This document shows positions 1 to 64,000 of a stretch of 64,000 nucleotides of DNA, one piece after another. This DNA is from Psammoneis japonica (lineage: Eukaryota): positions 1 to 64,000 of the forward strand of contig QPGO01000019.1 of NCBI GenBank assembly GCA_008632985.1, read 5' to 3'. The notes under the pieces are model-generated. The model was not told the origin of the DNA. It saw nothing but the letters and a program-made list of their open reading frames with translations, and searched no databases. A program made the position numbers and the translations under genes. How positions within the stretch are numbered: the first letter of the stretch is position 1; each line of letters begins with the position of its first letter.

Positions 1-251
1 ATTTGGTGCGCGCGAAGCATCGCGCGCTGTTTAGTTTACCGTGCACAGTTTTGTGTGCTTTAGTTCCGCGCGTTCACGCGCGATGTAGTTTGCTTTCGAG
101 CCACAAGGCTCACAAGAAAAACAGTAGCCCGATTGTGCCGACTTGCACGTCTTTCGGCTCCTGCAACGGTCTCTGAGCGGAGACTCATCTGCTATTTAGA
201 CAGCAGAAGGAGATTGTTTGAATTCTTGCCATTTGCCTTCATTTTCTGTCA
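1..251 (+). repeat. 5' LTR of copia copy 1 (partial)
   Basis: Matches ~6820-7078; ends in CTGTCA. Confidence 0.95.
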
Positions 252-265
252 GATTAACAGTCTTG
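252..265 (+). promoter_or_regulatory. Putative primer-binding site complementary to a tRNA-Asn(GTT) anticodon arm
   Basis: GATTAACAGTCTTG abuts the LTR; its reverse complement is CAAGA-CT-GTT-AA-TC (stem, loop with GTT anticodon, first two 3' stem bases). Confidence 0.6.
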
Positions 266-1190
266 CTCATTGTCAACCCATTGAGCAACCGCCATCGTCG
301 TCGTTGATTTACCAACGACGCTATTTTAATTCTACGTGGACCTCCGTATATATTCTACATACATCGGCAAGTCTACGCGCATTCAATACCAGGGCATCGG
401 CAGGAAGTTAACGTCACCGTCAAGTCTCCTTACCGCTGGATATCTGGATTGATTATACTACCTTTGATCGCTGAAGACATACATTCAACGGTCACATCCA
501 AGTCTATCCTTGATCCTCATCCCTTGATATACCTATTCATCGGTTAACGGTCAAGAACCCTACATATTCAAAGATCTTCGTCGCTGAAGACATGTGTATA
601 TATACATATCTTCACGGCCAAGAACCTGTACCCACTCTTCGGACTGCGGTTTTGCCACCACTCTACAAGCACACCGAGTCCATTGTACCTGATCTACCCC
701 GGACTACTGGTGCTCTACAGTTCTACTAGGTCCACGAGGACGACTGTGAGAGCAAGCAGCCGTGATTACAGCCTGCGTTGGGGCGAGGGTGCTTTCCCGC
801 GTTTGTTCGTTCGTCCACAGCGCCTGGCGCCTGCGTCAACTGGCCAGCCTGATCGGGAAATCCAACCGACATAAAATAAGAACGGTTCGGGGGTCTTGTC
901 CACCTCTGGTCAGCTTGCCTGCAGGGGTTTGCAACCCGCTGCTCCGCTCGTAAGCAACCCAAAGCGCCACCAGCTGCGGGTTCGGACGTGCCGGCACAAC
1001 TCTACGGACCGGATGGGAAGTTTAGCACTTGACAACGAACGGGATGACAAAGCCCGGCAACTTCTGATTTTAAGATAGTTCAAGATTTCAAGTCAAGTCC
1101 ATTTCAAGTCAAGTCTGTTCTCACCCAAGTTTCGAGTCCACCTTCGCTTCCCAACCAGAATTGATTGTCCTGACACCATTTTTGTCTGCC

Positions 1191-4100
1191 ATGGTTCTCA
1201 CTCGTCAGCAACAAACCGATGGTTTCGAGCACGTGGTTGGAACCGTGCTTGCCCAAGGTGCTGGGAGTCCTCTTCGTTTGGCTTTGGCCCAAGACGGCAT
1301 GGACTCATGTCAGGAACTGTTCACGTTCACACCGTCCCAAATCGACTCGCTTGAGTGCGACAACGGCACTGATGTGGTCCCTTTGCCCCGTGGTCACAAG
1401 AACATGTTAGCAGCACCAGTCAGTCTGTACATTGTCAAAGCACACAAAGGTCTTGACGTTGCCAACGACTCCTCTTTGTTCACGCATGACGAGTTCCTTG
1501 CCTGCCGCCTCAGCCCCGACTGCATGTCTTCTGTGTCCATCGGCAGCTCACCCCTTGCACCTCCACATGTCACCAACCCGACCAAGGCACGCGACCCGGT
1601 GCGGGACTTCAAGCGAGGCATCAAGCGTGATCCCACCGCTTTCACGGCTCTCAAATCCGACAAGCAGTGGCACACTTGGCACACCTCACTTGTGGCACAA
1701 GCCCGTGCCCAAGACGTCGAGTGCATTCTAGACTCGTCGTACAAACCGACCAGCCCCGAAGACAAACTGCTCTTTGCTGAACAGCAAAAGTGCATGTTCG
1801 CCGTCTTCGAACGCATCCTTCTCACCGACAAGGGCAAGGCTCTCATTCGCGAAAATGTGGGGTCTTCTGACGCACAGACCGTCTGCCGCTCCTTGTCTGA
1901 GCACGCGCTTGCCTCCACCCGCGCATCTGTCGAGTCCTCCACCCTGCTCACGTACCTCACCACCGCGCGTCTTGGTGATGGCACTTGGAAAGGTCCGACC
2001 CACGGGTTCATCCTTCATTGGCAAGATCAGTTGCGCAAGTGCGAGGCACTCATCCCGGCCAGTGACCACTTCTCTGAAGGACAGAAGCGCGTCATGCTCG
2101 AGAATGCCGTGCACCCTGTCGAGGAACTCCGTGCTGTCAAGAACCAAGCTGATCAGCATCGTACGCAGAGTGGCAAGAGCCTCACATACGATCAATGCTG
2201 TGGCTTGCTCCTCTCCGCGGCAGCTCAGTGCGACAGCACGTTTCAACCCAAGACGACACCTCGAGCTCCCCGACGCGCCACATGCGCACACGACGTCTGC
2301 TCCGAGGAACCGTCCGACGATGTGTTCTACGACATTGACAGCGACGTTGACGTCCTTCAAGCCAATGCTGCCGCACCCGCGGTCCCAGCCTCACCGGTGT
2401 CCAATGGAGACGTCTCCCTCCCGACCACCAACGGCTCTGGGATTCGTTGCCCGATTCCTCCAAGGCGATCATCCTTGAGCATTCTCGTCCACCTCCCCGC
2501 AACCCGCGAGCCAGCAACTGCCATGAGTCTGTTACGGCCAACCTTCACGACCAACGCCTTGGGAGTGACGGTGATGTCACTTGTCCAACACGACTCCTGC
2601 TGACTCTGGTGACTCCGCCCACATGTGGACGCCACTTCGGATAATCCCATCCTGGCGCACCTCACCAAGCGCAAGCCACTGCCACCCGGTGATCTGCAAC
2701 GTCTGTTGTCTCCTAACCAAGCCCCCAATGCCAGTCGACCGGGGCCATCCGCCGCTTCCTCTACCCCGCCAGCTTCTGCAGATAACACAGAACTTGGTGG
2801 CCGCACTTGCCGCCGCGTTAACAACCACAATGTCATTTGCTCTGCCTCTGCTCATCGATCCACACGCACTGGCGCTCTAGTCGATCGTGGGGCCAACGGC
2901 AGCATTGCTGGCGACGACGTTCGCGTCATTGCACGCACCTCTCGCCAAGTCGACGTTCAGGGCATTGACGATCATCAATTGGTGGACATCCCCATTGTCA
3001 CCGCTGGTGCCGTTGTTGAGACCCAGCGTGGTCCCGTCATCGCCATCCTCCATCAGCGCGCATGCACGGGAAAGGGCAAGACCATCCATTCCTGCGGCCA
3101 GCTTGAATGGTGCAAACAGGATGTCAACGATCGCTCTGTCAAGGTGCCCAACGGCTTGCAACGCATTGCCACTCCTGATGGCTGTGTCATCCCCATTGAC
3201 ATCAAGGCTGGCCTGCCTCATGTTGCCATGCGACCTTACACTGACGCCGAATGGGACACCCTGCCCCATGTCATCCTCACCGGTGATGACACATGGGACC
3301 CTTCCGTCCTCGATCACTCTGTCACTGACGACGACCAGTGGTGCGACGCGATCTCTGACCTGCAGGACGATCCCACTGCCAACCTGTTTGACGAATGCGG
3401 CAACTGCCGTCATCGTGTCGTTGTCAACGAGACCATCTTGTCCGCTTCCTTGTCTGCCGATCACGCGTCCGCCCTCGATGATCACCTCATTCCGAACGAC
3501 GACGTGTTCTGCGAGTGTCATCTGCATGCGATTGCCCCCCAGGGCGATGACGTTCCACCTCCGGAGCGCACTGTACAGCCCAAGGACCCCCCCTTCGAGT
3601 CTCTTCGGCCTCACTTTGGCTTCCTACCTGCCGATGCGGTCCGTCGTACTTTTGACTGCACCACGCAGTACGCCCGCATGCCCGCCGGACACACCTTCGC
3701 AAGGCCTCAAATCACCCAACCCCGCCCTTAATGTGCACCGCCGCAACGAGCCTGTCGCCACTGACACCGTTTGTGCCGACACCCCGGCCGTCGACTCTGG
3801 TTGCACCAGCGCCCAACTGTTTGTTGGCACCGAGTCTACCGTCACTGACGTCTGCGGCACTGAGACGGACAAAGAGTTTGTCAACACACTCGAGGATCAG
3901 ATCCGTGCACGTGGTGCCCCGTCCAAACTCATTGGCGACCGTGCTCAAGTTGAGATCAGCAACAAAGTGCTCGGGATCCTGCGCGCCCTCTTCATCTCTA
4001 GCTGGCAAAGTGAGCCTCACCAGCAACACCAAAACTTTGCCGAGCGTCGACACCAGACCGTGAAGCGCATGGCGAACACTGTCATGGATCGTTTTGGTTC

Positions 4101-6854
4101 GCCCGCCCACACATGGCTGCTGGCGCTCATGTACGTGTGCTTCACACTCAACCACACAGCGTCCCCACGTCTCCACTGGCGCACGCCCCTCGAGACTCTC
4201 ACTGGCTCCACCCCGGACATCAGCCCATTGCTTCGCTTTCACTGGTGGGAACCCGTGTGCTTCCACCTCGATGACTCCGATTGGCCGTCTGAATCCCGTG
4301 AGTTGCGTGGACGCTTCGTTGGCATTGCTGAGCACGTCGGCCACCAGATGACCTTCAAGATTCTATCTGACGAGACTCAGAAGATCCTCCACCGGTCCAA
4401 CGTCCGCTCCGCTACCCCCGATCCTGCCGTTCGAAACCTGCGTCTTGATCCTCCTGATGGGGAGCCACCTGAACCCATCATCAAATCTCGCCATGACGAC
4501 AACCCCGTCGACTCTCCTGATGGGGAGATCAGGACACCCAAGATGCCAGTTTTCGATCCGCAAGACATCATTGGACGTACCTTCCTCATGCAGCCACAAG
4601 AGGACGGACAACGCCACAGAGCTCGCATCGTCAAGGCCGTCGAAGACCACGAATGGAAAGTGAACGGCAATCCCGAGCTCACTAAGTTCGTCTGCTCTGT
4701 CAACAATGACGAATACGAGGAAGTCCTTGCCTGCAATGACATCATGAATCACATTGAGCAAGAAGACGAAGACACCACTGTTTGGAAATTTCGACGCATC
4801 GTGTCACACGAAGGACCTCTGAAGCCTCACGACCCAACCTGGAAAGGCTCCAGCTACAACATCATGCTTGAATGGGAAAGTGGGGAGATCACGTCCGAGC
4901 CTCTTGCCATCATCGCCAAGGACGACCCCGTCACCTGTGCCATCTATGCACGAGAGAACGGACTCCTCGACACGGATGGCTGGAAGCGGTTCCGCACCAT
5001 CGCGAGGCGCCAAAAGAAGCCATTTCGCATGGCCAACCAAGCCAAGCTTCGCTCCTTCCGCACTGCACCCCGCTACAAGCATGGATGCGAAGTTCCCCGC
5101 AACTACAAACACGCCATGTCACTAGACGAACGCAACGGCAACCGCAAGTGGGGAGACGCAACCAATCTCGAGATGGACCAACTCGACGAATACGAAGTCT
5201 TCCATGACTGCGGGCCCTTCAAGTCTTCCACTCCTCCTGCGGGACACAAGAAGATCCGAGTGCACCTAGTGTGCGATGTGAAACACGACGGTCGCCACAA
5301 GGCACGACTCGTAGCCGACGGGCACCTCACGGACGTACCTGTCGACAGTGTCCACTCCGGAGTAGTCTCCCTCCGTGGCCTTCGGCTGATGATTTTCCTG
5401 GCCGAACTCAACGAGTTGGAGACATGGGCCACCGACATTGGCAATGCCTACCTTGAAGCCACCACCAAGGAGAAGCTTTACATTGTAGCTGGACCCGAGT
5501 TCGGCAAACTCGAAGGACACATCCTTGTCATCCACAAGGCACTGTGTGGACTGCGCAGCTCCGGTCTCCGCTGGCACGAGCGCTTCGCCGACTGCCTGCG
5601 AGCTGAAGGCTTCTTCCCCTGCCGCGCCGAACCCGACATTTGGATGCGCAGGAACGGCGACCACTATGAATGCATTGCCGTTTATGTGGATGACCTCGCC
5701 ATTGCCATGAAGGACCCTCAATCTTTCGTCGACACTCTCACGGAAAAGCACAAGTTCAAGCTCAAGGGTGCGGGACCCATTGAGTTCCATCTGGGTTGCG
5801 ACTTTTCCCGGGAACCCGACGGAACCTTGTGCCTGTCTCCGCGCAAGTACATCGAGCGCATGGTCGACAGCTGTGCCCAACTGTTTGGGGAGAAACCTGC
5901 CACCAACGCCCTGTCACCTCTAGAGAAGGGTGACCACCCCGAACTGGACACTTCCGAACTGCTGGGACCCGATGGCATTCACAAGTTCCAGTCTCTTGTT
6001 GGTTCACTCCAATGGGCAGTGTCCTTGGTCGAATTGACATTGCCACGGCCGTCATGTCACTCTCTAGCTTCTGAGCTGCGCCCCGTCAAGGCCACTTGGA
6101 TCGTGCCAAATGCGTCTGTGGGTGCCTCTCCAAGATGCGACACGGTGCTCTCCGCGTTCGTACGGAAGAGCCCGACCATTCGGATCTCCCTGCTCCGGCC
6201 TGTGAATGGATGCATTCCGTGTATGGTGAAGCAGAAGAGATGATCCCGAAGGACGCTCCACCGCCCCTTGGCAAGTTCGTCACTGCCACCCACTGCGTCG
6301 ATGCAAACTTGCACCATTGCATGCTCACCGGACGCTCTGTCATGGGAATGCTCCACTTCCTCAACAAATTCCCGGCTGATTGGTTCTCTAAGAAACAAGC
6401 CACCGTGGAGACTGCGACCTACGGGTCTGAATTTGTTGCCGCAAGGACTTGTGTTGAGCAGATTGTCGACCTGCGCATCACCCTGTGCCACCTTGGCGTC
6501 CCGATCCGCAACGTTAGCCACATGTTCGGTGACAACAAGTCGGTTGTAGACAGTGCCACCATCCCGCACTCCAAGTTACACAAGCGACACACCGCACTGT
6601 CGTTCCACCGTGTGCGTGAGGCAATTGCCTCTGGTTGCCTTGAGTTCCACTTCATCGAAGGCTCCCGCAACCCTGCTGACATTCTCAGCAAGCATTGGGG
6701 TCACTCCCAAATCTGGGACCTTCTCCGCCCCCTCATGTTCTGGAACTTCATTCCATCCGAAGTCGAATCTGTTTCTGTGGCTCCTCAAGCAAACTGGGGA
6801 GTGACAGGATTTGAACAGGATTTGGGTGCGCGCGAAGTATCGCGCGCTGTTTAG
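1191..6854 (+). pseudogene. Copia gag-pol polyprotein, copy 1, several frameshifts
   Basis: ORF pieces 1161-2603, 2625-3731, 2887-6243 and 6096-6854 are collinear with the single-frame copy 2. Confidence 0.92.
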
Positions 6855-7078
6855 TTTGCCGTGCACAGTTTTGTGTGCTTTAGTTCCGCGCGTTCACGCA
6901 CGATGTAGTTTGCTTTCGAGCCACAAGGCTCACAAGAACAACAACAGTGGCCCGATTGTGCCGACTTGCACGTCTTTCGGCTCCTGTGACGGTCTCTGAG
7001 CGGAGACTCATCTGCCATTTAGACAGCAGTAAGGAGTTGTTGTTTGAATTCTTGCCATTTGCCTTCATTTTTCTGTCA
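6802..7078 (+). repeat. 3' LTR of copia copy 1 (277 bp)
   Basis: TGACAG...CTGTCA termini; follows the polypurine tract. Confidence 0.96.
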
Positions 7079-8277
7079 ACAGCATTCTTGGTTCATCAAG
7101 CGATGCGTAAGAAGCATCTCAGTGCACAATGAAGTGTTGCGAGAACACTCGGTTCACAATGTTGAGTGTGAAGTCATTGATCACCGTGGTTGTGATGATG
7201 GGGTGGCTTTGTCACTGAAGCATGGAAAGGAACAATTAAAGCCAGTGAAGGTTGGAAAGACTGAACATGTGAGTTGATCCGATTCGAGCTGTTCTGCTCT
7301 CACTTCTGTTTCCATCTCTCTCATTGCTCCTTGTCCTTTTCAGTCTTTCAATTTGGATGTGATTCATGTTGGACTTGCAGCGAGACAGGCTGTTGGTCTT
7401 GGTTGCGGATCATGCACGTAAAGTCTGTAAGAATGGTGCCGTGCATGGGTGCGCATTCTTGAGTGTCAAGTGTCTGTCTGTCATCATGATCGCACAGTGG
7501 AATGCGCGATTTTTGCAGAGCATTCACTCATGAATGTCGCTGCATCTTCGCAATTCAAAAATCCCGCCGCCACCAAAGATTGCGTTGTTTCTACGCCCAT
7601 TGGTGCGGACCCAATCATGGTGTGTTTTTCTACAAGATCTTCTGCGGCATCCATTTGGCCAACACAACAAGACGCACTGCACAACACCACCATTGTCATC
7701 GCTCTCAACACCCTCTTGAACCTCTCCAGGGGATGTTGACACTCAACATCCACATCAGTGTTGTCTTCGTTACAATCTTCTGCTTCGTGGCAGCTCGTCT
7801 CGACCCAAGTTGCTTTCCTGCATTCCATGAGTGAGGCGTCACTGCCCCACCAAAGAACCGCAATTCCGCGGATGTGTCAATCCATGCAACGAGTGACGTG
7901 CCAGTTGTTGGTGCTGCAAGTGTGGCTGCATGTGCATTGCATTGCATCATGCTGTCATGGCAGACTCATGATGCATCTCGCATCATCATCTCCATTGTAC
8001 ATTTGAATCAGTCCATTGCCGGCAACACCTTCCACCACTGCACAAAAGCCCCTGCCACTGTTGCGTGTGGATCCGCAAGACAAGCAGCAACACAAAAGGT
8101 CCCACCACAATGACGGTTGCTTGAGCCATGTCCTCGAGTGCCGAGATTTCATCTGACCATGGTGGTGGCATCAATGGCCTCGTAGAACCTCAGCCGAACA
8201 AGCTCGTGACGCAGAACAAATCCATCCAAGCTCTGCGCATGTCAAGGAAATGTGTCGGCAAGTTGGAGGAGGACACA

Positions 8278-8634
8278 ATGACAGAGTCCAGGTAGAGTGG
8301 TTCCCTTTTGAGCAACGAGGATGATGATGACATTGAAAGCGAAAAGCTGTTGATGGATGAGGACTTTGTGTTTGACTTTGAAGACAACTTTGATGCCACG
8401 GATGCCACGGATTCGTCAAGGTGATTGGATGGATGCAATGAGAGTGACATTGCAGAGGCGGATTCAATGACAGAGTCCAGGCAGAGTGGTTCCCTTTTGA
8501 GCAACGAAGATGATGATGACATTGAAAGCGAAAAGCTGTTGACAGATGAGGACTTTGTACTTGACTTTGAAGACAACTTTGATGCCACGGATTCGTCAAG
8601 GCAATTGGATGGTTGCAATGAGAATGACATTGCT
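8278..8634 (+). repeat. Tandem duplication, period 189 bp, encoding an acidic peptide
   Basis: ATGACAGAGTCCAGG...GACATTGC at 8278 and 8467; period is a multiple of 3. Confidence 0.85.
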
Positions 8635-9033
8635 GAACTTGTCGTGAAGTTCAGAGATGCTGCCGACAAAAGCAAAGCTGCACATGAACTTTTCAGCCTT
8701 GAAGAAGAACCACTCCAAGACACAACATCAAGGAAACCAACAAAGAAAAGGAAACGAGCAAGAGGTCATCAAGACGCCAAATCGAAGTTGAAGAAGCGTC
8801 GTCGGCGCACTGGGAAACCTGCTGCATCAAAAGCTCCCCCCAAAAAGGTGAGTTTGTTTGCACTCAAATTATGATGATCTTGGTTTACAACTGGCGCTCA
8901 CTTTTGGCTTCTCCAGTTGTCGCAAATGACTCCATCTAGGTTGAAGACAAAGGCCAATCAACAACAAGAAATGCTCGTGAATGTCGAGTTGCCACCAAGT
9001 CTCAACCTGGAGGCATCTCCAAGAGAAGCGATC

Positions 9034-9309
9034 TGACAGAAATTGAAGGCAAATGGCAAGAATTCAAACAATGACTCCTTGCTGCTGTCTAAACAGCAGA
9101 TGAGTCTCCGCTCAGAGACCGCCACAGGAGCCGAAAGACGTGCAAGTCGGTACAATCGGGCTGCTGTTGTCATTCTTGTGAGCCTTGTGGCTCGAAAGCA
9201 AACTACATCGTCCTCGAACGCGCGGAACTGAAGCACACAAAACTGTGCGCGGCAAACTAAACAGCGCGCGACATTTCACGCGCACCCAAATCCTGCTCAA
9301 ATCCTGTCA
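9034..9309 (-). repeat. 3' LTR of copia copy 2 (276 bp)
   Basis: TGACAG/CTGTCA termini; adjacent CTCCCCAG is the reverse complement of the PPT. Confidence 0.96.
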
Positions 9310-12300
9310 CTCCCCAGCTTGCTTGAGGAGTCACAGAAACAGATTCGACTTCGGATGGAATGAAGTTCCAGAACATGAGGGGGCGGAGAAGGTCCCAGAT
9401 TTGGGAGTGACCCCAATGCTTGCTGAGAATGTCAGCAGGGTTGCGGGAGCCTTCGATGAAGTGGAACTCAAGGCAACCAGAGGCAATTGCCTCACGCACA
9501 TGGTGGAATGATGGTGCGGTGTGTCGCTTGTGTGACTTGGAGTGCGGGATGGTGGCACTGGCTACAACCGACTTGTTGTCACCGAACATGTAACTGACAT
9601 TGCGGATCGGGACGCCAAGGCAGTGCAGGGTGATGTGCAGGTCGACAATCTGCTCAACACAAGTCCTTGCGGCAACAAATTCAGACCCGCAGGTCGCAGT
9701 CTCCACGGTGGCTTGCTTCTCAGAGAACCAATCAGCCAGGAATTTGTTGAGGAAGTGGAGCATTCCCATGACAGAGCATCCGGTGAGCATGCAATGGCAC
9801 AAGTTTGCATCGATGCAGTGGGTGGCAGTGACGAACTTGCCAAGGGGCGGTGGAGCATCCTTTGGGATCATCTCTTCTGCTTCGCCGCACACGGAATGCA
9901 TCCATTCATGGGCCGGAGCAGGGAGATCCGAACGGTCGGGCTCTTCCGTGCGAACGCGGAGAGTGCCTTGTCACATCTTGGAGAGGCACCCACAGACACG
10001 TTTGGCACGATCCAAGTGGCCTTGACGGGGCGCAGCTCGGAAGCTAGAGAGTGACATGATGGCCGTGGCAATGTCAATTCGACCAAGGGACACTGCCCAT
10101 TGGAGTGAACCAACAAGAGACTGGAACTTGTGAATGCCATCGGGCTCCAGCAGTTCGGAAGTGTCCAGTTCGGGGTGGTCACCCTTCTCTAGAGGTGACA
10201 GGGCGTTGGTGGCAGGTTTCTCCCCAAACAGTCGGGTGCAGCTGTCGACCATGCGCTCGATGTACTTGCGCGGAGACAGGCACAAGGTGCCGTCGGGGTC
10301 CCGGGAAAAGTCGCAACCCAGATGGAACTCAATGGGTCCCACACCCTTGAGCTTGAACTTGCACTTTTCCGTGAGAGCATTGACGAAAGATTGAGGGTCC
10401 TTCACAGCAATGGCGAGGTCATCCACATAAACGGCAATGTGTTCACAGTGGTCGCCGTTCCTGCGCATCCAAATGTCGGGTTCGGCGCGGCAGGGGAAGA
10501 AGCCTTCAGCTCGCAGGCAGTTGGCGAAGCACTCATGCCAGCGGAGACCGGAGCTGCGCAGTCCATGCAGGGCCTTGTGGATGACAAGGATGTGTCCTTC
10601 GAGTTTGCCAAATTCGGGTCCGGCTGCAATGTAGAGCTTCTCCTTGGTGGTGGCTTCAAGGCAGGCATTGCCAATGTCGGTGGCCCATGTCTCCAACTCG
10701 TTGAGTTTGGCCAGGAAAATCATCAGCCGAAGGCCACGGAGGGAGACTGCTCCGGAGCAGACACTGTCGATGGGCACGTCCGTGAGGTGCCCATCGGCTG
10801 TGAGTCGTGCCTTGTGGCGACCGTCGTGTTTCACGTCGTGCACTGGGTGCACTCGGATCTTCTTGTGTCCAGCAGGAGGAGTGGAAGACTCGAAGGGCCC
10901 GCAGTCATGGAAGACTTCGCATTCCCCGAGTTGGTCCATCTCGAGATTAGTTGCGTCTCCCCATTTGCGGTTGCCGTTGCGTTCGTCTGGTGACATGGCG
11001 TGTTTGTAGTTCCGGGGAACTTTGCACCCGCACTTGCAGCGAGGTGCAGTGCGGAAGGAGCAAAGCTTGGCTTGGTTGGCCATGCGAAATGGCTTCTTCT
11101 GGCGCCTCGCGATGGTGCGGAACCGCTTCCAGCCATCAGTGTCGAGAAGTCCGTTCTCTCGTGCACAGATGGCGCAGGTGACGGGGTCGTCCTTGGCGAT
11201 GATGGAAAGAGGCTCGGACGTGATCTCCCCACTTTCCCATTCAAGTGTGATGTTGCAGCTTGAGCCTTTCCAGGTTGGGTCATGAGGCTTCAGAGGTCCT
11301 TCGTGTGACACGATGCGTCGAAATTTCCAAACAGCAGTGTCTTCGTCTTCTTGCTCAATGTGATTCATGATGTCGTTGCAGGCAAGGACTTCCTCACATT
11401 CGTCGTTGTTGACAGAGCAGACGAACTCAGTGAGCTCGGGATTGCCGTTCACTTTCCATTCGTGGTCTTCGACGGCCTTGACAATGCGAGCTCTGTGGCG
11501 TTGTCCGTCCTCTTGTGGCTGCATGAGGAAGGTGCGTCCGATGATGTCTTGCGGATCGAAAACTGGCATCTTGGGTGTCCTGATCTCCCCATCAGGAGAA
11601 TCGATGGGGTTGTCGTCATGGCGAGATTTGATGATGGGTTCAGGTGGCTCCCCATCAGGAGGATCAAGACGCAGGTTTCGAACGGCAGGATTGGTGGCAG
11701 CAGATCATACGTTGGACCGGCAGAGGATCTTCTGAGTCTCATCAGAGAGAATCTTGAAGGTCATCTGGTGGCCGACGTGCTCAGCAATGCCAACAAAGCG
11801 TCCACGCAACTCACGGGATTCGGGCGGCCAATCGGAGTCATTGAGGTGGAAGCACACGGGTTCCCACCAGTGAAAGCGAAGCAATGGGCTGATGTCCGGG
11901 GTGGAGCCAGTGAGAGTCTCGAGGGGCCTGTGCCAGTGGAGATGTGGGGACGCTGTGTGGTTGAGCACGAAGCACACGCACATGAGCGCCAGCAGCCATG
12001 TGTGGGCAGGCGAACCGAAACGATCCATGACAGTGTTCGCCATGCACTTCACGGTCTGGTGTCGACGCTCGGCAAAGTTTTGGTGTTGCTGGTGAGGCTC
12101 ACTTTGCCAGCTGGAGATGAAGAGGGCTCGTAGAATCCCGAGCACCTTGTTGCTGATCTCAACTTGAGCACGGTCGCCAATGAGTTTGGATGGGGCACCA
12201 CGCTCACGGATCTGATCCTTGAGTGTGTTGACAAACTCCTTGTCCGTCTTGACGGTAGACTCGGTGCCAACAAACAGTTGGGCGCTGGTGCAACCAGAGT

Positions 12301-14908
12301 CGACGGCCGGGGTGTCGGCACAAACGGTGTCAGTGGCGACAGGCTCATTGCGGCGGTGCACATCAAGGGCGGGGTTGGGTGATTTGCAGGCCTTCCTAAG
12401 GTGTGCACCGGCGGGCATGCGGACGCACTGCGTGGTGCAGTCAAAAGTGCGACGGACCACATCGGCAGGTGGGAAGCCAAAGTGAGGCCAAAGAGACTCG
12501 AAGGGGGGGTCCTTGGGCTGCACAGTGCGCTCCGGCGGCGGAACGTCGTCGTCCTTGGGGTCAATTGCGTGTAGATGACACTCGTAGAACACGTCGTTGT
12601 TCGGAATGAGATGATCATTGAGGGCGGACGCGTGATCGGCAGACAAGGAAGCGGACATGATGGTCTCATTGACAACGACACGATGACGGCAGTTGCCGCA
12701 TTCGTCAAATGGGTTGGCAGTGGGATCGTCCTGCAGGTCAGAGATCGCATCGCACCACTGGTCGTCGTCAGTGACAGAGTGATCGAGGACGGAAGGATCC
12801 CATGTGTCATCACTGGTGAGGATGACATGGGGCAGGGTGTCCCATTCGGCATCAGTGCAAGGTCGCATGGCAACACAAGGCAGGCCGCCCTTGATGTCAA
12901 TGGGGATGACATGGCCATCAGGAGTGGCAATGCATTGCAAGCCATTGGGCACCTTGACAGAGCGATCGTTGTCATCCTGTTTGTGCCATTCGAGCTGGCC
13001 GCAGGAATGAATGGTCTTGCCCTTTCCCGTGCATGCGCACTGATGGAGGATGGCGATGACGGGACCACGCTGGGTCTCAATGACGGCGCCAGCGGTGACA
13101 ATGGGGATGTCCACCAATTGGTGGTCGTCAATGCCCTGAACGTCGACTTGGCGAGAGGTGTGTGCAATGACACAAACGTCGTCGCCAGCAATGCCGCCGT
13201 TGGCCCCACGATCGACCAGAGCACCAGTGCGTGTGGAGCGATGAGCAGAGGCAGAGCAAAAGACATTGTGGTCATTGACGCGGCGGTGAGTGCGGCCGCC
13301 AAGTTCTGTGTCATTGGCAGAAGCTGGCGGGGTAGAGGGAGCGGCGGATGGCCCCGGTTGACCAGCGTTGGGGGCTTGGTTAGGAGACAACAGACGTCGC
13401 AGATCACCGGGTGGCAGTGGCTTGCGCTTGGTGAGGTGCGCCAGGATGGGATTGTCCGAAGTGGCATCCACATTTGGAGCGGAGTCACCAGAGTCAGCAG
13501 GAGTCGTGTTGGACAAGTTGACATCACCGTCGCTCCCAAGGCGTTGGTCGTGAAGGTTGGCCGTAATGGACTCATGGCAGTTGCTGGCTCGCGGGTTGCG
13601 GGGAGGCGGACGAGAATGCCCAAGGATGATCGCCTTGGAGGAATGGGGCAACGAATCCCAAATCCGTTGGTGGTCGGGAGGGAGACGTTTCCATTGGTCA
13701 CCAGTGAGGCTGGGACCACGGGCGCAGGCAGCATTGGCCTGAAGGACGTCAATGTCACTGTCAATGTCGTAGAACACATCGTCGGACGGTTCCTCGGAGT
13801 GGACGTCGTGTGCGTGTGTGGCACGTCGGGGAGCTCGAGGTGTCGTCTTGGGTTGAAACGCACTGTCATGTTGAGCTGCCACGGAGAGGAGCAAGCCACA
13901 GTGTTGATCGCATGTGAGGCTCTTGCCACTCTGCGCACGATGCTGATCAGCTTGGTTCTTGACAGCACGGAGTTCCTCGACAGGGTGTGCGGCATTCTCG
14001 AGCATGACGCGCTTCTGTCCTTCAGAGAAGTGGTCACTGGCCGGGATGAGTGCCTCGCACTTGCGCAACTGATCTTGCCAATGAAGGATGAACCCGTGGG
14101 TCGGACCTTTCCAAGTGCCATCACCAAGACGTGCGGTGGCAAGGTGCATGAGCAAGGTGGAGGACTCAACAGATGCGCGGGTGGAGGCGAGCGCATGCTC
14201 AGACAAGGCGCGGCAGACGGTCTGGGCGTCAGAAGACCCCACATTTTCGCGAATGAGAGCCTTGCCCTTGTCGGTGAGAAGGATGCGTTCGAAGACGGCG
14301 AACATGTGCTTTTGCTGTTCAGCAAAGAGCAGTTTGTCTTCGGGGCTGGTCGGTTTGTACGACGAGTCTAGAATGCACTCGACGTCTTGGGCACGGGCTT
14401 GTGCCACAAGTGAGGTGTGCCAAGTGTGCCACTGCTTGTCGGATTTGAGAGCCGTGAAAGCGGTGGGGTCATGCTTGATGCCTCGCTTGAAGTCTCGTGC
14501 CGGGTCGCGTGCCTTGGTCGGGTTGGTGACATGCGGAGGTGCGAGGGGTGAGCTGCCGACGGACACAGAAGACATGCAGTCGGGGCTGAGGCGGCAGGCA
14601 AGGAACTCGTCATGCGTGAACAACGAGGAGTCATTGGCAACGTCAAGACCTTCGTGTGCTTTGACAATGTACAGACTGACTAGAGCTGCTAACATGTTCT
14701 CATAACCGTGGGGCAAAGGGATCACATCAGTGCCGTTGTCGCAATCAAGCGAGTCGATTTGGGACGGCATGAACGTGAACAGTTCTTGATGCGAGTCCGT
14801 GCCGTCTTGGGCCAAAGCCAAACGAAGAGGGCTCCCAGCACCTTGGGCAAGCACGGTTCCAACAACGTGCTCGAAACCATCGGTTTGTTGCTGACGAGTG
14901 AGAACCAT
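9257..14908 (-). pseudogene. Copia gag-pol, copy 2: one reading frame with two premature TGA stops
   Basis: ORFs 11705-14938, 9971-11569 and 9257-9901 share a frame. Both stops (11705, 9971) are TGA where copy 1 encodes Arg, consistent with CGA->TGA. Confidence 0.93.
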
Positions 14909-15847
14909 GGCAGACAAAAGTGGTGTCAGGACAAGCAATTCTTGTTGGGAAGCGAAGGTGGACTTGAAACTTGGGTGAGAACAGACTTGACTTGAAACAG
15001 ACTTGACTTGAAATCTTGAACTACCTTAAAATCAGAAGTCGCCCGGCTGTGCTGTCCCATTCGTTGTCAAGTGCCAAACTTCCCATCCAGTCGGCAGAGT
15101 TGTGCCGGCACGTCCGAACCCGCAGCTGGTGGCACTTTGGGTTGCTTGCGAGCAGAGCAGCGGGTTGCAAACCCCTGCAGGTGAGCTGACCAGAGGTGGA
15201 CAAGACCCCCGAACCGTTCTCACTTTATGTCGGTTGGATTTCCCGATCAGGCTGGCCAGTTGACGCAGGCGTCAGGCGCTGTGGACGAACGAACAAACGC
15301 GGGAAAACACCCTCGCCCCAACGCAGGCTGCAATCACGGCTGCTTGCTCTCACAGTCATCCTCGTGGACCTGGTGGAACTGCAAAGCACCAGCAGTCCGG
15401 GGTAGATCAGGTGCAATGGACTCGGTGTGCTTGCAGAGTGGTGGCAAAACTGCAGTCCAAAAGAGTGGGTGCAAGTTCTTGGCCGTGAAGATGTGCACAT
15501 GTGCACATGTCTTCAGCGACGAAGATCCTTGAATGTGTGGGGGTTCTTGACCGTCAACCGATGAACGGGTGTGTCAAGGGATGACGATCAAGGACAGACT
15601 TGGATGTGACCGTTGATGCATGTCTTCAGCGATCAAAGGTGGCACAATCAATCCAGATGTCCAGCGGCAAGGAGACTTGACGGTGACGTTAAATTCCTGC
15701 CGATGCCTGGCATTGAACGCACGCAGACTTGCCGATGTATGTAGAGTGCACACGGAGGTCCACACAGAATTGAAACAGCGTCGTCAGCAAATCAACGACG
15801 ACGATGGCGGTTGCTCAATGGGTTGACAATGAGCAAGACTGTCAATC

Positions 15848-16123
15848 TGACAGAAATTGAAGGCAAATGGCAAGAATTCAAACAACAACTCCTTGCTGCT
15901 GTCTAAACAGCAGATGAGTCTCCGCTCAGAGACCGTCACAGGAGCCGAAAGACGTGTGAGTCGGTGCAATCGGGCCACTGTTGTCATTCTTGTGAGCCTT
16001 GTGGCTCGAAAGCAAACTGCGTCGTGCGCGAATGCGCGGAACTAAAGCACACAAAACTGTGCGCGGTGAACTGAACAGCGCGCGACATTTCGCGTGCACC
16101 CAAATCCTGTTCAAATCCTGTCA
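15848..16123 (-). repeat. 5' LTR of copia copy 2
   Basis: Matches 9034-9309; followed on the minus strand by the PBS variant GATTGACAGTCTTG. Confidence 0.96.
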
Positions 16124-17269
16124 CGATCACCAAAGTTTCGGAGCTGGTGGAGAAGGTTGATTCGTGCCAACAAGCAAAGGAGCTGGCAACTCAAATTGAT
16201 GCCTGCATCATCCTGTTTGCCCATGCAAGAGGGCACATGGTTCACCCTTTGAATCTTGGCAATGGGACATCAGACGACACAAAGGGAATCGCGCTGCTGC
16301 ACTGCGCACCCGACAATTGCAGTTCTTGTCTCTCAATGCTGGACAAAGCTGTTGGGAATGGCTCATCGTGCCTCAGCTTCATCTCCAACTCCAGTTGTTG
16401 CATCAATGCATGCAAGTGCATTTGGGCGGCAATGCATTGCAAGGAATGGATCGAAGATGCCAAGGAATTGGCCAGGTTCATTTGTGCAGTTGACTTGAAT
16501 CCAGTTCTGGTGGAGAAGAAGAGCAAAAACCGACAGCACGATGAGTTTTGCAGGACAGTTGGATGGTCTAAAAAAGAATGGCATTGGTTGGCCGCATTGA
16601 GAATGGAACTGCGGGCAAAGGCAATTTGCCTTCGAGACCGAAAGGGTGGTGCACCACTCATTGCTTGTGGAGCCAACCCACGCAGAGCTCTCCAGTGGAT
16701 GAGCAAGTGTGATGCTGTCAAGATGCCTCACTGTGATTTCGAGACAAACGATGATCATGGCGTACGTTCCGTGCTTCATCCACAAGCATGGTTTGGTGCA
16801 TCCATTTGTGCAGAACTCCACGTGCTTGAGAATGTGTCGCAGAGGGAAATCAACGACTGCAATGCAAACTGTTTTTGTGGGAAGTTTCTTGAGCATCAAC
16901 ACAAGATGAAGAAGGCTGCGCTGTTCTCAAAACGTTTGCAAGCTGTGGGTGCAACCAAAGAGGATGCATGAGAGTGTGAGTTGGAGGCGAAGCTCATCAA
17001 AAGAAGGCAATGTCGGAGCTCATGTAAAAATTCAAAAAAAGCGTTTTGACAAGAAAGAACTCAGCTGCTGGTCAAGAAGCTTGTCAACACATGAGAGAAA
17101 TTTGTTTCAAGACATTGCACAAAGAATGAATTCGAAATGATCACCTCGAGTCGGAGACGTTCCATGGAATGATGCTGCATCAACACGCGTGTCGAATTCT
17201 CAGCGCAGAGTTAGGGGCTGGAACGGGCTTGACTCTTTGTCAACACAGAACGGCAATGAGGCTGTTGTG

Positions 17270-19830
17270 TCATGGAAAGGGTTGGCTCCAAAGACTCGAT
17301 GACATCTGCGCATGCAAGGAAGAGCACGGTGACAGTGAGCCGCCTTGCACTTGGATGCTGCTGTGTCGATTTGTCATCTAAACTCCCTTTTGTTTGCTTG
17401 TTGTGACTCCAGCTGCAATCAGCCACATGAAAGATCCGTCTCTCTACCGATGGATCCAGAAACAATGCAACAAAAAGGAGAATCTAAGCAAAATGAAGCA
17501 TCGAGAACTGGAAAAGCTAAATGGTGATTTGGGCGACTGCTCGCGACAGTGTGACACACCCAAGTCTTTTGAAGAATGACTCGAGGACATTTGTGTGTGC
17601 AAGGAAGAGCATGGTGATGGTGAGCAGAGCCGCTTGCGTGTCTCAATGAATGGAATCTATTTAGAATCTAACTCTTCGTTTGTGTGCTTGTTGTGTGTCT
17701 CGCTCGAGTCATCAAAGCCAAAGACAGGTCTCTCTACGAATGGATCCAGTGTCAATGCAACAACAAGGAGAATCTAAGCGAAGTGAAGCGTCAAGAACTT
17801 GAAAAGCCAACTGGTGATTTGGACAACTGCTCGCCACATCATGACACACCCAAGTCTTTTGAAGAATGACTCGAGGACATTCGTGCACACAAGGAAGAGC
17901 ACGGTGATGGTGAGCAGAGCCGCTTGCGTGTCTTGATGAACAGAATCTATTTGGAATCTAACTTTTCTTTTGTGTGCTTGTTGTGTGTCTAGCTCGAGTC
18001 AGCCAGACAAAAGACAGGTCTCTCTGCGGATGGATCTGGAAACAATGCAACAACAAGGAGAATCTAAGTGAAGTGAAGCGTCAAGAACTGGAAAAGCCAA
18101 CTGGTGATTTGGACGACTGCTCGCGACAGCATGACACACCCAAGTCTTTTGAAGAACGACTTGAGGACATTCATGTGCACAAGGAAGAGCACGGTGATGG
18201 TGAGCAGAGCTGCTTGCGTGTCTCAATGAATGGAATCTATTTAGAATCTAACTCTTCTTTTGTGTGCTTGTTGTGTGTCTGGCTCGAGTCAGCCAGACAA
18301 AAGACAGGTCTCTCTGTGGACGGATCCGGAAACAATGCAACAACAAGGAGAATCTAAGCGAAGTGAAGCGTCGAGAACTGGAAAAGCCAGTTGGTGATTT
18401 GGACGACTGCTCGCGACAGTGCGACACACCCAAGTCTTTTGAAGAATGACTCGAGGACATTCGTGCACACAAGGAAGAGCACGGTGATGGTGAGCAGAGC
18501 CGCTTGTGTGTCTCAATGAACAGAATCCATTTAGAATCTAACTCTTCTTTTGTGTGCTTGTTGTGTGTCTAGCTCGAGTCAGCCAGACAAAAGACAGGTC
18601 TCTCTGTGAATGGATCCGGCATCAATGCAACAACAAGGAGAATCTAAGCAAAGTGAAGCATTGAGAACTGGAAAAGCCAGTTGGTGATTTGGACGACTGC
18701 TCGCGACAGTGTGACACACCCAAGTCTTTTGAAGAACAACTCGAGGACATTCGTGTGTGCAAGGAAGAGCACGGTGATGGTGAGTGGAGCCGCTTGCGTG
18801 TCTCAATGAACAGAATCTATTTAGAATCTAACTCTTCTTTTGTGTGCTTGTTGTGTGTCTGGCTTGAATCATCCAGACAAAAGACAGGTCTCTCTGTGAA
18901 TGGATCCGGCATCAATGCAACAACAAGGAGAATCCAAGCAAAGTGAGGTGTTGAGAACTGGAAAAGCCAGTTGGTGATTTGGATGACTGCTCGCGACAGT
19001 GTGACACACCCAAGTCTTTTGAAGAACGACTCGAGGACATTCGTGCATGCAAGGAAGAGCATGGTGATGGTGAGCAGAGCCACTTGCGTGTCTCGATGAA
19101 CAGAATCTATTTAGAATCTAACTCTTCTTTTGTGTGCTTGTTGTGTGTCTAGCTTGAGTCAGCCAGACAAAAGACAGGTCTCTCTGTGGATGGATCTGGT
19201 GTCAATTTCAAGACAAGGAGAATCTTGGTGAAGAAAAGCGTCAAAAACTGGAAGAACTCATTGGTGATTTGGGCGACTGCCAGTGCTTCACATGCAACTC
19301 TTTTGAAGAACGACTCAAAGACATCCACGCATGCAAGGAAGAGCATGGCGGCAGTGAGTCGAGGCTTTTTTGTCTCTTGTTTTACAGAATCTATTTAGAA
19401 TCTAACTTTTCTTTTGTTTGCTTGTTGTGTGTCTAGCTCGAGTCAGTGAAGCCAAAGACAGGTCTCTCTACGAATGGATTCGGCATCAAGTTCAAGACAA
19501 GGACAACCTCAGTGAAGAAAAGCATTGAAAACCAGAAGAGCTGGTTGGTGATTTGGGTCACTGGTTGCGACAGCGTGAGTCACCCAAGTCTTTTAAAGAA
19601 TGACTGCAGGACATTCGTGCATGCAAGGAAGAGCACGGTGGTGGTGAGCAGAGCCGCTCACGTGTCTTGTTGAATGGAATCTGTTTAGAATCCAACTCTT
19701 TTTTTGTTTGCTTGTTGTGTGTCTAGCCATGGTCAGCTGCACGAAAGATCCGTCTCTCTACAAATGGATCCGGCGTCAACTTCGAGACAAGAAAAATCTA
19801 AACAAAAAACAGCGTCGAGAACCACAGGGA
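17270..19830 (+). repeat. Nine tandem ~290-bp units (83-bp intron + 207-bp exon) encoding helicase-associated (HA, PF03457-like) domains; pseudogenised
   Basis: AAGGAAGAGC at ~17316, 17601, 17891, 18181, 18471, 18761, 19051, ~19335, ~19625. Example intron 17910-17992 is GTGAG...CTAAC...TAG. Inferred spliced unit: FEERLEDIRAxKEEHGD/ARVSQTKDRSLxxWIxxQxNNKENLSEVKRxELEK. Confidence 0.85.
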
Positions 19831-20104
19831 CTCATTGGCAACTCGGAAGCCCAGCCCAGCTTGCCTCAGCCTCCTCCTCCTCCGCTTCCAGTCTGCACTC
19901 AGCTCCCAGGTCATGTGATTGCAGCACACCCGCGCTTGCTTCCGCCTCCTTTGCACCTCTCAGCGATTGCCGGTTCTCCACCCATTGTTCTTCCTTCTGC
20001 TTCCGCCCCTTCACTCGTTCTTGCTCTTAATCCCGCCATGAAGACAGCTGTTCAGCCCCAACAGCCTGTGCAGGTTGTGCATTCCTCCAACCCAGGGTTT
20101 GCAT

Positions 20105-20250
20105 GCCCTCCGCCACCACCACAAGTGCACCCGCTGCTGCCGCAAGTGCATCCGCCGCCACCACAAGTGTGTCCGCCGCCGCCACAAGTGCACCCGCCGC
20201 CACCGCAAGTGTGTCCACCACTGCATGTGTGTCCGCCACTGCAAGTGCAC
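20105..20250 (+). repeat. 21-bp minisatellite encoding PPPPQV(H/C)
   Basis: CCGCCGCCACCACAAGTG-NNN units. Confidence 0.8.
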
Positions 20251-20971
20251 TGTCACCCCTCCTCTTGGGGGGAAAGGAGGGAAAAGCATTGTACAGCAGG
20301 AAGAGAGGGTTGTGAAAATGTCAGACTTTTGTGACTGGCGACAGCTCCGTAGAAGTGATGCCAGCATGTCGCGTAGAAATGAGAAACGAACATCCTGTTT
20401 TTTTGACAGACTGCGGCTGGCGTCGCTTTGCTCGCACGACTTCTTGCGGTGATCTGATTCTAGAGACAGGTGATCAGTGGGGATGGGAGGACTTTGCTGG
20501 CGCAGTTGGTCCCTTTCCATTCCCAAGCTGGAACAGCATGGCCAGAGGGAGGGAGAGGTGGGAGCGCTTTTAGACTGTCCACTCGGCTTGCTGCCAAAGC
20601 TCTTCAGAAGAATGAGCAACAGCAGCTTGCTTCCAAATGCCAACTTGAATGTGTTCAATGTGGCAGATGCGGGGGGTGATTTCCCGGTGCGTCATCAATG
20701 GGCAATGAGGTCATCTCCCCTTGTTGGTCTTTACGAGGCCAGCGACTGGCGTCGCTTTGCTCGCACGACTTCTTGTGGTGATCTGATTCTAGAGACAGGC
20801 AATTGGCAGGGATGGGAGGACTTTGCTGGCACAGTTGGTCCCTTTCCATTCCCAAGCTGGAATGGTGTGGCCGTTCCGGCGCCACCCACGCACACTGGTG
20901 CAGGTGGTGGCGGTGCAATTGGGTGGGTGGGTGGGCCCGGCTGGAAGGCTGAGGCGCGGCCTGTGATGGAA

Positions 20972-22127
20972 TCACTGGTCGGCGGCAGCAAGGGGCACGT
21001 CGGCATTGGGGTGTAGGACAAATTGGCCGCCCGCCAACATGCAGGTTGCGAAATTGCACATGACGGGTTCTGCTTGTAAGTGGAGGTAACGGAGCATCTC
21101 GTCGGAGTGCCATCGGCCTAAGAGGCGGATCACGTCAGTGTCAACATGGGCACATAGGAGGGCCATGGCACCAGCCGTGCGCAAACAGCGAGCGGAGACA
21201 TCGGCGGGTGTGAAACCCAGCGTAGCGGGGCCGATTGCCAGAATTGCAGCACGCAGGATGCTGGTGATGTCGGCGGGAGAGACACGGCACCAGGTGTTGT
21301 CATGCAAGCACACACCAAGGGGCATGTCTGGTGTGGCACCAAAGGTGCGGAGATGTTTCACGCGACGGATGAGGGCGCGTGTCGGACAGAGGTCAGGGTG
21401 TCCGGATGGGCCAAGACCTGTCACTTCACCATGCACGCCATTCTTCTGTGTGGCAAAAAGTGAGCGTGCCAAAGGTGGCGGTGTCGAGGTGTTCATCGAT
21501 GCAGGTAAACAAATCGAGGCAAGCACCTCCCGCGGAGAGGCGAACGTCCCCCAACCGAAATGGAGTGGTGTCGGAAGGGGTGGCGGTGCATTCGCCTGGC
21601 CGCAGGAGGAAGAAAAAGGCCAAAGCAGTCATGTCTGTGATGGCTTGGGTGCCCGGATGGTTGGTCAGGGAAGCGGCATGGGCAATCCACAAGAGGACAG
21701 CGACGGGGACCGGTTTGACCCGGTCTGGCGGAGGATCCTCTTTCTTGTAGAAACGGATTTGGCAGCCAACGCTGAAATCCATGTTGCCTTGGAGTGTGTG
21801 CCGCGGGTCCAGGGACCCCATTGCAGCAAACGTTTGGCCAATTGACCGTAAGGCACCCTCAGCGGTGCGTGCGCGGACGGGATTGCCACGTGGGGCGATG
21901 GCACCTGTACGGAATCGGTGCACAAAAACTTGGAAAAAGATGACTGGGTCGTTGACGTCTTGCAAGAGAGGGTCGAGGGCCAAGTCGTTACAGAAACTTC
22001 GCCAGAGGTCCCAGTGGGCATTGCTGGAGCTGGCGGAAGAAGCGGCAACGCCGTGGGCAATGGCGTGTTGCACAGCGCCGAGATCACCTAGGAACGCAGC
22101 GCGGGTGGAGGGGTCCAAAGGCGCCAA
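20972..22127 (-). pseudogene. Tyrosine recombinase of the Ngaro element (frameshifted)
   Basis: FFFLLRPGE, SARCLRTAGAMALL and LLGRWHSDEMLRYLH motifs in ORFs 21426-22127 and 20972-21526. Confidence 0.9.
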
Positions 22128-24500
22128 GAGGGAGTCTGTGGGCAGTGAGTGTTAAAATGTTGCAAGAAGGAACAGTCAGACAATTGTTGCAAGCAAGAGG
22201 CGTCATCTGCAGCGGTGTTTGGTGGTCCCGGCAAGCAGTCGTGGAGAGACAGGTGGCAGTGGAAACGTTGGTGGTGACCTTGGTGTCGAAGGAGGGGTGC
22301 TGCGACCTTCGCAGTCGTGGTGGAGCCCTTGTGTTGACGAAAGAGAGTGCCGGTGTTGTCCGCACGGTCAAGCACTGTGCGCTCTCGAACGTCGAAACAG
22401 TCCACCGCTGCACAGGATTGCACAACACTGCCGACCAACTCCAAGTCGGTGTTGGCAATGGGGCCGCGGGGATTCTTAAAAGTGGACAGGCGGTCGGTGA
22501 CTGCTTGAGGGAAATGCATGCACCAGACGATGGGTCCGGCGTCATGTTGTGGTCTCCGACGGCAAGCAGTGGAGTGACGCAGCGTGGTGCTGCGTGCGAC
22601 CACTGACAGCGCAGGGAGAAGGACGCCACCTGCACCATGACCGGCTGCATCATGGCAGCCCGTGACAGTGGGCGACAGGGGGACAAGTTCTTGGATGCGG
22701 GTGGGGCGGAGATCGAGCCCGCAGCACAACAACCGAAAATCGTCCAACATGTCATGAAAGTTGCGGGCAAGACGAACTCGCCCGTCGGGTTTGGTGTGGA
22801 GCAAGGCTTCTTGACGTGTTCCAGCTCTAGGTGGGACCTCGTACTGCTGAACTGTGACACAATTATTTTTTGTCATCCGTGGCATGTTTCGCACGTACAT
22901 TTCTACGTGTTCTGTTGTAAAAAATTGTTCCACACTGCCTGTTTTGCGAAGCCAAAGGCTTTCTGTCATCTGCACTTGTGTCAACAAAAATGCACTGGGC
23001 ACATTCTTTAATGTCTAAAGAACACACCCGGGCATGCTGCAAAGAATGCACTTCAAGTGTGGAGGAGGAGATGCGTTCACAAAATTGCCTCTTTTTCTGT
23101 TGGCGATCATTCATGTGTCCATTGCTTGATGATTTTACTGCGGAGCTCGCACGTAGAATTCTGCGGGCCCAATGTCACAAAAAGTCCCACCTGGGACTGG
23201 AACCCGTCTCTTGGAGTTCGGAGAACAGATTGCGAGACCCGGGAATGCCGGGCGTGAGGGATCGCAGTTCGCCAAGAAGCTTGTGCAGGTCGGTGAGCAC
23301 TGCCCGCTTGCGGTGGCAGGGAAACTCTTTGTGCAGCGTGGTGCGGAGGCGCTCGCAGCGTCGCGGCGTAAGGCAGATGGTCATGGACAAAGTGTCAATG
23401 ATCCACCCTAGGACCTCCTTCTGCATTGACCAAGTGGCGTCGCCTTTGCGGAGCTTTTTGACTGAGATTGGCTCCTTGCGACTCGCGTGATCTCGGTCGT
23501 CGAGTGGACGAAATGCATCGTCAATGGCGTGCATGATTGTGTGATGCACGTTGCGCAGCGATTGTTTGGAGCCTTGGGCGGCGCCGACAAAGTCATCAAC
23601 GTAGACACCGGCGCGGTGGTGCACGAGGTGTGGATCCGGCATGTCTGGCACTGGGACAGCGATGGACGGATTCACGTCAGCTGTCAAGGCAAGGTTCGAG
23701 TGGGTGTTCCGGTGCCCGACGGTTGTGCACGAGCTGGCGATTTGCAATGTCGGCGACTGTCTTGGTCGCCGTGCCAAATGCCAGAGGTGAGTTGGACCAT
23801 CCCATGGGTGACCGAGTTGGCATGGCCACCAGGGGAGGTTCCCCAGGAAGGCGGGAAAAAACCACACCCAGTGTGGGTGCTTGCTCGGGTGCCAGCTGCA
23901 TGCGGCAGAAACCATCCGCTGGGTCAATCTTCATTGGATGGATGCGGCCCTTGTTTGGATTGGCAAGGAGAACGTGCCGAAGGATGCGGTCCAGCGTGCG
24001 CCCGAACTGCATGGATTCCATTGGCACGTTTGGCTGAGCAGAGGGATCAACACCGTAGAACGTGTGATCCACAATCGGTCGTGGTCTGCGTGCGTGTTGT
24101 GGGACAACGCTGACAGGACTCAGCCGTAGATTGGGTTCATTCTTGACGTTGTTGCATGGAACAACCACCCAGAAACCCTTGTCAACACAGTCAGACATGT
24201 CTTCGCACAAAAACTCAATGTGTTTGTAGGCGGACTTGTGTGGTCCTCGAGCGATGCTACCTTGGAGCTCAGCGTTGGACCATGGCTCGTCTGCAACAGT
24301 GACCGGCACCCCTCGACATTTGCAACCGGTGAGCACTCGGTGTGCTGCATGCTGTCGCATTGTCACCAATGGTCCCCAGTCACCTCTGCCACTGCGCAGA
24401 CGTGACAAGCAACTGAGGCCTCTAAGGCGCAACAATTTTGCATCGCGTGTAATTTGCTTGCCTGATTTGTCAGTCAGTGCTGATGCAGCCACATCCTGTC
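22088..24500 (-). pseudogene. Reverse transcriptase / RNase H of the Ngaro element, interrupted by a TIR element
   Basis: LRLSPVSVVPQ..RRPRPIVD, KIDPADGF, GVYVDDFVG, KEVLGWIIDT, RNase H-like DAAGHGAGG. Confidence 0.88.
22813..23208. mobile_element. 396-bp non-autonomous TIR element (MITE), 4-bp TSD TCTT
   Basis: TIR GACG(T/G)GTTCCAG....AGGTGGGAC; TCTT at 22809-22812 and 23209-23212; excision restores LFSELQE-ALLHTK. Confidence 0.92.
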
Positions 24501-24629
24501 CACGTGTTGTGGGGCGGAAGTTCTGTTTTCTAGACTCCACTTGTGGGGGTTGTGGATGCATGGGCTTGTGTGCCCGTGCGGGAAGTGGCTCTTGGTTCCA
24601 TGTCCCCGAGCAGGAACCATTGCCGATGA

Positions 24630-27300
24630 CCTGTTCGGTCTTCCAATGTTGCGCACCCCACATGAGAAGGTCGACCTGCTGGTGCTCCGTGTGGCTGTGA
24701 TGATGATCGGCGCGTGATCCGCAGTTGTTGTTGCACTGTCCGATGAAATGGCATGGGAGACAACGTGGTGCCCCTTGGGAATCCGTGGGCAAGGCGACAT
24801 TGTCACGGGTGCAGCACTGCTTGACGGTGCTCGAACGTGCATTGGGACGCTCCCGTGAGACCGTGAAGCGTTCGTCGTGCTGTTCGTTGTGGATGATGGA
24901 ATTGTCGCCAGGTGCATTGATGCGGTTTTGTCCTGGCTGTGGCTGCCCAGAAGTCTGCGAACGCGGTGTCGTGGGCGGTTGAAGGACAGACGTCGGTGGG
25001 TCGAGATGCCAACAGTGGGCGCCTTGTGCGGCCTCAGCCACCACTGGGAGCGGTTGAAATGGGACAGGGCTTTGTGAGTGCATTTGCGCCTGGAACCAAT
25101 GGCACAGCTTTGCCTGCGCGCAACGTTGCAGGTCCGCTGGCAACATCGGGTGCGACACCACTTGCACCGCCAAATGACGCGTTCCAGCCCCAGGTGGGAG
25201 CTCTCAGCACTGACATGTGACAACAACAATTTTTGTCATCCGTCGTGTGTTTTGCATGTAGCTTTCTACGTGTGACATTAAAAAAAAATTGTCCAGACTC
25301 GCTGTTTTGCGAAGCCCCAGACGTTTTATGCAACAAATTTGTGGAAACAACAATGTGCCAGTTACATTCTTCAATGTCTGAAGAATGTAACTGGCTGAGT
25401 AAAAAATGATGTGCTTCAATCATGTGCGAGTTTGTGCGTTCGCAAAATTGCCTCATTTTCTGTTGGCGATCATTGACACTTTAATTGCCGTGTGATTTTG
25501 CTGCGGAGCTCGCACGTAGAAGTCTACGGGCCCAATGTCACACGGATTCCCACCTGCGTCTGGAACGCGTCAAATCGTTCGCGCAGACATCCATTGACTG
25601 GCGCATGTGAGTCAACCACTGTGCCAGTGGATGTGCCACGCCAAAGGCTGCTAAGAGAACGATGCACAAACCATTGAAGGACTGCTGAACTGCCTGGATC
25701 GCAGTGGCCACCATGGCGTCGTCCGGGGCCTCCAACACACGCACACCCACCAAGGACGGTGTGCCATTGCCTCCATGAATCTGTTGACACATGGAGCTGC
25801 GACAGGCGGTCTGCTCGGCTTGCTCCAGTGCAGTGATGCCAAACAAGAAGGGGGTGATCCCCTGAGTTAATTCGTCCTTGTCATGCCCAGCAAAGTCGAC
25901 TTGGGTGAGTTTTGTGACCAGGTTCACGGTCACTGGCACGCTGAAGCACACGTGGTGTGCTTGACGTTGCTCGTCGATTGCATTTTGGATGGCAGCAATT
26001 CGGCCGGTCTTGGGAGAGGCTGCCAGTTGCGCCCAGAGTGGTGGCAGGTTGGCTTCATGATGCACCTGGCACAAATGCATGAGTTTGGCGACGCCAAACT
26101 CTCCGCAGAACTCCGTCGGTGTCTTGCCGCGCGATGCCGCCTGTTCCGCGTCTAAACGTTGTTGGCGCTGTTCTGCTGTTAAGCTCTCGATGGCCGTGAC
26201 CACTGGTTCGAACTGGCGCAGTTGCGGCAGTTGGCCTGCGTGGTGCGGAAGATCACGCTGCACCATCGTGTCAAAGAAACAAATGAGCACTTCGTTGGGT
26301 GGCTGCACCATCATTGGCCATGCTTGCGCTGCTTCGGATGTGTGTTGGTCCCATGCTGTCGCGCAACACGCCACCTTCAAAAAGTCCAGAAGTGGCCTGC
26401 ATTCATTGACCACATTGGCAGCTGTGACAGCCCCCAGTGCCCGGGTGAATGCTTGCTTCAGCATCAACGGCATTGAAAGCAAGAGATTGGCACATGCGAA
26501 TGGCGCCATCATGGTGTTCTGTGTCCTGACCTCAACCGCATCTGGGTCGTTCGGCTGCACTTGTGGGTGCAATCCTTCCGGGGTCGTAACAATGTGAGCT
26601 TGCAGCGCTGCGTCAGTCGGCACCCACGTGCCGTGTTGGGCCAGCTGAAAGGCATCGTCAGCAATCGGTGCAAGTTGGCATTGTCCCATCGTCAGGTTGC
26701 CTGCGAGCGCAAAGAATTGTCCGTCCCACGGTTGTGCTGGTCCCTGCCACCGTGATCGGGTGCTGGGTTGTGCGATGAAACACCTGCACAACTCCCGCGT
26801 CGTTGCCTCCTTGCACCCGGCAGTGCTGTGCCAGTGCCACAGGCAAATCGTGCGAAGAAGCTGCTCCAACACGGGTCCTCAGCACATCAGGATCACAGCG
26901 GGGTTGCCCTTGCAGTGGGACCATGAAGTCCTGCATGATTTCCGCACAGTTGCCGGCGCACGGATCCTTTGTGGCGTGCAAGCAGCAATCCCGACAGGTC
27001 CGGATTACTGCCGGTGGTGCTGGAACTCCCTGCCCCACAGGACCTGCTGGCGGCACGGGTGGTGCTTGAGGTGCCCGCTGTTGGGGAGCCCCTCCCGGGG
27101 CTTGTCCTCCCTGCGCTGCGGCAGGTTGTGCCGCTGCTCCTGGCACTGCCGGCGCCATGGGATGCACTGGTGCTGGCGGCACGTTCTGGGCGTTGTTGGC
27201 TGCGGGAATCAGTTGTTGGGGTTGTTGAGCCGCCGCAGCGGCATCCGGCGGCGGATTGTTTCCGACATTTCCGTCTTTTGGTGCATGACGTGTGACTGTC
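24630..27300 (-). pseudogene. Gag-like ORF1 of the Ngaro element with C-terminal Cys/His finger (limits approximate)
   Basis: ORF pieces 26658-27425, 25538-26872 and the 5' part of 23677-25173 (RCLPCHFIGQCNNNCGSRADH); located upstream of RT. Confidence 0.65.
25176..25571. mobile_element. 396-bp non-autonomous TIR element (same family), 4-bp TSD AAAT
   Basis: TIR GACGCGTTCCAG...CAGGTGGGA; AAAT at 25172-25175 and 25572-25575; excision restores LRERF-GGASG. Confidence 0.92.
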
Positions 27301-27812
27301 CTGCGAGCTTTGTGGGTGCAGCAGCGGATGGCATCCTCCGCCGAACACAATGGCGCTTTTAGACTATCTATTCGGCTTGCTGCTAAAGCTCTTCGGAAGA
27401 ATGAGCAACAGCAGCTCGCTTCCAAACGCCAACTTGAACGCGTTCAATGTGGTAGATGCGGGGGGTGATTTCCCGGTGCGTCATCAACGGGTAATGAGGT
27501 CATCTCCCCTTGTCGGTCTTTACGAGGCCAGTTATAATAAATAAGAACGCGCGCACCAGAACCAAGAACCAAACCGGTCACCCACATGTTTTGATGACTT
27601 GGTCAACAGCTTTCTACCCGAAAGGATCGTCTGGAATGGAAAATAGGAGTAGCAAGTCTCCATTCTGTAGTGGAAAAGTAGTGCCTCCGCAGTACCGACT
27701 GGCATTATACGGCGAGTGGAGGGAATGGAAGCGAAAAGCGAAGTAGTATATATGGTACACTCGCGTGTAGTAGTTACATCACATTTCACATATAAGTGTT
27801 TAATTTGAAACC

Positions 27813-30800
27813 CTAAAACGGATCATTTTCTGTATCCTCGTATTTCTCCCAGTATCCAGTTGTGTGACTATGGGCTTGAGAGCAGGCGGTGACAAAAAGA
27901 GGCTCCAAGGCCTTTGGATGGTGTGCTTGGGTAAGACAGTTGGTTGGCTGATCCACAGGCCGAATGTCAAACCGGTGGAATCTGAAGCTTCCAAATCCTT
28001 CCCCTGGCCTCCATCTTTGTCTTGATACACTCGGATCACAATCTAGAAGTGTGACGGCCTTTTCTCGCGTAGGTCTGACCCCAACACACCTGTTCGTCCC
28101 CACCATTCTGATCATGTCTCCCGGCAAATTGTCTACCTCGGACGTGAAGTCAAATTCCCAAAGAGTCGTGTTTTCCAACCTGCAGTGGTCAACCCTCAGG
28201 CGACCCTCAATGAGATTCATGCACCACTTCTTTTCAATAGTCTTGTTTTGCCACCTGTAGGTGGAATTCCAGTAGAGCTTGATTGCATGGGGCGAAATAA
28301 CCTGCGCAGTTGGGGCTGGAGATGAGCTCGGTGCTGCAGTCATGTCGAAATTGATCCCGACTTCATTTCCTTGGATGTCAAACTCCCGAATAGAATATCC
28401 ATCGTTGGTTCCACTCTTGATTCCCTTCATGGCGACATATCGTCCAGTCGCGCCACTGTCGAGAGGGAGAAAGTCCGTTTTCGACGTGCTGTCTACGATA
28501 GATCTCCGGACAGTCCAGACATTGGCATCGTTGGAGGTTTCAATGTCGTAAGTCCTCCCTGCTGCCGGGCCGTCTTTCCAATACATTATGATGCGGTTGA
28601 TTTGGTACTCCTTACCCAAGTCGACATAAATCCACTCATCGTCCCCGGGACCACTTTGCCAGCGGGTGCTTCTTACCCCGTCGATGGCGTTAGTCGCCGG
28701 CAAACTCTCCGTCTCTGATGAAGCCGTCACTCCCACGCGCGGAAGCATAGCTCTTGGATCAAACGGAAGCGAACCTTCGGAAGTTGGAGCTGGAGTAGAG
28801 ATATCTCCGGTAGTTGGAGCTGGTGTTAGAGGAGTTCTGGTTGGGCTTGGAGTAGCGACCGGCGAGGGCGTCACACCAAGGAAATCTCCAAAAATCTCAA
28901 ACTCTCGAATGGAATACCGATTGGCATTTCCTCGACTGACTCCTCTCATGCGGACATACCTTGTGACAACTCCCACAAAGAAATTAACGACCTCAACCTT
29001 TCGATTACTCCGAACAACGGATTCCTGCTTGTTCCATGTGATGGCGTCGTCGGATGTTTCAATGTCGTAGCTCCTGCCAAGACCCTTCACCGGAGACCAT
29101 TGTAGGATCACTCGTGTTACGGAGTACGAATCGCCCATATCGACATAGATCCACTCATTGTCTTCAAGCTTACTTTGCCAGCGTGTGTCCACCATTCCAT
29201 CGATAACGTTACTTGCAGGCAATACCTTGGTATCAGAAGAAGCCTTGGCCGCTCTTCGAGGAAGAGTCGAATAGCTTGACGTAGCTTCCGCAGTTGAAAA
29301 AATAGTGGGAGACGGCGTGGCATTCGGATCGAAAACTGTAGGACTTGGCGTAGTGGACGGCTCCGCACTATTTGGGTCACCTTCGACGATAAACTCTCGT
29401 AGTGAGTACCCTCTGATGTTATCGAGTTTAACTCCTTGCATTCTGACGTATCGCGCCTTCGCCGTGAAGAGGATGAATATCGTCTGCTTGTTGCTATTCA
29501 TGATGGACTTTTGGGTTGTCCAATCTTTCAAATCCATGGAAGTATCGATGTTGTAAGTCCATCCTCGCTGTTCCGCTGCTGGCCAAAAGAGAGTTAATCG
29601 ATTCACAGCATATACTGCTCCCAAGTCTACGTAGATCCATTCGTCGTCGGTGGGGTCACTTTGCCAACGGGTGCTCTTCACACCATCGATCGCGTTTTTC
29701 TCTGGATATCTCGGCAACGCCGATGAAGCAGTAACTCCAACTCGTGGGAGAGGAGATCTCACTGTCGCAGTTGGAGTTGGCTCCTTAGTTGCCATTGAAG
29801 GACTTGGCGTCACCTTAGGATCAAACACTGTCGGACTTGGTGTAGTGGAGGATTCCTTGCTACTCAGGTCTCCTTGAACGATGAATTCTCGAAGGGAGTA
29901 CCCCCTCGCAGCATCTCGTTGAACACCTCGCATTCGAACATACCGTGCCCGTGCTGTGAAGAGGATGTATATTGTCTGCTTCCTACTCTTCGAGATGGAC
30001 TTTTGTGTCGTCCAGTTGCTCAAATCAGTGGAAGTGTCAATGTCATAAGTCCATCCTTGCCCTTCCGCCGCTGGCCAAAAGAGAACCAATCGAGATATCG
30101 TATAGACAGCTCCCAAGTCAACGTAGATCCACTCATCATCGGTAGGGTTACTTTGCCAACGTGTGCCCTTCACGTCATCGATTGCGTTTTTCTCGGGAAG
30201 TCTTGGTAACGCCGATGAAGCTGTTACACCTACGCGTGGGAGCGGCGCTCTTGGGTCAAATGGTGTTTGTGTTGGTGCTTGTGTTTTGCCTGAGCCGATG
30301 GCATTTCCTCTCACTACAAACTCCCTGAGAGAATATCCTCGTACAGATCCTCGCTCCAAACCTTGCATGCGAACATAGCGTGCTTTGGGGAGCCACTCAA
30401 GATCAATGGTGTCAGCTCTGTTAAGACTCTGAAACACGGTTTTCCCAAAACTCCAGTAATTCGCGTCCTCGGAGGTCTCGATCATGAAGGTCCTTCCCGG
30501 TGCTTCTGCCTCCGTCCAGAACAATTCAACCTGACTCACTTCGTAGACATCGCCAAAGTCGACGTAAATCCATTCGTTGTCATTGGCTTCGCTCTGCCAA
30601 CGAGTGTCCTTGCGTCCATCGATTGCGTTCTCGAGACGAAGACTTGGTGTTTCTATCGAAGATGAAGCAACTGCCTGAACAAGAGGCAAAGTAATTTGAA
30701 GTTCCCGTTGTGCTTGTCTCTCGTTCTTGTCTCCTTCAATCGTTTCCCACAATGGGCTCTTCGCAGGAGCCAAGTTCAAAGCATTGACACCTGCTACAGC

Positions 30801-30842
30801 CTCAATCGCAACTAGGATGGACAGTATTGATGCCACCCACAT
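27813..30842 (-). CDS. Secreted protein with five F5/8 type C (discoidin/CBM32-like) domains, Thr/Pro linkers and a C-terminal ricin-B-like domain
   Basis: Signal peptide MWVASILSILVAIEAVAG; five ASS...NAIDG...TRWQS...EWIYVDLG...RYVRM.G...YSLREF repeats; Cys/Trp-patterned C-terminus. Confidence 0.9.
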   Translation of the reverse strand: MWVASILSILVAIEAVAGVNALNLAPAKSPLWETIEGDKNERQAQRELQITLPLVQAVASSSIETPSLRLENAIDGRKDTRWQSEANDNEWIYVDFGDVYEVSQVELFWTEAEAPGRTFMIETSEDANYWSFGKTVFQSLNRADTIDLEWLPKARYVRMQGLERGSVRGYSLREFVVRGNAIGSGKTQAPTQTPFDPRAPLPRVGVTASSALPRLPEKNAIDDVKGTRWQSNPTDDEWIYVDLGAVYTISRLVLFWPAAEGQGWTYDIDTSTDLSNWTTQKSISKSRKQTIYILFTARARYVRMRGVQRDAARGYSLREFIVQGDLSSKESSTTPSPTVFDPKVTPSPSMATKEPTPTATVRSPLPRVGVTASSALPRYPEKNAIDGVKSTRWQSDPTDDEWIYVDLGAVYAVNRLTLFWPAAEQRGWTYNIDTSMDLKDWTTQKSIMNSNKQTIFILFTAKARYVRMQGVKLDNIRGYSLREFIVEGDPNSAEPSTTPSPTVFDPNATPSPTIFSTAEATSSYSTLPRRAAKASSDTKVLPASNVIDGMVDTRWQSKLEDNEWIYVDMGDSYSVTRVILQWSPVKGLGRSYDIETSDDAITWNKQESVVRSNRKVEVVNFFVGVVTRYVRMRGVSRGNANRYSIREFEIFGDFLGVTPSPVATPSPTRTPLTPAPTTGDISTPAPTSEGSLPFDPRAMLPRVGVTASSETESLPATNAIDGVRSTRWQSGPGDDEWIYVDLGKEYQINRIIMYWKDGPAAGRTYDIETSNDANVWTVRRSIVDSTSKTDFLPLDSGATGRYVAMKGIKSGTNDGYSIREFDIQGNEVGINFDMTAAPSSSPAPTAQVISPHAIKLYWNSTYRWQNKTIEKKWCMNLIEGRLRVDHCRLENTTLWEFDFTSEVDNLPGDMIRMVGTNRCVGVRPTREKAVTLLDCDPSVSRQRWRPGEGFGSFRFHRFDIRPVDQPTNCLTQAHHPKALEPLFVTACSQAHSHTTGYWEKYEDTENDPF

Positions 30843-31229
30843 GTTGCTCGGTTGGTGCCTCAAGGTTTTCGATGGACACTTTGTGGCAAGCAAAAGAAGA
30901 ATTGACGGCGGCAAAAAGTGACTGTGGTGCGAGGAATGAACGAAAAGTGGAGCGGATTTCATAAGACTGCGAATCTTTGTGCCCTCCCGTTGTTTCTACG
31001 TGACTCCCCGGTACTAAAACAAAGATTTATCACAATAGGAACAACGTCAATAAATGATGTCATTCGTTAAATAATTTTTCGTCCTCCCTAAAATGGGTTA
31101 AATGATTTCGACAGATTCGGGATTTAGCTATTGCCCTGAGGGTTACGATATTTTTTTTTCCTTGTCGAGGATTTGTCTTGCGCGGTTATCATGTTCGTCG
31201 TGCCACCTCAGGTTACGGCTCGAGCTCAA

Positions 31230-34200
31230 TTGCACTTTCACGAATGGACTCCACCAGTGGCTCGCTGTCAGGAAACGCTGAGAGCGCTTGCCACTCATGT
31301 TCCTCTTGTCTGTCATTGCTTCCACCATTGGAGCACATGATGCAGCCTGATGATGCAGAACAACGACTGGTGGGTGCCAGCTGGGGAAAAGAAGTCTCCT
31401 GTTGTGCTGCAGCCGTTGACCACCAGTGGCGAGAACCACACAAAGATTCGCCCACCTGGTTGGACCAAACTTGCACCAGCTTCTGTCAGAGGCAACTTTT
31501 TGACAATGAGGGCCAATGAGCTGTCATCAGAAAGTGACACAAAGAGAGCGTGTCAAAAACTTCAGGTGCCGCAGCACAGGTCCAGAAGGTCAGCCATCAA
31601 AAAGAGGGGCATTTGGCAAATTTTCCATCTGTCTGTGCCAGGTCTGACACAGGTCATGAAGCACTGCACCAAGCTTGTGGGAGTTCAGATGTCAAGCAAA
31701 GCACAAGCAAAACATTTGGGTCATCCAAGGCTGTGTGGCTGAAGAACAAACCAGTGCTGTGTCATCAAGAAGCCCTGCCATGCCCAGCTGCGCAAAGCAC
31801 AGCAGCTGTGATGGCACACCCAACCCACGGGCTGCACTTCTGGGGGTGCATAACCTGGCAGCTGGCCAATGAGAAAAAAATCACAAACCAATGGAGCAGG
31901 CTCTTCCTGGCCTCCATCGGGTCATGTCTTGTTGCTGTCTCTCACAGCATGGTTTTTTTGCATTTTTTGTTTTTGCATTGGGTTGCATCAGAGGATGCTT
32001 TGAGAAGCATTGTTTCAGCTAACTTGCAGCCATCAACATGTGAACAAGAAGAAAAAGCAACAGTCATTTTTGCACTGGCTGCCACTGGATGCACGACATG
32101 CTCTCCAATGATGGCTGACCACGCAGGCTCAGCGCGGGACATTGCACCCAAAACCAGGGTCAGCGCGTCTTCATTTTGCCACCGTGCCAATGAACTGCAT
32201 GCATTCATGAAAATAAATCTTCAACAATGGGTCAAATTTCATCCATTTGCACCGCGCTGATGTGGCCTCGTGCAGTGCTCAGCTTGGTGACTGTGAACAG
32301 GGTTGCAGCCAGTCAACAACAAATGCCAGTTGTCGGCATTTCCCAGAAAGTTGTGGCTTGTTTTTGTCTCTCACAAGAAGGATGGTTGTGGCAAAAATTG
32401 GTGGTTTCAGCTGCATGGCAACTGAACACAATCTGACAGGTGGCACTTGAAACTTCAAGTGGTGTGCATCTCTTGAACCACTGTGATGGCCCTGACAAGG
32501 GCTTGATGAACACACACCAGTGTTGGGGGGGGGGGGGTCTCCAAGGCACATCACCAAAATGACATGGCAAAGCATGGGAAATGCAAGAGCTGTGCAAACA
32601 TGTCCTTGACAACAAATGTTGTTTCTGCAGATCACTTTAAAACTGTGCGCAGCAGCCACAGTGTGGGGTGTGACATCAATGCAGAGCACATGCATGGGAG
32701 TTGGTTGAAACAACAAATTTCAAGAATTTGGTTTGTTGGGGGATGAGCCCAAGCTGCACTTTTTTGCAATCAAACAGGTCAGTTGAAGTGCCCCTGGCAC
32801 ACCACACGTGAAAGTGTTCCAAGCAAGTGAGAAATCTAGAGAAGTCAAGAGTCAAGCCACTCATCCAAACAATGGCGCATTGTTGAGTGGTTGTTTGACA
32901 AAACCTGCACATGGGTTTCAACAGCAAATGTGGCAGCTCCTTTCTCAAGAGATTGGAAAAAACATGCCCACAAGGCACGCGCTTTTTCAAACAAGCACGA
33001 GTGGCATTTTTGCCAGAGTGTCATCATTCAAGAGCACTCAGTCAAGCCAGTGAAATGCCAAAGACAGAAATGAGCTCATCGACAGGGGGGGTGCCATCAG
33101 CGCAAAAAGGAGTTGTGACTCATCTTCTGCCAAATCTGTGCACTTTTGGTGAGAGAGCAGTTGTTCACTGTGCTGAAGTTGGCTTGCACAAAGCTCTGAC
33201 TCACAACAAGATGAGCATTGGGAACAAGCAGAACAAGTTGTTTGTGCCACAAACAATGGGAGGAGGTCAAATGGATTTTGCAGCTCTGCACAAAAGTGAC
33301 AAGAATGACAAGTGAGCTGAGTGAGAGTGCAGGAGAGTCAGGAACTGGGCAGACCACAATGTCAGAATCTGGTTTCACATTGCAGCAACAACAAGTGTCA
33401 AAAGATTCAAAGTGCACAAGAAGAGTTTGAGGGGTGGGTGGAGGTGGCTTTGCAACTGGCATTGATGTCAGGTGTGCAACAATGCATGTCTCCAATGTGC
33501 ACAGGCAAGTGCTGATCACATGTTGTGCAGCAACAACATGAGAGCAAGCCACTTCTTCTGCCATCCTCCCAGCATGGCAAGTTGAGCAACTGTCAGGGTC
33601 AAAGTGTTGCTTGCAAGCAACAGCAGACACAAAGACTGATGGAAGGTGGCAGCCAACACTTGCCATTGCCACAGTCTTCTGACATTGAGAAATGACCCAA
33701 TTCAAGCAAAGACAAGGCTGGCAAACATGTTGAAATCTTGTTTTGAAATCTTTTTTCTGTCAAATCCTGCAGTGCACCCATCATCTGCATGAAACTTGCC
33801 AACAGCTGCAGAGTGCCCCCAATCATTGCACCAGAATGTTCAGAAACAGAGGGGAGAGAAAACATCCCCTTGGCAGCCATTTGCCCAAACCACACGAAGA
33901 ATGCACAGAACATCAGATCCAAACCCATGCTCATCTGGTGCATCCAAAAAATGTTCTTGGTCAATGGAGTCACATGCTCTTGCCATGTCAAGAAAGATCT
34001 GGTGACATTGAGCGTGCACATGTCTCACATTCACAGCAGAAACAGAGACCATGTGAGCATCAGGATGAAGCTTGACCACCAATCATCAAGCAGCCCTTCT
34101 GCAAACAGTGAACCCCCACACAACTTGGCAGTTCAAGAAGAGCAGCACCACAAAACTTGCCCAGCTGTTCTTTAGGATGAAGAGCAAAAGAGTGGAGTTG

Positions 34201-35000
34201 GAGCAAGAGATGACATGGGAAGTGGAAAACACAAGAACAACTGACCAAAATGGCCACAATGAAAGAGCCCCCCACTCCCAATGAAGAGGAGTGGGCTCAA
34301 CTCAGACACAACAGAAAAGGACCTGAGACATGCCCTTTAAAAGAGAAAGTGCAAAGAATCTCACATCTTGCAGCACCAGTCAGAACCATTGTCTAGAGTG
34401 GGGCAAGTGATGACAAGGACAGTGAGAGATGGGCCAATGACGGGGCTGTTGGAGAGCAGAAAATTTTGTGCTTCTTGTTGCTCAGCCATTGCAAGTTCTC
34501 AAACAAAGGCTTTGTGGTGCAAAGGAGATCAACTTGAGTGCCACTGCCATTGCATGGTGTGATGTGCCTCATGAGTTTCACCCCCATTGCAGATGTGCTG
34601 CTTCTGGCAGCTGAGGCAATGACAGCCTCCAGCTGCAGCCAAGTGGGGGGCATTCCAAGGAAGAGAAAGAAGAGTGTTGCACTTGTTTGGCAGCTGTTTT
34701 GTCATTGAGACAACAACAAAGCTGGCAGTGATTCGCAAAAGAAGCTTTTCCATCGATCAAATGTGTCATGCATCTGATGCATCTGAGCAACTTTTTGCTC
34801 TGCCAGTTTGTGCTGCTGCTGTGACAAGAAAGGATGTGTGAAAGAAAAAACAAGCAAAAGAAGACAGAGCTGGTGCAAGTTGTTTCCACAAATGCTCATC
34901 GTCTCTCACAACATCTTTAGAGACCTCTCCCACGAGCTGGCCAATTGCGGTGGCCAACTGAAAGTCACGAAGGCGTCTGAACCGTTTCTCAAAACTCAAA
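31230..35000. other. Heavily decayed island (probable old TE), almost free of TpA and poor in CpG
   Basis: About 9 TA dinucleotides in 31261-34980 by hand count; no recognisable protein. Confidence 0.75.
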
Positions 35001-35109
35001 ACTGCCATAAGCAGAGCACAAAGAGTCGAATACCCAGCTGCCTTCTCTCTAGACTCTAGACCGTAGTTCAGCACCTGTTGAAAATAACTCTCTAGCTAGT
35101 GATTGCATT

Positions 35110-35132
35110 GTCTCTCTCTCTCTCTCTCTCTC
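35110..35132 (+). repeat. (CT)n microsatellite
   Basis: Run of TC dinucleotides. Confidence 0.9.
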
Positions 35133-35281
35133 TAACGAACAAAATAGGCGCCTGCTGAGAAGCTGGCATGGATTTCAGCAACAGGAGACCGAGAGACGAG
35201 CATACAGGGAGTAAATGAGATATTGTTAACTAGGACTTGACGCGACGAACTCTCCCCTGCTAGATTTAGTATTCTTAGCTG

Positions 35282-38200
35282 TTATTGCTCATCATACCGA
35301 TTCCAAAAGCCTGTAGTGTGTCCATGAGCAATATCACATGACTGAACAAGTACTCTTTCTCCTGATTTTGGGAAATGTGGCTGTGATACGCATCGAGTTG
35401 GTTGATCAACTGGTCGGATATCAAACCTGAATTCTCTGAAGGATCCAAACCCGGGACCAGAAATGAACCTTTGTCGAGTTATCAGGCTATCACAATCAAA
35501 GATGGAGATTGAATTGTTATTTTTCGGTCGAATCCCAAGGCACTTGTTTGAGCCAGACTTTCTTATCATGTCTCCCGCCATGCCATCGACATCTGATTGA
35601 AACACAAACTCCCACTGTGTGGTGTTGTCGAAGAAGCACTTATCCACAACCAAGACTTTGCTGGGGAGGTCAACCAAGCAGTAAAATTTTTCTTTGGTAC
35701 GATTCTGCCATCTGTAGCCTTGTTCCCAGTAGAGTCTTCACGTATGGAAAGAAGCAGTAAAAGCATTAGCTAAGAATAAAAATCAAACCTCTTGAACGCA
35801 ACAACCAAAACGTACCTAATGCTATGAGATACGTCGGCGGTGGGCGGCCGTATAATGTCACCATTCCTCGGAGTTGGGCTCATTGTAGGAGAAACTAGAT
35901 CTGGAGGAGAGTCAACAGAGCTGCCTTGTACTTGGAAGTCACGAATAGAATACCCGGCATCTTCGCCCCGGCGAATGCCTTTCATCCGTACATACTTAGC
36001 CGAAGGTCCACCAGGAATATCGATGACATCCCTGGTGCTGACGCTATTCTTCTTTACAAAGACAATGTTCCATCTTCTCGCGTTGGTCGAGGTTTCAATA
36101 CGATAACTTCTTCCTTTCCCTCCTACCTTTGTCCAATCTAAAACAACACGAGACACTGAATACAACGCACCAAAGTTCACGTAGATCCATTCGCCATCAT
36201 TTGCATCGCTTCTCCAGCGAGTGTCTCTGGAATCGTCAATCACGGCTTTAGCAGGATACCTGCCGGTCTCGGTTGATGCCACCGCACTAATGAGCGGAAG
36301 GGAACCAGCTTCCGGTGGTGGAGCTTGTCCAGGTGTCGGAGAAGGCGTTTGAACGGGCAAAGGAGTAGGCTTGTCGTCGGTTCGGATCCCTTCTATTTGG
36401 AAATCACGGATTGAGTATCCCGAATCCTCGCCCCGGCGAACGCCCTTCATCCGCACATATTTTGCCGAAGGTTCATTAGGAAGATCGATAACATTCTTGA
36501 CGCTGGCGCTATCCCTCACTCGACGCTCGACCACCCATTTCTTTGAGTCGGTCGAGATTTCAATGTTATAACTTCGTCCTGGCGAGCCTAATTTTGTCCA
36601 TTCTAGGACAACTCGGGTGACTGTGTACATAGCACCTAGGTCCACGTATATCCACTCTGTATCCCCTGCATCGCTTCTCCAGCGAGTGTCTCTTGACTTG
36701 TCAATCACGGCATTTGCAGGATACCTCTTTGTCTCGGATGAAGCCTTCACACCGATGCCCTGAGGAAATTAGCTTCTGGTGGAGCTGCCTGTGCCTTTGT
36801 CGGAGAAGCTGTTGGAACAGTCGGAAAAGTAGGCTTGCCTCCGACTGGGACACCTTCTATTTGGAAATCACGAATTGAGTATCCCGAATCCTCGCCCCGA
36901 CGAATGCCCTTCATCCGTACATACTTAGCCGAAGGTTCCTTAGGAAGATCTATTATATCCTTTGGGCCGGCGCTATCCCTCACCCGACGCTCAACCATCC
37001 ATTTCTTCGCGTCGGTCGAGATTTCAATGTTGTAGCTTCTTCCTTTCCCTCTTAAATATGTCCACTCTAAAACAACTCTGGTGACTGTGTGAATAGCCCC
37101 GAGATCGACATAAATCCATTCTGTATCCCTTGCATCGCTTCTCCAGCGAGTGTCGCTTGACTCGTCGATTACGGCGCTCGATGGATACCTCTTTGTCTCG
37201 GATGAAGCCTTAACATTGATAGGCAGAAGGTAACTAGTTTCTGGTGGCGCTGCATTTGTCTTTGTCGGAGAAGCAGTTGGAATAGGCGGCAAACTAATCT
37301 TGCTTCCGACTGTGACACCTTCTATTTGGAAGTCACGAATTGAATATCCGGTGTCCTCGCCTCGGCGTACACCTTGCATGCGTACAAACTTCGCAGAAGG
37401 CCCGCTAGGAAGATCGATGACATCCTTGATGCTGACGCTATTCTTCACTCTGTGTACCACAGTCCACTTTTTTGCGTCTTTCGATGTTTCGATGTTATAA
37501 CTTCGTCCTGGAGGGCTTACTTTTGTCCATTCTAAAACAACTCGTGTCACTGAAGATACTTCGCCAACTTCTACATAAACCCACTCTTTATCATTTGCAT
37601 CGCTTCTCCAGCGAGTGTCTCTCGTCTCGTCAATTACGGCACCCGCTGGATACCTGCTGGTCCCTGTTGATGCTACTGCACTGATACGTGGCAGGACGGT
37701 GGCTCCATTTGTTGGTTTTTCCTCAGTCTTCGCACGAGTCGGAGCTACTGCTGGAATCGGAGGTGGAGCATTCGGGTCTCCAACGGGGCTACCCTCTATC
37801 TGAAATTCACGAATTGAATATCCCGCATCCTCACCCCGGCGTATACCTTTCATGCGCACAAACTTTGCTACTGGGCCATGAGGTAGCTCGATAACCTCGA
37901 TTCGATTGGCACTATTCCGCACGACATCCTCGACGTTCCAAGTCTTGGCATCTCTTGAGACTTCAATGTTATAGCTTCTTCCGTTCCCTTCTGTTCTTGT
38001 CCATTCTAGTATAACTTTTGTCACGGAGTAGGTTGCCCCGATATTGATATAGATCCACTCGCCATCTTTTGCATCGCTTCTCCAACGAGTGTCGCTGTTC
38101 CCGTCGAGGACCGCGTTCGCTGGATACCTCTTCGTCTCACTCGATGCAACCGCCCCAAACCGCGGAAGATCACTAGGTATAGGAGCTGACTTGGGAGCAT

Positions 38201-38729
38201 TCTGAGAATTCTGAGGAGAATGCATAGGCGTAACGTCTGAGTTTGGGCTTTCTCCGTAAAGTTCAAATTCTTTGATTGAATATCCCGGTCCACTCCCTCG
38301 TTTCATGCCAGTCATACGAACATATCTTGCTGTATGGGGAGATTGCAAATCCATTACATATATCTCTTTCGTGCTGTTTTTCACAGTCCTGTGAAGCTTC
38401 CATTTTTTCGCATTTTTGGAGCTTTCGATTCTGAAAGACCTTCCCACTTCGTCAGCACTACTCCAGCGAATGACTGCACGACCGAAAGGATACGACGCAC
38501 CCATGTCAACGTAAATCCATTCATCATCCTTGTCCTCACTTTGCCATTGAGTTCTCTTATCTCCGTCAATTGCATCATCTTTGGAAGAGAAGAATCGATT
38601 CTTTACCGATGAGGCTGTTACATTAATGCGCGGTAAAGCCTCACGTAGCCGTCGTTTCGTCGATCCAGGCTTTCCCAATATTGGTTGACCGCTCAACAAG
38701 ATAATCAACAAGGTTTGAAGGATCCTCAT
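35282..38729 (-). CDS. Secreted protein with six F5/8 type C domains plus ricin-B-like domain; intron 35736-35815; apparent 1-bp deletion near 36757
   Basis: Signal peptide MRILQTLLIILLSG; GTACG...GAAG intron joins HSIR to LYWEQGYRWQ as in the paralogs. Confidence 0.87.
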
Positions 38730-39391
38730 TTCGATAACACACTGCAAAGGGTGAGCCAAGCACCCAAGGTTGACTTTGCAAATCCTTAAAAAGCGAGAGG
38801 GTGCGAAGCGAAATGGAGAGAAAAATGAACACAAATTTCTGACCACTGCAAACGCAGAAACCACATGAATTCGCGTCAATTAAACTTTATCCAAAATTGT
38901 AGGTTTATATAATTTGAGGGAACACTTATTTTGTACTTCCTTTTCCAGTACCAACTTAAATGATACAAATATTCAGACATTCAATACTTAAGAAGATTTT
39001 CTGTTGGACATTTTTCTCTTGTTTTACGATCAAAATGCCTTAATTATAATCTGGAGTAGGAAGGTTAACACTTAAGACATATTCGCGTTCAGAAACTCGC
39101 TGAAAGAAGGATGATAGTACTTTCGTTCAGCAAGACGTTCTCGAAGCGTGCGTGCGTGAGGTAGGTCGCGTCATGATGATGTCAAGGGATTATTTTGGCG
39201 ATGTTGTGGTTCTCGTTTGCCTGCAATCTCCAAATCGCCGCGAGAGCGACACCTCATTCCAGATTGTTGCTGATCCAGATTGCTGATTGATGATTGATGA
39301 CGCCGGTGTTTGCTGATGGATAGCTTCCATCCTTGTCATCAGCATCACGACATGGACTACTTGTATTGAGACTGTTTGAAAAATTTGTATC

Positions 39392-39943
39392 ATGTCTCAA
39401 CGATCCGCTCTCATCATTGTTGACATGTCGGTTGAGCAAGTCTCTGCAATTCACTACAACAAAAAGAGCCTCATTGAAAACTGCCATTCGCTTGGAACCA
39501 GCAACGCGTTTGATATTGTGATTGACTGCAGACTATGGTTGCGTTCTCCGGATGAATCCAGTCTGAGTACGGTTTACCCTGAAACCGCAAAGACCATGTT
39601 TGTCGCTGAATCAGAAGGAGCATCTCTCATTCCCGAGCTACTCGATATGAAGAGATTAGTGTTTGTACCCAAGAACAATTACAGCTGCTTTGCAAACAGC
39701 ACGCTCTTGTCAGTGCTGCGTGACGCTGACATTGGCAAAGTCTTTATTTGCGGGATCAACACAGACTACTGCGTGTTTGCGACAGCGCTTGACTCGTTTC
39801 AGAACAAGTTTCAAACCTTTGTCGTGGAGGATGCAGTCACATCCGTCTGCGGCAGAAAAGGTCATGAGGATGGATTGAACAACTTGATAAAACACTTTGG
39901 TGAAGGCGTACTCGTCAAAACAAAGGACGTATTGAATCCATAG
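39392..39943 (+). CDS. Isochorismatase-like cysteine hydrolase
   Basis: ALIIVDM, K..YSCF and GINTDYCVFATA motifs (Asp-Lys-Cys triad). Confidence 0.9.
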   Translation: MSQRSALIIVDMSVEQVSAIHYNKKSLIENCHSLGTSNAFDIVIDCRLWLRSPDESSLSTVYPETAKTMFVAESEGASLIPELLDMKRLVFVPKNNYSCFANSTLLSVLRDADIGKVFICGINTDYCVFATALDSFQNKFQTFVVEDAVTSVCGRKGHEDGLNNLIKHFGEGVLVKTKDVLNP

Positions 39944-40065
39944 GAACGATGACGCGCTTCCGCACTCTGCAAGCAGGTAATGAAATTATGGGACTATATA
40001 TGTGGACTGCGACGAAGAGTTGAACTACGATGCGGCACATCCGCTACTTGCCCCAAAGTGAACTA

Positions 40066-41720
40066 TTATTGCTCATACTTATTCCAATACCCAGTTGTGT
40101 GTGCGTGAGCCCGTTCACATGTTTGAACAACGATCCTCTCCTTTGCTTTCGGATGGTGTGGTTGCGTTAGGCAGTTTGTCGGTTGATCCACGGGGCGAAT
40201 GTCAAACCTAAAGTCTCGAAAGCTACCGTCAGGCCCCGATATAAATCTTTGTCTCGTAACCAGGCTGTCGCATTCAAACACTGATACGGATCGGTTGTTT
40301 CGAGGTCGGATGCCGACGCATTCGTTTGTGCCAGTCTTTCGAATCATGTCACCCTCCGTGCCATTCACGTTGTCTGATTCAAACACAAACTCCCACTGAG
40401 TTGTGTTGTCATAGCGACAAAAATCAATCACCAAGCCGTACACTGGATGGTCAACCATACAGTACTTCTTCTCTGTTGGCTTTTGTTGCCATCGATACCA
40501 GTCTTCCCAGTGGAGTCGTATGCTGTGTGATACATTTGCTAGCATCGTAGGTGATGGCGACAAACTTGGTGTATCCGTCTGGGTTGGAGACGAACTTGGT
40601 GTGTTGGTTTGGGTCGGCGACAAACTTGGTGTGTCAGTCTGGGTTGGCGACAAACTTGGTATGTCGGACGGGATTGGCGTAGGTGGTAGAGTTGCACTGT
40701 CGGCGTCCGGTTGCCAAGCCATCGTTGGGGATAATGTGGGAGAGACAGTCGTCGCATTGTCGGCGTCCGGTCGCCCAATCAACTCTGGAGGAGGTTGAAT
40801 AAGACTTCCCTCAAGATCAAATTCACGCAGGGAATAGCCCCATTTCGTCCCTCGGCGTAAGCCCTTCATGCGGACAAATGTCGAAACAGTCCCGGTTCGA
40901 AGATTGATGACGTCTGTTTTGTTGGTACTGTTTGTCACCTTTCTCCCAAACGTCCAATGGGTGGCGTCATTCGATGTTTCAATCTTGTACGTACGCCCTT
41001 GGTCATTGCGTTGTGACCAGCGAAGGACCACTCGTGATATGGAGTAGGTACCGCCGGTGTCGATATAGATCCATTCTCGGTCTCTTGCCTTGCTTTTCCA
41101 TCGACTTATTCCCGACCCATCTATTGCTTTACTGGCACTGAATCTTCTCCCCACCGCTGAAGATGCTATGGCTCTAAGACGTGGAATTGTAGTAGTTTCA
41201 ACTACGTCAGGAGCTGGTGTCATCAACGGAGTTGGGAGGCCATAGACTTCAAATTCTTTATGGAGTATCTCAATTTGCTTCCTAGATGTATGCCTTTCAT
41301 TCGAACATATCTTGCCGCTGGCCCCAACGGTAGATTTAAAACGTGCGTCCTGAGCGTACTATTGGTGAACTTCCGATGGAATCGCCACTTTTTCGTGTCG
41401 TTGGACGATGCAATTTTAAACGTTCTGCCGTTTCCGTCGAGTATGGACGTCCAGTGCAAAACAACTCGAGTTACTGAATATACTTTACCCATGTCTATGT
41501 ATATCCATGCGTCATCACGTTGATGACTTTTCCATCGTGTTTGGTTTACACCATCAATGGCGTTCTTTGCGGGATACCGAGCTACCGCTGAGGATGCTGT
41601 CGCTTTCTCACGAGGCAACAATATTTGCAGCTGTCGTTGTCGGGCCGGGGCATTTTTGTTCTCATCGTACTCTTGAGCACTGAATAGACTTAGAATAAGA
41701 GTAAGGACTTTCGTTTTCAT
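40066..41720 (-). CDS. Secreted protein with two F5/8 type C domains, PSLSPTQTDT repeats and ricin-B-like domain; apparent 1-bp deletion near 41258
   Basis: ORFs 41223-41741 and 40066-41226; adding one A gives YSIKEFEVYG; paralog of the two genes above. Confidence 0.85.
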
Positions 41721-42388
41721 CTCGAATGGGAAGAATAGCACTGTTTTGCTATATTTTTTATTGTCAAGACCACCTGGTCAAGACTTCTCTCTTATTTGTG
41801 TAAAAGTTTCGTGGCATCGCGGACCCTTCTGCTTTTCTCGTTGAGAAGGTGAGATGCGGTCATCCGTGACAAAGAATCACGGGGAAACGCGACCTCCGCC
41901 GGACATTCTCTGAATAGTATTATACAAATATAAAGATGAATTTAAGTGATCTCATCCGTTGAGCTATTCGACCATGTCCAATTCACCATAACTTCCCACG
42001 CGGGCATACTTAAGTCATTGATTGGACAGATTGGTTAATGACCTTGAGATTTTCGAAGAAAAAAGGGCATCTTCCAACGACCACTTTCCCTTTTGCTCTC
42101 GGGTTGACGATGAGATTATGGCGCATGACGCGGTACGGTACTGTGCTTGCCAGTTGCGACTATTGTCTTTACAAGCATATTAGCATTATTTTTTAAAAGT
42201 TTATGAGTTACTCCGCTACAAGGGTGCGCATGCGTTGCTTGAGTCGAGGTGTTCCTATCCAATGTACGTATTATATGCACGATTGAGGTGTTGCACGAAT
42301 GAGGTGTTGCACGAATGACCGATTCATGAAAGACCATGGAAAGAATCACACATTGTTGCGAAGTATCTATACCAATCAGATAAAAATA

Positions 42389-43365
42389 ATGAGCAACAAC
42401 GAAGACGAAGAAGAAGCTGCAAGCGAGACGACTCGCCAAGAGCGCCTTGCCGACACGGCGGACTGCTTCTCTTACACTCAAGATTTACTCAGCCAATGGA
42501 TTCCTGCGTTGGATTTTGGATCGGATCTTGCCGTTGTCATTGTTGCAATGATTAATGGCTCTCACTTGAACGACTCAGTGTTCTTTGCGGGTTTTGTTGT
42601 CTTCTGGGTGTCGCAAGAAGTCCGTGTCTTTCATGAAAGCTTCTTCACCAAGCCGGCCTCACGCCAAGCCGATTGGCAAGATATCATCAGGCGACTTGTT
42701 TTCAGAGAATCGTATCATTGCAATGGCCAATCTACTTCTTCATCATCAGATCTGTGTGAAAGATTTTGTGCCGCCTTGTTGTATGCTATTCTTGGTGCTG
42801 TGTACTTTTTATTGCACTCTGCTTTAATGTTGGCAATGTTGCTCGTCGGAGCTGTTAACGTGTTCTTGCACGCCATGGCTTTGATCCTACTCCTTCCCGA
42901 CCTCATCATGTCGTTGGCATACAATATGAAAGTCCGAAAACAAGGCAGATTTACAATGGTCCTGCTATCTGGATGGTTGTGGACAATGCATCAAGATTGG
43001 CAAGAATGCTTCTACTCGAAAGGATTATTACTCCGGTATTACCACGTGTTTGTCAGTTTATTAGGCGGGGGTCGTTGGATCGCTACAAGTTATTGGGAGT
43101 GGATGGAAACATACCAAACCGAGGCCCATGCCAGAGATGTGGCGAGTCGATTTTGTCGGTTTTCGCTCATCCTGGCCATTTGTGAGGAAGTCTTTGAAAA
43201 TGTTGGGGGATTCCTCATGTCGATTAGTGTCCTCATGAACGACTGGAACGACTCGTCAGGAGGCATCAACGACCGCGCTCTTGCCGTTTTCCAGCTGCAA
43301 TGTCTGTCATTTCAGCTCTTTATGAAACTGGCACCATACTTGGCACTTTGAAAAATAACGCCTAG
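42389..43365 (+). CDS. Multi-pass membrane protein of unknown function (paralog of 58900-59880); apparent 1-bp deletion near 43297
   Basis: Shared motifs QWIPALD.GSDL, MVLLSGW, RYYH, GGRWI.TSYW, CEEV..N.GG; several hydrophobic segments. Confidence 0.75.
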
Positions 43366-44549
43366 ACCCAAACTTAATTGTAAAATAATGGTTGGGCATG
43401 TTTCTTCTCTTTTTCTGGAGTCGCCGCTTGCGCCTTCATCAGTCGCACTATGCATACATGGCATTTGAAAGACTATCAACCGCGTGCGTTGTGGGATTCG
43501 TAGCAAATGTCGAAGTCGTCGGCGGACAATGTTACTCAACAACATGTGTATCTTGAATGCCTGACGCTACTGCCATTCGCCACCTGTCTCGAAGCATCGT
43601 GTTTAGCTGCTCCATCAAACTCTCGACATTTTCCTCACACAATTATAAATCTCTCACCCCTCTCCCATGACACTGTGCATGTCGTGCTTTGTGCCATTTC
43701 TCTCTCTCAAAATCAACGTGTGCTTGCTGTTGTGAAGTGATCTGTCATGTTGCTTCAAAGTGCGCCTCAGTCTGTCCCAATCCGTGGCGTGGCGGCGGGT
43801 GACAAAAGGCTTTCTTCCTTTCTTGATGGAGATTCTCACTGCAGTGATGATTTCTTCGTCTGTTTGCCTCTTGTGGATGAACAACGAGGAAGCCGACAGT
43901 TGCAAGAATCATCGCAAAGTCGGGGTCGTGCTAACAGCACAGTGCGTTTGGTCGGATTGTCGTGGATGAGGAAAAAACAAAAGATTGTCCGACATGCTTT
44001 CTCTGTGTGTCTTTGGGAATAAAACAAGAAGATGCATCGCCAGTTTCGAAAAAACGAGAGTATCATCGCCAAAGCTTGGGGTCGGAGTCGGAGTCGTGGC
44101 AACAGTCGTGCGTTTTGGTCGTGGATATTGCTCGGATTCACGACAGACAGTTTTTTGGTTCAAATCCCGTTTGCACTTTAGAGTGAATGATCGTTTACTT
44201 TTTCTTTGCAATCCAAAAAGAAGTGTTTTAGCTTCTGTTTTGTTTGTATTACTCGTAAACATCGTCGCATCAAGCTGTGGTTGTTGTTGTTCTCGCACAC
44301 AAGATTCAGAAAGGTGAATCTTATCGGACGACGGACAGACAAAGATACTTCTTGTTCTCGGAGAAACAAAAATGCGAACCCCGCGAGCCAATCGCGTGGC
44401 TGGGCTGGAAAGCTCACAAAAAGTGCCGAGCCGAAAGTGCCGATGCCAAAGTGCCGATTGTGAGAATCGGAAAGAAGAGAAGAAAACAAGCAGCAGCAGG
44501 CGAAACACATATAACACAAGAAGAAACACACAAAAACAAGAACATTATC

Positions 44550-46876
44550 ATGATTCGATACACGGCCGTTCGCTGCATGGCAGCAGACCCATCACATCAT
44601 TGTCTCCTCTATCCGGAAAGAGTCTACGTTCCTTTCTTACCAGCAAACAGCTTGGAACCTTCTCTGATGATAGTGACGGTCTCTTTCCTACCAAACATTC
44701 CGAAAAAGCACAACAAGTCAATTTGAAATTCCTCCTCGTCGTCAACGCAAAATTGTCACTAGTCACGACGCGGTAGCTTTGGTACGAGATGGAGATACCG
44801 TGGCAGCGTCTGGCTTTGTCTGTCAGGGTGCCGCCGAAGCTGTACTCAAGGCATTGGGCGACGATATGAAGCGTCCGGCAGTCCCAATAACTTATCGTTG
44901 GTGTTTGGTGGAGGCCCCGGCGATTGGGATACAAAGGGTCTCAATCACTTGGCCAAGACAAATCACGATCGTCCCATGCTGAAACGAACGATTGGTTCTC
45001 ACTACGGACAAGTCCCCATGGTGGCCGAACTTGCTCTCCAAAACAAGGTGGAAGCGTGGACCATGCCTCTGGGTAGTATTTCTCGCATGTGGAGAGCACA
45101 AGCGACACACTCACCGGGACACATTACCAATGTCGGGATTGGGACCTATGTCGATCCCGACGAGTCGGGTGGAGCTGCCAATGAAAAGGCCCACAAGAGC
45201 AAATTGGAACTCGTTTCGAGAATTAACATTGATGGACAAGACAATTTAATGTACAAGGCTCTTCCGATTGATGTGGCCATTATCCGTGGTACGACCGCCG
45301 ATACACAGGGCAATATCAGCATTGAAGAAGAATCGTTGCTTTGCGATCAGAAAAACGTTGCCACGGCGGCACGCAACAGTGGTGGCATTGTGATTGCTCA
45401 AGTCAAGCGCATTGCCGCAGACGGTTCGTTGAATAGCAAACACGTGGCCATCCCCTCGCCCCTTGTCGATTGTATCGTCGTGGTGGACGAAGAAGACCAC
45501 GATGAAATGCACGGCATGTCCTACATGGAAAAAAACAATCCCGCTCTGACGGGACAAGTCAAGACACCCCAAGACGAGGTTTCCAAAATGCCACTGGGCA
45601 TTCGTAAAGTCATTGCCCGACGATCCTTTTTTGATTTGAAACCCAACAAAATTATCAATTTGGGTATTGGTTTGCCCGAAGGCATTGCCAGTGTCGCGGC
45701 CGAAGAGGGGATGCTCCAATACATTACACTCAGTACCGAACCCGGTGTCTTTGGTGGATTGCCCTGTCAGGGACATTCCTTTGGTCCCGCCACCAATGCT
45801 ACGGCACTCATTGAGATGAATCAAATGTTTGACTTTTACGATGGCGGGGACTCGATGCGTGCTTTTTAGGTGCGGCGCAAATCTCGCCCGAAGGCAATGT
45901 CAATGTCTCGCGCATGTCCAAGGACCGATTGACCGGACCGGGTGGATTTATTGATATCTCCCAATCGACACGCAAAATTTGCTTCCTATCGAGCTTTACC
46001 GCCATTGGATTGGATGTGGATTTGCCCGGAGACGGAACGATCAACATCAAGAAGGAAGGCACGGTGAAGAAATTTGTCAAGGAGGTCTTTGAAAAGACCT
46101 TTAGTGGAGAACAGGCCGTCAAGCGGGGACAACAAGTCTTTTACGTGACGGAACGTGCCGTCTTTCGTCGTACCGCCAAGAATCCCGTGTTGGAACTCAT
46201 TGAAATTGCGCCCGGAATTGATCTCCAAAAGGACATTTTGGACCAAATGGACTTTGAACCCGTCATTTCGCCCAAACTCAAAACCATGGACGAACGCATC
46301 TTTGTGGACGCCAAAATGAGTGTCTTGTCGGAAATGTTTGGTTCCCTGGTGGAGCGGTGTACCTACCACGCGGACGATCATGTTATTTATTTGGACTTGT
46401 TTGGCATTACGCTCGACAATGAAGACGACGTGGCGTGGTTCTTTTCCAGTATGCGAGATATTCTCCGTCCCCTCTGCAAGGATAAGGGCAAGATTGATGT
46501 CATTTTAAATTACGATGGCTTTGATCTCAACAAGGGTTTGGAAGAGCTGCACGTGGCAGAAACCAACAAGTTGCAAAGTGAGTTTTACAAGTCCGTCACC
46601 CGCTATGCCGGTGGTGCCTTTCATCGTGCCCAATTGGCACAAGACATGGATATCTGTCGTTGGGATCCCGACGATGTCTATGACATGTTTGATACCAACA
46701 AGGATGGTCGAGTGAGTCTCGAAGAACTTCGGCAGGGCATCCTTGACAAGTTTCAAATCCACATGACGCCGTCGCAAGTGCGAAAGTTTCAACGTCAACC
46801 CGAGGATACCACGATCGAACGAGAAACCTTTTCCAAGGCTGTCCATCAACTACTCAGTGATCAAGGTAGAGCTTGA
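44550..46876 (+). CDS. Family I acyl-CoA:acetate/propionate CoA-transferase (YdiF/Pct-like fused alpha-beta) with C-terminal extension and EF-hand; four apparent 1-bp deletions
   Basis: VRDGDTVAASGF, DVAIIRGTTADTQGN, NLGIGLPEG, catalytic-position STEPG, FDFYDGG, GPGGFIDISQ, YVTERAVF; EF-hand DTNKDGRVSLEE. Confidence 0.88.
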
Positions 46877-47376
46877 GTAGTTTGAGGTGGAGGCGGTGCT
46901 TCCCATTTTTAGAGTAAATACGACACAATTTTGATAACCAGACAGACAGTGTCGTCTGGTTAAGATTAGATCTGTCCATAGTTAGAGAATGAACATAGTA
47001 ACACGTCAAATAATTTTGTAAACGTGAGTGCGTGAGTTCCAACAAAAGTATTGTAGCTTTCAGAGTAGCATCGACTCTCCTACTCATCGATAGTATTCCA
47101 GTTAGCTTCAATCTCAGTAGAGAGTGTTGGAGGGCCCTCCTACTACTAGTATTTCAAGTTGACTTGTTCAGATTTCAGTGTTCTAACCGCGACCAACTTT
47201 TGCGCCAAAAAAGATCTCGCGAGGCGCGTACGTCAGTGCACCCGCGAGCCATCGCAGCACGCACATCGGATACCCTTCTCATTCTTCTGGATTCTTCATC
47301 CTGATCATTGCGTTTACGCTGACATTGCATTCCAATTATCGTCCATCGCAATCACTTTGAATCACCCATTGTGACT

Positions 47377-48948
47377 ATGAAGACTTTGGGTTTTGTGTCA
47401 TGGGGGTACCTTCTTCTTGCTTTCGCATCAGTATCAGCCTTTCAGGTCCAAGGACCATCATGCATCCGACCACGCGTCGTTTCACGTGCTACAGCTACAC
47501 AACACCATGCCACTACCCAACTGTCGGCGTTTGTCGACATTGACGAGAATGCTCCAAGAGATTTCGAGACCATGCAAGAATGGGCTTTTTCGTATGGAGT
47601 TCAAACAGCCGAAGGGTTTCAATTCACAACGGAGCAGATTGGCAACTCGCTCGATGTCAGCGTCGTGACGGGTCAGGATCTTGCAGCGGACAATCCTGTC
47701 TTGTATGTACCAAATGAAATGATTCTATCCAGCAGTCGGGCCATTGAAGAATTTGGTCGTGTTGAAGCTGCTGAGGACCTTTTAAAGAGCTTGTTGGAAA
47801 ATGCAGAGGATCAATTTGCGTATTTTTATCTGTTTCTCAAGATTTTGGTCGAGTACGAGCAAGGCGATCAATCTCCGTATTTTCCTTGGTTGAATTCGTT
47901 ACCAAGATGGTATTCCAATGGTGCATCCATGACACGTAAGTTTGTAGAGTGAGGTATGCTGTAGAGTCGCGTGCTTTGTTGCATCTTGAATCACTAATAT
48001 TTTCGCTTTCGCTCAGCTTTCTGCTACGAATGCCTTCCTCCGCTGGTGGCCAAACTTGCCATGGCCGAACGAACCAAATTCATATACTTTAGCCAAGCTC
48101 TCAAGCAAGTTGGTTTTCTAAGTGATGAGATAAAAAAGGACAAGGAATTGGCAAAGTGGGCCTACCAAGTTGTTTATACGAGAAGTTTTGATGTCAATGG
48201 TGACGTACGAATCGTCCCCATGGCTGACATGGTACGTACTGCCTGCTCTGTGCTATAAACGTTTTGGTACAATCGTCGGTTGTTGAAGATAAAATCACCA
48301 CTCACGTTTACTCTGTACCCCGACATTGGATGAAACAATGGCGTAACTGACTAACTCTTGTGTTGGTAGTTCAATCATGGAACAGAGACGGAAGTCGAAA
48401 TTAGCTACGACGAAGATGGAAATTGCTATGCTTACACGACAAGAGATATACCTGCCGGATCGCCATTGCGCATGTCGTACGGCGACCCAACAAACCCCTC
48501 GTACTTGTTTGCCCGGTACGGTTTTGTAGACACGTCCTCTCCTGCAACCTTTTGCAAAATCATGCTTGAACCGACATCTCAACTCGTGGACATGGGATAC
48601 GACTACTCTCGAATGCTGTTTTACAAGGATACCGGGGATGTATCAGAGGAAGTTTGGGATGTATTGCTTTATAACATCCTTGCCAACGATCGGAACACTC
48701 AGCAAGCCTTTTATGAGGCTCACATGACTGGAGACTATGAAACCAAACAAGCCATTCATGATCAGTATTGGCAGGAAACCTCTGCAGCGCTGCGAAATCA
48801 TGTGGATGGCTTCTTGGGCCAGCTTGACGAATTATCTGCCAAGGGCATCGGCAAGGATATCGCTAGTCACCCGCGTCTACCGCTCATTCTAGAGCACAAT
48901 GACTTCGTCAAGGATACATTCTTGAATGTCAAAGCTAAGCTGGGATAA
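47377..48948 (+). CDS. Plastid-targeted SET-domain (Rubisco LSMT-like) lysine methyltransferase; introns 47936-48016 and 48232-48369
   Basis: Signal peptide ending SVSA-F; spliced IVPMADM/FNHG; SYG..TNPSYLFARYGF; GT-AG introns keep the frame. Confidence 0.9.
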
Positions 48949-49229
48949 TGAGTACCTCTCTCCGTTGGAACATTCTCGAACAAATTTAAAATAAACATTC
49001 TACTGCTGTGCACCATTGCGGAAGAAACGTACTCTTGTTCTCATTCGTAACGTATTGCAATTGTCTTCATTTTCTGATTTGCTACCGCAACAAGCTACAC
49101 CCGCAATGCCTTTTTGTCGCAGGCCTTGAAATGGCTGCAGCGATTATAACAATGATCCCTCCATAGAAGATGTCCGACTCTGAGTTAGTTTGCTCAAGAA
49201 AGATGATGCTCAAAATAAAACATGTAAAT

Positions 49230-50990
49230 CAAGTCACTGTGCCGATTGCTGTCTTCAAGCAACTGCATTGCCAAAGGCACTTTGATGAGGACGGGGACAG
49301 TCCTGCACTGTTTCTGCTGGAGTCACGCTGCGGGCACATTTCTCTGGCATTCCACCAAATTCTCTGGAGATGCACTCTGTAAGAGGGAAAAACGCATCTC
49401 CCAAGGATCACATGCTGCTGAGGTTTAGGAATGGTTGATTTTCATCAAATGTGATGATGTCAGAGATTTGACAGGAAACACCAGCTGCACAGCTCCTGGA
49501 GATGTGCCCATGGAGCAGCACCACTTTTTGTGAATGGCATGCAGAGCAAAGAAGAGCCACTCTCTTGGTTGTCATCTGACATTCAAGAGTCTCTGACATT
49601 TGACAAGAATGCCTTCCTTGCCTGTCACTTTGCAATGCCACACAGGGAGCAACCAACATTGACTTTTCTTTCCAAGATGTCCCCTCAGCACCAGATGGAG
49701 AAAAGTCAGCAAAACTGAGAGCTCAAGTTTCTTGCCAGAGCTTTGTGATGAGCATGGCGGTGTAACTTTGTCAGGGGTGTGGCACATTCCCGAACATGTC
49801 AAAATGATGCTGGAACAATGAGCTCCTCTCTCAGCAAGTTTCGCCACAGTTCTGTTGCTCTGCACCATTGCTAAAAAAATGAGCACTTTTGTGGTCATTG
49901 CACCAACCCAAATGTCATTGCCCAGCCAACTGCTGATGACATCAGTGCATCTGCACTTCCCACCAAACAAGCTTCATTTGATTTGAGAAGACCTGTCAGC
50001 TGTCAACTTGTCAGCAGCAAAAAAACTTCTTGGAGCTGCAGCAGCACAAAAAATCAACCCCAGGACATTTGTTTGGCATTGGGCAACTGAGCTCTGCACC
50101 CACATTGATCCAACAAATGCCACAACAAACTTCTTTTGTGTGCGCTCCTGGAATGGCCTCAAAGAAAGCTTTCAGCCAGGTTGGCACAGTGCCAGCATGG
50201 TCAAATGTGGAGAGCTGACAAAGTCAAAGCAGAGATTTGCAAGATGGGGTGCAAGAAGCTGTGTGGCACCTCTGCACAAATGCCAAAACTGGCTCCCATG
50301 CCAACAAGCAAGATTGGTGCATGATGTTGGTCTGAGCCACATCTGCACATTCCAAAAAACACCAAGAAAACTGTGGTGCATTCAAAACGCTCTCAGAGAA
50401 AAATGTCGTGCTGCAAGAACAGCAGTTTGGGCAGCACAAAGGATGCACCAGAGAAGCTCTCTTTGCATCATCCAGCTGTGTGTCTCAGCAACAACAACAG
50501 CAAAAAAGGAGACGTGCCCCCCCCCCCTTTTGTGTGTGCCGCCAGCAGCACGGCAACAGCAAGCGCAATGATCTTCAGCCTTTTTTCCACCAGTGCATGC
50601 ATTCAGGCTTGTCTGATTCAAACAATGGCTTTGTGTCCCCCCCCCCCTCTGAAATGTTTTGGCCAAAAAAACACTCACTGGTTGGCGGCAACACAAACTG
50701 CGAGCGGAGGAGCGCACATCATCACAAAAAAGAGCGTGCTTTCACAAGCTTCTTGTGAGACTTTGGGGTTGCCAAACAACACAACAGCATCAAAATGACA
50801 TGCCAAACAACAAAACATGCACACAATGACCAGAGGCACAATGTGTGGTGCCTGAATGTCTCTTGCTGGCTGCTTCTCTCTCTCTTCACCCACACAAAAA
50901 GCTTCTTGTGCTTGTTCCGCTGCATCCACCACCAAAAGAACACACCAGAGTGGGAGTGTCAGCAGCAAGAACACACAATCAAGAAAACTT
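49230..50990. other. Decayed TpA/CpG-depleted island (probable TE relic)
   Basis: About 4 TA seen in ~1.75 kb; no recognisable protein. Confidence 0.7.
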
Positions 50991-51445
50991 TTGTACCTCT
51001 TTGAGCCATCAAACCCAAAGGGGTTCAGTGTCATGGATGAAACATCCGCATTCGGATGGCGACCTCCATAAAAAGAAACTGCCAGTCCGTCCGTCCAACC
51101 GGAAGTGCGCGAAAGGAAGACACTGCTTGAGTATAATTCTACATGCACAAATCCCAACAGACTTCTTAGTACAAACATTTTTAGTACCATAATATGTAGA
51201 AATGTACGTAACCATTCGACGAAGGCCGGCGAAGGTCGTCGGCGCGGCGGTTGGCTTTTTTGTACAGCACGTAGAATTTGTACGGACGAAAACGCGATTG
51301 CAAAAAAAACGGTAACTTGAGTGTTTGAACCACGTGCTGGTAGAAACCCACGTGGTTTGTACAACCACGTCGCTCGTCGTGTCGCGATTGGCAACGACCA
51401 CATTCACACACACAACAACAACCACACAAAAATATTCATATAACC

Positions 51446-52984
51446 ATGTCGCTTGTATTATCACCGCTCGTCATTCCAAAACATGATGCTGCCGATTATG
51501 CAGATGATACTTCCATGATGCATTCTGTTGATTCTGTTCCATTTTTATTGGATGAAGCGAGTTTTTTCAAGAATGACGGTGAGCAGAGTAGCAATGACAA
51601 ACCAAGTAGCAGTACCGTAGCAGACGAGGAGCAACAACCTGTCCAGGATAATCACGATTCAATCGACACGATCGACATGGAAGAAGACGACGAAGCAGCT
51701 TCCCAACCACAACAACAACAACAACAAAAACCACAATATGGCGGCGGATTGGTAAATTTGGGAAATACCTGTTATATGAATGCCGCGATTCAGGCATTGG
51801 CGAGTTTGAATGGTTTGCCCGAGACGCTTGAAGCACAGCATGATGCTGACAATACGAATTCCGAGTTGACTATGGCTCTCCAAAATTTGCTACAGTCTCT
51901 CCAGAACAATACAACGACGAATCCTAGTGATTTCAAGCAATTGATGGATAGCAAAACATCACTCTTTGCGGGATATCGGCAACAGGATTCACACGAATTC
52001 ATCACCACATTGATTGATTTGCTCGATGAAGAGTACAAACAGAGTATACAATCTTGTACTACTACGGAAGATGATGATATGGACTGTACTGCGGACGAGG
52101 AGGAGACTACAACAGCAGCAGAAGCATTGTCATCATCATCACCACCACCGTCACCTCCTCGTATTGAATCGTTTTCACGATTGCAGGTGGATGAGATTGG
52201 GCAGTTGCTTCACGGTACTACGCGGAAACGAGGCTCTCTTTCCGAGAGCGCTGCTGCACAACCTATTGTAGCTACACCGCAATGCAAGTTGGTGGGTGGT
52301 CAACAACAACATGTAATGCACGACTCCTCCGCGTGCCACTTGTTGCAACATGCGACCTTGTCTGAACAAGAGCAAGAAGACACGACTGAAACCACCACGA
52401 CGGAGGAGGACCGCAAGAATGACGACGATACCGATACCCCGTCCAGTACTACACCCATGGACGACCTCTTTACAACACGCATCAAGGTTTCCTTGCGTTG
52501 CGACTCGTGCAATTATACTCGTCACTCGATCGAAACACACCGTCACCTTTCCTTGGATATTGACAATGGTGATGGTTGTACTAGTAATGTGGAAGAGGCG
52601 ATTCAAAAATTTATCGCTCCACAATCACTTGAAATCAAGTGCGAAGAATGTTTTGCCGAACGTGCGACACAAACCAGTGAAATTCTATCTTTTCCAAAAG
52701 CACTCTTGTTGCATTTTAAGCGTTTTATTCTTCAAAAAGGAACATGGCGTTATGTCAAGAATGCTGCTCGTGTCGACTTTGACGAGTCTCTGCAGTTAGA
52801 GTCACTACAAAATTACAATCTAAAGGCGGTTGTGCATCATGTGGGTTCATCGGTGCATTGCGGACACTACACAACCGATGCCTTGCGACAAGGAGAATGG
52901 AAACGATTCAATGACAATTATATAAGTGACACCAAGGACGTTTCCAAAACAACAGCCTACATGGTCTTGTATGAGCGAGTATAA
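51446..52984 (+). CDS. Ubiquitin-specific protease (peptidase C19)
   Basis: Cys box GLVNLGNTCYMNA, QQDSHEF, LLLHFKRF, His box HVGSSVHCGHY, FND. Confidence 0.95.
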   Translation: MSLVLSPLVIPKHDAADYADDTSMMHSVDSVPFLLDEASFFKNDGEQSSNDKPSSSTVADEEQQPVQDNHDSIDTIDMEEDDEAASQPQQQQQQKPQYGGGLVNLGNTCYMNAAIQALASLNGLPETLEAQHDADNTNSELTMALQNLLQSLQNNTTTNPSDFKQLMDSKTSLFAGYRQQDSHEFITTLIDLLDEEYKQSIQSCTTTEDDDMDCTADEEETTTAAEALSSSSPPPSPPRIESFSRLQVDEIGQLLHGTTRKRGSLSESAAAQPIVATPQCKLVGGQQQHVMHDSSACHLLQHATLSEQEQEDTTETTTTEEDRKNDDDTDTPSSTTPMDDLFTTRIKVSLRCDSCNYTRHSIETHRHLSLDIDNGDGCTSNVEEAIQKFIAPQSLEIKCEECFAERATQTSEILSFPKALLLHFKRFILQKGTWRYVKNAARVDFDESLQLESLQNYNLKAVVHHVGSSVHCGHYTTDALRQGEWKRFNDNYISDTKDVSKTTAYMVLYERV

Positions 52985-53275
52985 TGGAAAAAGAGACTAG
53001 TATTAAAATATAGTTTGGGATCGAATGAAACTCTATTGCGCTTCGGCATCTAGTAGAACTACAATATCCAAATTAGAGCTACTCTACTGCTTCGTACGAG
53101 CTACTATGTACTCTAGGCACCACATGGGATATCTCTCCAATTTGTCGCCTCTTTTTGGTGAGACAACGAGTAGTACTTGGAGATTCGAGCTATGTAGCGT
53201 CCGAAGGAAACATGCGGCACAGTGTAGACAGACCGATTGTTTGCCACCACATGGGGAGTAGAGTCCCGACTACGC

Positions 53276-56200
53276 CTACTTGGCGAACGCACGTGGAGGC
53301 ACGGGTGTGCATTTTGTCGCCATCATGTACCCGACAATGGCTGGTTGCTTCTGGTCCTTTATGGAATCCTCCTTGGCTGCGTTACACAAGGCGTCAACCA
53401 AGTCTGCTGGTGGATAATCGTGTTGCTGGGAGGAGGATAGATAGGCATCCACGTCAAATGACGACGTGGGCACCAGAGCACCTCGAGACAACAACAGACT
53501 TGCGGTTTCAAAAAAGCCGCGATTCAGGGCTAGCAACAGAGGCGATGCAGGACCTCGTCGGTTTTTCATGTGAACAACGTCACCGGGATTGGCACATGCT
53601 CCTGCATCGAGAAGCGCCTCCACCGCACGAGTCCAACCACCACCGGCTGCATACCAGAGAGGTGTGCATCCGTGGACTTCTCCCTGGTCAATGACACAAC
53701 GTCCACTGTCCAAAAGGGTTTTCAAAATTGATAGGCGAATGGATTCTTCTTCAGTCGCGACATCATCTCTTACATGATCCGCATCGTTCGAATGCTTGCG
53801 TGACTTCTTGGATTTTCCATAAGATCCAAAGTATGCGGCTTCATGCAATGGACTTCCGTAATCATTCTCGACTATGCTAGGGTCTGCACCGGATTCTACC
53901 AAGGCTGTTACGATTGACAAATGGCCATTCCATACGGCTTCGTGTAAGGGAGATCTCCGGTGTGACGATTCACCCCAATGCAATGTTTCTTCTCCCCCAG
54001 GTGCAAGTACCAAGGCTTTAACAGTATCAGCATTGACACGCCCATACTTTGCTGCATAGTAGAGCGGGGTACAACCCCAGCGGTCGGCAAGCTCAACGGA
54101 AGCACCGTGCTGCAACAAGAGCTTGATGACATCGTCGTAGCCTTCTTCAGCCGCAATAGACAGCGGGGTCCGCCCCGTATCTGTTTGACACGCATTAATG
54201 AGTGACGTTTCCTCGCCATTATCAAAGAGATCCATTGCGTCCAATAGACACTTGACCGTGGATAGAGACCCTTTGCTGGCGGCGCACAACAAGGCCGTTC
54301 GTCCACTACGTGTTCGCGCAGACACGTCGGCACCGGCGCGTAACAATTCCTTTACCGTTTCAGAAAATCCTTTCCCAGCAGCAAGATGCAGGGGATGCCG
54401 CCCGCGAACATGGATATTTGGAGAAGCGTTTGCTCCAAGTAGTAACTTTACTGCTCGCACGTTGCCTGCTAAAGAAACGGAATGTAAAGCTGTCGTCCTC
54501 CCTCTATACACGCTGTCAAGGACATTTGTTCCAAGGCCGTTCAGCAAAGCCACCTGCTCTTCTCCATTCTCTTGGTTGCAGAGTGTCATGTGTATTACGA
54601 GATTTAATACATCCTCATCCTCAGCATTTGGCTTCCACCCATGCCATCCATACCAACCCAACCCTATGTCTTGGTTGTTTTCTAACCACGTCGACAGTTG
54701 GACTTGCTGTGGCCAACACCGCTGTAACAGGGAAGCAGCAAGCAGTTTGTGGCCGTACTCTTCACGACATTGGAATGAATGAGGATGCCCGCCTTGTCTC
54801 AACCACGCCCGAATACTCTCGTGACCGAGGCTGTAACGAGGCATTTTTCCTGAGCTATCCACGTCAAGTGCCCATCGAATATCACGCAAGCAAAATGAAA
54901 CCGAAGCCGGATCACAGGCTCCAGTAACAAAAACAGCATGTTCGATATCCCGCTCCGTCACTCCTCGTCTGGGCGCAGCAAGTAAAACCTCGAGCACCGG
55001 CTGCACCGCCCGGAACGACAGAGTACGCGCGTCGGTAGCAGAAGCGATGTCAGCGTCATCAAAATATCGATGAAAGAAGCTTGAGTATAGGTGATCTAAA
55101 CCACAAGGTAATGTCGGCACCTGCTTCCATTCAAGTCGACTGCTCTTAATATCCTCCAAAACTGTTTTCGCGTACAGATAGTTTCCCCTACTCTGCGTAG
55201 CAAGCGAATCCATCAAGGCGTCCTCTTGACGTACAAGGGACTCTTGCTTGCCAAGAACCTCAGCATTAACTTTGCTTTTTGACGTACCCATTGCGTCGAC
55301 AACCGAGGTAGTAGCAATGTCGTCTCTTACGGTCGAACCAAGCGATTTTTCTAGCGAGATGGGTGTGACAAAACGAATTTTCGAGGTTTCACCGGTTGAA
55401 AGATTCCGTTGCGTTAAGGTCGACATGTCAACGACAAATGTCGCTTTTCCTTTCGTGTAAACGCATACAGGCATTCCTTCATCACTGGCATATTGTATTT
55501 CATTGCTAATGGCATCATCGAATGGCAACCATTCCTCTGGTTTTGTTTCGCGTTCCCATCGATACCTCCCCGTGGCGTCTGACGCCTTCGTTGCATAGGA
55601 CGAGGCCATTGCAAAAGTCCATTCACCTTTGCCAACTGAAGCACCAAGGGGATAAGACATCTTTGTCCTCTCAATGTAGGCGGTAACAAACATTCGGATA
55701 TCATCTTGTCCACGCTGTACCGCCGATTCGCTCATTTGATCAATATCTAATTTTACCACTTGAAGTCTTGAAGCAAGTCTCTGAATCGGACCAGGGGATT
55801 CGATCATCTCTGGATGGAAGGAAACAATGAGCTTTACAAATGACGGAAGGGCACGGGTGTTGGACGTTGCTCTCTCAAGAAGATGTGCAATAGTTGCAGA
55901 ACTCGTTTGTCTTGGGCGGCGACCAAGAGAACCGGCAAGGGATTCATCCAGAGCATCTACAAGAATCGTAATCGGAGGTTCCGGTTTGCCTGGTTTGGCC
56001 TCTTGTCTCTTTTCTTGGCGTCGGGACTCAATTTCTCGAAGTGGCTGAATTATTCCTCGTAGAAGGGCGTCATCAGGATTACTCTCACAATGAGTGGTGC
56101 GCAAGGCACGAAGCATAACCGCACCTATCGAGTCACCGTCGGCTACTTCGGCCGTGGACTCAACCATGAGAGACCTGTATTCCTTGAATTTTCTTGCAAG

Positions 56201-58253
56201 CATTGCAGCAACGGATTGGACAAACAATGCAGGATTCAGTGTATCAGGATCATCCGTCCGGCAAATATGATGAGCAACCACATCGACGCCAGTAACCCGC
56301 TTTGGACGAAGTGCGAGCTCAGACATGAACGACGTCTTGCCCATTCCTCGCGATCCGACGATTCCAACCCCAAAGTATTCCTTTTCTTCCGCGAACGACG
56401 GTTGAATCAATAGCTGCCTGAACAACGCCTGTCGTACCGCGCTAAAGAGCCATTCCCGTCCCGCCCATGGATCGCTTAATCTCCTCATCAAAGAATTGAA
56501 ATCAAACGGTGAGTGTAGTTCTCTCCAACCACCACGCCATTTTGACGTGTCTTTTCTCGTAGAGCCCTCTTTTGGTCCATTCTGCAATACATCTACAATC
56601 TCACTCGGGTCCATTGCAAACGTAGAGCCGTCGCGTCGTTCAAACGCTTCGAAAGAGTGTTTGTTCATAAAGTATATCGAGCGCCGACCAGGTTTCACAT
56701 GAACTTCAATCACATTGTATATTTCGTCCTCTGCAGCAACTGTACCGCCGTCCACACCGGGCGTAGCACTATTGTCTTGCCGCGGCCGCACCGGTACAAA
56801 CTGAGTAGTGACTAGATCATCGTTTACCACCGGATCCATTTTCCGGGCAGCCTCATCTACAAGTTTTCGAACATCATCCTTGGCGGCACGTGCAAGTTTG
56901 ACACGTTCGTCAAGAGTTGTGCACCGAGTGTCGCCTTTGCCATAGATGGGCACCCTCTCAATCACGCCTTCATCACTGGCACCAAAAATCAAAACACCCC
57001 CCGAAGAGTTGAGAAAGGCATTCAAGTACACACCCACTTTTTCCTTGACCATGTCACGAGGATTCATTCCTTGTGGATGACTTGTTTGGGGATTGTTCAG
57101 CGCGCGGGCCAGAGATTTGAGCTCTCGGTTTTTTGTTTCGTCCTCGATAACTTCTCCCTCTACAAAGCATGGTTTAGAAAGAAGAATCAATTCTGGTTGC
57201 TCCGTGTATGGCGGTGAAAAGTGATAGGCACGGAAGGCCTTCTCGTCCGACGTTGGAGACTCTTGAGCAGACGTCAAGAGCGTGACTTCATTCTGCAGCA
57301 TTCGTACAAATTGGTACTCTCGAGGCGCATCTGGAAGTTGCACGGTCAGTTCCTGTCGAATCTCCGACACGGTGGCATCTTGATGAAGACGAATCATTCC
57401 CAAAACCTCCATCTCATGCTTTGGATCGTCGGTTCGCAATGCCATGGGTGGCATGCATCGGACACAAAACTCCTTCATCCACCCCGACGTTTGACGCATG
57501 GCCCGAGCCATGGGAGCCGGTACTACCACTGACATACCTTTGTCTGCACTGGTACTAACATCGCAAATACATAGCTGTGGCGAGACTGCGTGCGGAGGCA
57601 AAAAGTGCTTGGCACGATAGGCACGGGGACCGTCTTCTTGGTCACTCGTCAACGCCACAGCGTGGCCGCCCACCATGCGAAGAAGCTAAATTTTGCAGGC
57701 ACGTGCTGGTTTGAAATGGTTCTTTCTTTTTCGAGTGTCTTGCGAATATGACTGAGTTTGTCGTTGGGAGCGCATCGAATGGCCTTTAGCACCAGCTGTC
57801 TCGTGCCATCTTTGCGCAAAGTACTACCGCAAGCTCCACCAGATTGGAAGGGCCCTCCATCCCAGGAGAATCTCGAGGTTGATTCCTTGTTGCAAGAGTA
57901 GAGACAGGAGCAGCTTCTGTGGTTTCCCATGCATAATTTGTGAGAGGAGTACCCGATCCCAAGTTTGGAAAACAATCGGGACAAAGTGGGTTCTGACACA
58001 TTTTTCCTAACTGGCAACGCGACGCTTCTTGATCATGATTTTGAGGTGATGCGCTGGAATTCAAGTCGCGTTTTGATTTCCCCCTTCTCTCTTTGCTGCT
58101 GGCAGATTGATCCTTGCTGCTTTTAGGCGGCTTCTTCCTCGCTTTTTGAGTCTTCTTTCTGCCATCACGTCTACTGCCAGTCCTTGTTCGACTGCTGTCT
58201 TTGAAAGAAGTTGTGTCATCTTCCTCTTTAGAAGACCTTGCGCTAGAGCTCAT
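53276..58253 (-). CDS. NLR-like protein: N-terminal Cys motif, two repeated (ubiquitin-like?) modules, Schlafen AlbA_2 domain, TANC/NACHT-like STAND NTPase with WWE insertion, ankyrin repeats; apparent 1-bp deletions near 57815 and 57680
   Basis: ETKNRELK...AFLNSSGGVLIFGASD; GREWLF, Walker A GSRGMGKT, Walker B ILVDALDE; YRWE...WLPFD...VDMSTLTQRNLSTG..SKIR; several GxTPL/ALH ankyrin motifs. Confidence 0.85.
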
Positions 58254-58899
58254 CTTTTTCAATCAATTTCGAACTGCTATGCTGCATCCGAACCACAGTA
58301 ACCACAGTCCGTTCTGGATTCTGGAATGTTATTTAAACTCAATCCCGAAAACGCTCGTGGAAATGTTGATTTCTTCTTCTCTCTTTCTGGTTTGCTATGG
58401 CCATGTTTGATGTCTAATGGTAGTCATCTCTCATATCTCAATAGTTGGCAGGAAGAATAGTCGTCGCGTCATCGGTCATCGTGTCTTGAGCTTCGCGATT
58501 TCGGCACGCACAGGCAGGAATTTTCGACATCGATTAGACTGCTCGCCTAAACCCGAAAACGAGTTAAAAAAGACCTTAGGATGACGTACGGACGCGGAAA
58601 AACAACTACTTCTATCTACTTTCTACTAGAGAGAGCTAATGGCGCCTTGATGGCATGATGAAGAAGTAGAAGGGCTAGTTGGTAAAAAGTGTATTGACTT
58701 GCTAAACAACATCGATCAAGGGAATCATGAGCATGCGCTCCACAGCAGTGTGATTTGACCGATTCATTCGCTTGCGCGACTCGATTGCGTCGGCATGCAC
58801 GAATGACCGAACCACGACTCACGGCGAAAAAAATGACCACACTCCATCCATTCCCCCCTTTTATTTTTGGTGAACCATCAGCATTCACATCACAAAAGC

Positions 58900-59880
58900 A
58901 TGAGTAGCAACAACGACGAAGAAGCCGCGATTAAGAATCGACAGCAGCAGCAACAACAAGAGAATCTAGCCGACGCTGCGGGTTGTATTTCTTGCACGCA
59001 AGATTTGCTATGCCAATGGATTCCAGCGTTGGATATTGGTTCCGACCTTGTTATTGTCGTTCTGTCAATATGGGAATTTTCCTTTATGGATGAAACAATG
59101 TTTTTTGCAGGATTTGCAGCATTCTGGGCATCTCAGATAGTTCGGTTGTGTCACGAGAGCATGTTTACCACTTGTTGTTATGAAATGTGGCAAAGCGTAG
59201 GCTTTCTCTTTCTCAGCGAAACTTACCAGGGGCAAAATAATTCATGCTGCAATTGGATTTGTCGATTGATTGGTTCAATCATTCTTGGTCCCATTTACTT
59301 TGTGATTGCAGTCATTTTTCTTATGGTTGCAGTTACCTTTGGAGCTCTGAGCGTTTTCCTACACGCATTAGTGTTGATCTTTTTCATCCCCGATCTAATC
59401 ATATCGCTGGCCTACAATATTGAGTTCCGACAACAGAACAATTGCACCATGGTGCTGCTTTCCGGATGGTTGTTGACTATGAGACCAGGCTGGGGCGAAC
59501 ACTTCACCTCAAAAGGATTCTTGCGACGATACTACCACTTGTGTGTCAGTCTAATCTGCGGCGGTCGATGGATAGTGACAAGTTACTGGAAGTGGGCCAG
59601 GGTACATCGGCGCCAAGACTATACCAACGATTTATCGAGTGGATATTGTCAGCTTTCCCACGTTCTGGCCGTTTGCGAAGAAGTGTTGGGAAATGCAGGA
59701 GGGTGTCTCATGTCGATCAGTATCCTCATGAGCGACTGGCATGACTCTTCGGATGGCGGAATATTCAACAATCGTACACTTGCTATTTTCCAGCTGACAA
59801 TGTCTGCAATCTCAGCGTTATACGAAACCGGCACCATTCTTGGCTTGTTTGCTAAGCACAGTAGAACCCGCCAAACGTAA
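58900..59880 (+). CDS. Multi-pass membrane protein of unknown function (paralog of 42389-43365)
   Basis: Intact ORF with the same motifs as its paralog. Confidence 0.78.
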   Translation: MSSNNDEEAAIKNRQQQQQQENLADAAGCISCTQDLLCQWIPALDIGSDLVIVVLSIWEFSFMDETMFFAGFAAFWASQIVRLCHESMFTTCCYEMWQSVGFLFLSETYQGQNNSCCNWICRLIGSIILGPIYFVIAVIFLMVAVTFGALSVFLHALVLIFFIPDLIISLAYNIEFRQQNNCTMVLLSGWLLTMRPGWGEHFTSKGFLRRYYHLCVSLICGGRWIVTSYWKWARVHRRQDYTNDLSSGYCQLSHVLAVCEEVLGNAGGCLMSISILMSDWHDSSDGGIFNNRTLAIFQLTMSAISALYETGTILGLFAKHSRTRQT

Positions 59881-61015
59881 CCACAACGGGATCAAACTGT
59901 GTGAGAAATCCCAGATGACCAAGGTTGACGGCGGCAGGAGCATCAGCACATTGACTGTTCACTGCAAACAGGAAGAGTGAATCATCAGACAAGCGCTTCT
60001 TCCTACGGATAGCTAAAGCGCTACATGAACCGCCAGCAGATGGAGGATCTCCAGTTGATGGCGGCGATTGACGACGATGGCGATGAGTGCTTTACTTCGT
60101 CCGCCGACAAGGAGAACGTTGTGCCGTACTCTAGACGGTGATATCAAAGCACGGGGCGACGTACGGTACAGCATGGTGCATTTACAGGTCCCTGCTGTGA
60201 GGGGAAGCAAGAAGAGATTGGGGTTGGAAAACGAAAAGAAAATACAAAATACCATTTAGATTGGATCAAGTGACGGGTGACTTACCAACAAGGATATTAC
60301 AATACATACAACAGTATTGTGCAATGTGGTGTGACCGTGTCTGGTTTATTGCAGTTTGTACCCCTATTTTGGATCCCATAATTCAGTACTAGAGACATCA
60401 CCCAATAGTCTGCAGTGCAGTGAGTGGTCCTTGAGGCTTCGCAGCATGGATCACCGAATACACGCACCAGCTGCCTCTGCACCCTCTGGTAGTGAAGCTG
60501 GGTCTTGCAAAAAAATTGGAAGGAACTGTACATTAAGCAAGCAAGCTGAATTATGATAGCCCTGTAGCAATGTTCCGGCTCAAAAGGTTGATTCATGCAG
60601 TAAAAAGTCTTAGTATGACTTGGAACGGGTACGTACGCCAGCACGTTTCGTTGTCCGTATGGTATACCGAAGAGAAAGCAAAACAAACTGTGAGAAGATA
60701 TCCAAGAGATAAGGAAGGCATACACAATAGAAATTGCTTAGCAATACCGTTCGACTGACAAGGAAACATCAAAAGTAGCAATGGAAATGAGAGATGAGCA
60801 GAGCGAGCGAGGCGGAGTGCGTGCAGCCCACGAATTTGCGCTGTCGTCATGATGGTGTGTACGTACGACTGCGCCGATAGGAATACTTGATAATTCACTA
60901 TTTCTTTAGGCACTGCGTTCGACTGTGAGAACGGATAGTTTTCTACTGAGTCACAACGATTCTTCGTCCACATAACAATCAACTCAATAACATACCTACT
61001 GTAAAACGAATATGC

Positions 61016-61843
61016 TCATGCCATTCTCCTCTTTTTCGCGGCTGGACCAAAGGTCTCAGCCAAGATTTGTTGCATAAGATCGGCCGTTACGACTACCCCA
61101 CTTTCAGATTCGTCCATGTGCTTGGAGAATGCCTCCAACAGTTTTTCTTTGCCCTTGACGACACGGTCGGCAACATAGGCTTGCTGCGCCGCATCCAGCT
61201 GCCCAAATTCGGCTCCCTGCTTGGCGAGTGTACTTGACACGATCGAGTCTATAACAGTGCGCACTCCTTCTTCTCCATAAACCGTCGTGTCACCGCTTCC
61301 TTCGCTACGAAATGGCATTTCTAGTTCGGTTTCCAGATGCAAGAGCGTGTCGCCCAGAAACAAAACGTCTTCCTTTGATGATTCAGGAAAGCCACCCTCA
61401 GGGTATGCATCGTACTCAAGAGTACGAATGGCAAGAGCTCGAGAATCGCCTTCTGTAGAAACGACACTGCCGTCATGAGGCAACAGCGTAGCACCCCACC
61501 ACTTTGTGACAGTCTTGGACGGATCGTCATTGACAATTTCCCACTGCACCTCGAGACGATCACCAGGTTTGTACCATACGGCCGCCGCATCTAAAATAGC
61601 AGTGCCGTCGTCTCTAAGTGTCACACCAGCAGCAGTAGGCTTCTTCTCTTGAGCCGGTTGCTTTTCAGCAGCAGCAGAAAGAGCAGCAGAAGGAGGCTGT
61701 TCTGACTTTGACTGTTCTTTCTTCTCGCCGCTCGTTTTCTCCCCACTCATCTTGGAATCAACTTTTGACATCTTCGAGGATGCTACTGACTTGTCTTCCA
61801 TGGTGCGAGAGTTTACGTTGTCTTGTTCTGATGATGCACTCAT
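61016..61843 (-). CDS. Hypothetical protein with C-terminal NLS-like motif (PAAKKRR)
   Basis: ~275-aa ORF with natural amino-acid composition and normal TpA content. Confidence 0.7.
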   Translation of the reverse strand: MSASSEQDNVNSRTMEDKSVASSKMSKVDSKMSGEKTSGEKKEQSKSEQPPSAALSAAAEKQPAQEKKPTAAGVTLRDDGTAILDAAAVWYKPGDRLEVQWEIVNDDPSKTVTKWWGATLLPHDGSVVSTEGDSRALAIRTLEYDAYPEGGFPESSKEDVLFLGDTLLHLETELEMPFRSEGSGDTTVYGEEGVRTVIDSIVSSTLAKQGAEFGQLDAAQQAYVADRVVKGKEKLLEAFSKHMDESESGVVVTADLMQQILAETFGPAAKKRRMA

Positions 61844-62049
61844 GGCTTCTGTTGTTGCTTCTGACTTTTGAATCACACTCCAGAAGCCAAAAGCCAGCAG
61901 CCCCGCAACGATGCACCACGCACGCACGCGCGCACAGGCCGGAGTTTTTGGCGCGCCATGTGATCGCCACACACATGTGTAATAGAAAATCTGTGTAGAC
62001 TAATAAACAAGAACCTCCATGCCCACTTTCTAGCAGGTTTTTCTAACTG

Positions 62050-64000
62050 CAAAAGTTCACACGACAAACCATTTGCAAAAAGAAACAACAAACAATGGAG
62101 CTGGCAAACAGAAGCTGTTTGCAATCGCTTTGCGAGGAGGTTGGCACCTTGCCGGGGCCATGACGAGGAGAGGTGCCCCGCCGGACACACACACTTTGGA
62201 AAAAAGCATGCCAGAAAACCAGTTTTTGCACACATGTTTTGCTTGCGTGGTTGCCTGGAGCACAAACTGCATTTTTTGCCCAGCATGGTGCCAGCGGCAC
62301 AGAGAAGGGAAAAGCGACAGCAGCTTGTGAGGGGGGGGTCATGATCATGAGCCACTTCAAATGGCTTTCTGAAACAAGAATGGCCCGCACCCCGCATTTT
62401 CAAGCAAGTTGGCAGCCTGCTTGCAAAACAAGGCAGCTTCTGAACAAGCTTTAGCTGCTTTTTGGGGGCTGATCTGTGCAGCACCCATTTTGAGCAGAGA
62501 AAATCTAAAAGTTGTCCATCTCCCCCCTCTCTGCAGCGCGCAAAAACTCTCTCACAATGTGCGCATGCCACACACCAGGCCTGTGCACAGGAGGAGTCAT
62601 CAATGAGGGGTTTCAGCAAAAACCATGTTCAGCTTTTGCAGAGCAAACAAAAACTTGGGATTTTTCAAATTCTGCACACATGTTTCTGCCAAATCTGATC
62701 AGCCAACAAAATCTGGGGTGCAGATTTTCTGCGACGCAGCACCAAGGCAAAGGCGGGCAGCAAGCAAAGCCAAGTCATCACCAGCACAGGAGAAGAGCTG
62801 CTCACCACCAATGGCTGTCACAGCTTCTGGCAATGGCCAAGAAATGGTTTTGTGATGATGACACAAGCACATCTTTTTGTGTGATTTGCAGCCAGCCATC
62901 ATCATTTTGCCATTCTCCGGGGGGCTTGAAAGAGGCAACAAAGTCACAGGGCACAGCTGGGCAGTCTTGCCAAGAACAAGGGTTGTGCCACAACTCCCTT
63001 GCCCGCAGCAGCCTCCACAGCAAGTGCTGCAAATTGGCTGGACCCAGCACCTGCTGTTTTGTTTGTGGTCATTGTGGCTGAGCCACAGCCCACTTTGACA
63101 TCATGGGGTTGCAACAGATTTTGTCTTGGAAGAGCATGCTGTTTCCACCCAACAAAAAGTGGACTGTGGCAGCTGCCAGCCCCACAATGCAGGTTTCATG
63201 CTGTTGGTCAAAGAGAGTTGAGAGCTGTGCAATGGATGCTGGGGTTGCAGCCATGAATGTCGTCAGCTCTTGAGGCTTCTTGGAGCATGAGCATTGGCTG
63301 GGATTTGAGAATTTGACAACATCTGGTTGCGATGACACAGCACTGGAAACCACAACAAGCTCATTGATGACAGCTCAAAGAAGCAACCTGCCTTCAAAGA
63401 AGAGCGGCAAGCGACCACACAAGCAGGGTCAAAAGAATGACGTGCCAGTTGTTTGTCAGAACAACCAGGACTTGCCGGTGGCGAACACTGGACTTCTTGC
63501 CACACGGTGCAGGGGGCTCAGGATCTTGGAGCTGTGGTGCAATTGCTGGGCAGTTCACGAACTCTGTGCTCCAGCACCCCGCTTCTGTTCCTGCTGCCGA
63601 AGGTCCCACGGCACAAAGCTGTGCTGGCCATTTGGAAAATTGGGGTGCTGCAGCCAGCGGTCAGGTTGAAAAAGAGCTTGTTTGGAAAGACCTTGATGAC
63701 ATCAAGAATGAGCAGTGACAAGTCCTTGTCCTCACCAGCAAAACCAGGCATTCGAGCTCGACACAAGCAAGGAGAGGAGTCATCCATCGCAGGACTCCCC
63801 AGTGGCTGCAATCCTGTGCAAAATGGGAGCCCAGCAGAGGATGCATCCAGTGAAAGTTCAAGGCCCCTTGTGGCAGAGAAAGATGTGGGAGCATTGCAAC
63901 AATTGATGACTTTAGAGCTGCTGCGGTCTCTCTTGGTCTGCACGAGGTGCAAACACTCAACAAATTGTGCTTGCATCGAACGAACAAGATCGCACGACAC
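62050..64000. other. Decayed TpA/CpG-depleted island running off the window end
   Basis: Only about 3-4 TA in ~2 kb, all in CTAA/TTAG context. Confidence 0.7.

Follow-up and report, generated by a model that had tools for sequence, protein, structure and literature searches.

Loss of TpA to TpG and CpA in retrotransposons, a satellite and other probably silent DNA of the diatom Psammoneis japonica

A process that erases TpA has so far been reported once before, in an unrelated alga and in a preprint of 2026. In Bigelowiella natans, integrated viral DNA is described as undergoing TpA-restricted hypermutation, with de novo TpA to TpG/CpA changes at ~6e-7 per site per generation, ~1000x background, in some mutation-accumulation lines only; an A-deaminase is proposed by the authors (Mettrop et al., 2026, bioRxiv 10.64898/2026.01.13.699255). 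Fungal RIP (Neurospora) is triggered by duplication and changes C to T at CpA, making TpA and AT-rich DNA. Diatom DNMT4 enzymes are possible relatives of RID, a factor of RIP (PMC9998398). Additionally, ADAT2 enzymes can deaminate A and C in DNA (PMC10354150), and a dinoflagellate TET/JBP homolog is described as making 5hmU that is repeat-enriched and linked to transposon silencing (PMC11572971). The sequence-only reading of the DNA treated here had called its TpA loss undescribed; the B. natans preprint reports the same signature, whereas no report of TpA to TpG/CpA hypermutation in diatoms was found in the literature searched.

The DNA analysed (the window) comprises positions 1-64,000 of contig QPGO01000019.1 (GCA_008632985.1) from Psammoneis japonica, a pennate diatom (Stramenopile). 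In its retrotransposons, satellite and other silent blocks nearly every TA step has been rewritten to TG/CA (Table 1). Copies 1 and 2 are Ty1/copia LTR retrotransposons, with an RVT_2 domain in each (E 4e-27 and 3e-25), LTRs of ~277 nt with TG...CA ends (TGACAG...CTGTCA) and a 5-bp target-site duplication, GATCG, seen for copy 2; the 5′ flank of copy 1 falls outside the window. Pfam did not confirm separate integrase or RNase H domains in the copia copies. The polyprotein of copy 2 has 1847 codons, no frameshift and two stops, both TGA, and can be aligned in a single frame with a consensus of 58 full-length homologs, covering positions 1-1792 out of 1801 residues. In tblastn against the 58-homolog consensus, the coding part of copy 1 falls into five frames, that is, it carries frameshifts. 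Searches for a protein domain found none in element 3 or in the first near-TA/CG-free block. Within 20001-36000, the region for which copy number in reads was measured, element 3 has ~7-14 copies and the first block has single-copy word depth (90% likeness). The three near-TA/CG-free blocks lie outside the range covered by the sequence-only reading.

Table 1. Features of the 64-kb window (O/E, observed/expected)
Feature	Position	Strand	Remarks
Copia-type LTR retrotransposon, copy 1	1..7078	+	RVT_2 domain, LTR alignment, composition
5′ LTR of copy 1	1-251		cut by window start
3′ LTR of copy 1	6802-7078		
Spacer between copia copies	7079..9028		no recognised domain; TA-poor like the elements; 7100-9020: 14 TA vs 129 expected, TpA O/E 0.11
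Target-site duplication of copy 2	9029-9033 and 16124-16128		GATCG
Copia copy 2, family of copy 1	9034..16123	-	94% identity to copy 1
LTRs of copy 2	9034-9309 and 15848-16123		
Spacer	16129..17365		TpA O/E 0.05 (16124-17366: 4 TA vs 81 expected)
Satellite	17366..19860		~8.5 units x 290 bp; TpA O/E 0.22, CpG 0.66
Element 3	20564..27531		6.6 kb between 179-nt direct repeats
Direct repeats of element 3	20564-20742 and 27353-27531		
Near-TA/CG-free block	31250..35000		complex sequence, edges sharp to ~100-200 bp; 31500-35000: 9 TA vs 234 expected, 35 CG vs 200, TG and CA O/E 1.6-2.1
Control: gene-rich part	35300..49200		normal composition
Second near-TA/CG-free block	49350..51080		49400-50900: 3 TA vs 101 expected, 15 CG vs 85
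Third near-TA/CG-free block	62100..64000		composition; continues past window end; 62200-64000: 3 TA vs 106 expected, 35 CG vs 118 expected

Across the elements, spacers, satellite and blocks of the window TpA O/E is 0.00-0.33, against 0.56-0.59 in genes and intergenic DNA. Copy 2 stands at 0.11. Copy 1 has 0.33 as a whole, made up of a near-unmutated first ~1 kb (1-~1040; TpA O/E 0.83, CpG 1.10) and a hypermutated remainder (1001-7100; TpA O/E 0.23). Element 3 has 0.19, or 0.13 without its two MITE inserts, which show partial depletion only (0.35); these partly depleted inserts could mean that the process is old or comes in episodes. In the gene part of the window, TpA O/E is 0.56 in the listed ORFs and 0.59 in the intergenic spacers, with CpG at 1.01 in both. 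This bears out two earlier statements, that neighbouring genes are of normal composition and that the loss is restricted to silent DNA.

The direction of change was taken from 40 columns in which 80% or more of 58 intact homologs have Tyr. At these columns copy 1 has Tyr at 15, Cys at 15 and His at 6, and copy 2 (39 aligned) has Tyr at 5, Cys at 22 and His at 8. Control residues are ~95% kept (Phe 29/30, His 28/29, Cys 6/6, Trp 22/24, Gln 22/23; Asn 20/21 and 19/21). Changes from Tyr to Cys/His thus number 30/39 aligned in copy 2 against 7/133 control changes (Fisher p 1.5e-18, computed as 30/40) and 21/40 against 6/133 in copy 1 (p 3e-11), so that the replacement of Tyr by Cys or His first noticed in the TE block goes far beyond control changes in both copies. 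The individual examples are likewise as described: the motif KALYGL is KALCGL in copy 1 (AAG GCA CTG TGT GGA CTG, 5536-5553) and KALHGL in copy 2 (AAG GCC CTG CAT GGA CTG, 10576-10559, minus strand), VYDVK is VCDVK (TGC) in copy 1 and VHDVK (CAC) in copy 2, and in the 5′ leader gtatatatacatatc at 596-610 in copy 1 corresponds to gcacatgtgcacatc in copy 2.

Among relatives, TpA O/E spans 0.50-1.00 (median 0.71) in 80 related metagenomic copia loci, Tyr makes up 3.3-5% of 120 homologous proteins but 0.5% of copy 2, and GC is 47.7% against 56-57% in the elements. The TpA signature is absent from all 80 loci and 120 proteins, sets that favour intact elements, which suggests that the process may be rare among diatoms. 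With conserved Tyr lost and TpA depleted, the change runs from TA to TG/CA, the reverse of RIP, as had been proposed.

Specificity was counted over the first 1040 alignment columns, a stretch in which copy 1 is nearly unmutated. A>G changes occur at 45/102 adenines in TpA (44%), against 3/124 in ApA (2%) and 1/122 in GpA (1%); A in TpA is ~20-50x likelier to change than other A's. The polarised spectrum therefore has the large TpA excess over other A contexts, and the TpA specificity, that the sequence-only reading anticipated. Sites that are TA in copy 1 are TG at 48, CA at 36, TA at 28 and other at 3 in copy 2. The two copies differ by 455 mismatches, 396 of them transitions, and 330 of the 455 are TA<->TG/CA (92), CA-vs-TG double sites (106, at 53 sites) or CG<->TG/CA (132). 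The flanking base matters, with TAC changed at 40/79, TAT at 19/41, TAA at 14/42 and TAG at 11/62. The rule is TAY > TAA > TAG, equally readable as RTA > TTA > CTA. Both strands are affected, as had been suggested: TG and CA outcomes form 47 runs, near the 42.2 +/- 4.5 of shuffles, and palindromic NTAN contexts gave 11 TG and 18 CA.

The best explanation, to which we give a probability of roughly 0.75, is a DNA mutator that changes TpA to TpG/CpA in discrete silent chromatin domains, its targeting set by chromatin or methylation state and not by sequence homology. The mutations themselves are read from the alignments; it is the targeting by chromatin or methylation state that we infer. A to G on either strand turns TpA into TpG or CpA. 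Mutation follows integration and hits each copy and each site separately, with no strand-coordinated clusters, and ends with almost no TpA left. As side effects, Tyr codons become Cys or His codons, TAA and TAG stops disappear and GC goes up. The lesion is tentatively predicted to be deamination of adenine to hypoxanthine at 5′-TA-3′ by a CDA-fold (TadA/ADAT2-like) deaminase, which would be recruited to silenced DNA, the hypoxanthine becoming G once the DNA is next copied. A single hit would leave the partner A in CpA and thereby immune, which would account for the rarity of TA to CG double changes. The flank preference, falling from TAC to TAG, supports this candidate, and the substrate loop of bacterial TadA is UACG. 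An enzyme of the tRNA-deaminase fold would explain A to G, and possibly both the TpA and the CpG decays. We know of no natural TpA-specific DNA adenine deaminase. Counting against the candidate, context has been measured for just one DNA-editing ADAT2, which is described as preferring GAA when it acts on A and TCG when it acts on C, and not TpA (PMC10354150).

TpA is self-complementary, so T to C and A to G are indistinguishable by sequence. Thus the primary lesion could instead lie on thymine: a TET/JBP-type dioxygenase would oxidise T in silenced TpA to 5-hydroxymethyl- or 5-formyluracil, which would mispair with G and give T to C. Such a lesion is unlikely, although the flank rule fits it equally when read as RTA > TTA > CTA. 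5hmU pairs mostly with A, which counts against it, and to our knowledge neither a TET/JBP-type gene nor such a modified base is known for P. japonica. Work of the 1980s placed 5hmU in lieu of T mainly in TA and TC contexts (cited in PMC11071213), and the dinoflagellate mark introduced above also speaks for a modified thymine. However, there is no excess of T to C in TpC, the equivalent of A>G in GpA (1/122), so an enzyme acting on TA and TC does not fit, and Breviolum is described as showing no sequence preference (2024 paper, PMC11071213).

It could also be argued that the TA steps are real and that a modified base in silenced DNA was misread as G or C, the assembly being wrong. This is very improbable, as TG/CA is retained in accurate-read contigs over 20001-36000. 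These contigs come from run X1, the only run in which the stretch was found, a single sample of unrecorded library type that is possibly the assembly's own data, and to this extent they leave room for an artefact. At a word depth of ~57 they differ from the window by 13 substitutions and 6 gaps in 3835 nt at 32166-36000, by 4 differences at 27503-31137 and by none at 31678-32083, reproducing the TA-free block at 99.5% and a neighbouring gene at 99.9%; one TA/TG difference falls at position 34395. Outcomes are moreover fixed at each site but vary from copy to copy and from one LTR of an element to the other, and the old blocks are completely converted, which together fit inherited mutations. 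A base pairing as G with every polymerase would be fixed as G in vivo too, and CpG decay, a genuine mutation signature, has identical edges. Slightly less probable again is a Pol-eta-type error-prone patch repair (WA to WG) in methylated DNA, one of the mechanisms first offered. Pol eta makes A to G errors at WA motifs, but it is a poor fit, as ApA (3/124) is not raised against TpA (45/102) and clustered or strand-coordinated patches are absent.

Between the LTRs of copy 2 there are differences at TA sites, and at these sites TA is retained by the other three LTRs. In element 3 the flanking repeats differ at 13/179 positions, and at 12 of the 13 the inner copy reads TG/CA against TA (5) or CG (7) in the edge copy, the reverse never occurring; the outer repeat, which adjoins a gene, is spared. 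These differences within LTR pairs and between flanking repeats show that the changes post-date integration. Hits in each copia copy arose independently: among Tyr sites changed in both, 12 have the same outcome and 8 have TG in one copy and CA in the other, where independence expects ~11.6 and 8.4. Very little credence can be given to ADAR-like A-to-I hyperediting of retrotransposon transcripts that were then reverse-transcribed into DNA. LTR pairs are identical at integration yet differ at TA sites, the element 3 repeats differ one way only, satellite and spacers are also affected, and the strands are affected equally, all of which contradicts editing of a sense strand before integration. 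ADARs also favour a 3′ G, whereas TAG is the least-changed triplet (11/62). These points outweigh the 5′ U preference, typical of ADARs (bioRxiv 10.64898/2026.01.13.699255, Discussion), and the fact that the best-studied targets here are retroelements.

The proposed mutator acts within domains whose edges are sharp to ~100-200 bp, and TpA and CpG decay end together there. Over 64 one-kb windows TpA O/E rises with CpG O/E (r 0.65) and falls as TG+CA increases (r -0.85). CpG to TpG/CpA makes up 132/455 mismatches between the copia copies and 7/13 element 3 repeat differences, and satellite monomers mix CG/TG/CA and TA/TG/CA states in the same columns. Loss of CpG to TpG/CpA is the usual mark of cytosine methylation; we read it here as a second, co-targeted process, and the CpG depletion suggests a link of the TpA domains to 5mC. 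The two decays share products, which makes TG/CA their common sink. Loss of TA and of CpG amounts to ~87% and ~15% in copy 2 and to 5/7 and 7/14 in the element 3 repeat, and a ratio that varies in this way between elements argues against a single simple shared clock. Three related metagenome loci have CpG O/E of 0.10-0.44 yet normal TpA (0.50-0.57). Methylation decay alone thus gives no TpA loss, and the view that 5mC deamination is insufficient is upheld.

The term 'repeat-targeted', used in the sequence-only reading, stands only in part. Repeats are affected, but the spacers are equally depleted, the single-copy-depth block is the most depleted of all, and two stretches of repeat DNA have been spared, namely the initial ~1 kb of copy 1 and element 3's outer flanking repeat. 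The old blocks may once have been repeats themselves. Sharp edges, depleted spacers and spared edge repeats point to a domain-targeted mutator that is not strictly repeat-induced. The sharp edges and spared edge repeats also make it scarcely believable that TpA hypermutability or gBGC acts across the whole genome, with selection keeping TA in genes. TpA is mildly under-represented everywhere (O/E 0.56-0.59), but non-coding intergenic spacers retain it at 0.59, and gBGC lacks TpA specificity, unlike the observed spectrum; mutation accumulation in P. tricornutum is described as showing a GC to AT bias and no TpA effect (PMC6604790). Least credible is a classical RIP-like change of C to T at CpA in copy 1, with TA as the derived state, since, although unpolarised TA vs TG/CA differences are symmetric with RIP, protein polarisation contradicts it, conserved Tyr being lost and not gained, TpA being depleted to 0.0-0.3 and not enriched, and the elements being GC-rich (56-57% vs 47.7% in relatives).

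Several known systems can be set beside the mutator proposed for P. japonica. Dinoflagellate and kinetoplastid 5hmU resembles it as a repeat-enriched modification of T, linked to transposon silencing and with an old report of TA/TC contexts (PMC11572971, PMC11071213). The TET/JBP product is, however, an epigenetic mark and is not known to remove TpA from any genome. We know of nothing showing that 5hmU exists in diatoms. The tRNA adenosine deaminases (amphioxus BjADAT2/3; engineered TadA base editors) can carry out A to I and C to U in DNA, with BjADAT2 described as acting in GAA and TCG contexts on single-stranded/hairpin DNA, against TpA in the diatom (PMC10354150). The diatom domains also show the CpG decay known from methylated transposons, with the same TpG/CpA products, but deamination of 5-methylcytosine cannot remove TpA. 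With fungal RIP the diatom process shares heavy mutation, by transitions only, that inactivates repeated or selfish DNA and is tied to silent chromatin; it differs in destroying TpA and raising GC, and a dependence on homology is not supported.

In B. natans, as in the diatom, A to G/T to C is confined to TpA, local and on foreign or selfish DNA. The TpA-poor, CpA+TpG-rich clusters described there include reverse-transcriptase and DDE genes, and TpA-poor, TG/CA-rich regions are found here too. The hosts differ, one being a Rhizarian and the other a Stramenopile diatom, and so do the targets: integrated viruses in B. natans, and LTR retrotransposons, a satellite, spacers and unannotated blocks in the diatom. 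Mutation was measured de novo in mutation-accumulation lines of B. natans, whereas in the diatom it is deduced from fixed differences. Unlike the B. natans account, as far as the preprint text goes, a flank rule (TAY > TAA > TAG) is given for the diatom, and its TpA loss is coupled to CpG decay with common edges, for which that text contains no such report. Hypermutable regions of B. natans are described as almost without GC to AT changes, whereas the diatom domains are rich in CpG to TpG/CpA (132/455). Depletion is also far deeper in the diatom, at O/E 0.00-0.2 against 0.45 in the B. natans NCLDV region (bioRxiv 10.64898/2026.01.13.699255).

TpA is depleted in the repeat cluster that occupies the first 27.5 kb of the window, and in three almost TA-free blocks located beyond it (see table). 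Within the repeat regions the observed/expected ratios (O/E) of TpG and CpA are 1.3–1.7. In 64 one-kb bins TpA O/E rises with CpG O/E (r 0.65) and falls as TG+CA increases (r -0.85). CG is also scarce in all three TA-free blocks, whose sequence is complex rather than microsatellite. The codons and the leader motif on which the sequence-only reading based its proposal of TpA to TpG/CpA hypermutation are all present in the sequence. TAA and TAG stops are depleted because TpA has been lost, with 5.2 per kb (six frames) in 1001–27300 versus 16.1 per kb in 35300–49200; TGA stops are level, at 19.3 and 19.2 per kb, respectively. Owing to this loss of stops, ORFs of 150 aa or longer number 49 in the repeat cluster, both strands included. 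An ORF of 242 aa without a domain, mostly inside a TA-free block, is probably spurious.

Features of the window, with TpA O/E where calculated
Feature	Position	Strand	TpA O/E	Remarks
Copia-type LTR retrotransposon, copy 1	1–7078	+	0.33	5′ LTR truncated at window start
Spacer, 1.9 kb, between copies 1 and 2	7100–9020		0.11	
Copia copy 2	9034–16123	-	0.11	LTRs ~277 nt, TGACAG...CTGTCA; target-site duplication GATCG
Spacer, 1.2 kb, between copy 2 and satellite	16124–17366		0.05	
Satellite	17366–19860		0.22	290-bp unit
Element 3	20564–27531		0.19	flanked by 179-nt direct repeats
MITE-like inserts in element 3	22809–23208; 25171–25570		0.35	host element 3 without the inserts lower, 0.13
Discoidin-repeat genes	27813–30962; 35770–36630; 36747–38729; 40066–41223	-		1–5 repeats per gene
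TA-free block	31.25–35.0 kb			TA 9 vs 234 expected; CG 35 vs 200 expected
TA-free block	49.35–51.08 kb			TA 3 vs 101 expected
ORF, 242 aa	50675–51403			
Gene for 1466-aa protein	53276–57676	-		
TA-free block	62.1–64 kb			TA 3 vs 106 expected
ORFs, gene part			0.56	
Intergenic spacers, gene part			0.59	

The window is nuclear and comes from a pennate diatom. For its ubiquitin hydrolase gene, the named relatives that match best are those of Cylindrotheca, Synedra, Fistulifera, Nitzschia and Fragilaria, none exceeding 41 % identity. Ordinary genes start at 27813, past the repeat cluster. A Pfam search with 20 stop-to-stop ORFs from element 3, the spacers and the TA-free blocks returned nothing credible (the top two, at E 0.014, fell below the cut-offs), and Rfam gave no match across the whole window. 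Element 3, 6.6 kb between its direct repeats, carries two MITE-like inserts of ~400 bp with ~20-nt terminal inverted repeats. Their word depth in read contigs is 14 000–81 000, versus 57 for single-copy DNA, and exactly these 400 nt are absent from contigs of other element-3 copies, which suggests an element of very high copy number that moved recently. Among the genes, four form a local family with F5/8 type C (discoidin) repeats, split by the first TA-free block. Another encodes a 1466-aa protein combining Schlafen AlbA_2, a NACHT-like NTPase (TANC1-type lid, winged helix), WWE and ankyrin repeats, a STAND-type architecture that, by analogy, is reminiscent of innate-immunity sensors.

An alignment of the two copia copies, members of one family, shows 455 mismatches in 7080 positions, of which 396 are transitions. 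TA in one copy is opposed to TG/CA in the other at 92 mismatches, copy 1 holding the TA in 84; a further 106 mismatches come from 53 dinucleotides where CA is aligned with TG, and 132 are CG versus TG/CA. Polarity was established with 58 intact full-length homologs, 60–72 % identical over the queried region (residues 560–1118 of the ORF at 2887–6243), onto whose alignment both copies were mapped codon by codon. Forty columns have Tyr in at least 80 % of the homologs. Copy 1 retains it in 15 and has Cys in 15, His in 6 and other residues in 4; copy 2 retains only 5, with Cys in 22, His in 8, others in 4 and one unaligned. Conserved Phe, His, Cys, Asn, Trp and Gln served as controls and were kept at 126–127 of 133 positions (Fisher, p ~1e-18 for copy 2 and 3e-11 for copy 1). 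The whole copy 2 polyprotein contains 0.5 % Tyr, 3.5 % Cys and 5.3 % His, compared with means of 4.0, 1.0 and 3.6 % in 120 homologs. Relative to near-pristine copy 1 in alignment columns 1–1040, A>G occurred at 45/102 TpA, 3/124 ApA and 1/122 GpA sites, and C>T at 10/141 CpG sites. The homolog polarisation and the restriction of A>G to TpA thus bear out the proposed change of TA to TG/CA and of Tyr to Cys/His. Double changes from TA to CG were found in just 2 of 79 Tyr codon states, as expected if a single event is enough to abolish the target on either strand.

Along copy 2 the TG and CA outcomes are randomly interspersed (47 runs vs 42.2 +/- 4.5 in shuffles), and palindromic NTAN contexts gave 11 TG and 18 CA, favouring neither strand. 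Conversion is therefore without strand-coordinated clusters, the mark of a processive single-strand deaminase, which were looked for along copy 2 and not found, and without transcription bias. The neighbouring base does matter. Over the whole alignment of the copies (1–7110 vs 9011–16130), A>G affected 51 % of TAC (= GTA; 40/79), 46 % of TAT (= ATA; 19/41), 33 % of TAA (= TTA; 14/42) and 18 % of TAG (= CTA; 11/62) (chi-square p = 0.0005 for T-A-N), and this rule accounts for the excess of Cys over His at Tyr codons. Decay of CpG was highest at ACG (47/468, 10.0 %), followed by GCG (39/485, 8.0 %), TCG (33/526, 6.3 %) and CCG (13/465, 2.8 %). For both decays the pyrimidine is most often hit after a purine and least often after C.

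The LTRs of one element are identical at insertion. Here the LTR pair of one element differs at TA sites, and in several columns TA stands in three of four LTRs with CA or TG in the remaining one. Likewise, the flanking repeats of element 3 show 13 differences over 179 positions. In 12 cases TA (5) or CG (7) persists in the outer repeat, which lies 280 bp from a gene, opposite TG/CA in the inner one, and the reverse was never seen. Because both kinds of repeat pair differ at TA sites, the mutation acts after integration, on chromosomal DNA. Hits are also independent between the two copies: of the Tyr codons altered in both, 12 share an outcome and 8 are TG versus CA, which matches chance.

The depleted domains have edges that are all sharp to ~100–200 bp, and copy 1 has escaped both kinds of loss over its first ~1 kb (TpA 0.83, CpG 1.10). 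Depletion also reaches non-retroelement DNA (satellite and spacers), and the most depleted block has single-copy word depth in the reads. Mixed columns of the satellite are mostly of CpG type with few of TA type, supporting depletion and adding little polarity. Sharp edges, spared repeat ends and depleted non-retroelement and single-copy-depth DNA argue that the targets are silent, probably methylated domains rather than repeats recognized by homology, where we infer methylation from CpG decay only. Thus, of the suggestion that mutation is repeat-targeted within silent DNA, the silent domain stands, and repetition as the trigger is disfavoured by the depleted spacers and single-copy-depth block.

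Read support was assessed with contigs from the one indexed sample that contains this DNA, maybe the assembly's own source, over the stretch 20001–36000, outside the copia copies; runs X2 and X3 contained almost nothing of the window. Contigs at word depth ~57 differ from window positions 32166–36000 by 13 substitutions and 6 gaps in 3835 nt, from 31678–32083 not at all, and from the gene at 27503–31137 at 4 places. Because these contigs match the window, the TA-free state stands in accurate reads, and in this sample the block at 31.25–35.0 kb is unlikely to be a basecalling artefact. Paralogous element-3 copies in the same run differ from the window at 309 transition and 40 transversion places. 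Substitutions are ~3x more frequent in the TA-free block than in the neighbouring gene (13/3835 vs 4/3635 nt). Of 10 listed contig differences in 32166–36000, 3 are at CpG and 1 at TpA (34395, window TA, contig TG); both decays may have generated such differences as variants between alleles.

Conversion to TpG/CpA in this window is TpA-specific, strand-symmetric, post-integration, domain-limited and co-located with CpG decay. Since its specificity and rate far exceed spontaneous chemistry, the lesion would be made by an enzyme. The preferred candidate lesion is hypoxanthine, formed by a TadA/ADAT2-like deaminase from the adenine in TpA. The favoured TAC context resembles UACG, the loop in the substrate of bacterial TadA. 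ADAT2 enzymes can edit both A and C in DNA, though in the measured contexts GAA and TCG (PMC10354150); a TCG preference, the BjADAT2 context, was sought in the CpG decay and not found, ACG and GCG both exceeding TCG. The main rival lesion is thymine oxidized by a TET/JBP enzyme. In dinoflagellates 5hmU is a mark of repeats, and an early report placed it in TA/TC contexts (PMC11572971, PMC11071213); however, the lack of a TpC effect in the window disfavours an enzyme acting on both TA and TC. As TpA is its own complement, deamination and oxidation are inseparable from sequence. Error-prone synthesis by Pol-eta at WA, also put forward in the sequence-only reading, is contradicted by the ApA count (3/124 vs 45/102 at TpA). 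The same restriction of A>G contradicts GC-biased gene conversion, just as differing LTR pairs, affected satellite and spacers and hits on both strands contradict ADAR editing followed by retrotransposition, and sharp edges and an intergenic TpA of 0.59 contradict a genome-wide bias. Returning to adenine deamination, a more ambitious form would have one chromatin-guided system, possibly an ADAT2/TadA-fold deaminase that acts on both A and C and is brought to silenced DNA, converting both self-complementary pyrimidine-purine steps, TpA and (methyl)CpG, to TpG/CpA as an ancient RIP-like defence of diatoms and chlorarachniophytes, possibly SAR-wide. Common domain edges, product and flank rule hint at a single system, yet the proposal as a whole is a long shot.

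Among the best 80 of 393 confirmed metagenome loci of related copia elements, TpA O/E is 0.50–1.00 (median 0.71) and mean GC 47.7 %, versus 56 % in the window copies. No hypermutated relative was found in these 80 loci or in 120 homologous proteins, one of the two scan patterns containing Tyr, and this absence is weak evidence. Three of the 80 loci (L002, L022 and L050) have CpG O/E of 0.23, 0.44 and 0.10 with normal TpA (0.50–0.57); methylation-type decay therefore occurs elsewhere without TpA loss. P0001–P0003 and P0012, located on Mb-scale contigs, were considered as possible unmutated family members and rejected, P0001 being only 46–50 % identical and of another family.

No report of TpA hypermutation in diatoms was found in the literature. 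Mutation accumulation in P. tricornutum showed a GC to AT bias with mutable contexts CG/CC/TG (PMC6604790), and Hoguin et al. describe DNMT4, possibly related to the RIP factor RID, in many diatoms but not in P. tricornutum (PMC9998398). In the chlorarachniophyte Bigelowiella natans, mutation-accumulation lines revealed two regions of integrated viral DNA that mutated at ~6e-7 per site per generation, almost exclusively by A to G/T to C and all at TpA; its genome contains 124 clusters poor in TpA and rich in CpA+TpG, in which reverse-transcriptase and DDE domains are enriched, and an ADAT2-like DNA adenine deaminase was proposed (bioRxiv 10.64898/2026.01.13.699255, April 2026). The word ‘diatom’ is absent from the available part of that preprint (bioRxiv 10.64898/2026.01.13.699255). 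The supposition that the process was undescribed thus holds for diatoms within the literature searched and, on the available preprint text, fails in general. The sequence-only reading was otherwise largely right, and the finding is real and striking.

To our knowledge, specific erasure of TpA from selected DNA by a natural process had not been described until the 2026 preprint. A further occurrence, in a group both distant and ecologically dominant, would turn a one-alga curiosity into a candidate widespread genome defence. The enzyme hunt becomes tractable by comparative genomics of deaminase, dioxygenase and DNMT4 genes in affected species versus unaffected diatoms such as P. tricornutum, and a natural TpA-specific A:T to G:C DNA editor would be of interest to base-editing work. 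In affected repeats GC rises and TAA/TAG stops are lost, so gene finders will call long false ORFs and divergence-based transposon dates will be badly off.

Fungal RIP runs in the opposite direction to the TpA loss in the window, which would be its mirror image, and CpG decay accounts only for the CpG part of the changes. The finding fits best as a second case of the B. natans type of TpA hypermutation, independent of the first, much deeper, and new for diatoms. Beyond the available text of the B. natans preprint, the window adds proof from LTRs and flanking repeats of action on integrated DNA, near-saturated depletion, a flank rule, the absence of strand clustering, and a tight coupling to CpG-decay domains that points to chromatin or methylation targeting.

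Follow-up and report, generated by a model that had tools for sequence, protein, structure and literature searches.

It is probable that two context-specific mutation processes have acted on integrated transposon DNA within sharply bounded domains of the window (the whole stretch of 64,000 nucleotides that was analysed), and for the description of the mutations as such our confidence is high. The faster process would turn TpA into TpG or CpA on both strands equally and would have stripped about 50-90% of TA from elements only about 1.5% diverged at other sites; the slower one would convert CpG to TpG or CpA about as fast as methyl-cytosine decay typically does. Both would have acted on the interior of a Ngaro-type element and on its repeats A2, B1 and B2, which lie inside such a domain (Table 1), and the terminal repeat A1, outside the domain and just downstream of a same-strand gene, would have kept its ancestral TA and CG.

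Table 1. Features of the window, with the evidence on which each was placed.
Feature	Positions	Strand	Basis or detail
TpA-depleted, TG/CA-enriched domain (whole transposon island)	1080..27352	.	TpA O/E 0.04-0.33, CpG O/E 0.59-1.00 per kb
Copia1	2..7078	+	LTRs 2-251 (cut by window start) and 6799-7078; RVT_2 ORF 2881-6243
Copia2, same family as Copia1	9034..16123	-	5-bp target-site duplication CGATC
Tandem array inside island domain, about nine 290-bp units	17366..19853	.	repeat search
B2, 3' terminal repeat	20413..20543	-	repeat comparison
A2, mutated internal copy of A	20564..20742	-	repeat comparison
B1 repeat	20742..20872	-	repeat comparison
Ngaro-type internal region	20873..27352	-	RT/RNase H and tyrosine-recombinase homology
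First MITE-like insertion, ~400 bp, ~20-bp terminal inverted repeats	22812..23208	.	repeat search
Second copy of same MITE-like element, 73% identical to first	25175..25571	.	repeat comparison
A1, 5' terminal repeat, unmutated copy	27353..27531	-	repeat comparison
Neighbouring gene, five F5/8 type C domains	27813..30995	-	domain search
Block II, TpA and CpG nearly absent	31215..34917	.	O/E profile
Block III, TpA- and CpG-depleted	49430..50990	.	O/E profile
Block IV, TpA- and CpG-depleted, continues past window end	62045..64000	.	O/E profile

A1 and A2 align without gaps and differ at 13 of 179 positions (93% identity), all of them by transitions. Five differences have TA in A1 and TG/CA in A2 (27366, 27369, 27384, 27453 and 27492), seven have CG in A1 and TG/CA in A2 (27395, 27417, 27427, 27439, 27441, 27488 and 27514), and a single one (27371, T vs C) is of neither class, so that the computational alignment reproduces the counts that the sequence-only reading had obtained by hand. 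TA or CG covers 40 of the 179 bases of A1, and the probability that at least 12 of 13 transitions fall there is 1.6e-7. At all 12 context differences the TA or CG state sits in A1 (sign test, p = 0.0005). A1 has 7 TA and 13 CG (TpA O/E 0.70, CpG O/E 1.06) and A2 has 2 and 6 (0.20 and 0.50); CG is retained at 13/13 sites in A1 and 6/13 in A2, the losses in A2 amounting to 71% of TA and 54% of CG. The earlier claim that the two losses are of similar intensity holds for A2 and fails for the Copia pair, in which 48% and 83% of TA but only 10% and 17% of CG were lost. An outgroup base was obtained at one of the 13 sites, among the variant places listed (40 of 904): A2 site 20652 is C in all five other contigs that cover the position, which counts in favour of the two-process explanation. 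B1 and B2 differ at 13 bases, comprising two sites with CG in B2 and TG/CA in B1, one other transition, and the five reciprocal TG<->CA dinucleotide sites already reported with strings that are present in the sequence; these reciprocal sites are better read as former TA than as former CpG.

The element that carries these repeats is, judged by repeat layout, reverse transcriptase and tyrosine recombinase, a putative degenerate Ngaro-type tyrosine-recombinase retrotransposon on the minus strand. On the plus strand the repeats follow in the order B, A, B and, far apart, A; A2 directly abuts B1 at 20742. The outer edges of A1 and B2 are the two ends of the element, and joining them would restore the internal A2-B1 junction, as in a split direct repeat. 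The A1-internal-B1-A2-B2 arrangement, the reverse transcriptase and the separate tyrosine-recombinase ORF are those of the Ngaro group (DIRS order), but frameshifts, two MITE insertions and heavy point mutation mark the copy in the window as dead. The first MITE-like element, which is very high-copy, interrupts the pol reading frame. Homology to reverse transcriptase and RNase H runs from 24630 to 21730 in broken frames; the 508-aa RT ORF has 1899 homologs at E <= 0.001 and a YVDD motif in its translation, and RVT_1 matched 7 of the 10 long RT homologs scanned, in every case under the Pfam cut-off. A Pfam scan of the element's own mutated ORFs gave no domain. The tyrosine-recombinase ORF (21628-20972, minus strand) has 785 homologs and retains the GRW..Y box. 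A profile search of this ORF against PDB sequences found nothing; the predicted model of its homolog P0358 (59% identical; pLDDT 81) resembles Cre recombinase (Foldseek E 6e-7, probability 1.0, TM 0.52-0.64) and, after Cre, the Xer, Tn1549 and lambda integrases. Taken with B1-A2-B2 and without both MITEs, the element has TpA O/E 0.13, CpG 0.82 and TG+CA 1.55.

That TA is the ancestral state and TG/CA the derived one, as the sequence-only reading had it, is shown by the excess of reciprocal sites, by Tyr codons turned into Cys/His and by the TpA content of relatives. Copia1 and Copia2 are 93.3% identical over 7.09 kb, Copia2 being hypermutated over its entire length. Their TA sites fall into 28 shared, 84 in Copia1 only, 8 in Copia2 only and 53 reciprocal TG<->CA, and their CG sites into 420 shared and 86 and 45 present in a single copy; there are 108 other substitutions in 7056 columns. 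Had CpG decayed independently in each copy, 4.6 reciprocal sites would be expected (P = 4e-37 for at least 53), and the excess therefore indicates that TA was lost independently in each copy after their divergence, some 97 TA sites having been lost separately in both. The inferred ancestor has a TpA O/E of 0.63, and TA loss was about 5-10 times faster per site than CpG decay. In the reverse transcriptase, the three consensus-Tyr columns of 150 homologs read Cys, His and Cys in the window copy. A PGEYT motif has become PGECT, and Cys stands at one more Tyr position. Tyr content is 0-1.2% in transposon ORFs, compared with 2.2-3.1% in gene ORFs, and none of the seven transposon ORFs contains an ATA codon. 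TpA O/E ranges from 0.38 to 0.87 in eighty environmental relatives of the Ngaro recombinase gene and is never lower, against the 0.13 of the window element.

Since a two-copy comparison alone does not give direction, and RIP is described as acting at CpA on both strands, the change might have run the other way, from CpA/TpG to TpA in A1 and the Copia1 leader, with the TG/CA-rich state ancestral. However, we give this almost no weight, because such a process cannot make the reciprocal sites, the protected segments are gene-like in TpA (O/E 0.70-0.97) and show no excess, and both the conserved Tyr codons and the relatives speak against it. It is also improbable that an ADAR- or APOBEC-like activity stripped TA from the RNA or cDNA of the elements as they retrotransposed, and that the loss was then inherited, with resident DNA left alone. 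Interiors are indeed more depleted than the Copia1 LTRs, and some inheritance within lineages is possible. However, in the standard model LTR pairs are identical at insertion, and TA loss differs between the repeats of one element (the Copia2 LTRs, the Copia1 LTRs and A1/A2). Moreover, the Copia copies lost TA independently from an ancestor with normal TA, the sense-oriented losses are strand-symmetric (105 to TG vs 93 to CA, p = 0.43), and the non-coding array and MITE DNA of the domain are depleted too.

The island and the three smaller blocks have TpA O/E of 0.0-0.3 and TG+CA O/E of 1.2-1.9. By 500-bp bins, 69 of 128 are TA-depleted, and the 250-bp profile places them in transposon blocks; across bins TpA and TG+CA are inversely related (Spearman -0.85), and median G+C is 0.53 in depleted bins and 0.48 elsewhere. 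In Block II, where none of the six ORFs tested has a Pfam domain, positions 33001-34000 have TpA O/E 0.00 (no TA in 1 kb) and CpG O/E 0.05. Joint avoidance of CpG and UpA is known in RNA viruses, and selection on element RNA against both dinucleotides could in principle give such a composition with no mutational bias. This has next to no probability here, given that the elements are degenerate with broken frames, that non-coding repeats are affected, that a whole kilobase is free of TA and that copies differ within one insertion.

The border beside A1 is real: base composition predicts 39.3 TA for 26300-27352, just inside it, where there are 2, and 21.9 for the 281 bp outside A1, where there are 23. 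The part adjoining A1, 27007-27352, has 0 TA against 8.8 expected; as it is G+C-rich, the position of the border relative to the inner edge of A1 is fixed only to about 100-350 bp. The stop codon of the F5/8 type C gene is 282 bp from the outer end of A1 on the same strand, which puts A1 just downstream of that gene. The sparing of an outer segment has a second instance in Copia1, where about 800 bp, from 252 to ~1030, escaped both TA and CG loss (TpA O/E 0.97). Protection is not a simple gradient from the island edge, as the outermost Copia1 LTR lost ~30-50% of its TA and the leader just inside it ~10% or less.

These protected segments might instead be accidents of mis-assembly, or of conversion by a younger copy that had not been mutated, in which case no chromatin boundary would play a part. 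Both families are multi-copy, with 5432 contig pieces matching at >=80% likeness; the contig-level run that contains this stretch covers only 55% of its sampled words, a single contig joins A2 to A1, and the protection in Copia1 is an island. However, both outer ends of the transposon island show the same picture, the protected segments run unbroken into normal flanking DNA, the Copia1 leader shows 14 background differences from Copia2 in 825 bp, equal to the element-wide 1.5%, and CG is protected together with TA. We therefore consider such an accident unlikely.

TpA and CpG loss coincide in place, as the sequence-only reading had held, with common borders and the same spared segments. In the Copia leader region Copia1 lost 2 CG and Copia2 lost 9; pooled with A1/A2, the CG losses are 2 in protected against 16 in unprotected copies (p = 0.0013). 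Nineteen of the 20 CpG-depleted 500-bp bins are also TA-depleted, but 33 of the 69 TA-depleted bins keep a CpG O/E of >=0.8, so that marked CpG loss is not needed for TA loss. In the 290-bp array several TA are kept in nearly all units and the variation between units is mainly of the CpG-decay type, which implies that TA loss is non-uniform in time or context. The CG to TG/CA excess and its restriction to transposon DNA are those of methyl-CpG decay: in the Copia pair there are 131 single-copy losses among ~560 sites, in excess of other substitutions and, by arithmetic on the counts, ~7-12 times background. Decay is nevertheless the minor process here, and it has a strand-choice bias, ACG being favoured (40 vs 7) and CCG disfavoured (8 vs 33), with sense-oriented losses biased to TG (81 vs 50 to CA, p = 0.0085). 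Neither the context bias nor the sense-strand bias is an obvious prediction of methyl-cytosine decay alone.

This context bias, together with the common borders, would suit a single deaminase that attacks A at TpA and C at (A)CpG without cytosine methylation, and a preprint on another alga cites ADAT2 enzymes able to deaminate A as well as C in DNA (bioRxiv 10.64898/2026.01.13.699255). We think this quite unlikely, as the rate of CG loss is ordinary for methylated CpG, the two losses are separable both in the bins and in the array, and T precedes only 3 of the 47 mutated AC*G sites. In addition, transposons of the diatom Phaeodactylum have been reported as highly methylated (PMC3145265).

The context of TA loss was taken from within-site strand-choice tests on 84 events. 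The affected strand is preferentially that in which TA is followed by C (29 vs 11, p = 0.006), especially CG (14 vs 2, p = 0.004), and TA followed by G is disfavoured (6 vs 25, p = 0.0009). Of the 128 TA that survive in other depleted DNA, 5% are in TAT and 37% in TAG; the corresponding shares in gene regions are 28% and 21%. Bacterial TadA is described as preferring and editing UACG (PMC10027721), and the U/T before the target A and the T-A-C and T-A-C-G contexts are a likeness to TadA/ADAT tRNA adenosine deaminases. However, those enzymes act on RNA loops, the substrate here must be chromosomal DNA on both strands, and TAT is also lost efficiently. As has been proposed for Bigelowiella natans, the chemistry may be adenine deamination in DNA by a TadA/ADAT-family enzyme, for which we see about even chances.

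In the literature searched, TpA-directed hypermutation of resident foreign DNA appears only in one 2026 preprint, on one chlorarachniophyte. According to its main text, mutation-accumulation lines of Bigelowiella natans undergo TpA-only A/T to G/C hypermutation of integrated viral DNA, exclusively TpA to TpG and TpA to CpA, on both strands and confined to foreign DNA, and TpA-poor, CpA+TpG-rich clusters are enriched in reverse-transcriptase and DDE domains (Mettrop et al., bioRxiv 10.64898/2026.01.13.699255). The authors propose an adenine deaminase as the agent. The window likewise shows TA as the ancestral state, equal effects on both strands, restriction to mobile DNA and a gain of CpA+TpG, in clusters with reverse-transcriptase homology. 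It differs in the host, a rhizarian there and here probably a diatom-like stramenopile, as judged by one protein whose best named hits, four at about 35-39% identity, are diatoms; in the targets, here Copia, Ngaro, MITE and satellite DNA; and in the far deeper depletion (TpA O/E 0.0-0.3, against 0.45 given for the viral region). CpG decay within the same borders is a further difference, 'CpG' occurring 0 times in the preprint's main text, as are the +1 C/CG preference and the exempt element ends, again relative to that main text, whose supplement may hold context data. Finally, the changes were seen in living lines there and are read here from sequence scars. Relative to the main text, what is new is the independent losses in individual retrotransposon copies within a genome, the quantitative ranking against CpG decay and the borders common to both, the exempt element ends, and the strand-level TAC/TACG preference, which suggests an enzyme of the TadA/ADAT type. 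Should a diatom-like genome indeed carry this scar, the process must be either ancient or of more than one origin.

Fungal RIP is also a dinucleotide-specific transition hypermutation that disables repeats and transposons and leaves a sharp-edged compositional scar. However, RIP makes TpA from CpA by C to T change and lowers G+C, whereas in the window TpA is lost and the affected DNA is richer in G+C, and RIP itself was rejected on these grounds. A trigger by homology pairing also fits poorly, since the two Copia leaders are 93% identical and just one of them is mutated. Targeting would track a silenced, probably CpG-methylated chromatin state that may end where the activity of the neighbouring gene starts, and the case for such a chromatin border is evenly balanced. 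More tentatively, and with less confidence than in any of these parts, we propose a genome defence in which adenine in DNA is deaminated, with a TadA-like preference for T-A-C(G), and which is directed at silenced, CpG-methylated transposon chromatin in stramenopile algae as well as Rhizaria. Among eukaryotes it might be ancient and widespread, an analogue of RIP that works in the opposite direction and raises G+C, and gene activity might cut its reach within tens to hundreds of bases, leaving ends such as A1 as unmutated 'fossils'.

The loss of TA has practical consequences for annotation. Unless TA and CG sites are masked, dates of insertion derived from divergence will be far too old. Moreover, as TAA and TAG stops vanish with TA, long spurious ORFs turn up in all six frames of dead elements.

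Loss of TA is a property of the whole transposon island (1080-27352), and its borders are sharp. Ratios of observed to expected dinucleotides (O/E) were computed per kilobase (see the table), and one kilobase within the smaller TA-depleted blocks (33001-34000) contains no TA at all. Just inside the right border, at 26300-27352, 2 TA are found against 39.3 expected, whereas A1, the outer A repeat of the Ngaro-type element, holds 7 TA and the next 281 bp outward contain 23 against 21.9 expected. Bounded transposon domains lose TA and CG directionally, and A1 lies outside the domain; the core of the sequence-only reading is thereby confirmed. No Pfam domain was found in 15 ORFs of the smaller blocks and the spacers.

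Features of the window and per-kilobase O/E ratios of its compartments
Feature	Position	Strand	Properties
Transposon island	1001-27000		TpA 0.04-0.33; TG+CA 1.21-1.74; CpG 0.59-1.00
Gene regions			TpA 0.39-0.86; TG+CA 0.95-1.35; CpG about 1
Smaller TA-depleted blocks	31.2-34.9, 49.4-51.0, 62.0-64.0 kb		TpA 0.00-0.25; TG+CA 1.57-1.93; CpG 0.05-0.45
Copia1	2-7078	+	retrotransposon
Copia2	9034-16123	-	retrotransposon, same family
Tandem array	17366-19853		290-bp repeats
Ngaro-type repeat B2	20413-20543	-	
Ngaro-type repeat A2	20564-20742	-	
Ngaro-type repeat B1	20742-20872	-	
MITE-like element, copy 1	22812-23208		~400 bp; ~20-bp terminal inverted repeats; copies 73% identical
MITE-like element, copy 2	25175-25571		as copy 1
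Ngaro-type repeat A1	27353-27531	-	
F5/8 type C (discoidin) gene	27813-30995	-	repeated F5/8 type C domains
F5/8 type C (discoidin) gene	35770-38879	-	repeated F5/8 type C domains
F5/8 type C (discoidin) gene	40066-41358	-	repeated F5/8 type C domains

Between A1 and its inner counterpart A2, 13 differences in 179 sites had been counted by hand, and the computed alignment, gap-free and with transitions only, returned the same number and the same classes: five TA in A1 that are TG or CA in A2, seven CG that became TG or CA, and one T/C difference outside both contexts. TA and CG dinucleotides cover 40 of the 179 A1 bases, so that at least 12 of 13 transitions would fall there by chance with P = 1.6e-7, and the direction was identical for all 12 context differences (p = 0.0005). 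At position 20652 in A2, the A1-type C was present in 5 of 5 other contigs compared (matched at >=80% likeness); this is the only A1/A2 site among the 40 variant places listed of 904. The A and B repeats had no match among 80 metagenome loci. Between B1 and B2, the five proposed reciprocal sites (TG in one copy, CA in the other) were recovered and the quoted strings were found in the sequence, together with two CG sites and one other site. Since five CG are kept in both B copies and only two show single losses, some ten double losses are impossible, and former TA is probably the better explanation for the reciprocal sites. Three of the 13 A1/A2 differences, among them the sole change outside TA and CG contexts, lie within 6 bp (27366-27371), which hints at clustered mutation events. 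In one contig the left portion of A2 continues directly into the right portion of A1 (joint 20583 -> 27377), skipping 6793 bp and with 3 extra letters at the join; it represents another copy of the element in the sample, in recombined or solo-A form.

The ancestral state can be read, with no outgroup needed, from the two Copia elements, which share 93.3% identity across 7.09 kb; Copia2 carries its own target-site duplication, CGATC. In their alignment 28 TA are common to both, 84 are found in Copia1 only and 8 in Copia2 only; the corresponding numbers for CG are 420, 86 and 45, and there are 108 other substitutions. Moreover, TG and CA are reciprocal at 53 sites. A reciprocal site requires an ancestral palindromic dinucleotide that was altered on one strand in Copia1 and on the other strand in Copia2. 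If CpG decayed at the observed 9.7% and 17%, 4.6 reciprocal sites would be expected against the 53 seen (P = 4e-37). This excess implies that about 97 TA sites were lost independently in both copies. The inferred ancestral Copia had about 217 TA sites (O/E 0.63), of which Copia1 lost 48% and Copia2 83%; under independence 87 sites lost in both are expected, and the losses fit independence. A RIP-like process, in which CA or TG becomes TA, is rejected because this direction is incapable of producing reciprocal sites. Ancestral TA also agrees with the encoded proteins and with environmental relatives. The Ngaro reverse transcriptase in the window has Cys, His and Cys at all three columns where the consensus among 150 homologs is Tyr; in the recombinase the PGEYT motif reads PGECT and one more conserved Tyr is Cys. 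Tyr makes up 0-1.2% of the transposon ORFs, which are without ATA codons, against 2.2-3.1% of gene ORFs, and TpA O/E is 0.38-0.87 in 80 environmental loci that code for recombinase relatives, compared with 0.13 in the window element and 0.70 in A1. One 1852-bp metagenome locus (TpA O/E 0.38, CpG 0.48, TG+CA 1.46) is the only one of these 80 with a mild double signature.

Loss of CG is co-localised with that of TA, as had been proposed: 19 of 20 CpG-depleted 500-bp bins are also TA-depleted, and over the bins of the window the O/E values of TpA and CpG correlate with a Spearman coefficient of 0.64 (0.50 within TA-depleted bins). The further claim of similar intensity did not survive, as 33 of 69 TA-depleted bins keep a CpG O/E >=0.8 and the tandem array varies mainly at CpG. 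By rough arithmetic, TA loss exceeds the background divergence (1.5% pairwise, per base) ~40-115x and CG loss ~7-12x. The outer copy was indeed spared both losses, with CG kept at 13 of 13 sites in A1 versus 6 of 13 in A2 (p = 0.005). In the leader of Copia1 (252 to ~1030) 2 CG were lost in Copia1 versus 9 in Copia2, giving 2 versus 16 losses when pooled with the A repeats (p = 0.0013). Segments that escaped TA loss escaped CG loss too. The rate of CG loss, together with one review passage describing the transposons of one diatom as highly methylated (PMC3145265), suggests that the domains may be CpG-methylated. The context of the mutated C in the Copia alignment was unexpected, with a preceding A favoured (40 versus 7) and a preceding C disfavoured (8 versus 33), and changes from CG to TG (81) exceed those to CA (50) on the sense strand (p = 0.0085; 2-7078 versus 16103-9034). 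A location of the mutated CpGs in TACG was rejected, T preceding only 3 of the 47 events in ACG. The array, tried as a multi-copy direction test, has 8 CpG-type three-state columns (CG/TG/CA), 3 TA/TG columns and 4 ambiguous ones, and bears on CpG decay and not on TA. Nearly all of its units retain TA in CTA/TAG-type contexts (e.g. in TCTATTTAGAATCTAAC), either because amplification followed TA loss or because these contexts are resistant.

With respect to the nature of the TA process, sense-orientation losses comprise 105 TG and 93 CA (p = 0.43). The process acts on DNA and is strand-symmetric, which speaks against edited RNA or cDNA as the principal origin of the losses. It is also sensitive to bases outside the dinucleotide. 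On the strand of the changed A, at 84 polarised sites, C is favoured at +1 (29 versus 11, p = 0.006), as is CG at +1 and +2 (14 versus 2, p = 0.004), and G at +1 is disfavoured (6 versus 25, p = 0.0009). Among surviving TA in depleted DNA outside the Copias, TAT accounts for 5% versus 28% in gene regions and TAG for 37% versus 21%. U33-A34 is, as far as is known, the universal tRNA context. For bacterial TadA, a motif with U before the edited A, UACG in particular, is described in a passage of PMC10027721.

TA loss of this kind was reported very recently in another lineage. In a preprint on Bigelowiella natans, mutation-accumulation lines are described in which two integrated viral regions were hypermutated ~1000-fold, the changes occurring at TpA only, to TpG or CpA; 124 TpA-poor, CpA+TpG-rich clusters are enriched in reverse-transcriptase and DDE domains, and the candidate enzyme is ADAT2-like (bioRxiv 10.64898/2026.01.13.699255). 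A putative adenine deaminase of the sort proposed there would fit our data, the TAC(G) preference being compatible. The main text of that preprint does not contain "CpG", "border" or "boundar". The literature searched for TpA loss in transposons yielded only this preprint and fungal RIP papers, and no diatom report. The host lineage in the window differs from B. natans, as judged by one protein, UCH, whose named matches at E <= 1e-30 are four, all from diatoms (Fistulifera, Minutocellus, Mediolabrus, Odontella); it had no match above 39% identity across most of its length. New here are the host lineage and the independent losses in individual retrotransposon copies, as well as the borders common to CpG decay, the exempt element ends and the TAC(G) preference.

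Protection at the border is not confined to A1, which follows the stop codon of a same-strand F5/8 type C gene with five domains at a distance of 282 bp downstream. In the Copia1 leader, at the opposite end of the island, 39 TA are kept that Copia2 has lost, with no case of the reverse (TpA O/E 0.97 versus 0.13), and protection ends at about 1030-1100. Each protected segment forms the 5' part of an element at an outer edge of the island; the equivalent stretches of Copia2, which lies deep within it, are mutated. Position or chromatin is therefore a likelier cause of the protection than homology pairing. There is no clean gradient, the outermost Copia1 LTR having lost more TA than the adjoining leader, and the protected pieces may instead come from mis-assembly or from gene conversion by a younger copy.

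The label of Ngaro-type tyrosine-recombinase retrotransposon holds from structure and gene content. On the plus strand the repeats run B, A, B ... A, that is A1, internal region and B1-A2-B2 when read on the minus strand, and if A1 and B2 were joined at their outer ends, the internal A2|B1 junction would be restored. Pfam returned no domains in 10 ORFs of the region (E <= 0.01), nor in five of these at E <= 10. A 508-aa ORF has 1899 homologs, with weak RVT_1 matches in 7 of 10 long homologs scanned, and blastx homology to reverse transcriptase and downstream pol spans 24630-21730. The ORF at 20972-21628 is a member of a 785-protein family; a modelled relative (pLDDT 81) matched Cre recombinase by fold search (E 6e-7, TM 0.52-0.64), although a profile of the family had no match among PDB sequences. 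A diatom with annotated Ngaro-class repeats is on record. The copy is dead, with broken frames and two inserted copies of a very abundant MITE, one of which sits exactly within pol and splits it; other Ngaro copies are without these MITEs (contig joints skipping 400 bp). Summed contig depth is 70,000-114,000 for the MITE and ~500-1300 for the surrounding Ngaro. The TpA O/E of the MITEs is ~0.35 versus 0.13 in the element that carries them, as their later insertion would predict. A tRNA-derived origin of the MITE was ruled out, since a scan of the window for tRNA genes came back empty.

The F5/8 type C genes have bacterial best database matches with <=42% identity, mostly discoidin proteins, and the second gene is divided between two ORFs that overlap (35770-36768 and 36747-38879). 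Near the transposon blocks, a 1469-aa ORF on the minus strand (53276-57685) with Schlafen AlbA_2, TANC1/NPHP3-like NTPase, WWE and ankyrin repeats has a predicted immune-sensor-like architecture. In 1-27352, TAA and TAG are mostly mutated away, and both strands of the dead transposons therefore carry stop-to-stop ORFs of 100-1100 aa in many reading frames, so gene callers would over-predict there; 20000-28500 contains 40 ORFs of at least 100 aa.

What the first reader, a model, noticed from the sequence alone, without database searches (positions are those of the whole stretch)
31230..35000. End-stage island: near-total TpA loss reveals the target motif (TAY preferred, YTAR spared)
About 9 TA remain in 3.7 kb (hand count), where roughly 200 or more would be expected from base composition. 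None is followed by a pyrimidine, and seven are CTAG/TTAA/CTAA/TTAG, the contexts where neither strand reads TAY. AA runs are abundant, so the target is TA rather than general WA. CpG is also nearly gone. Borders are abrupt (~31.2 kb and ~35.0 kb), between two intact paralogous genes.
Basis: seen in the sequence. Interest (0 to 1): 0.8.

Follow-up and report, generated by a model that had tools for sequence, protein, structure and literature searches.

The report
TpA-erasing hypermutation island in a diatom
A 3.8-kb stretch between two diatom genes has lost almost every TA and CG dinucleotide to CA/TG, and dead transposon copies nearby show that this comes from a TA-targeted mutation process in silenced DNA that does not seem to have been described.

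Summary
Window 31230-35000 has 9 TA (248 expected), 43 CG (219 expected) and CA/TG at 1.8x expectation. The TA-free run is bounded by the TAs at 31214 and 35008.

The window is from a pennate-diatom-like eukaryote. The loss comes from mutation, not from native composition:
- Two copia copies, 93% identical, differ mainly at TA/CG versus CA/TG sites. This accounts for 329 of 465 substitutions, including 53 CA-versus-TG sites.
- LTR pairs within single elements differ in the same way.
- Where related elements conserve Tyr, copy B keeps 4 of 39 and has Cys 23 and His 9 instead.
- The left end of a second island is a gene fragment with TA/CG replaced by CA/TG.

De novo contigs from a run of the same sample carry the island at about 58x, the same depth as its flanks.

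Surviving TAs are enriched for YTAR, 11 of 15 against a 15% baseline. No context is truly spared.

The original sequence of the island was not identified. It shows no Pfam hit, no 3-base periodicity and only a weak terminal inverted repeat.

The chemistry is unknown. Candidates are adenine deamination or thymine oxidation at TpA. Eight literature searches found no description of this process.

The parts
31215..35007 (.). Island 1: the TA-free domain. It has 9 TA in 3793 bp (o/e 0.04), CG o/e 0.20, and CA and TG o/e 1.8.
   Evidence: Present at about 58x in de novo contigs of run X1.
31461..34888 (.). CpG-depleted core of island 1 (CG 29, o/e 0.15). It may be the body of an old inserted element.
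   Evidence: The core limits coincide with the inverted-repeat arms. No Pfam hit in any of six frames and no 3-base periodicity.
31461..31487 (+). Left arm of an imperfect 27-nt inverted repeat.
   Evidence: Local alignment score 17, against a shuffle mean of 10.1, sd 1.1 and maximum 14. The alignment windows were chosen after the hit had been seen.
34862..34888 (-). Right arm of the same inverted repeat.
31215..31460 (.). Left fringe, where TA is gone but CG is partly kept (TA 0 against 12.5 expected; CG 10 against 18.5).
34889..35007 (.). Right fringe, where TA is gone but CG is kept (TA 1 against 7.4 expected; CG 6 against 6.8).
27813..30962 (-). Flanking gene 1: a 1049-aa protein with five F5/8 type C domains and ordinary TA content.
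35770..38879 (-). Flanking gene 2: a paralogue read as two ORFs (326 and 710 aa) with F5/8 type C domains, 38-39% identical to gene 1.
1077..27359 (.). Transposon zone at an earlier stage of the same process. TA o/e is mostly 0.03-0.3, while CG o/e is still 0.55-1.05.
2..7078 (+). Copia-type LTR element A (RVT_2 domain). Its first 1076 bp keep normal TA content.
9031..16124 (-). Copia-type LTR element B, 93% identical to A and more heavily TA-depleted.
17290..19838 (.). 290-bp tandem array whose copies differ at sites that vary among TA, CG, CA and TG.
20564..27531 (.). Unclassified element C with 179-bp terminal direct repeats. The repeat at the zone edge (27353-27531) keeps TA and CG, while the inner repeat (20564-20742) has CA/TG at those sites.
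   Evidence: 12 of 13 substitutions explained.
49427..51068 (.). Island 2: 3 TA (o/e 0.03) and CG o/e 0.20.
49420..49736 (+). Left end of island 2. It is an inverted, mutated copy of part of the ankyrin gene (57107-57408), with TA/CG in the gene matched by CA/TG here.
   Evidence: (purine/pyrimidine identity 83%, 223 bits against at most 91 for shuffles), and (47.5% amino-acid identity, E=3e-8).
62045..64000 (.). Island 3, which runs off the end of the window: 3 TA (o/e 0.03) and CG o/e 0.33.

Best explanation
The island is single-copy DNA lying between two expressed-looking genes. It may be an old inserted element, and it sits in a silenced chromatin domain. Within that domain two dinucleotide-specific transition processes have run almost to completion: TA to CA or TG, and CG to CA or TG.

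Shown here:
- The TA process acts on DNA in place, after integration.
- It hits either strand of the palindromic TpA site by site.
- It runs several-fold faster per site than CpG decay in the same copies.
- It is confined to domains with sharp edges.
- It prefers A/T-flanked TAs (TAT/ATA the most, CTAG/CTAA the least).

Inferred, not shown:
- CpG decay reflects 5-methylcytosine deamination in DNMT5-type methylated transposon DNA.
- TpA decay reflects an enzyme-made lesion or modification at TpA in the same domains.

My choice for the chemical step is adenine deamination at 5'-TA-3' (A to inosine, read as G), at about 40%. Oxidation of the thymine of TpA to 5hmU/5fU by a TET/JBP-type enzyme, which then mispairs with G, is about 30%. 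Something else is about 30%.

The effect on transposons is inactivation without stop codons: Tyr codons become Cys or His, and TAA/TAG stops disappear, which leaves long false ORFs.
For: 1. Copia A versus B (7080 aligned columns): 465 substitutions, of which 399 are transitions. 329 of the substitutions fall at TA/CG versus CA/TG sites. TA in A against CA/TG in B occurs 84 times, the reverse 8 times. CG in A against CA/TG in B occurs 86 times, the reverse 45 times. There are 53 sites with CA in one copy and TG in the other, which need an ancestral TA or CG hit twice independently. Only 28 TAs are shared, against 420 shared CGs.

2. LTRs are identical at integration, yet within-element LTR pairs differ mostly at these sites: B 16 of 19 substitutions, element C 12 of 13, A 7 of 20. 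The four-LTR alignment shows sites with TA, CA and TG all present.

3. Outgroup polarity. At 39 Tyr positions conserved in at least 7 of 8 intact relatives, B keeps 4 (Cys 23, His 9) and A keeps 15 (Cys 15, His 5). Other conserved residues are 89-92% kept. A separate 15-homologue alignment gives B 4 of 36 and A 11 of 28.

4. The element family is not natively TA-poor. 79 related metagenomic loci have a median TA o/e of 0.72. Only L059 (TA o/e 0.02; Tyr 1 of 23 kept, Cys 6, His 10) and L055 (Tyr 13 of 27 kept, Cys 8, His 6) share the signature.

5. Island 2 carries a gene fragment in which the gene's TA/CG read as CA/TG.

6. The effect is domain-bound, not element-bound. A's first 1076 bp keep 50 TAs where B has 7. 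C's edge LTR is unmutated. The spacers between elements and the tandem array are also TA-poor.

7. TG and CA outcomes along B are not clustered by strand: 47 runs against 42 expected, p=0.28.

8. The island is real and single-copy, at about 58x in both island and flanks. Of 20 differences between the assembly and the read contigs inside the island, 11 are CG<->CA/TG and 3 are TA<->TG.

9. The GC excess (o/e 1.29) and AT deficit (0.77) fit TAC>TGC, GTA>GCA and TAT>TGT conversions.

10. A precedent for a transposon-restricted TpA modification exists. In dinoflagellates a TET/JBP enzyme makes 5hmU that is enriched on repeats together with 5mC, and older work found T replaced preferentially in TA and TC (passages of PMC11572971).
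Against: - For island 1 itself there is no homologue, so its mutational history is inferred by analogy with neighbouring sequences. No ancestral sequence was found.
- No whole genome is held, so no candidate enzyme could be looked for.
- I know of no natural eukaryotic DNA adenine deaminase (from recall).
- 5hmU is abundant in dinoflagellates without any known TA erasure (from recall).
- Two of the nine surviving TAs are ATAA, which the other analyses rank among the most mutable contexts.
- The context ranking differs between analyses: C > T > A > G, T > A > C > G.
- Run X1 is from the same sample as the assembly and its platform is not on record.
Confidence: 0.78

Rival explanations
1. Same in-place, domain-restricted process, but the lesion is on the thymine. 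A TET/JBP-type dioxygenase oxidises T in TpA of silenced repeats to 5hmU/5fU, which mispairs with G and gives T>C.
For: - The TpA specificity, the restriction to transposons and the co-location with CpG decay are as in the best explanation.
- Dinoflagellates provide a precedent: 5hmU made by a TET/JBP enzyme is enriched in repeats, overlaps 5mC, and older work reported a preference for TA and TC (passages of PMC11572971).
- Site-by-site outcomes without strand clustering fit a base modification in double-stranded DNA.
Against: - Outcomes at TA sites are almost purely transitions. Only 4 'other' outcomes were seen among 124 TA sites. 5fU is recalled to give some transversions as well.
- No TC depletion is seen (TC o/e 1.02).
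- No data show 5hmU or a TET/JBP gene in this organism. Search one search listed only dinoflagellate-centred papers for 5-hydroxymethyluracil with diatom.
Confidence: 0.3
2. The TA mutations are a by-product of repairing 5mC deamination. T:G mismatches in methylated DNA trigger long-patch, error-prone resynthesis by a Pol eta-like polymerase, which is recalled to have a WA hotspot and favour A>G. This would mutate TA within and a little beyond the methylated core.
For: - TA loss and CpG loss share the same domains.
- TA loss reaches 120-245 bp beyond the CpG-depleted core of island 1.
Against: - The specificity is for TA, not WA (AA o/e 1.19).
- The outcomes are almost purely transitions.
- Per site, TA loss far exceeds CG loss in the same copies: 28 shared TAs against 84+8 one-sided losses and 53 double hits, compared with 420 shared CGs against 131 one-sided losses.
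Confidence: 0.08
3. The changes are pre-integration editing of retroelement RNA or cDNA (ADAR-like A-to-I editing), fixed by reverse transcription.
For: - A>G changes with a 5' T preference occur in retrotransposon copies.
- Tyr>Cys (sense-strand A>G) outnumbers Tyr>His in B (23 to 9) and in A (15 to 5).
Against: - The two LTRs of a single element differ at TA sites.
- Both strands are hit, with no runs.
- Non-retroelement DNA is affected: spacers, the tandem array, a gene fragment and single-copy island 1.
- Part of element A and one LTR of C escaped.
Confidence: 0.03
4. The pattern is not mutational. Either the island has a native TA- and CG-avoiding composition maintained by selection, or it is a sequencing or base-calling artefact at modified bases.
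For: - Island 1 has no homologue that would prove its ancestry.
- The platform of run X1 is unknown.
Against: - Polarised substitutions in dead transposon copies and in a gene fragment show loss of TA, not native avoidance.
- k-mer contigs at about 58x reproduce the island.
- Two metagenomic contigs from other records show the same signature.
- The TA+CG deficit of about 415 nearly equals the CA+TG excess of about 390.
Confidence: 0.03

Closest known systems
Repeat-induced point mutation (RIP) of Neurospora and other fungi
   Same: Dinucleotide-specific transition hypermutation that inactivates transposon copies in place and leaves compositionally odd islands with sharp edges.
   Different: RIP turns CpA into TpA and so enriches TA and lowers GC. 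Here TA is destroyed and CpA/TpG are created (A:T>G:C). RIP hits both members of a duplication, whereas here the gene copy of a duplicated fragment is untouched and island 1 is single-copy by depth. RIP creates stop codons, whereas this process removes TAA and TAG. No strand-wise runs were seen.
CpG decay of 5mC-methylated transposons (vertebrates, plants; diatom transposons are CpG-methylated by DNMT5a, passages of PMC9998398)
   Same: The CG>TG/CA half of the pattern, its restriction to transposon or silenced DNA, and its gradual site-by-site character.
   Different: CpG decay does not touch TA. Seven related metagenomic copia loci with CG o/e of 0.05-0.24 keep TA o/e of 0.49-0.70, so the TA process is a separate, host-specific addition.
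5hmU / base J thymine modification of repeats (dinoflagellates, kinetoplastids)
   Same: A transposon- or repeat-restricted modification reported to prefer TpA and to overlap 5mC (passages of PMC11572971).
   Different: It is known as an epigenetic mark, not as a cause of TA erasure. No modification data exist for this organism.
ADAR / APOBEC hypermutation of retroelements and viruses
   Same: Clustered transitions with a neighbour-base preference in retroelement copies.
   Different: Those act on RNA or cDNA before integration and on one strand. Here the changes arise after integration, on both strands, and also in non-retroelement DNA.

Membership tests
Fungal-type RIP | C:G>T:A transitions at CpA that enrich TpA | tested here: not met
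   The direction is the opposite. TA o/e is 0.04 and CA/TG o/e is 1.8. The outgroup test shows TAY>TGY/CAY.
Fungal-type RIP | Triggered by duplication, with both copies mutated | tested here: not met
   The ankyrin gene copy keeps its TA and CG while the island copy lost them. Island 1 has the same read depth as its flanks. Copies A and B are mutated to different extents.
Fungal-type RIP | Dependence on a RID/DNMT4-type protein and a premeiotic stage | not testable with these tools
   No genome is held. Some diatoms have a DNMT4 of unknown function (passages of PMC9998398).
5mC-driven CpG decay | CG>TG/CA transitions and low CG o/e confined to transposon or silenced DNA | tested here: met
   CG o/e is 0.15-0.33 in the islands. 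There are 131 one-sided CG<->CA/TG differences between A and B. 7 of the 13 LTR differences in element C are of this type.
5mC-driven CpG decay | The cytosines are actually methylated | not testable with these tools
   No methylation data are available.
Pre-integration RNA/cDNA editing (ADAR/APOBEC type) | Mutations are shared by both LTRs of an element and limited to one strand | tested here: not met
   LTR pairs differ at TA sites. Both TG and CA outcomes occur, 48 and 36, without runs.
TET/JBP thymine modification system | Presence of 5hmU or base J and of a TET/JBP dioxygenase | not testable with these tools
   No genome or chemical data are available. Only the TpA specificity and the transposon restriction of the mutations are seen.
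Ty1/copia LTR retrotransposon (elements A and B) | RVT_2 reverse transcriptase and flanking LTRs | tested here: met
   RVT_2 scores E=4e-27 and 3e-25. LTRs of 250-280 bp are present. Related polyproteins of about 1900 aa are 64-72% identical.
TIR DNA transposon (candidate origin of island 1) | Terminal inverted repeats, a target-site duplication and a transposase | tested here: inconclusive
   There is one imperfect 27-nt inverted repeat near both ends. No target-site duplication was seen by eye. No transposase or any other Pfam hit was found in six frames.

The most novel reading that the evidence does not exclude
This diatom, and at least one other organism represented in environmental data, runs a dedicated genome-defence pathway that is the mirror image of RIP. 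An enzyme marks or deaminates TpA in silenced DNA and writes A:T>G:C transitions on both strands. This erases TA, converts Tyr codons to Cys/His, abolishes TAA/TAG stops and raises GC. TpA would then be a second hypermutable and possibly epigenetically marked palindromic dinucleotide alongside CpG.
Probability: 0.45. Interest if true: 0.9.

Novelty: new variant of a known kind. Interest (0 to 1): 0.82.

Why it matters
If real, this adds a new class of context-specific hypermutation of silenced DNA, TpA>CpA/TpG with the direction A:T>G:C. It implies either a natural DNA adenine deaminase or a mutagenic thymine modification in a major group of marine primary producers.

Practical consequences:
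- TA-free dead transposons give very long false ORFs in all frames, because only TGA stops remain.
- They escape homology-based repeat masking.
- They bias estimates of GC content and substitution rate.

The Tyr>Cys/His signature and a TA o/e map offer a simple screen for the same process in other genomes and metagenomes. Here 2 of 79 related loci were positive.

Tried and rejected
Looking for an ancestor or homologue of island 1:
- Purine/pyrimidine-coded BLAST of island 1 against the whole window gave a best hit of 71.9 bits, against shuffle maxima of 61.9-69.9, so no significant homologue. Six of the top 40 weak hits fell on the minus strand at 37.5-38.9 kb (the discoidin gene), but protein-level checks gave no support.
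- Pfam on all six frames of island 1, with stops read as X, gave 0 families at E<=1.
- tblastn of 17 window ORF translations against the islands found nothing for island 1.
- HMMER of one of the six island frames (1200 aa) against 1.84 billion representative proteins gave 0 hits. The other five frames were not searched this way.
- Rfam at gathering thresholds on 30500-35800 gave 0 matches.
- Island 1 shows no 3-base periodicity: signal 0.5-1.8, against 2.5-7 in genes and 4-16 in the copia ORFs.
- No LTR-like direct repeat bounds island 1.
- The inverted-repeat arm motif was not found elsewhere in the window, and the other islands have no comparable terminal repeat.

Element C and nearby ORFs:
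- Element C (20564-27531) gave no Pfam family. By a slip, my three minus-strand references read the same frame, so only four frames were tested. Four nearby ORFs also gave nothing.

Read data:
- No RNA holder was listed for the stretch.
- No contig of run X2 lay on the island.

Resources that were closed or not held:
- The whole genome is not held.

Proteins checked and set aside:
- P0121-P0123 and P0132 have high scores because of internally duplicated domains. Their Tyr residues look intact by eye, so they are not examples of the process.

Literature:
- Eight full-text searches found no description of TA>CA/TG hypermutation.
- Term look-ups in a 2025 diatom transposon preprint and in PMC2806351 found no mention of it.
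- Supplements were not read.
Full report
**Observation**

Window 31230-35000 contains 9 TA where base composition predicts 248, and 43 CG where 219 are predicted. CA (466) and TG (392) stand at 1.82 and 1.84 times expectation. AA (o/e 1.19) and TT (1.29) are not depleted, AT is mildly low (0.77) and GC is high (1.29). The TA+CG deficit of about 415 nearly equals the CA+TG excess of about 390.

Against the TA density of the ordinary parts of the same window (1169 TA in 29,138 bp), 152 would be expected, and the probability of 9 or fewer is about 1e-52.

The TA-free run is bounded by the TAs at 31214 and 35008.

The same double depletion occurs at 49427-51068 and at 62045-64000. A milder form, with TA o/e of 0.03-0.3 and CG still 0.55-1.05, covers 1077-27359.

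**Setting**

A ubiquitin hydrolase encoded in the window finds its best relatives, at 36-41% identity, in pennate diatoms (Cylindrotheca, Synedra, Fistulifera, Nitzschia). The window is therefore diatom-like nuclear DNA. No whole genome is held.

The island lies between two genes on the minus strand that encode repeated F5/8 type C domains and are 38-39% identical to each other.

The TA-poor zone at 1-27.5 kb holds:
- two copia-type LTR elements, A (2-7078) and B (9031-16124, inverted), 93% identical;
- a 290-bp tandem array;
- a third element, C, with 179-bp terminal repeats.

**Is the sequence real?**

De novo k-mer contigs of a DNA run from the same sample cover the island at a k-mer depth of about 58x, the same as the flanks. 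One 4060-bp contig spans 32166-36225 with 13 differing letters. The island is therefore single-copy and is present in accurate reads. The platform of that run is not on record.

Two metagenomic contigs from other records show the same signature (see 'Generality'). This argues against a one-off artefact.

**Is it mutation, and in which direction?**

Four independent lines of evidence agree.

1. Copia A versus B: 465 substitutions, of which 399 are transitions. 329 of the substitutions fall at dinucleotide sites where one copy has TA or CG and the other has CA or TG, or where one has CA and the other TG. The 53 CA-versus-TG sites need an ancestral TA or CG hit twice independently. From the CG loss rates I estimate that only about five of them would derive from CG (my arithmetic), so most were once TA. 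Only 28 TAs are shared, against 84+8 one-sided losses. By contrast 420 CGs are shared, against 86+45 losses. TA therefore decays several-fold faster per site than CG.

2. LTRs are identical at integration, yet within-element pairs differ mostly at these sites: B 16 of 19 substitutions, C 12 of 13, A 7 of 20. Several columns of the four-LTR alignment show TA, CA and TG side by side. The changes therefore arose in the chromosome after integration.

3. Outgroup polarity. At 39 Tyr positions conserved in at least 7 of 8 intact relatives, B keeps 4 (Cys 23, His 9) and A keeps 15 (Cys 15, His 5), while other conserved residues are 89-92% kept. A 15-homologue alignment gives the same picture. Cys and His are what TAY>TGY and TAY>CAY predict.

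4. The left 320 bp of island 2 is an inverted copy of part of the neighbouring ankyrin/NACHT-like gene. Where the gene has TA or CG, the island has CA or TG.

**How the process behaves**

It is bound to domains, not to elements:
- A's first 1076 bp keep 50 TAs where B has 7.
- C's LTR at the zone edge keeps all its TA and CG, while the inner LTR lost them.
- The spacers and the tandem array between the elements are also TA-poor.

In island 1 the CpG-depleted core (31461-34888, CG o/e 0.15) is bracketed by fringes of 246 and 119 bp. In these fringes TA is gone (0 and 1 TA against 12.5 and 7.4 expected) but CG is largely kept.

TG and CA outcomes along B show no strand-wise runs: 47 runs against 42 expected, p=0.28. 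This speaks for independent per-site events, as in CpG decay, and against processive single-strand bursts.

The process may still be active. Of 20 differences between the assembly and the read contigs inside the island, 11 are CG<->CA/TG and 3 are TA<->TG, whereas the 3.2 kb of flanks laid with it show 4 differences in all.

**Target context**

Survivors are enriched for YTAR:
- 7 of 9 in island 1 (p=4e-5);
- 11 of 15 across the islands (p=6e-7);
- 83 of 213 in the transposon zone (p=9e-18), against 174 of 1169 in ordinary DNA.

Direct retention in B is YTAR 11/27, mixed 13/50 and RTAY 4/35 (trend p=0.008). Written as A>G events, a +1 pyrimidine gives 63/131 and a +1 purine gives 29/117.

With 76 unmutated relatives as baseline, every context is depleted. 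ATAT is retained at 0 and CTAG at 36%. An additive fit ranks the +1 base as T 2.1 > A 1.05 > C 0.74 > G 0.57. The base composition of that baseline differs from that of A and B, so this ranking is approximate.

**What island 1 was**

This remains unknown. None of the following identified it:
- purine/pyrimidine-coded BLAST;
- Pfam on six frames;
- tblastn with window proteins;
- HMMER of one frame against 1.84 billion proteins;
- Rfam.

The island lacks the 3-base periodicity that even the hypermutated copia ORFs retain. It was therefore probably non-coding, or it is very old.

An imperfect 27-nt inverted repeat (31461-31487 and 34862-34888) coincides with the limits of CpG depletion. It hints at an old element with terminal inverted repeats, but this is weak evidence.

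**Generality**

79 related copia loci from metagenomes have a median TA o/e of 0.72, so the family is not natively TA-poor. Some are CpG-depleted with normal TA, which shows that the two processes are separable.

Only two loci carry the Tyr>Cys/His signature: L059 (TA o/e 0.02, 66.6% nucleotide identity to A) and L055. Only the 80 best of 186 relatives were kept, and this selection disfavours decayed copies.

**Mechanism**

Shown: an in-place, post-integration, TpA-specific, transition-only, domain-restricted, two-strand process that is faster than CpG decay.

Inferred: the domains are methylated, silenced chromatin, and an enzyme-made lesion or modification at TpA drives the change.

- I favour adenine deamination (A>I>G), at about 40%, because the outcomes are clean transitions.
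- Thymine oxidation by a TET/JBP-type enzyme is about 30%. It has a protist precedent: 5hmU on dinoflagellate repeats, overlapping 5mC, with an older report of a TA/TC preference (passages of PMC11572971).
- Error-prone repair coupled to 5mC deamination, pre-integration editing, native composition and artefact are each unlikely, for the reasons given under the rival explanations.

**Comparison with known systems, and novelty**

The process works like RIP in outcome, since it kills transposons by context-specific transitions. It fails RIP's defining tests: the direction is opposite, and duplication is not the trigger.

The CpG half matches ordinary 5mC decay. Diatom transposons are CpG-methylated by DNMT5a (passages of PMC9998398).

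Eight full-text searches and term look-ups in two diatom transposon papers found no description of TA>CA/TG hypermutation. Supplements were not read.

I rate it a new variant of a known kind, with high interest.

Noticed in passing
window 1077-27359, all six frames: With TAA and TAG gone, only TGA stops remain. The TA-poor zone therefore shows many overlapping ORFs of 200-1100 aa on both strands. These are not evidence of intact genes. Copia A and B have Cys or His at conserved Tyr positions.
   Followed up: yes
L059 (whole 2766-bp contig) and L055: Two metagenomic copia contigs from other records show the same TA erasure and Tyr>Cys/His signature. L059 has 3 TAs in 2766 bp and is only 66.6% identical to copia A at the nucleotide level.
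   Followed up: partly
L001, L003, L004, L005, L052, L061, L069: These related copia loci have strong CpG depletion (o/e 0.05-0.24) but ordinary TA (o/e 0.49-0.70). In other hosts, CpG decay evidently occurs without TA loss.
   Followed up: partly
window 20564-27531: Element C has 179-bp terminal direct repeats and no Pfam family in the four frames tested. By eye, one minus-frame translation ends in a motif reminiscent of tyrosine recombinases, which might indicate a DIRS- or Crypton-like element. This was not tested.
   Followed up: partly
window 35736-35815, minus strand: A contig of run X2 skips 80 nt with CT..AC ends, which is GT..AG on the minus strand. This suggests an intron near the 3' end of the right-hand discoidin gene, and that X2 may derive from transcripts.
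   Followed up: no
window 32054-32195: Two alternative 142-bp contigs, each at half depth (about 31x), differ at 6 positions, mostly CG<->CA/TG. This looks like two haplotypes of the island.
   Followed up: partly
window 32308-32541: k-mer depth jumps to 478x in this bin. It holds a G run of about 15 bases, and contigs have loose ends at 32320-32357. A short segment here is probably repeated elsewhere in the genome.
   Followed up: no
window 53276-57676, minus strand: A 1466-aa ORF combines Schlafen AlbA_2, an NPHP3/TANC-like P-loop region, WWE and many ankyrin repeats. This architecture resembles an immune-type NTPase.
   Followed up: no
window 42299-43351 and 58867-59880: Two ORFs about 70% identical at the nucleotide level. 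The second was scanned against Pfam and gave no family.
   Followed up: no
window 29791: A TG/TA difference between the assembly and the read contig lies inside the left discoidin gene. TA<->TG polymorphism is therefore not limited to the islands.
   Followed up: no
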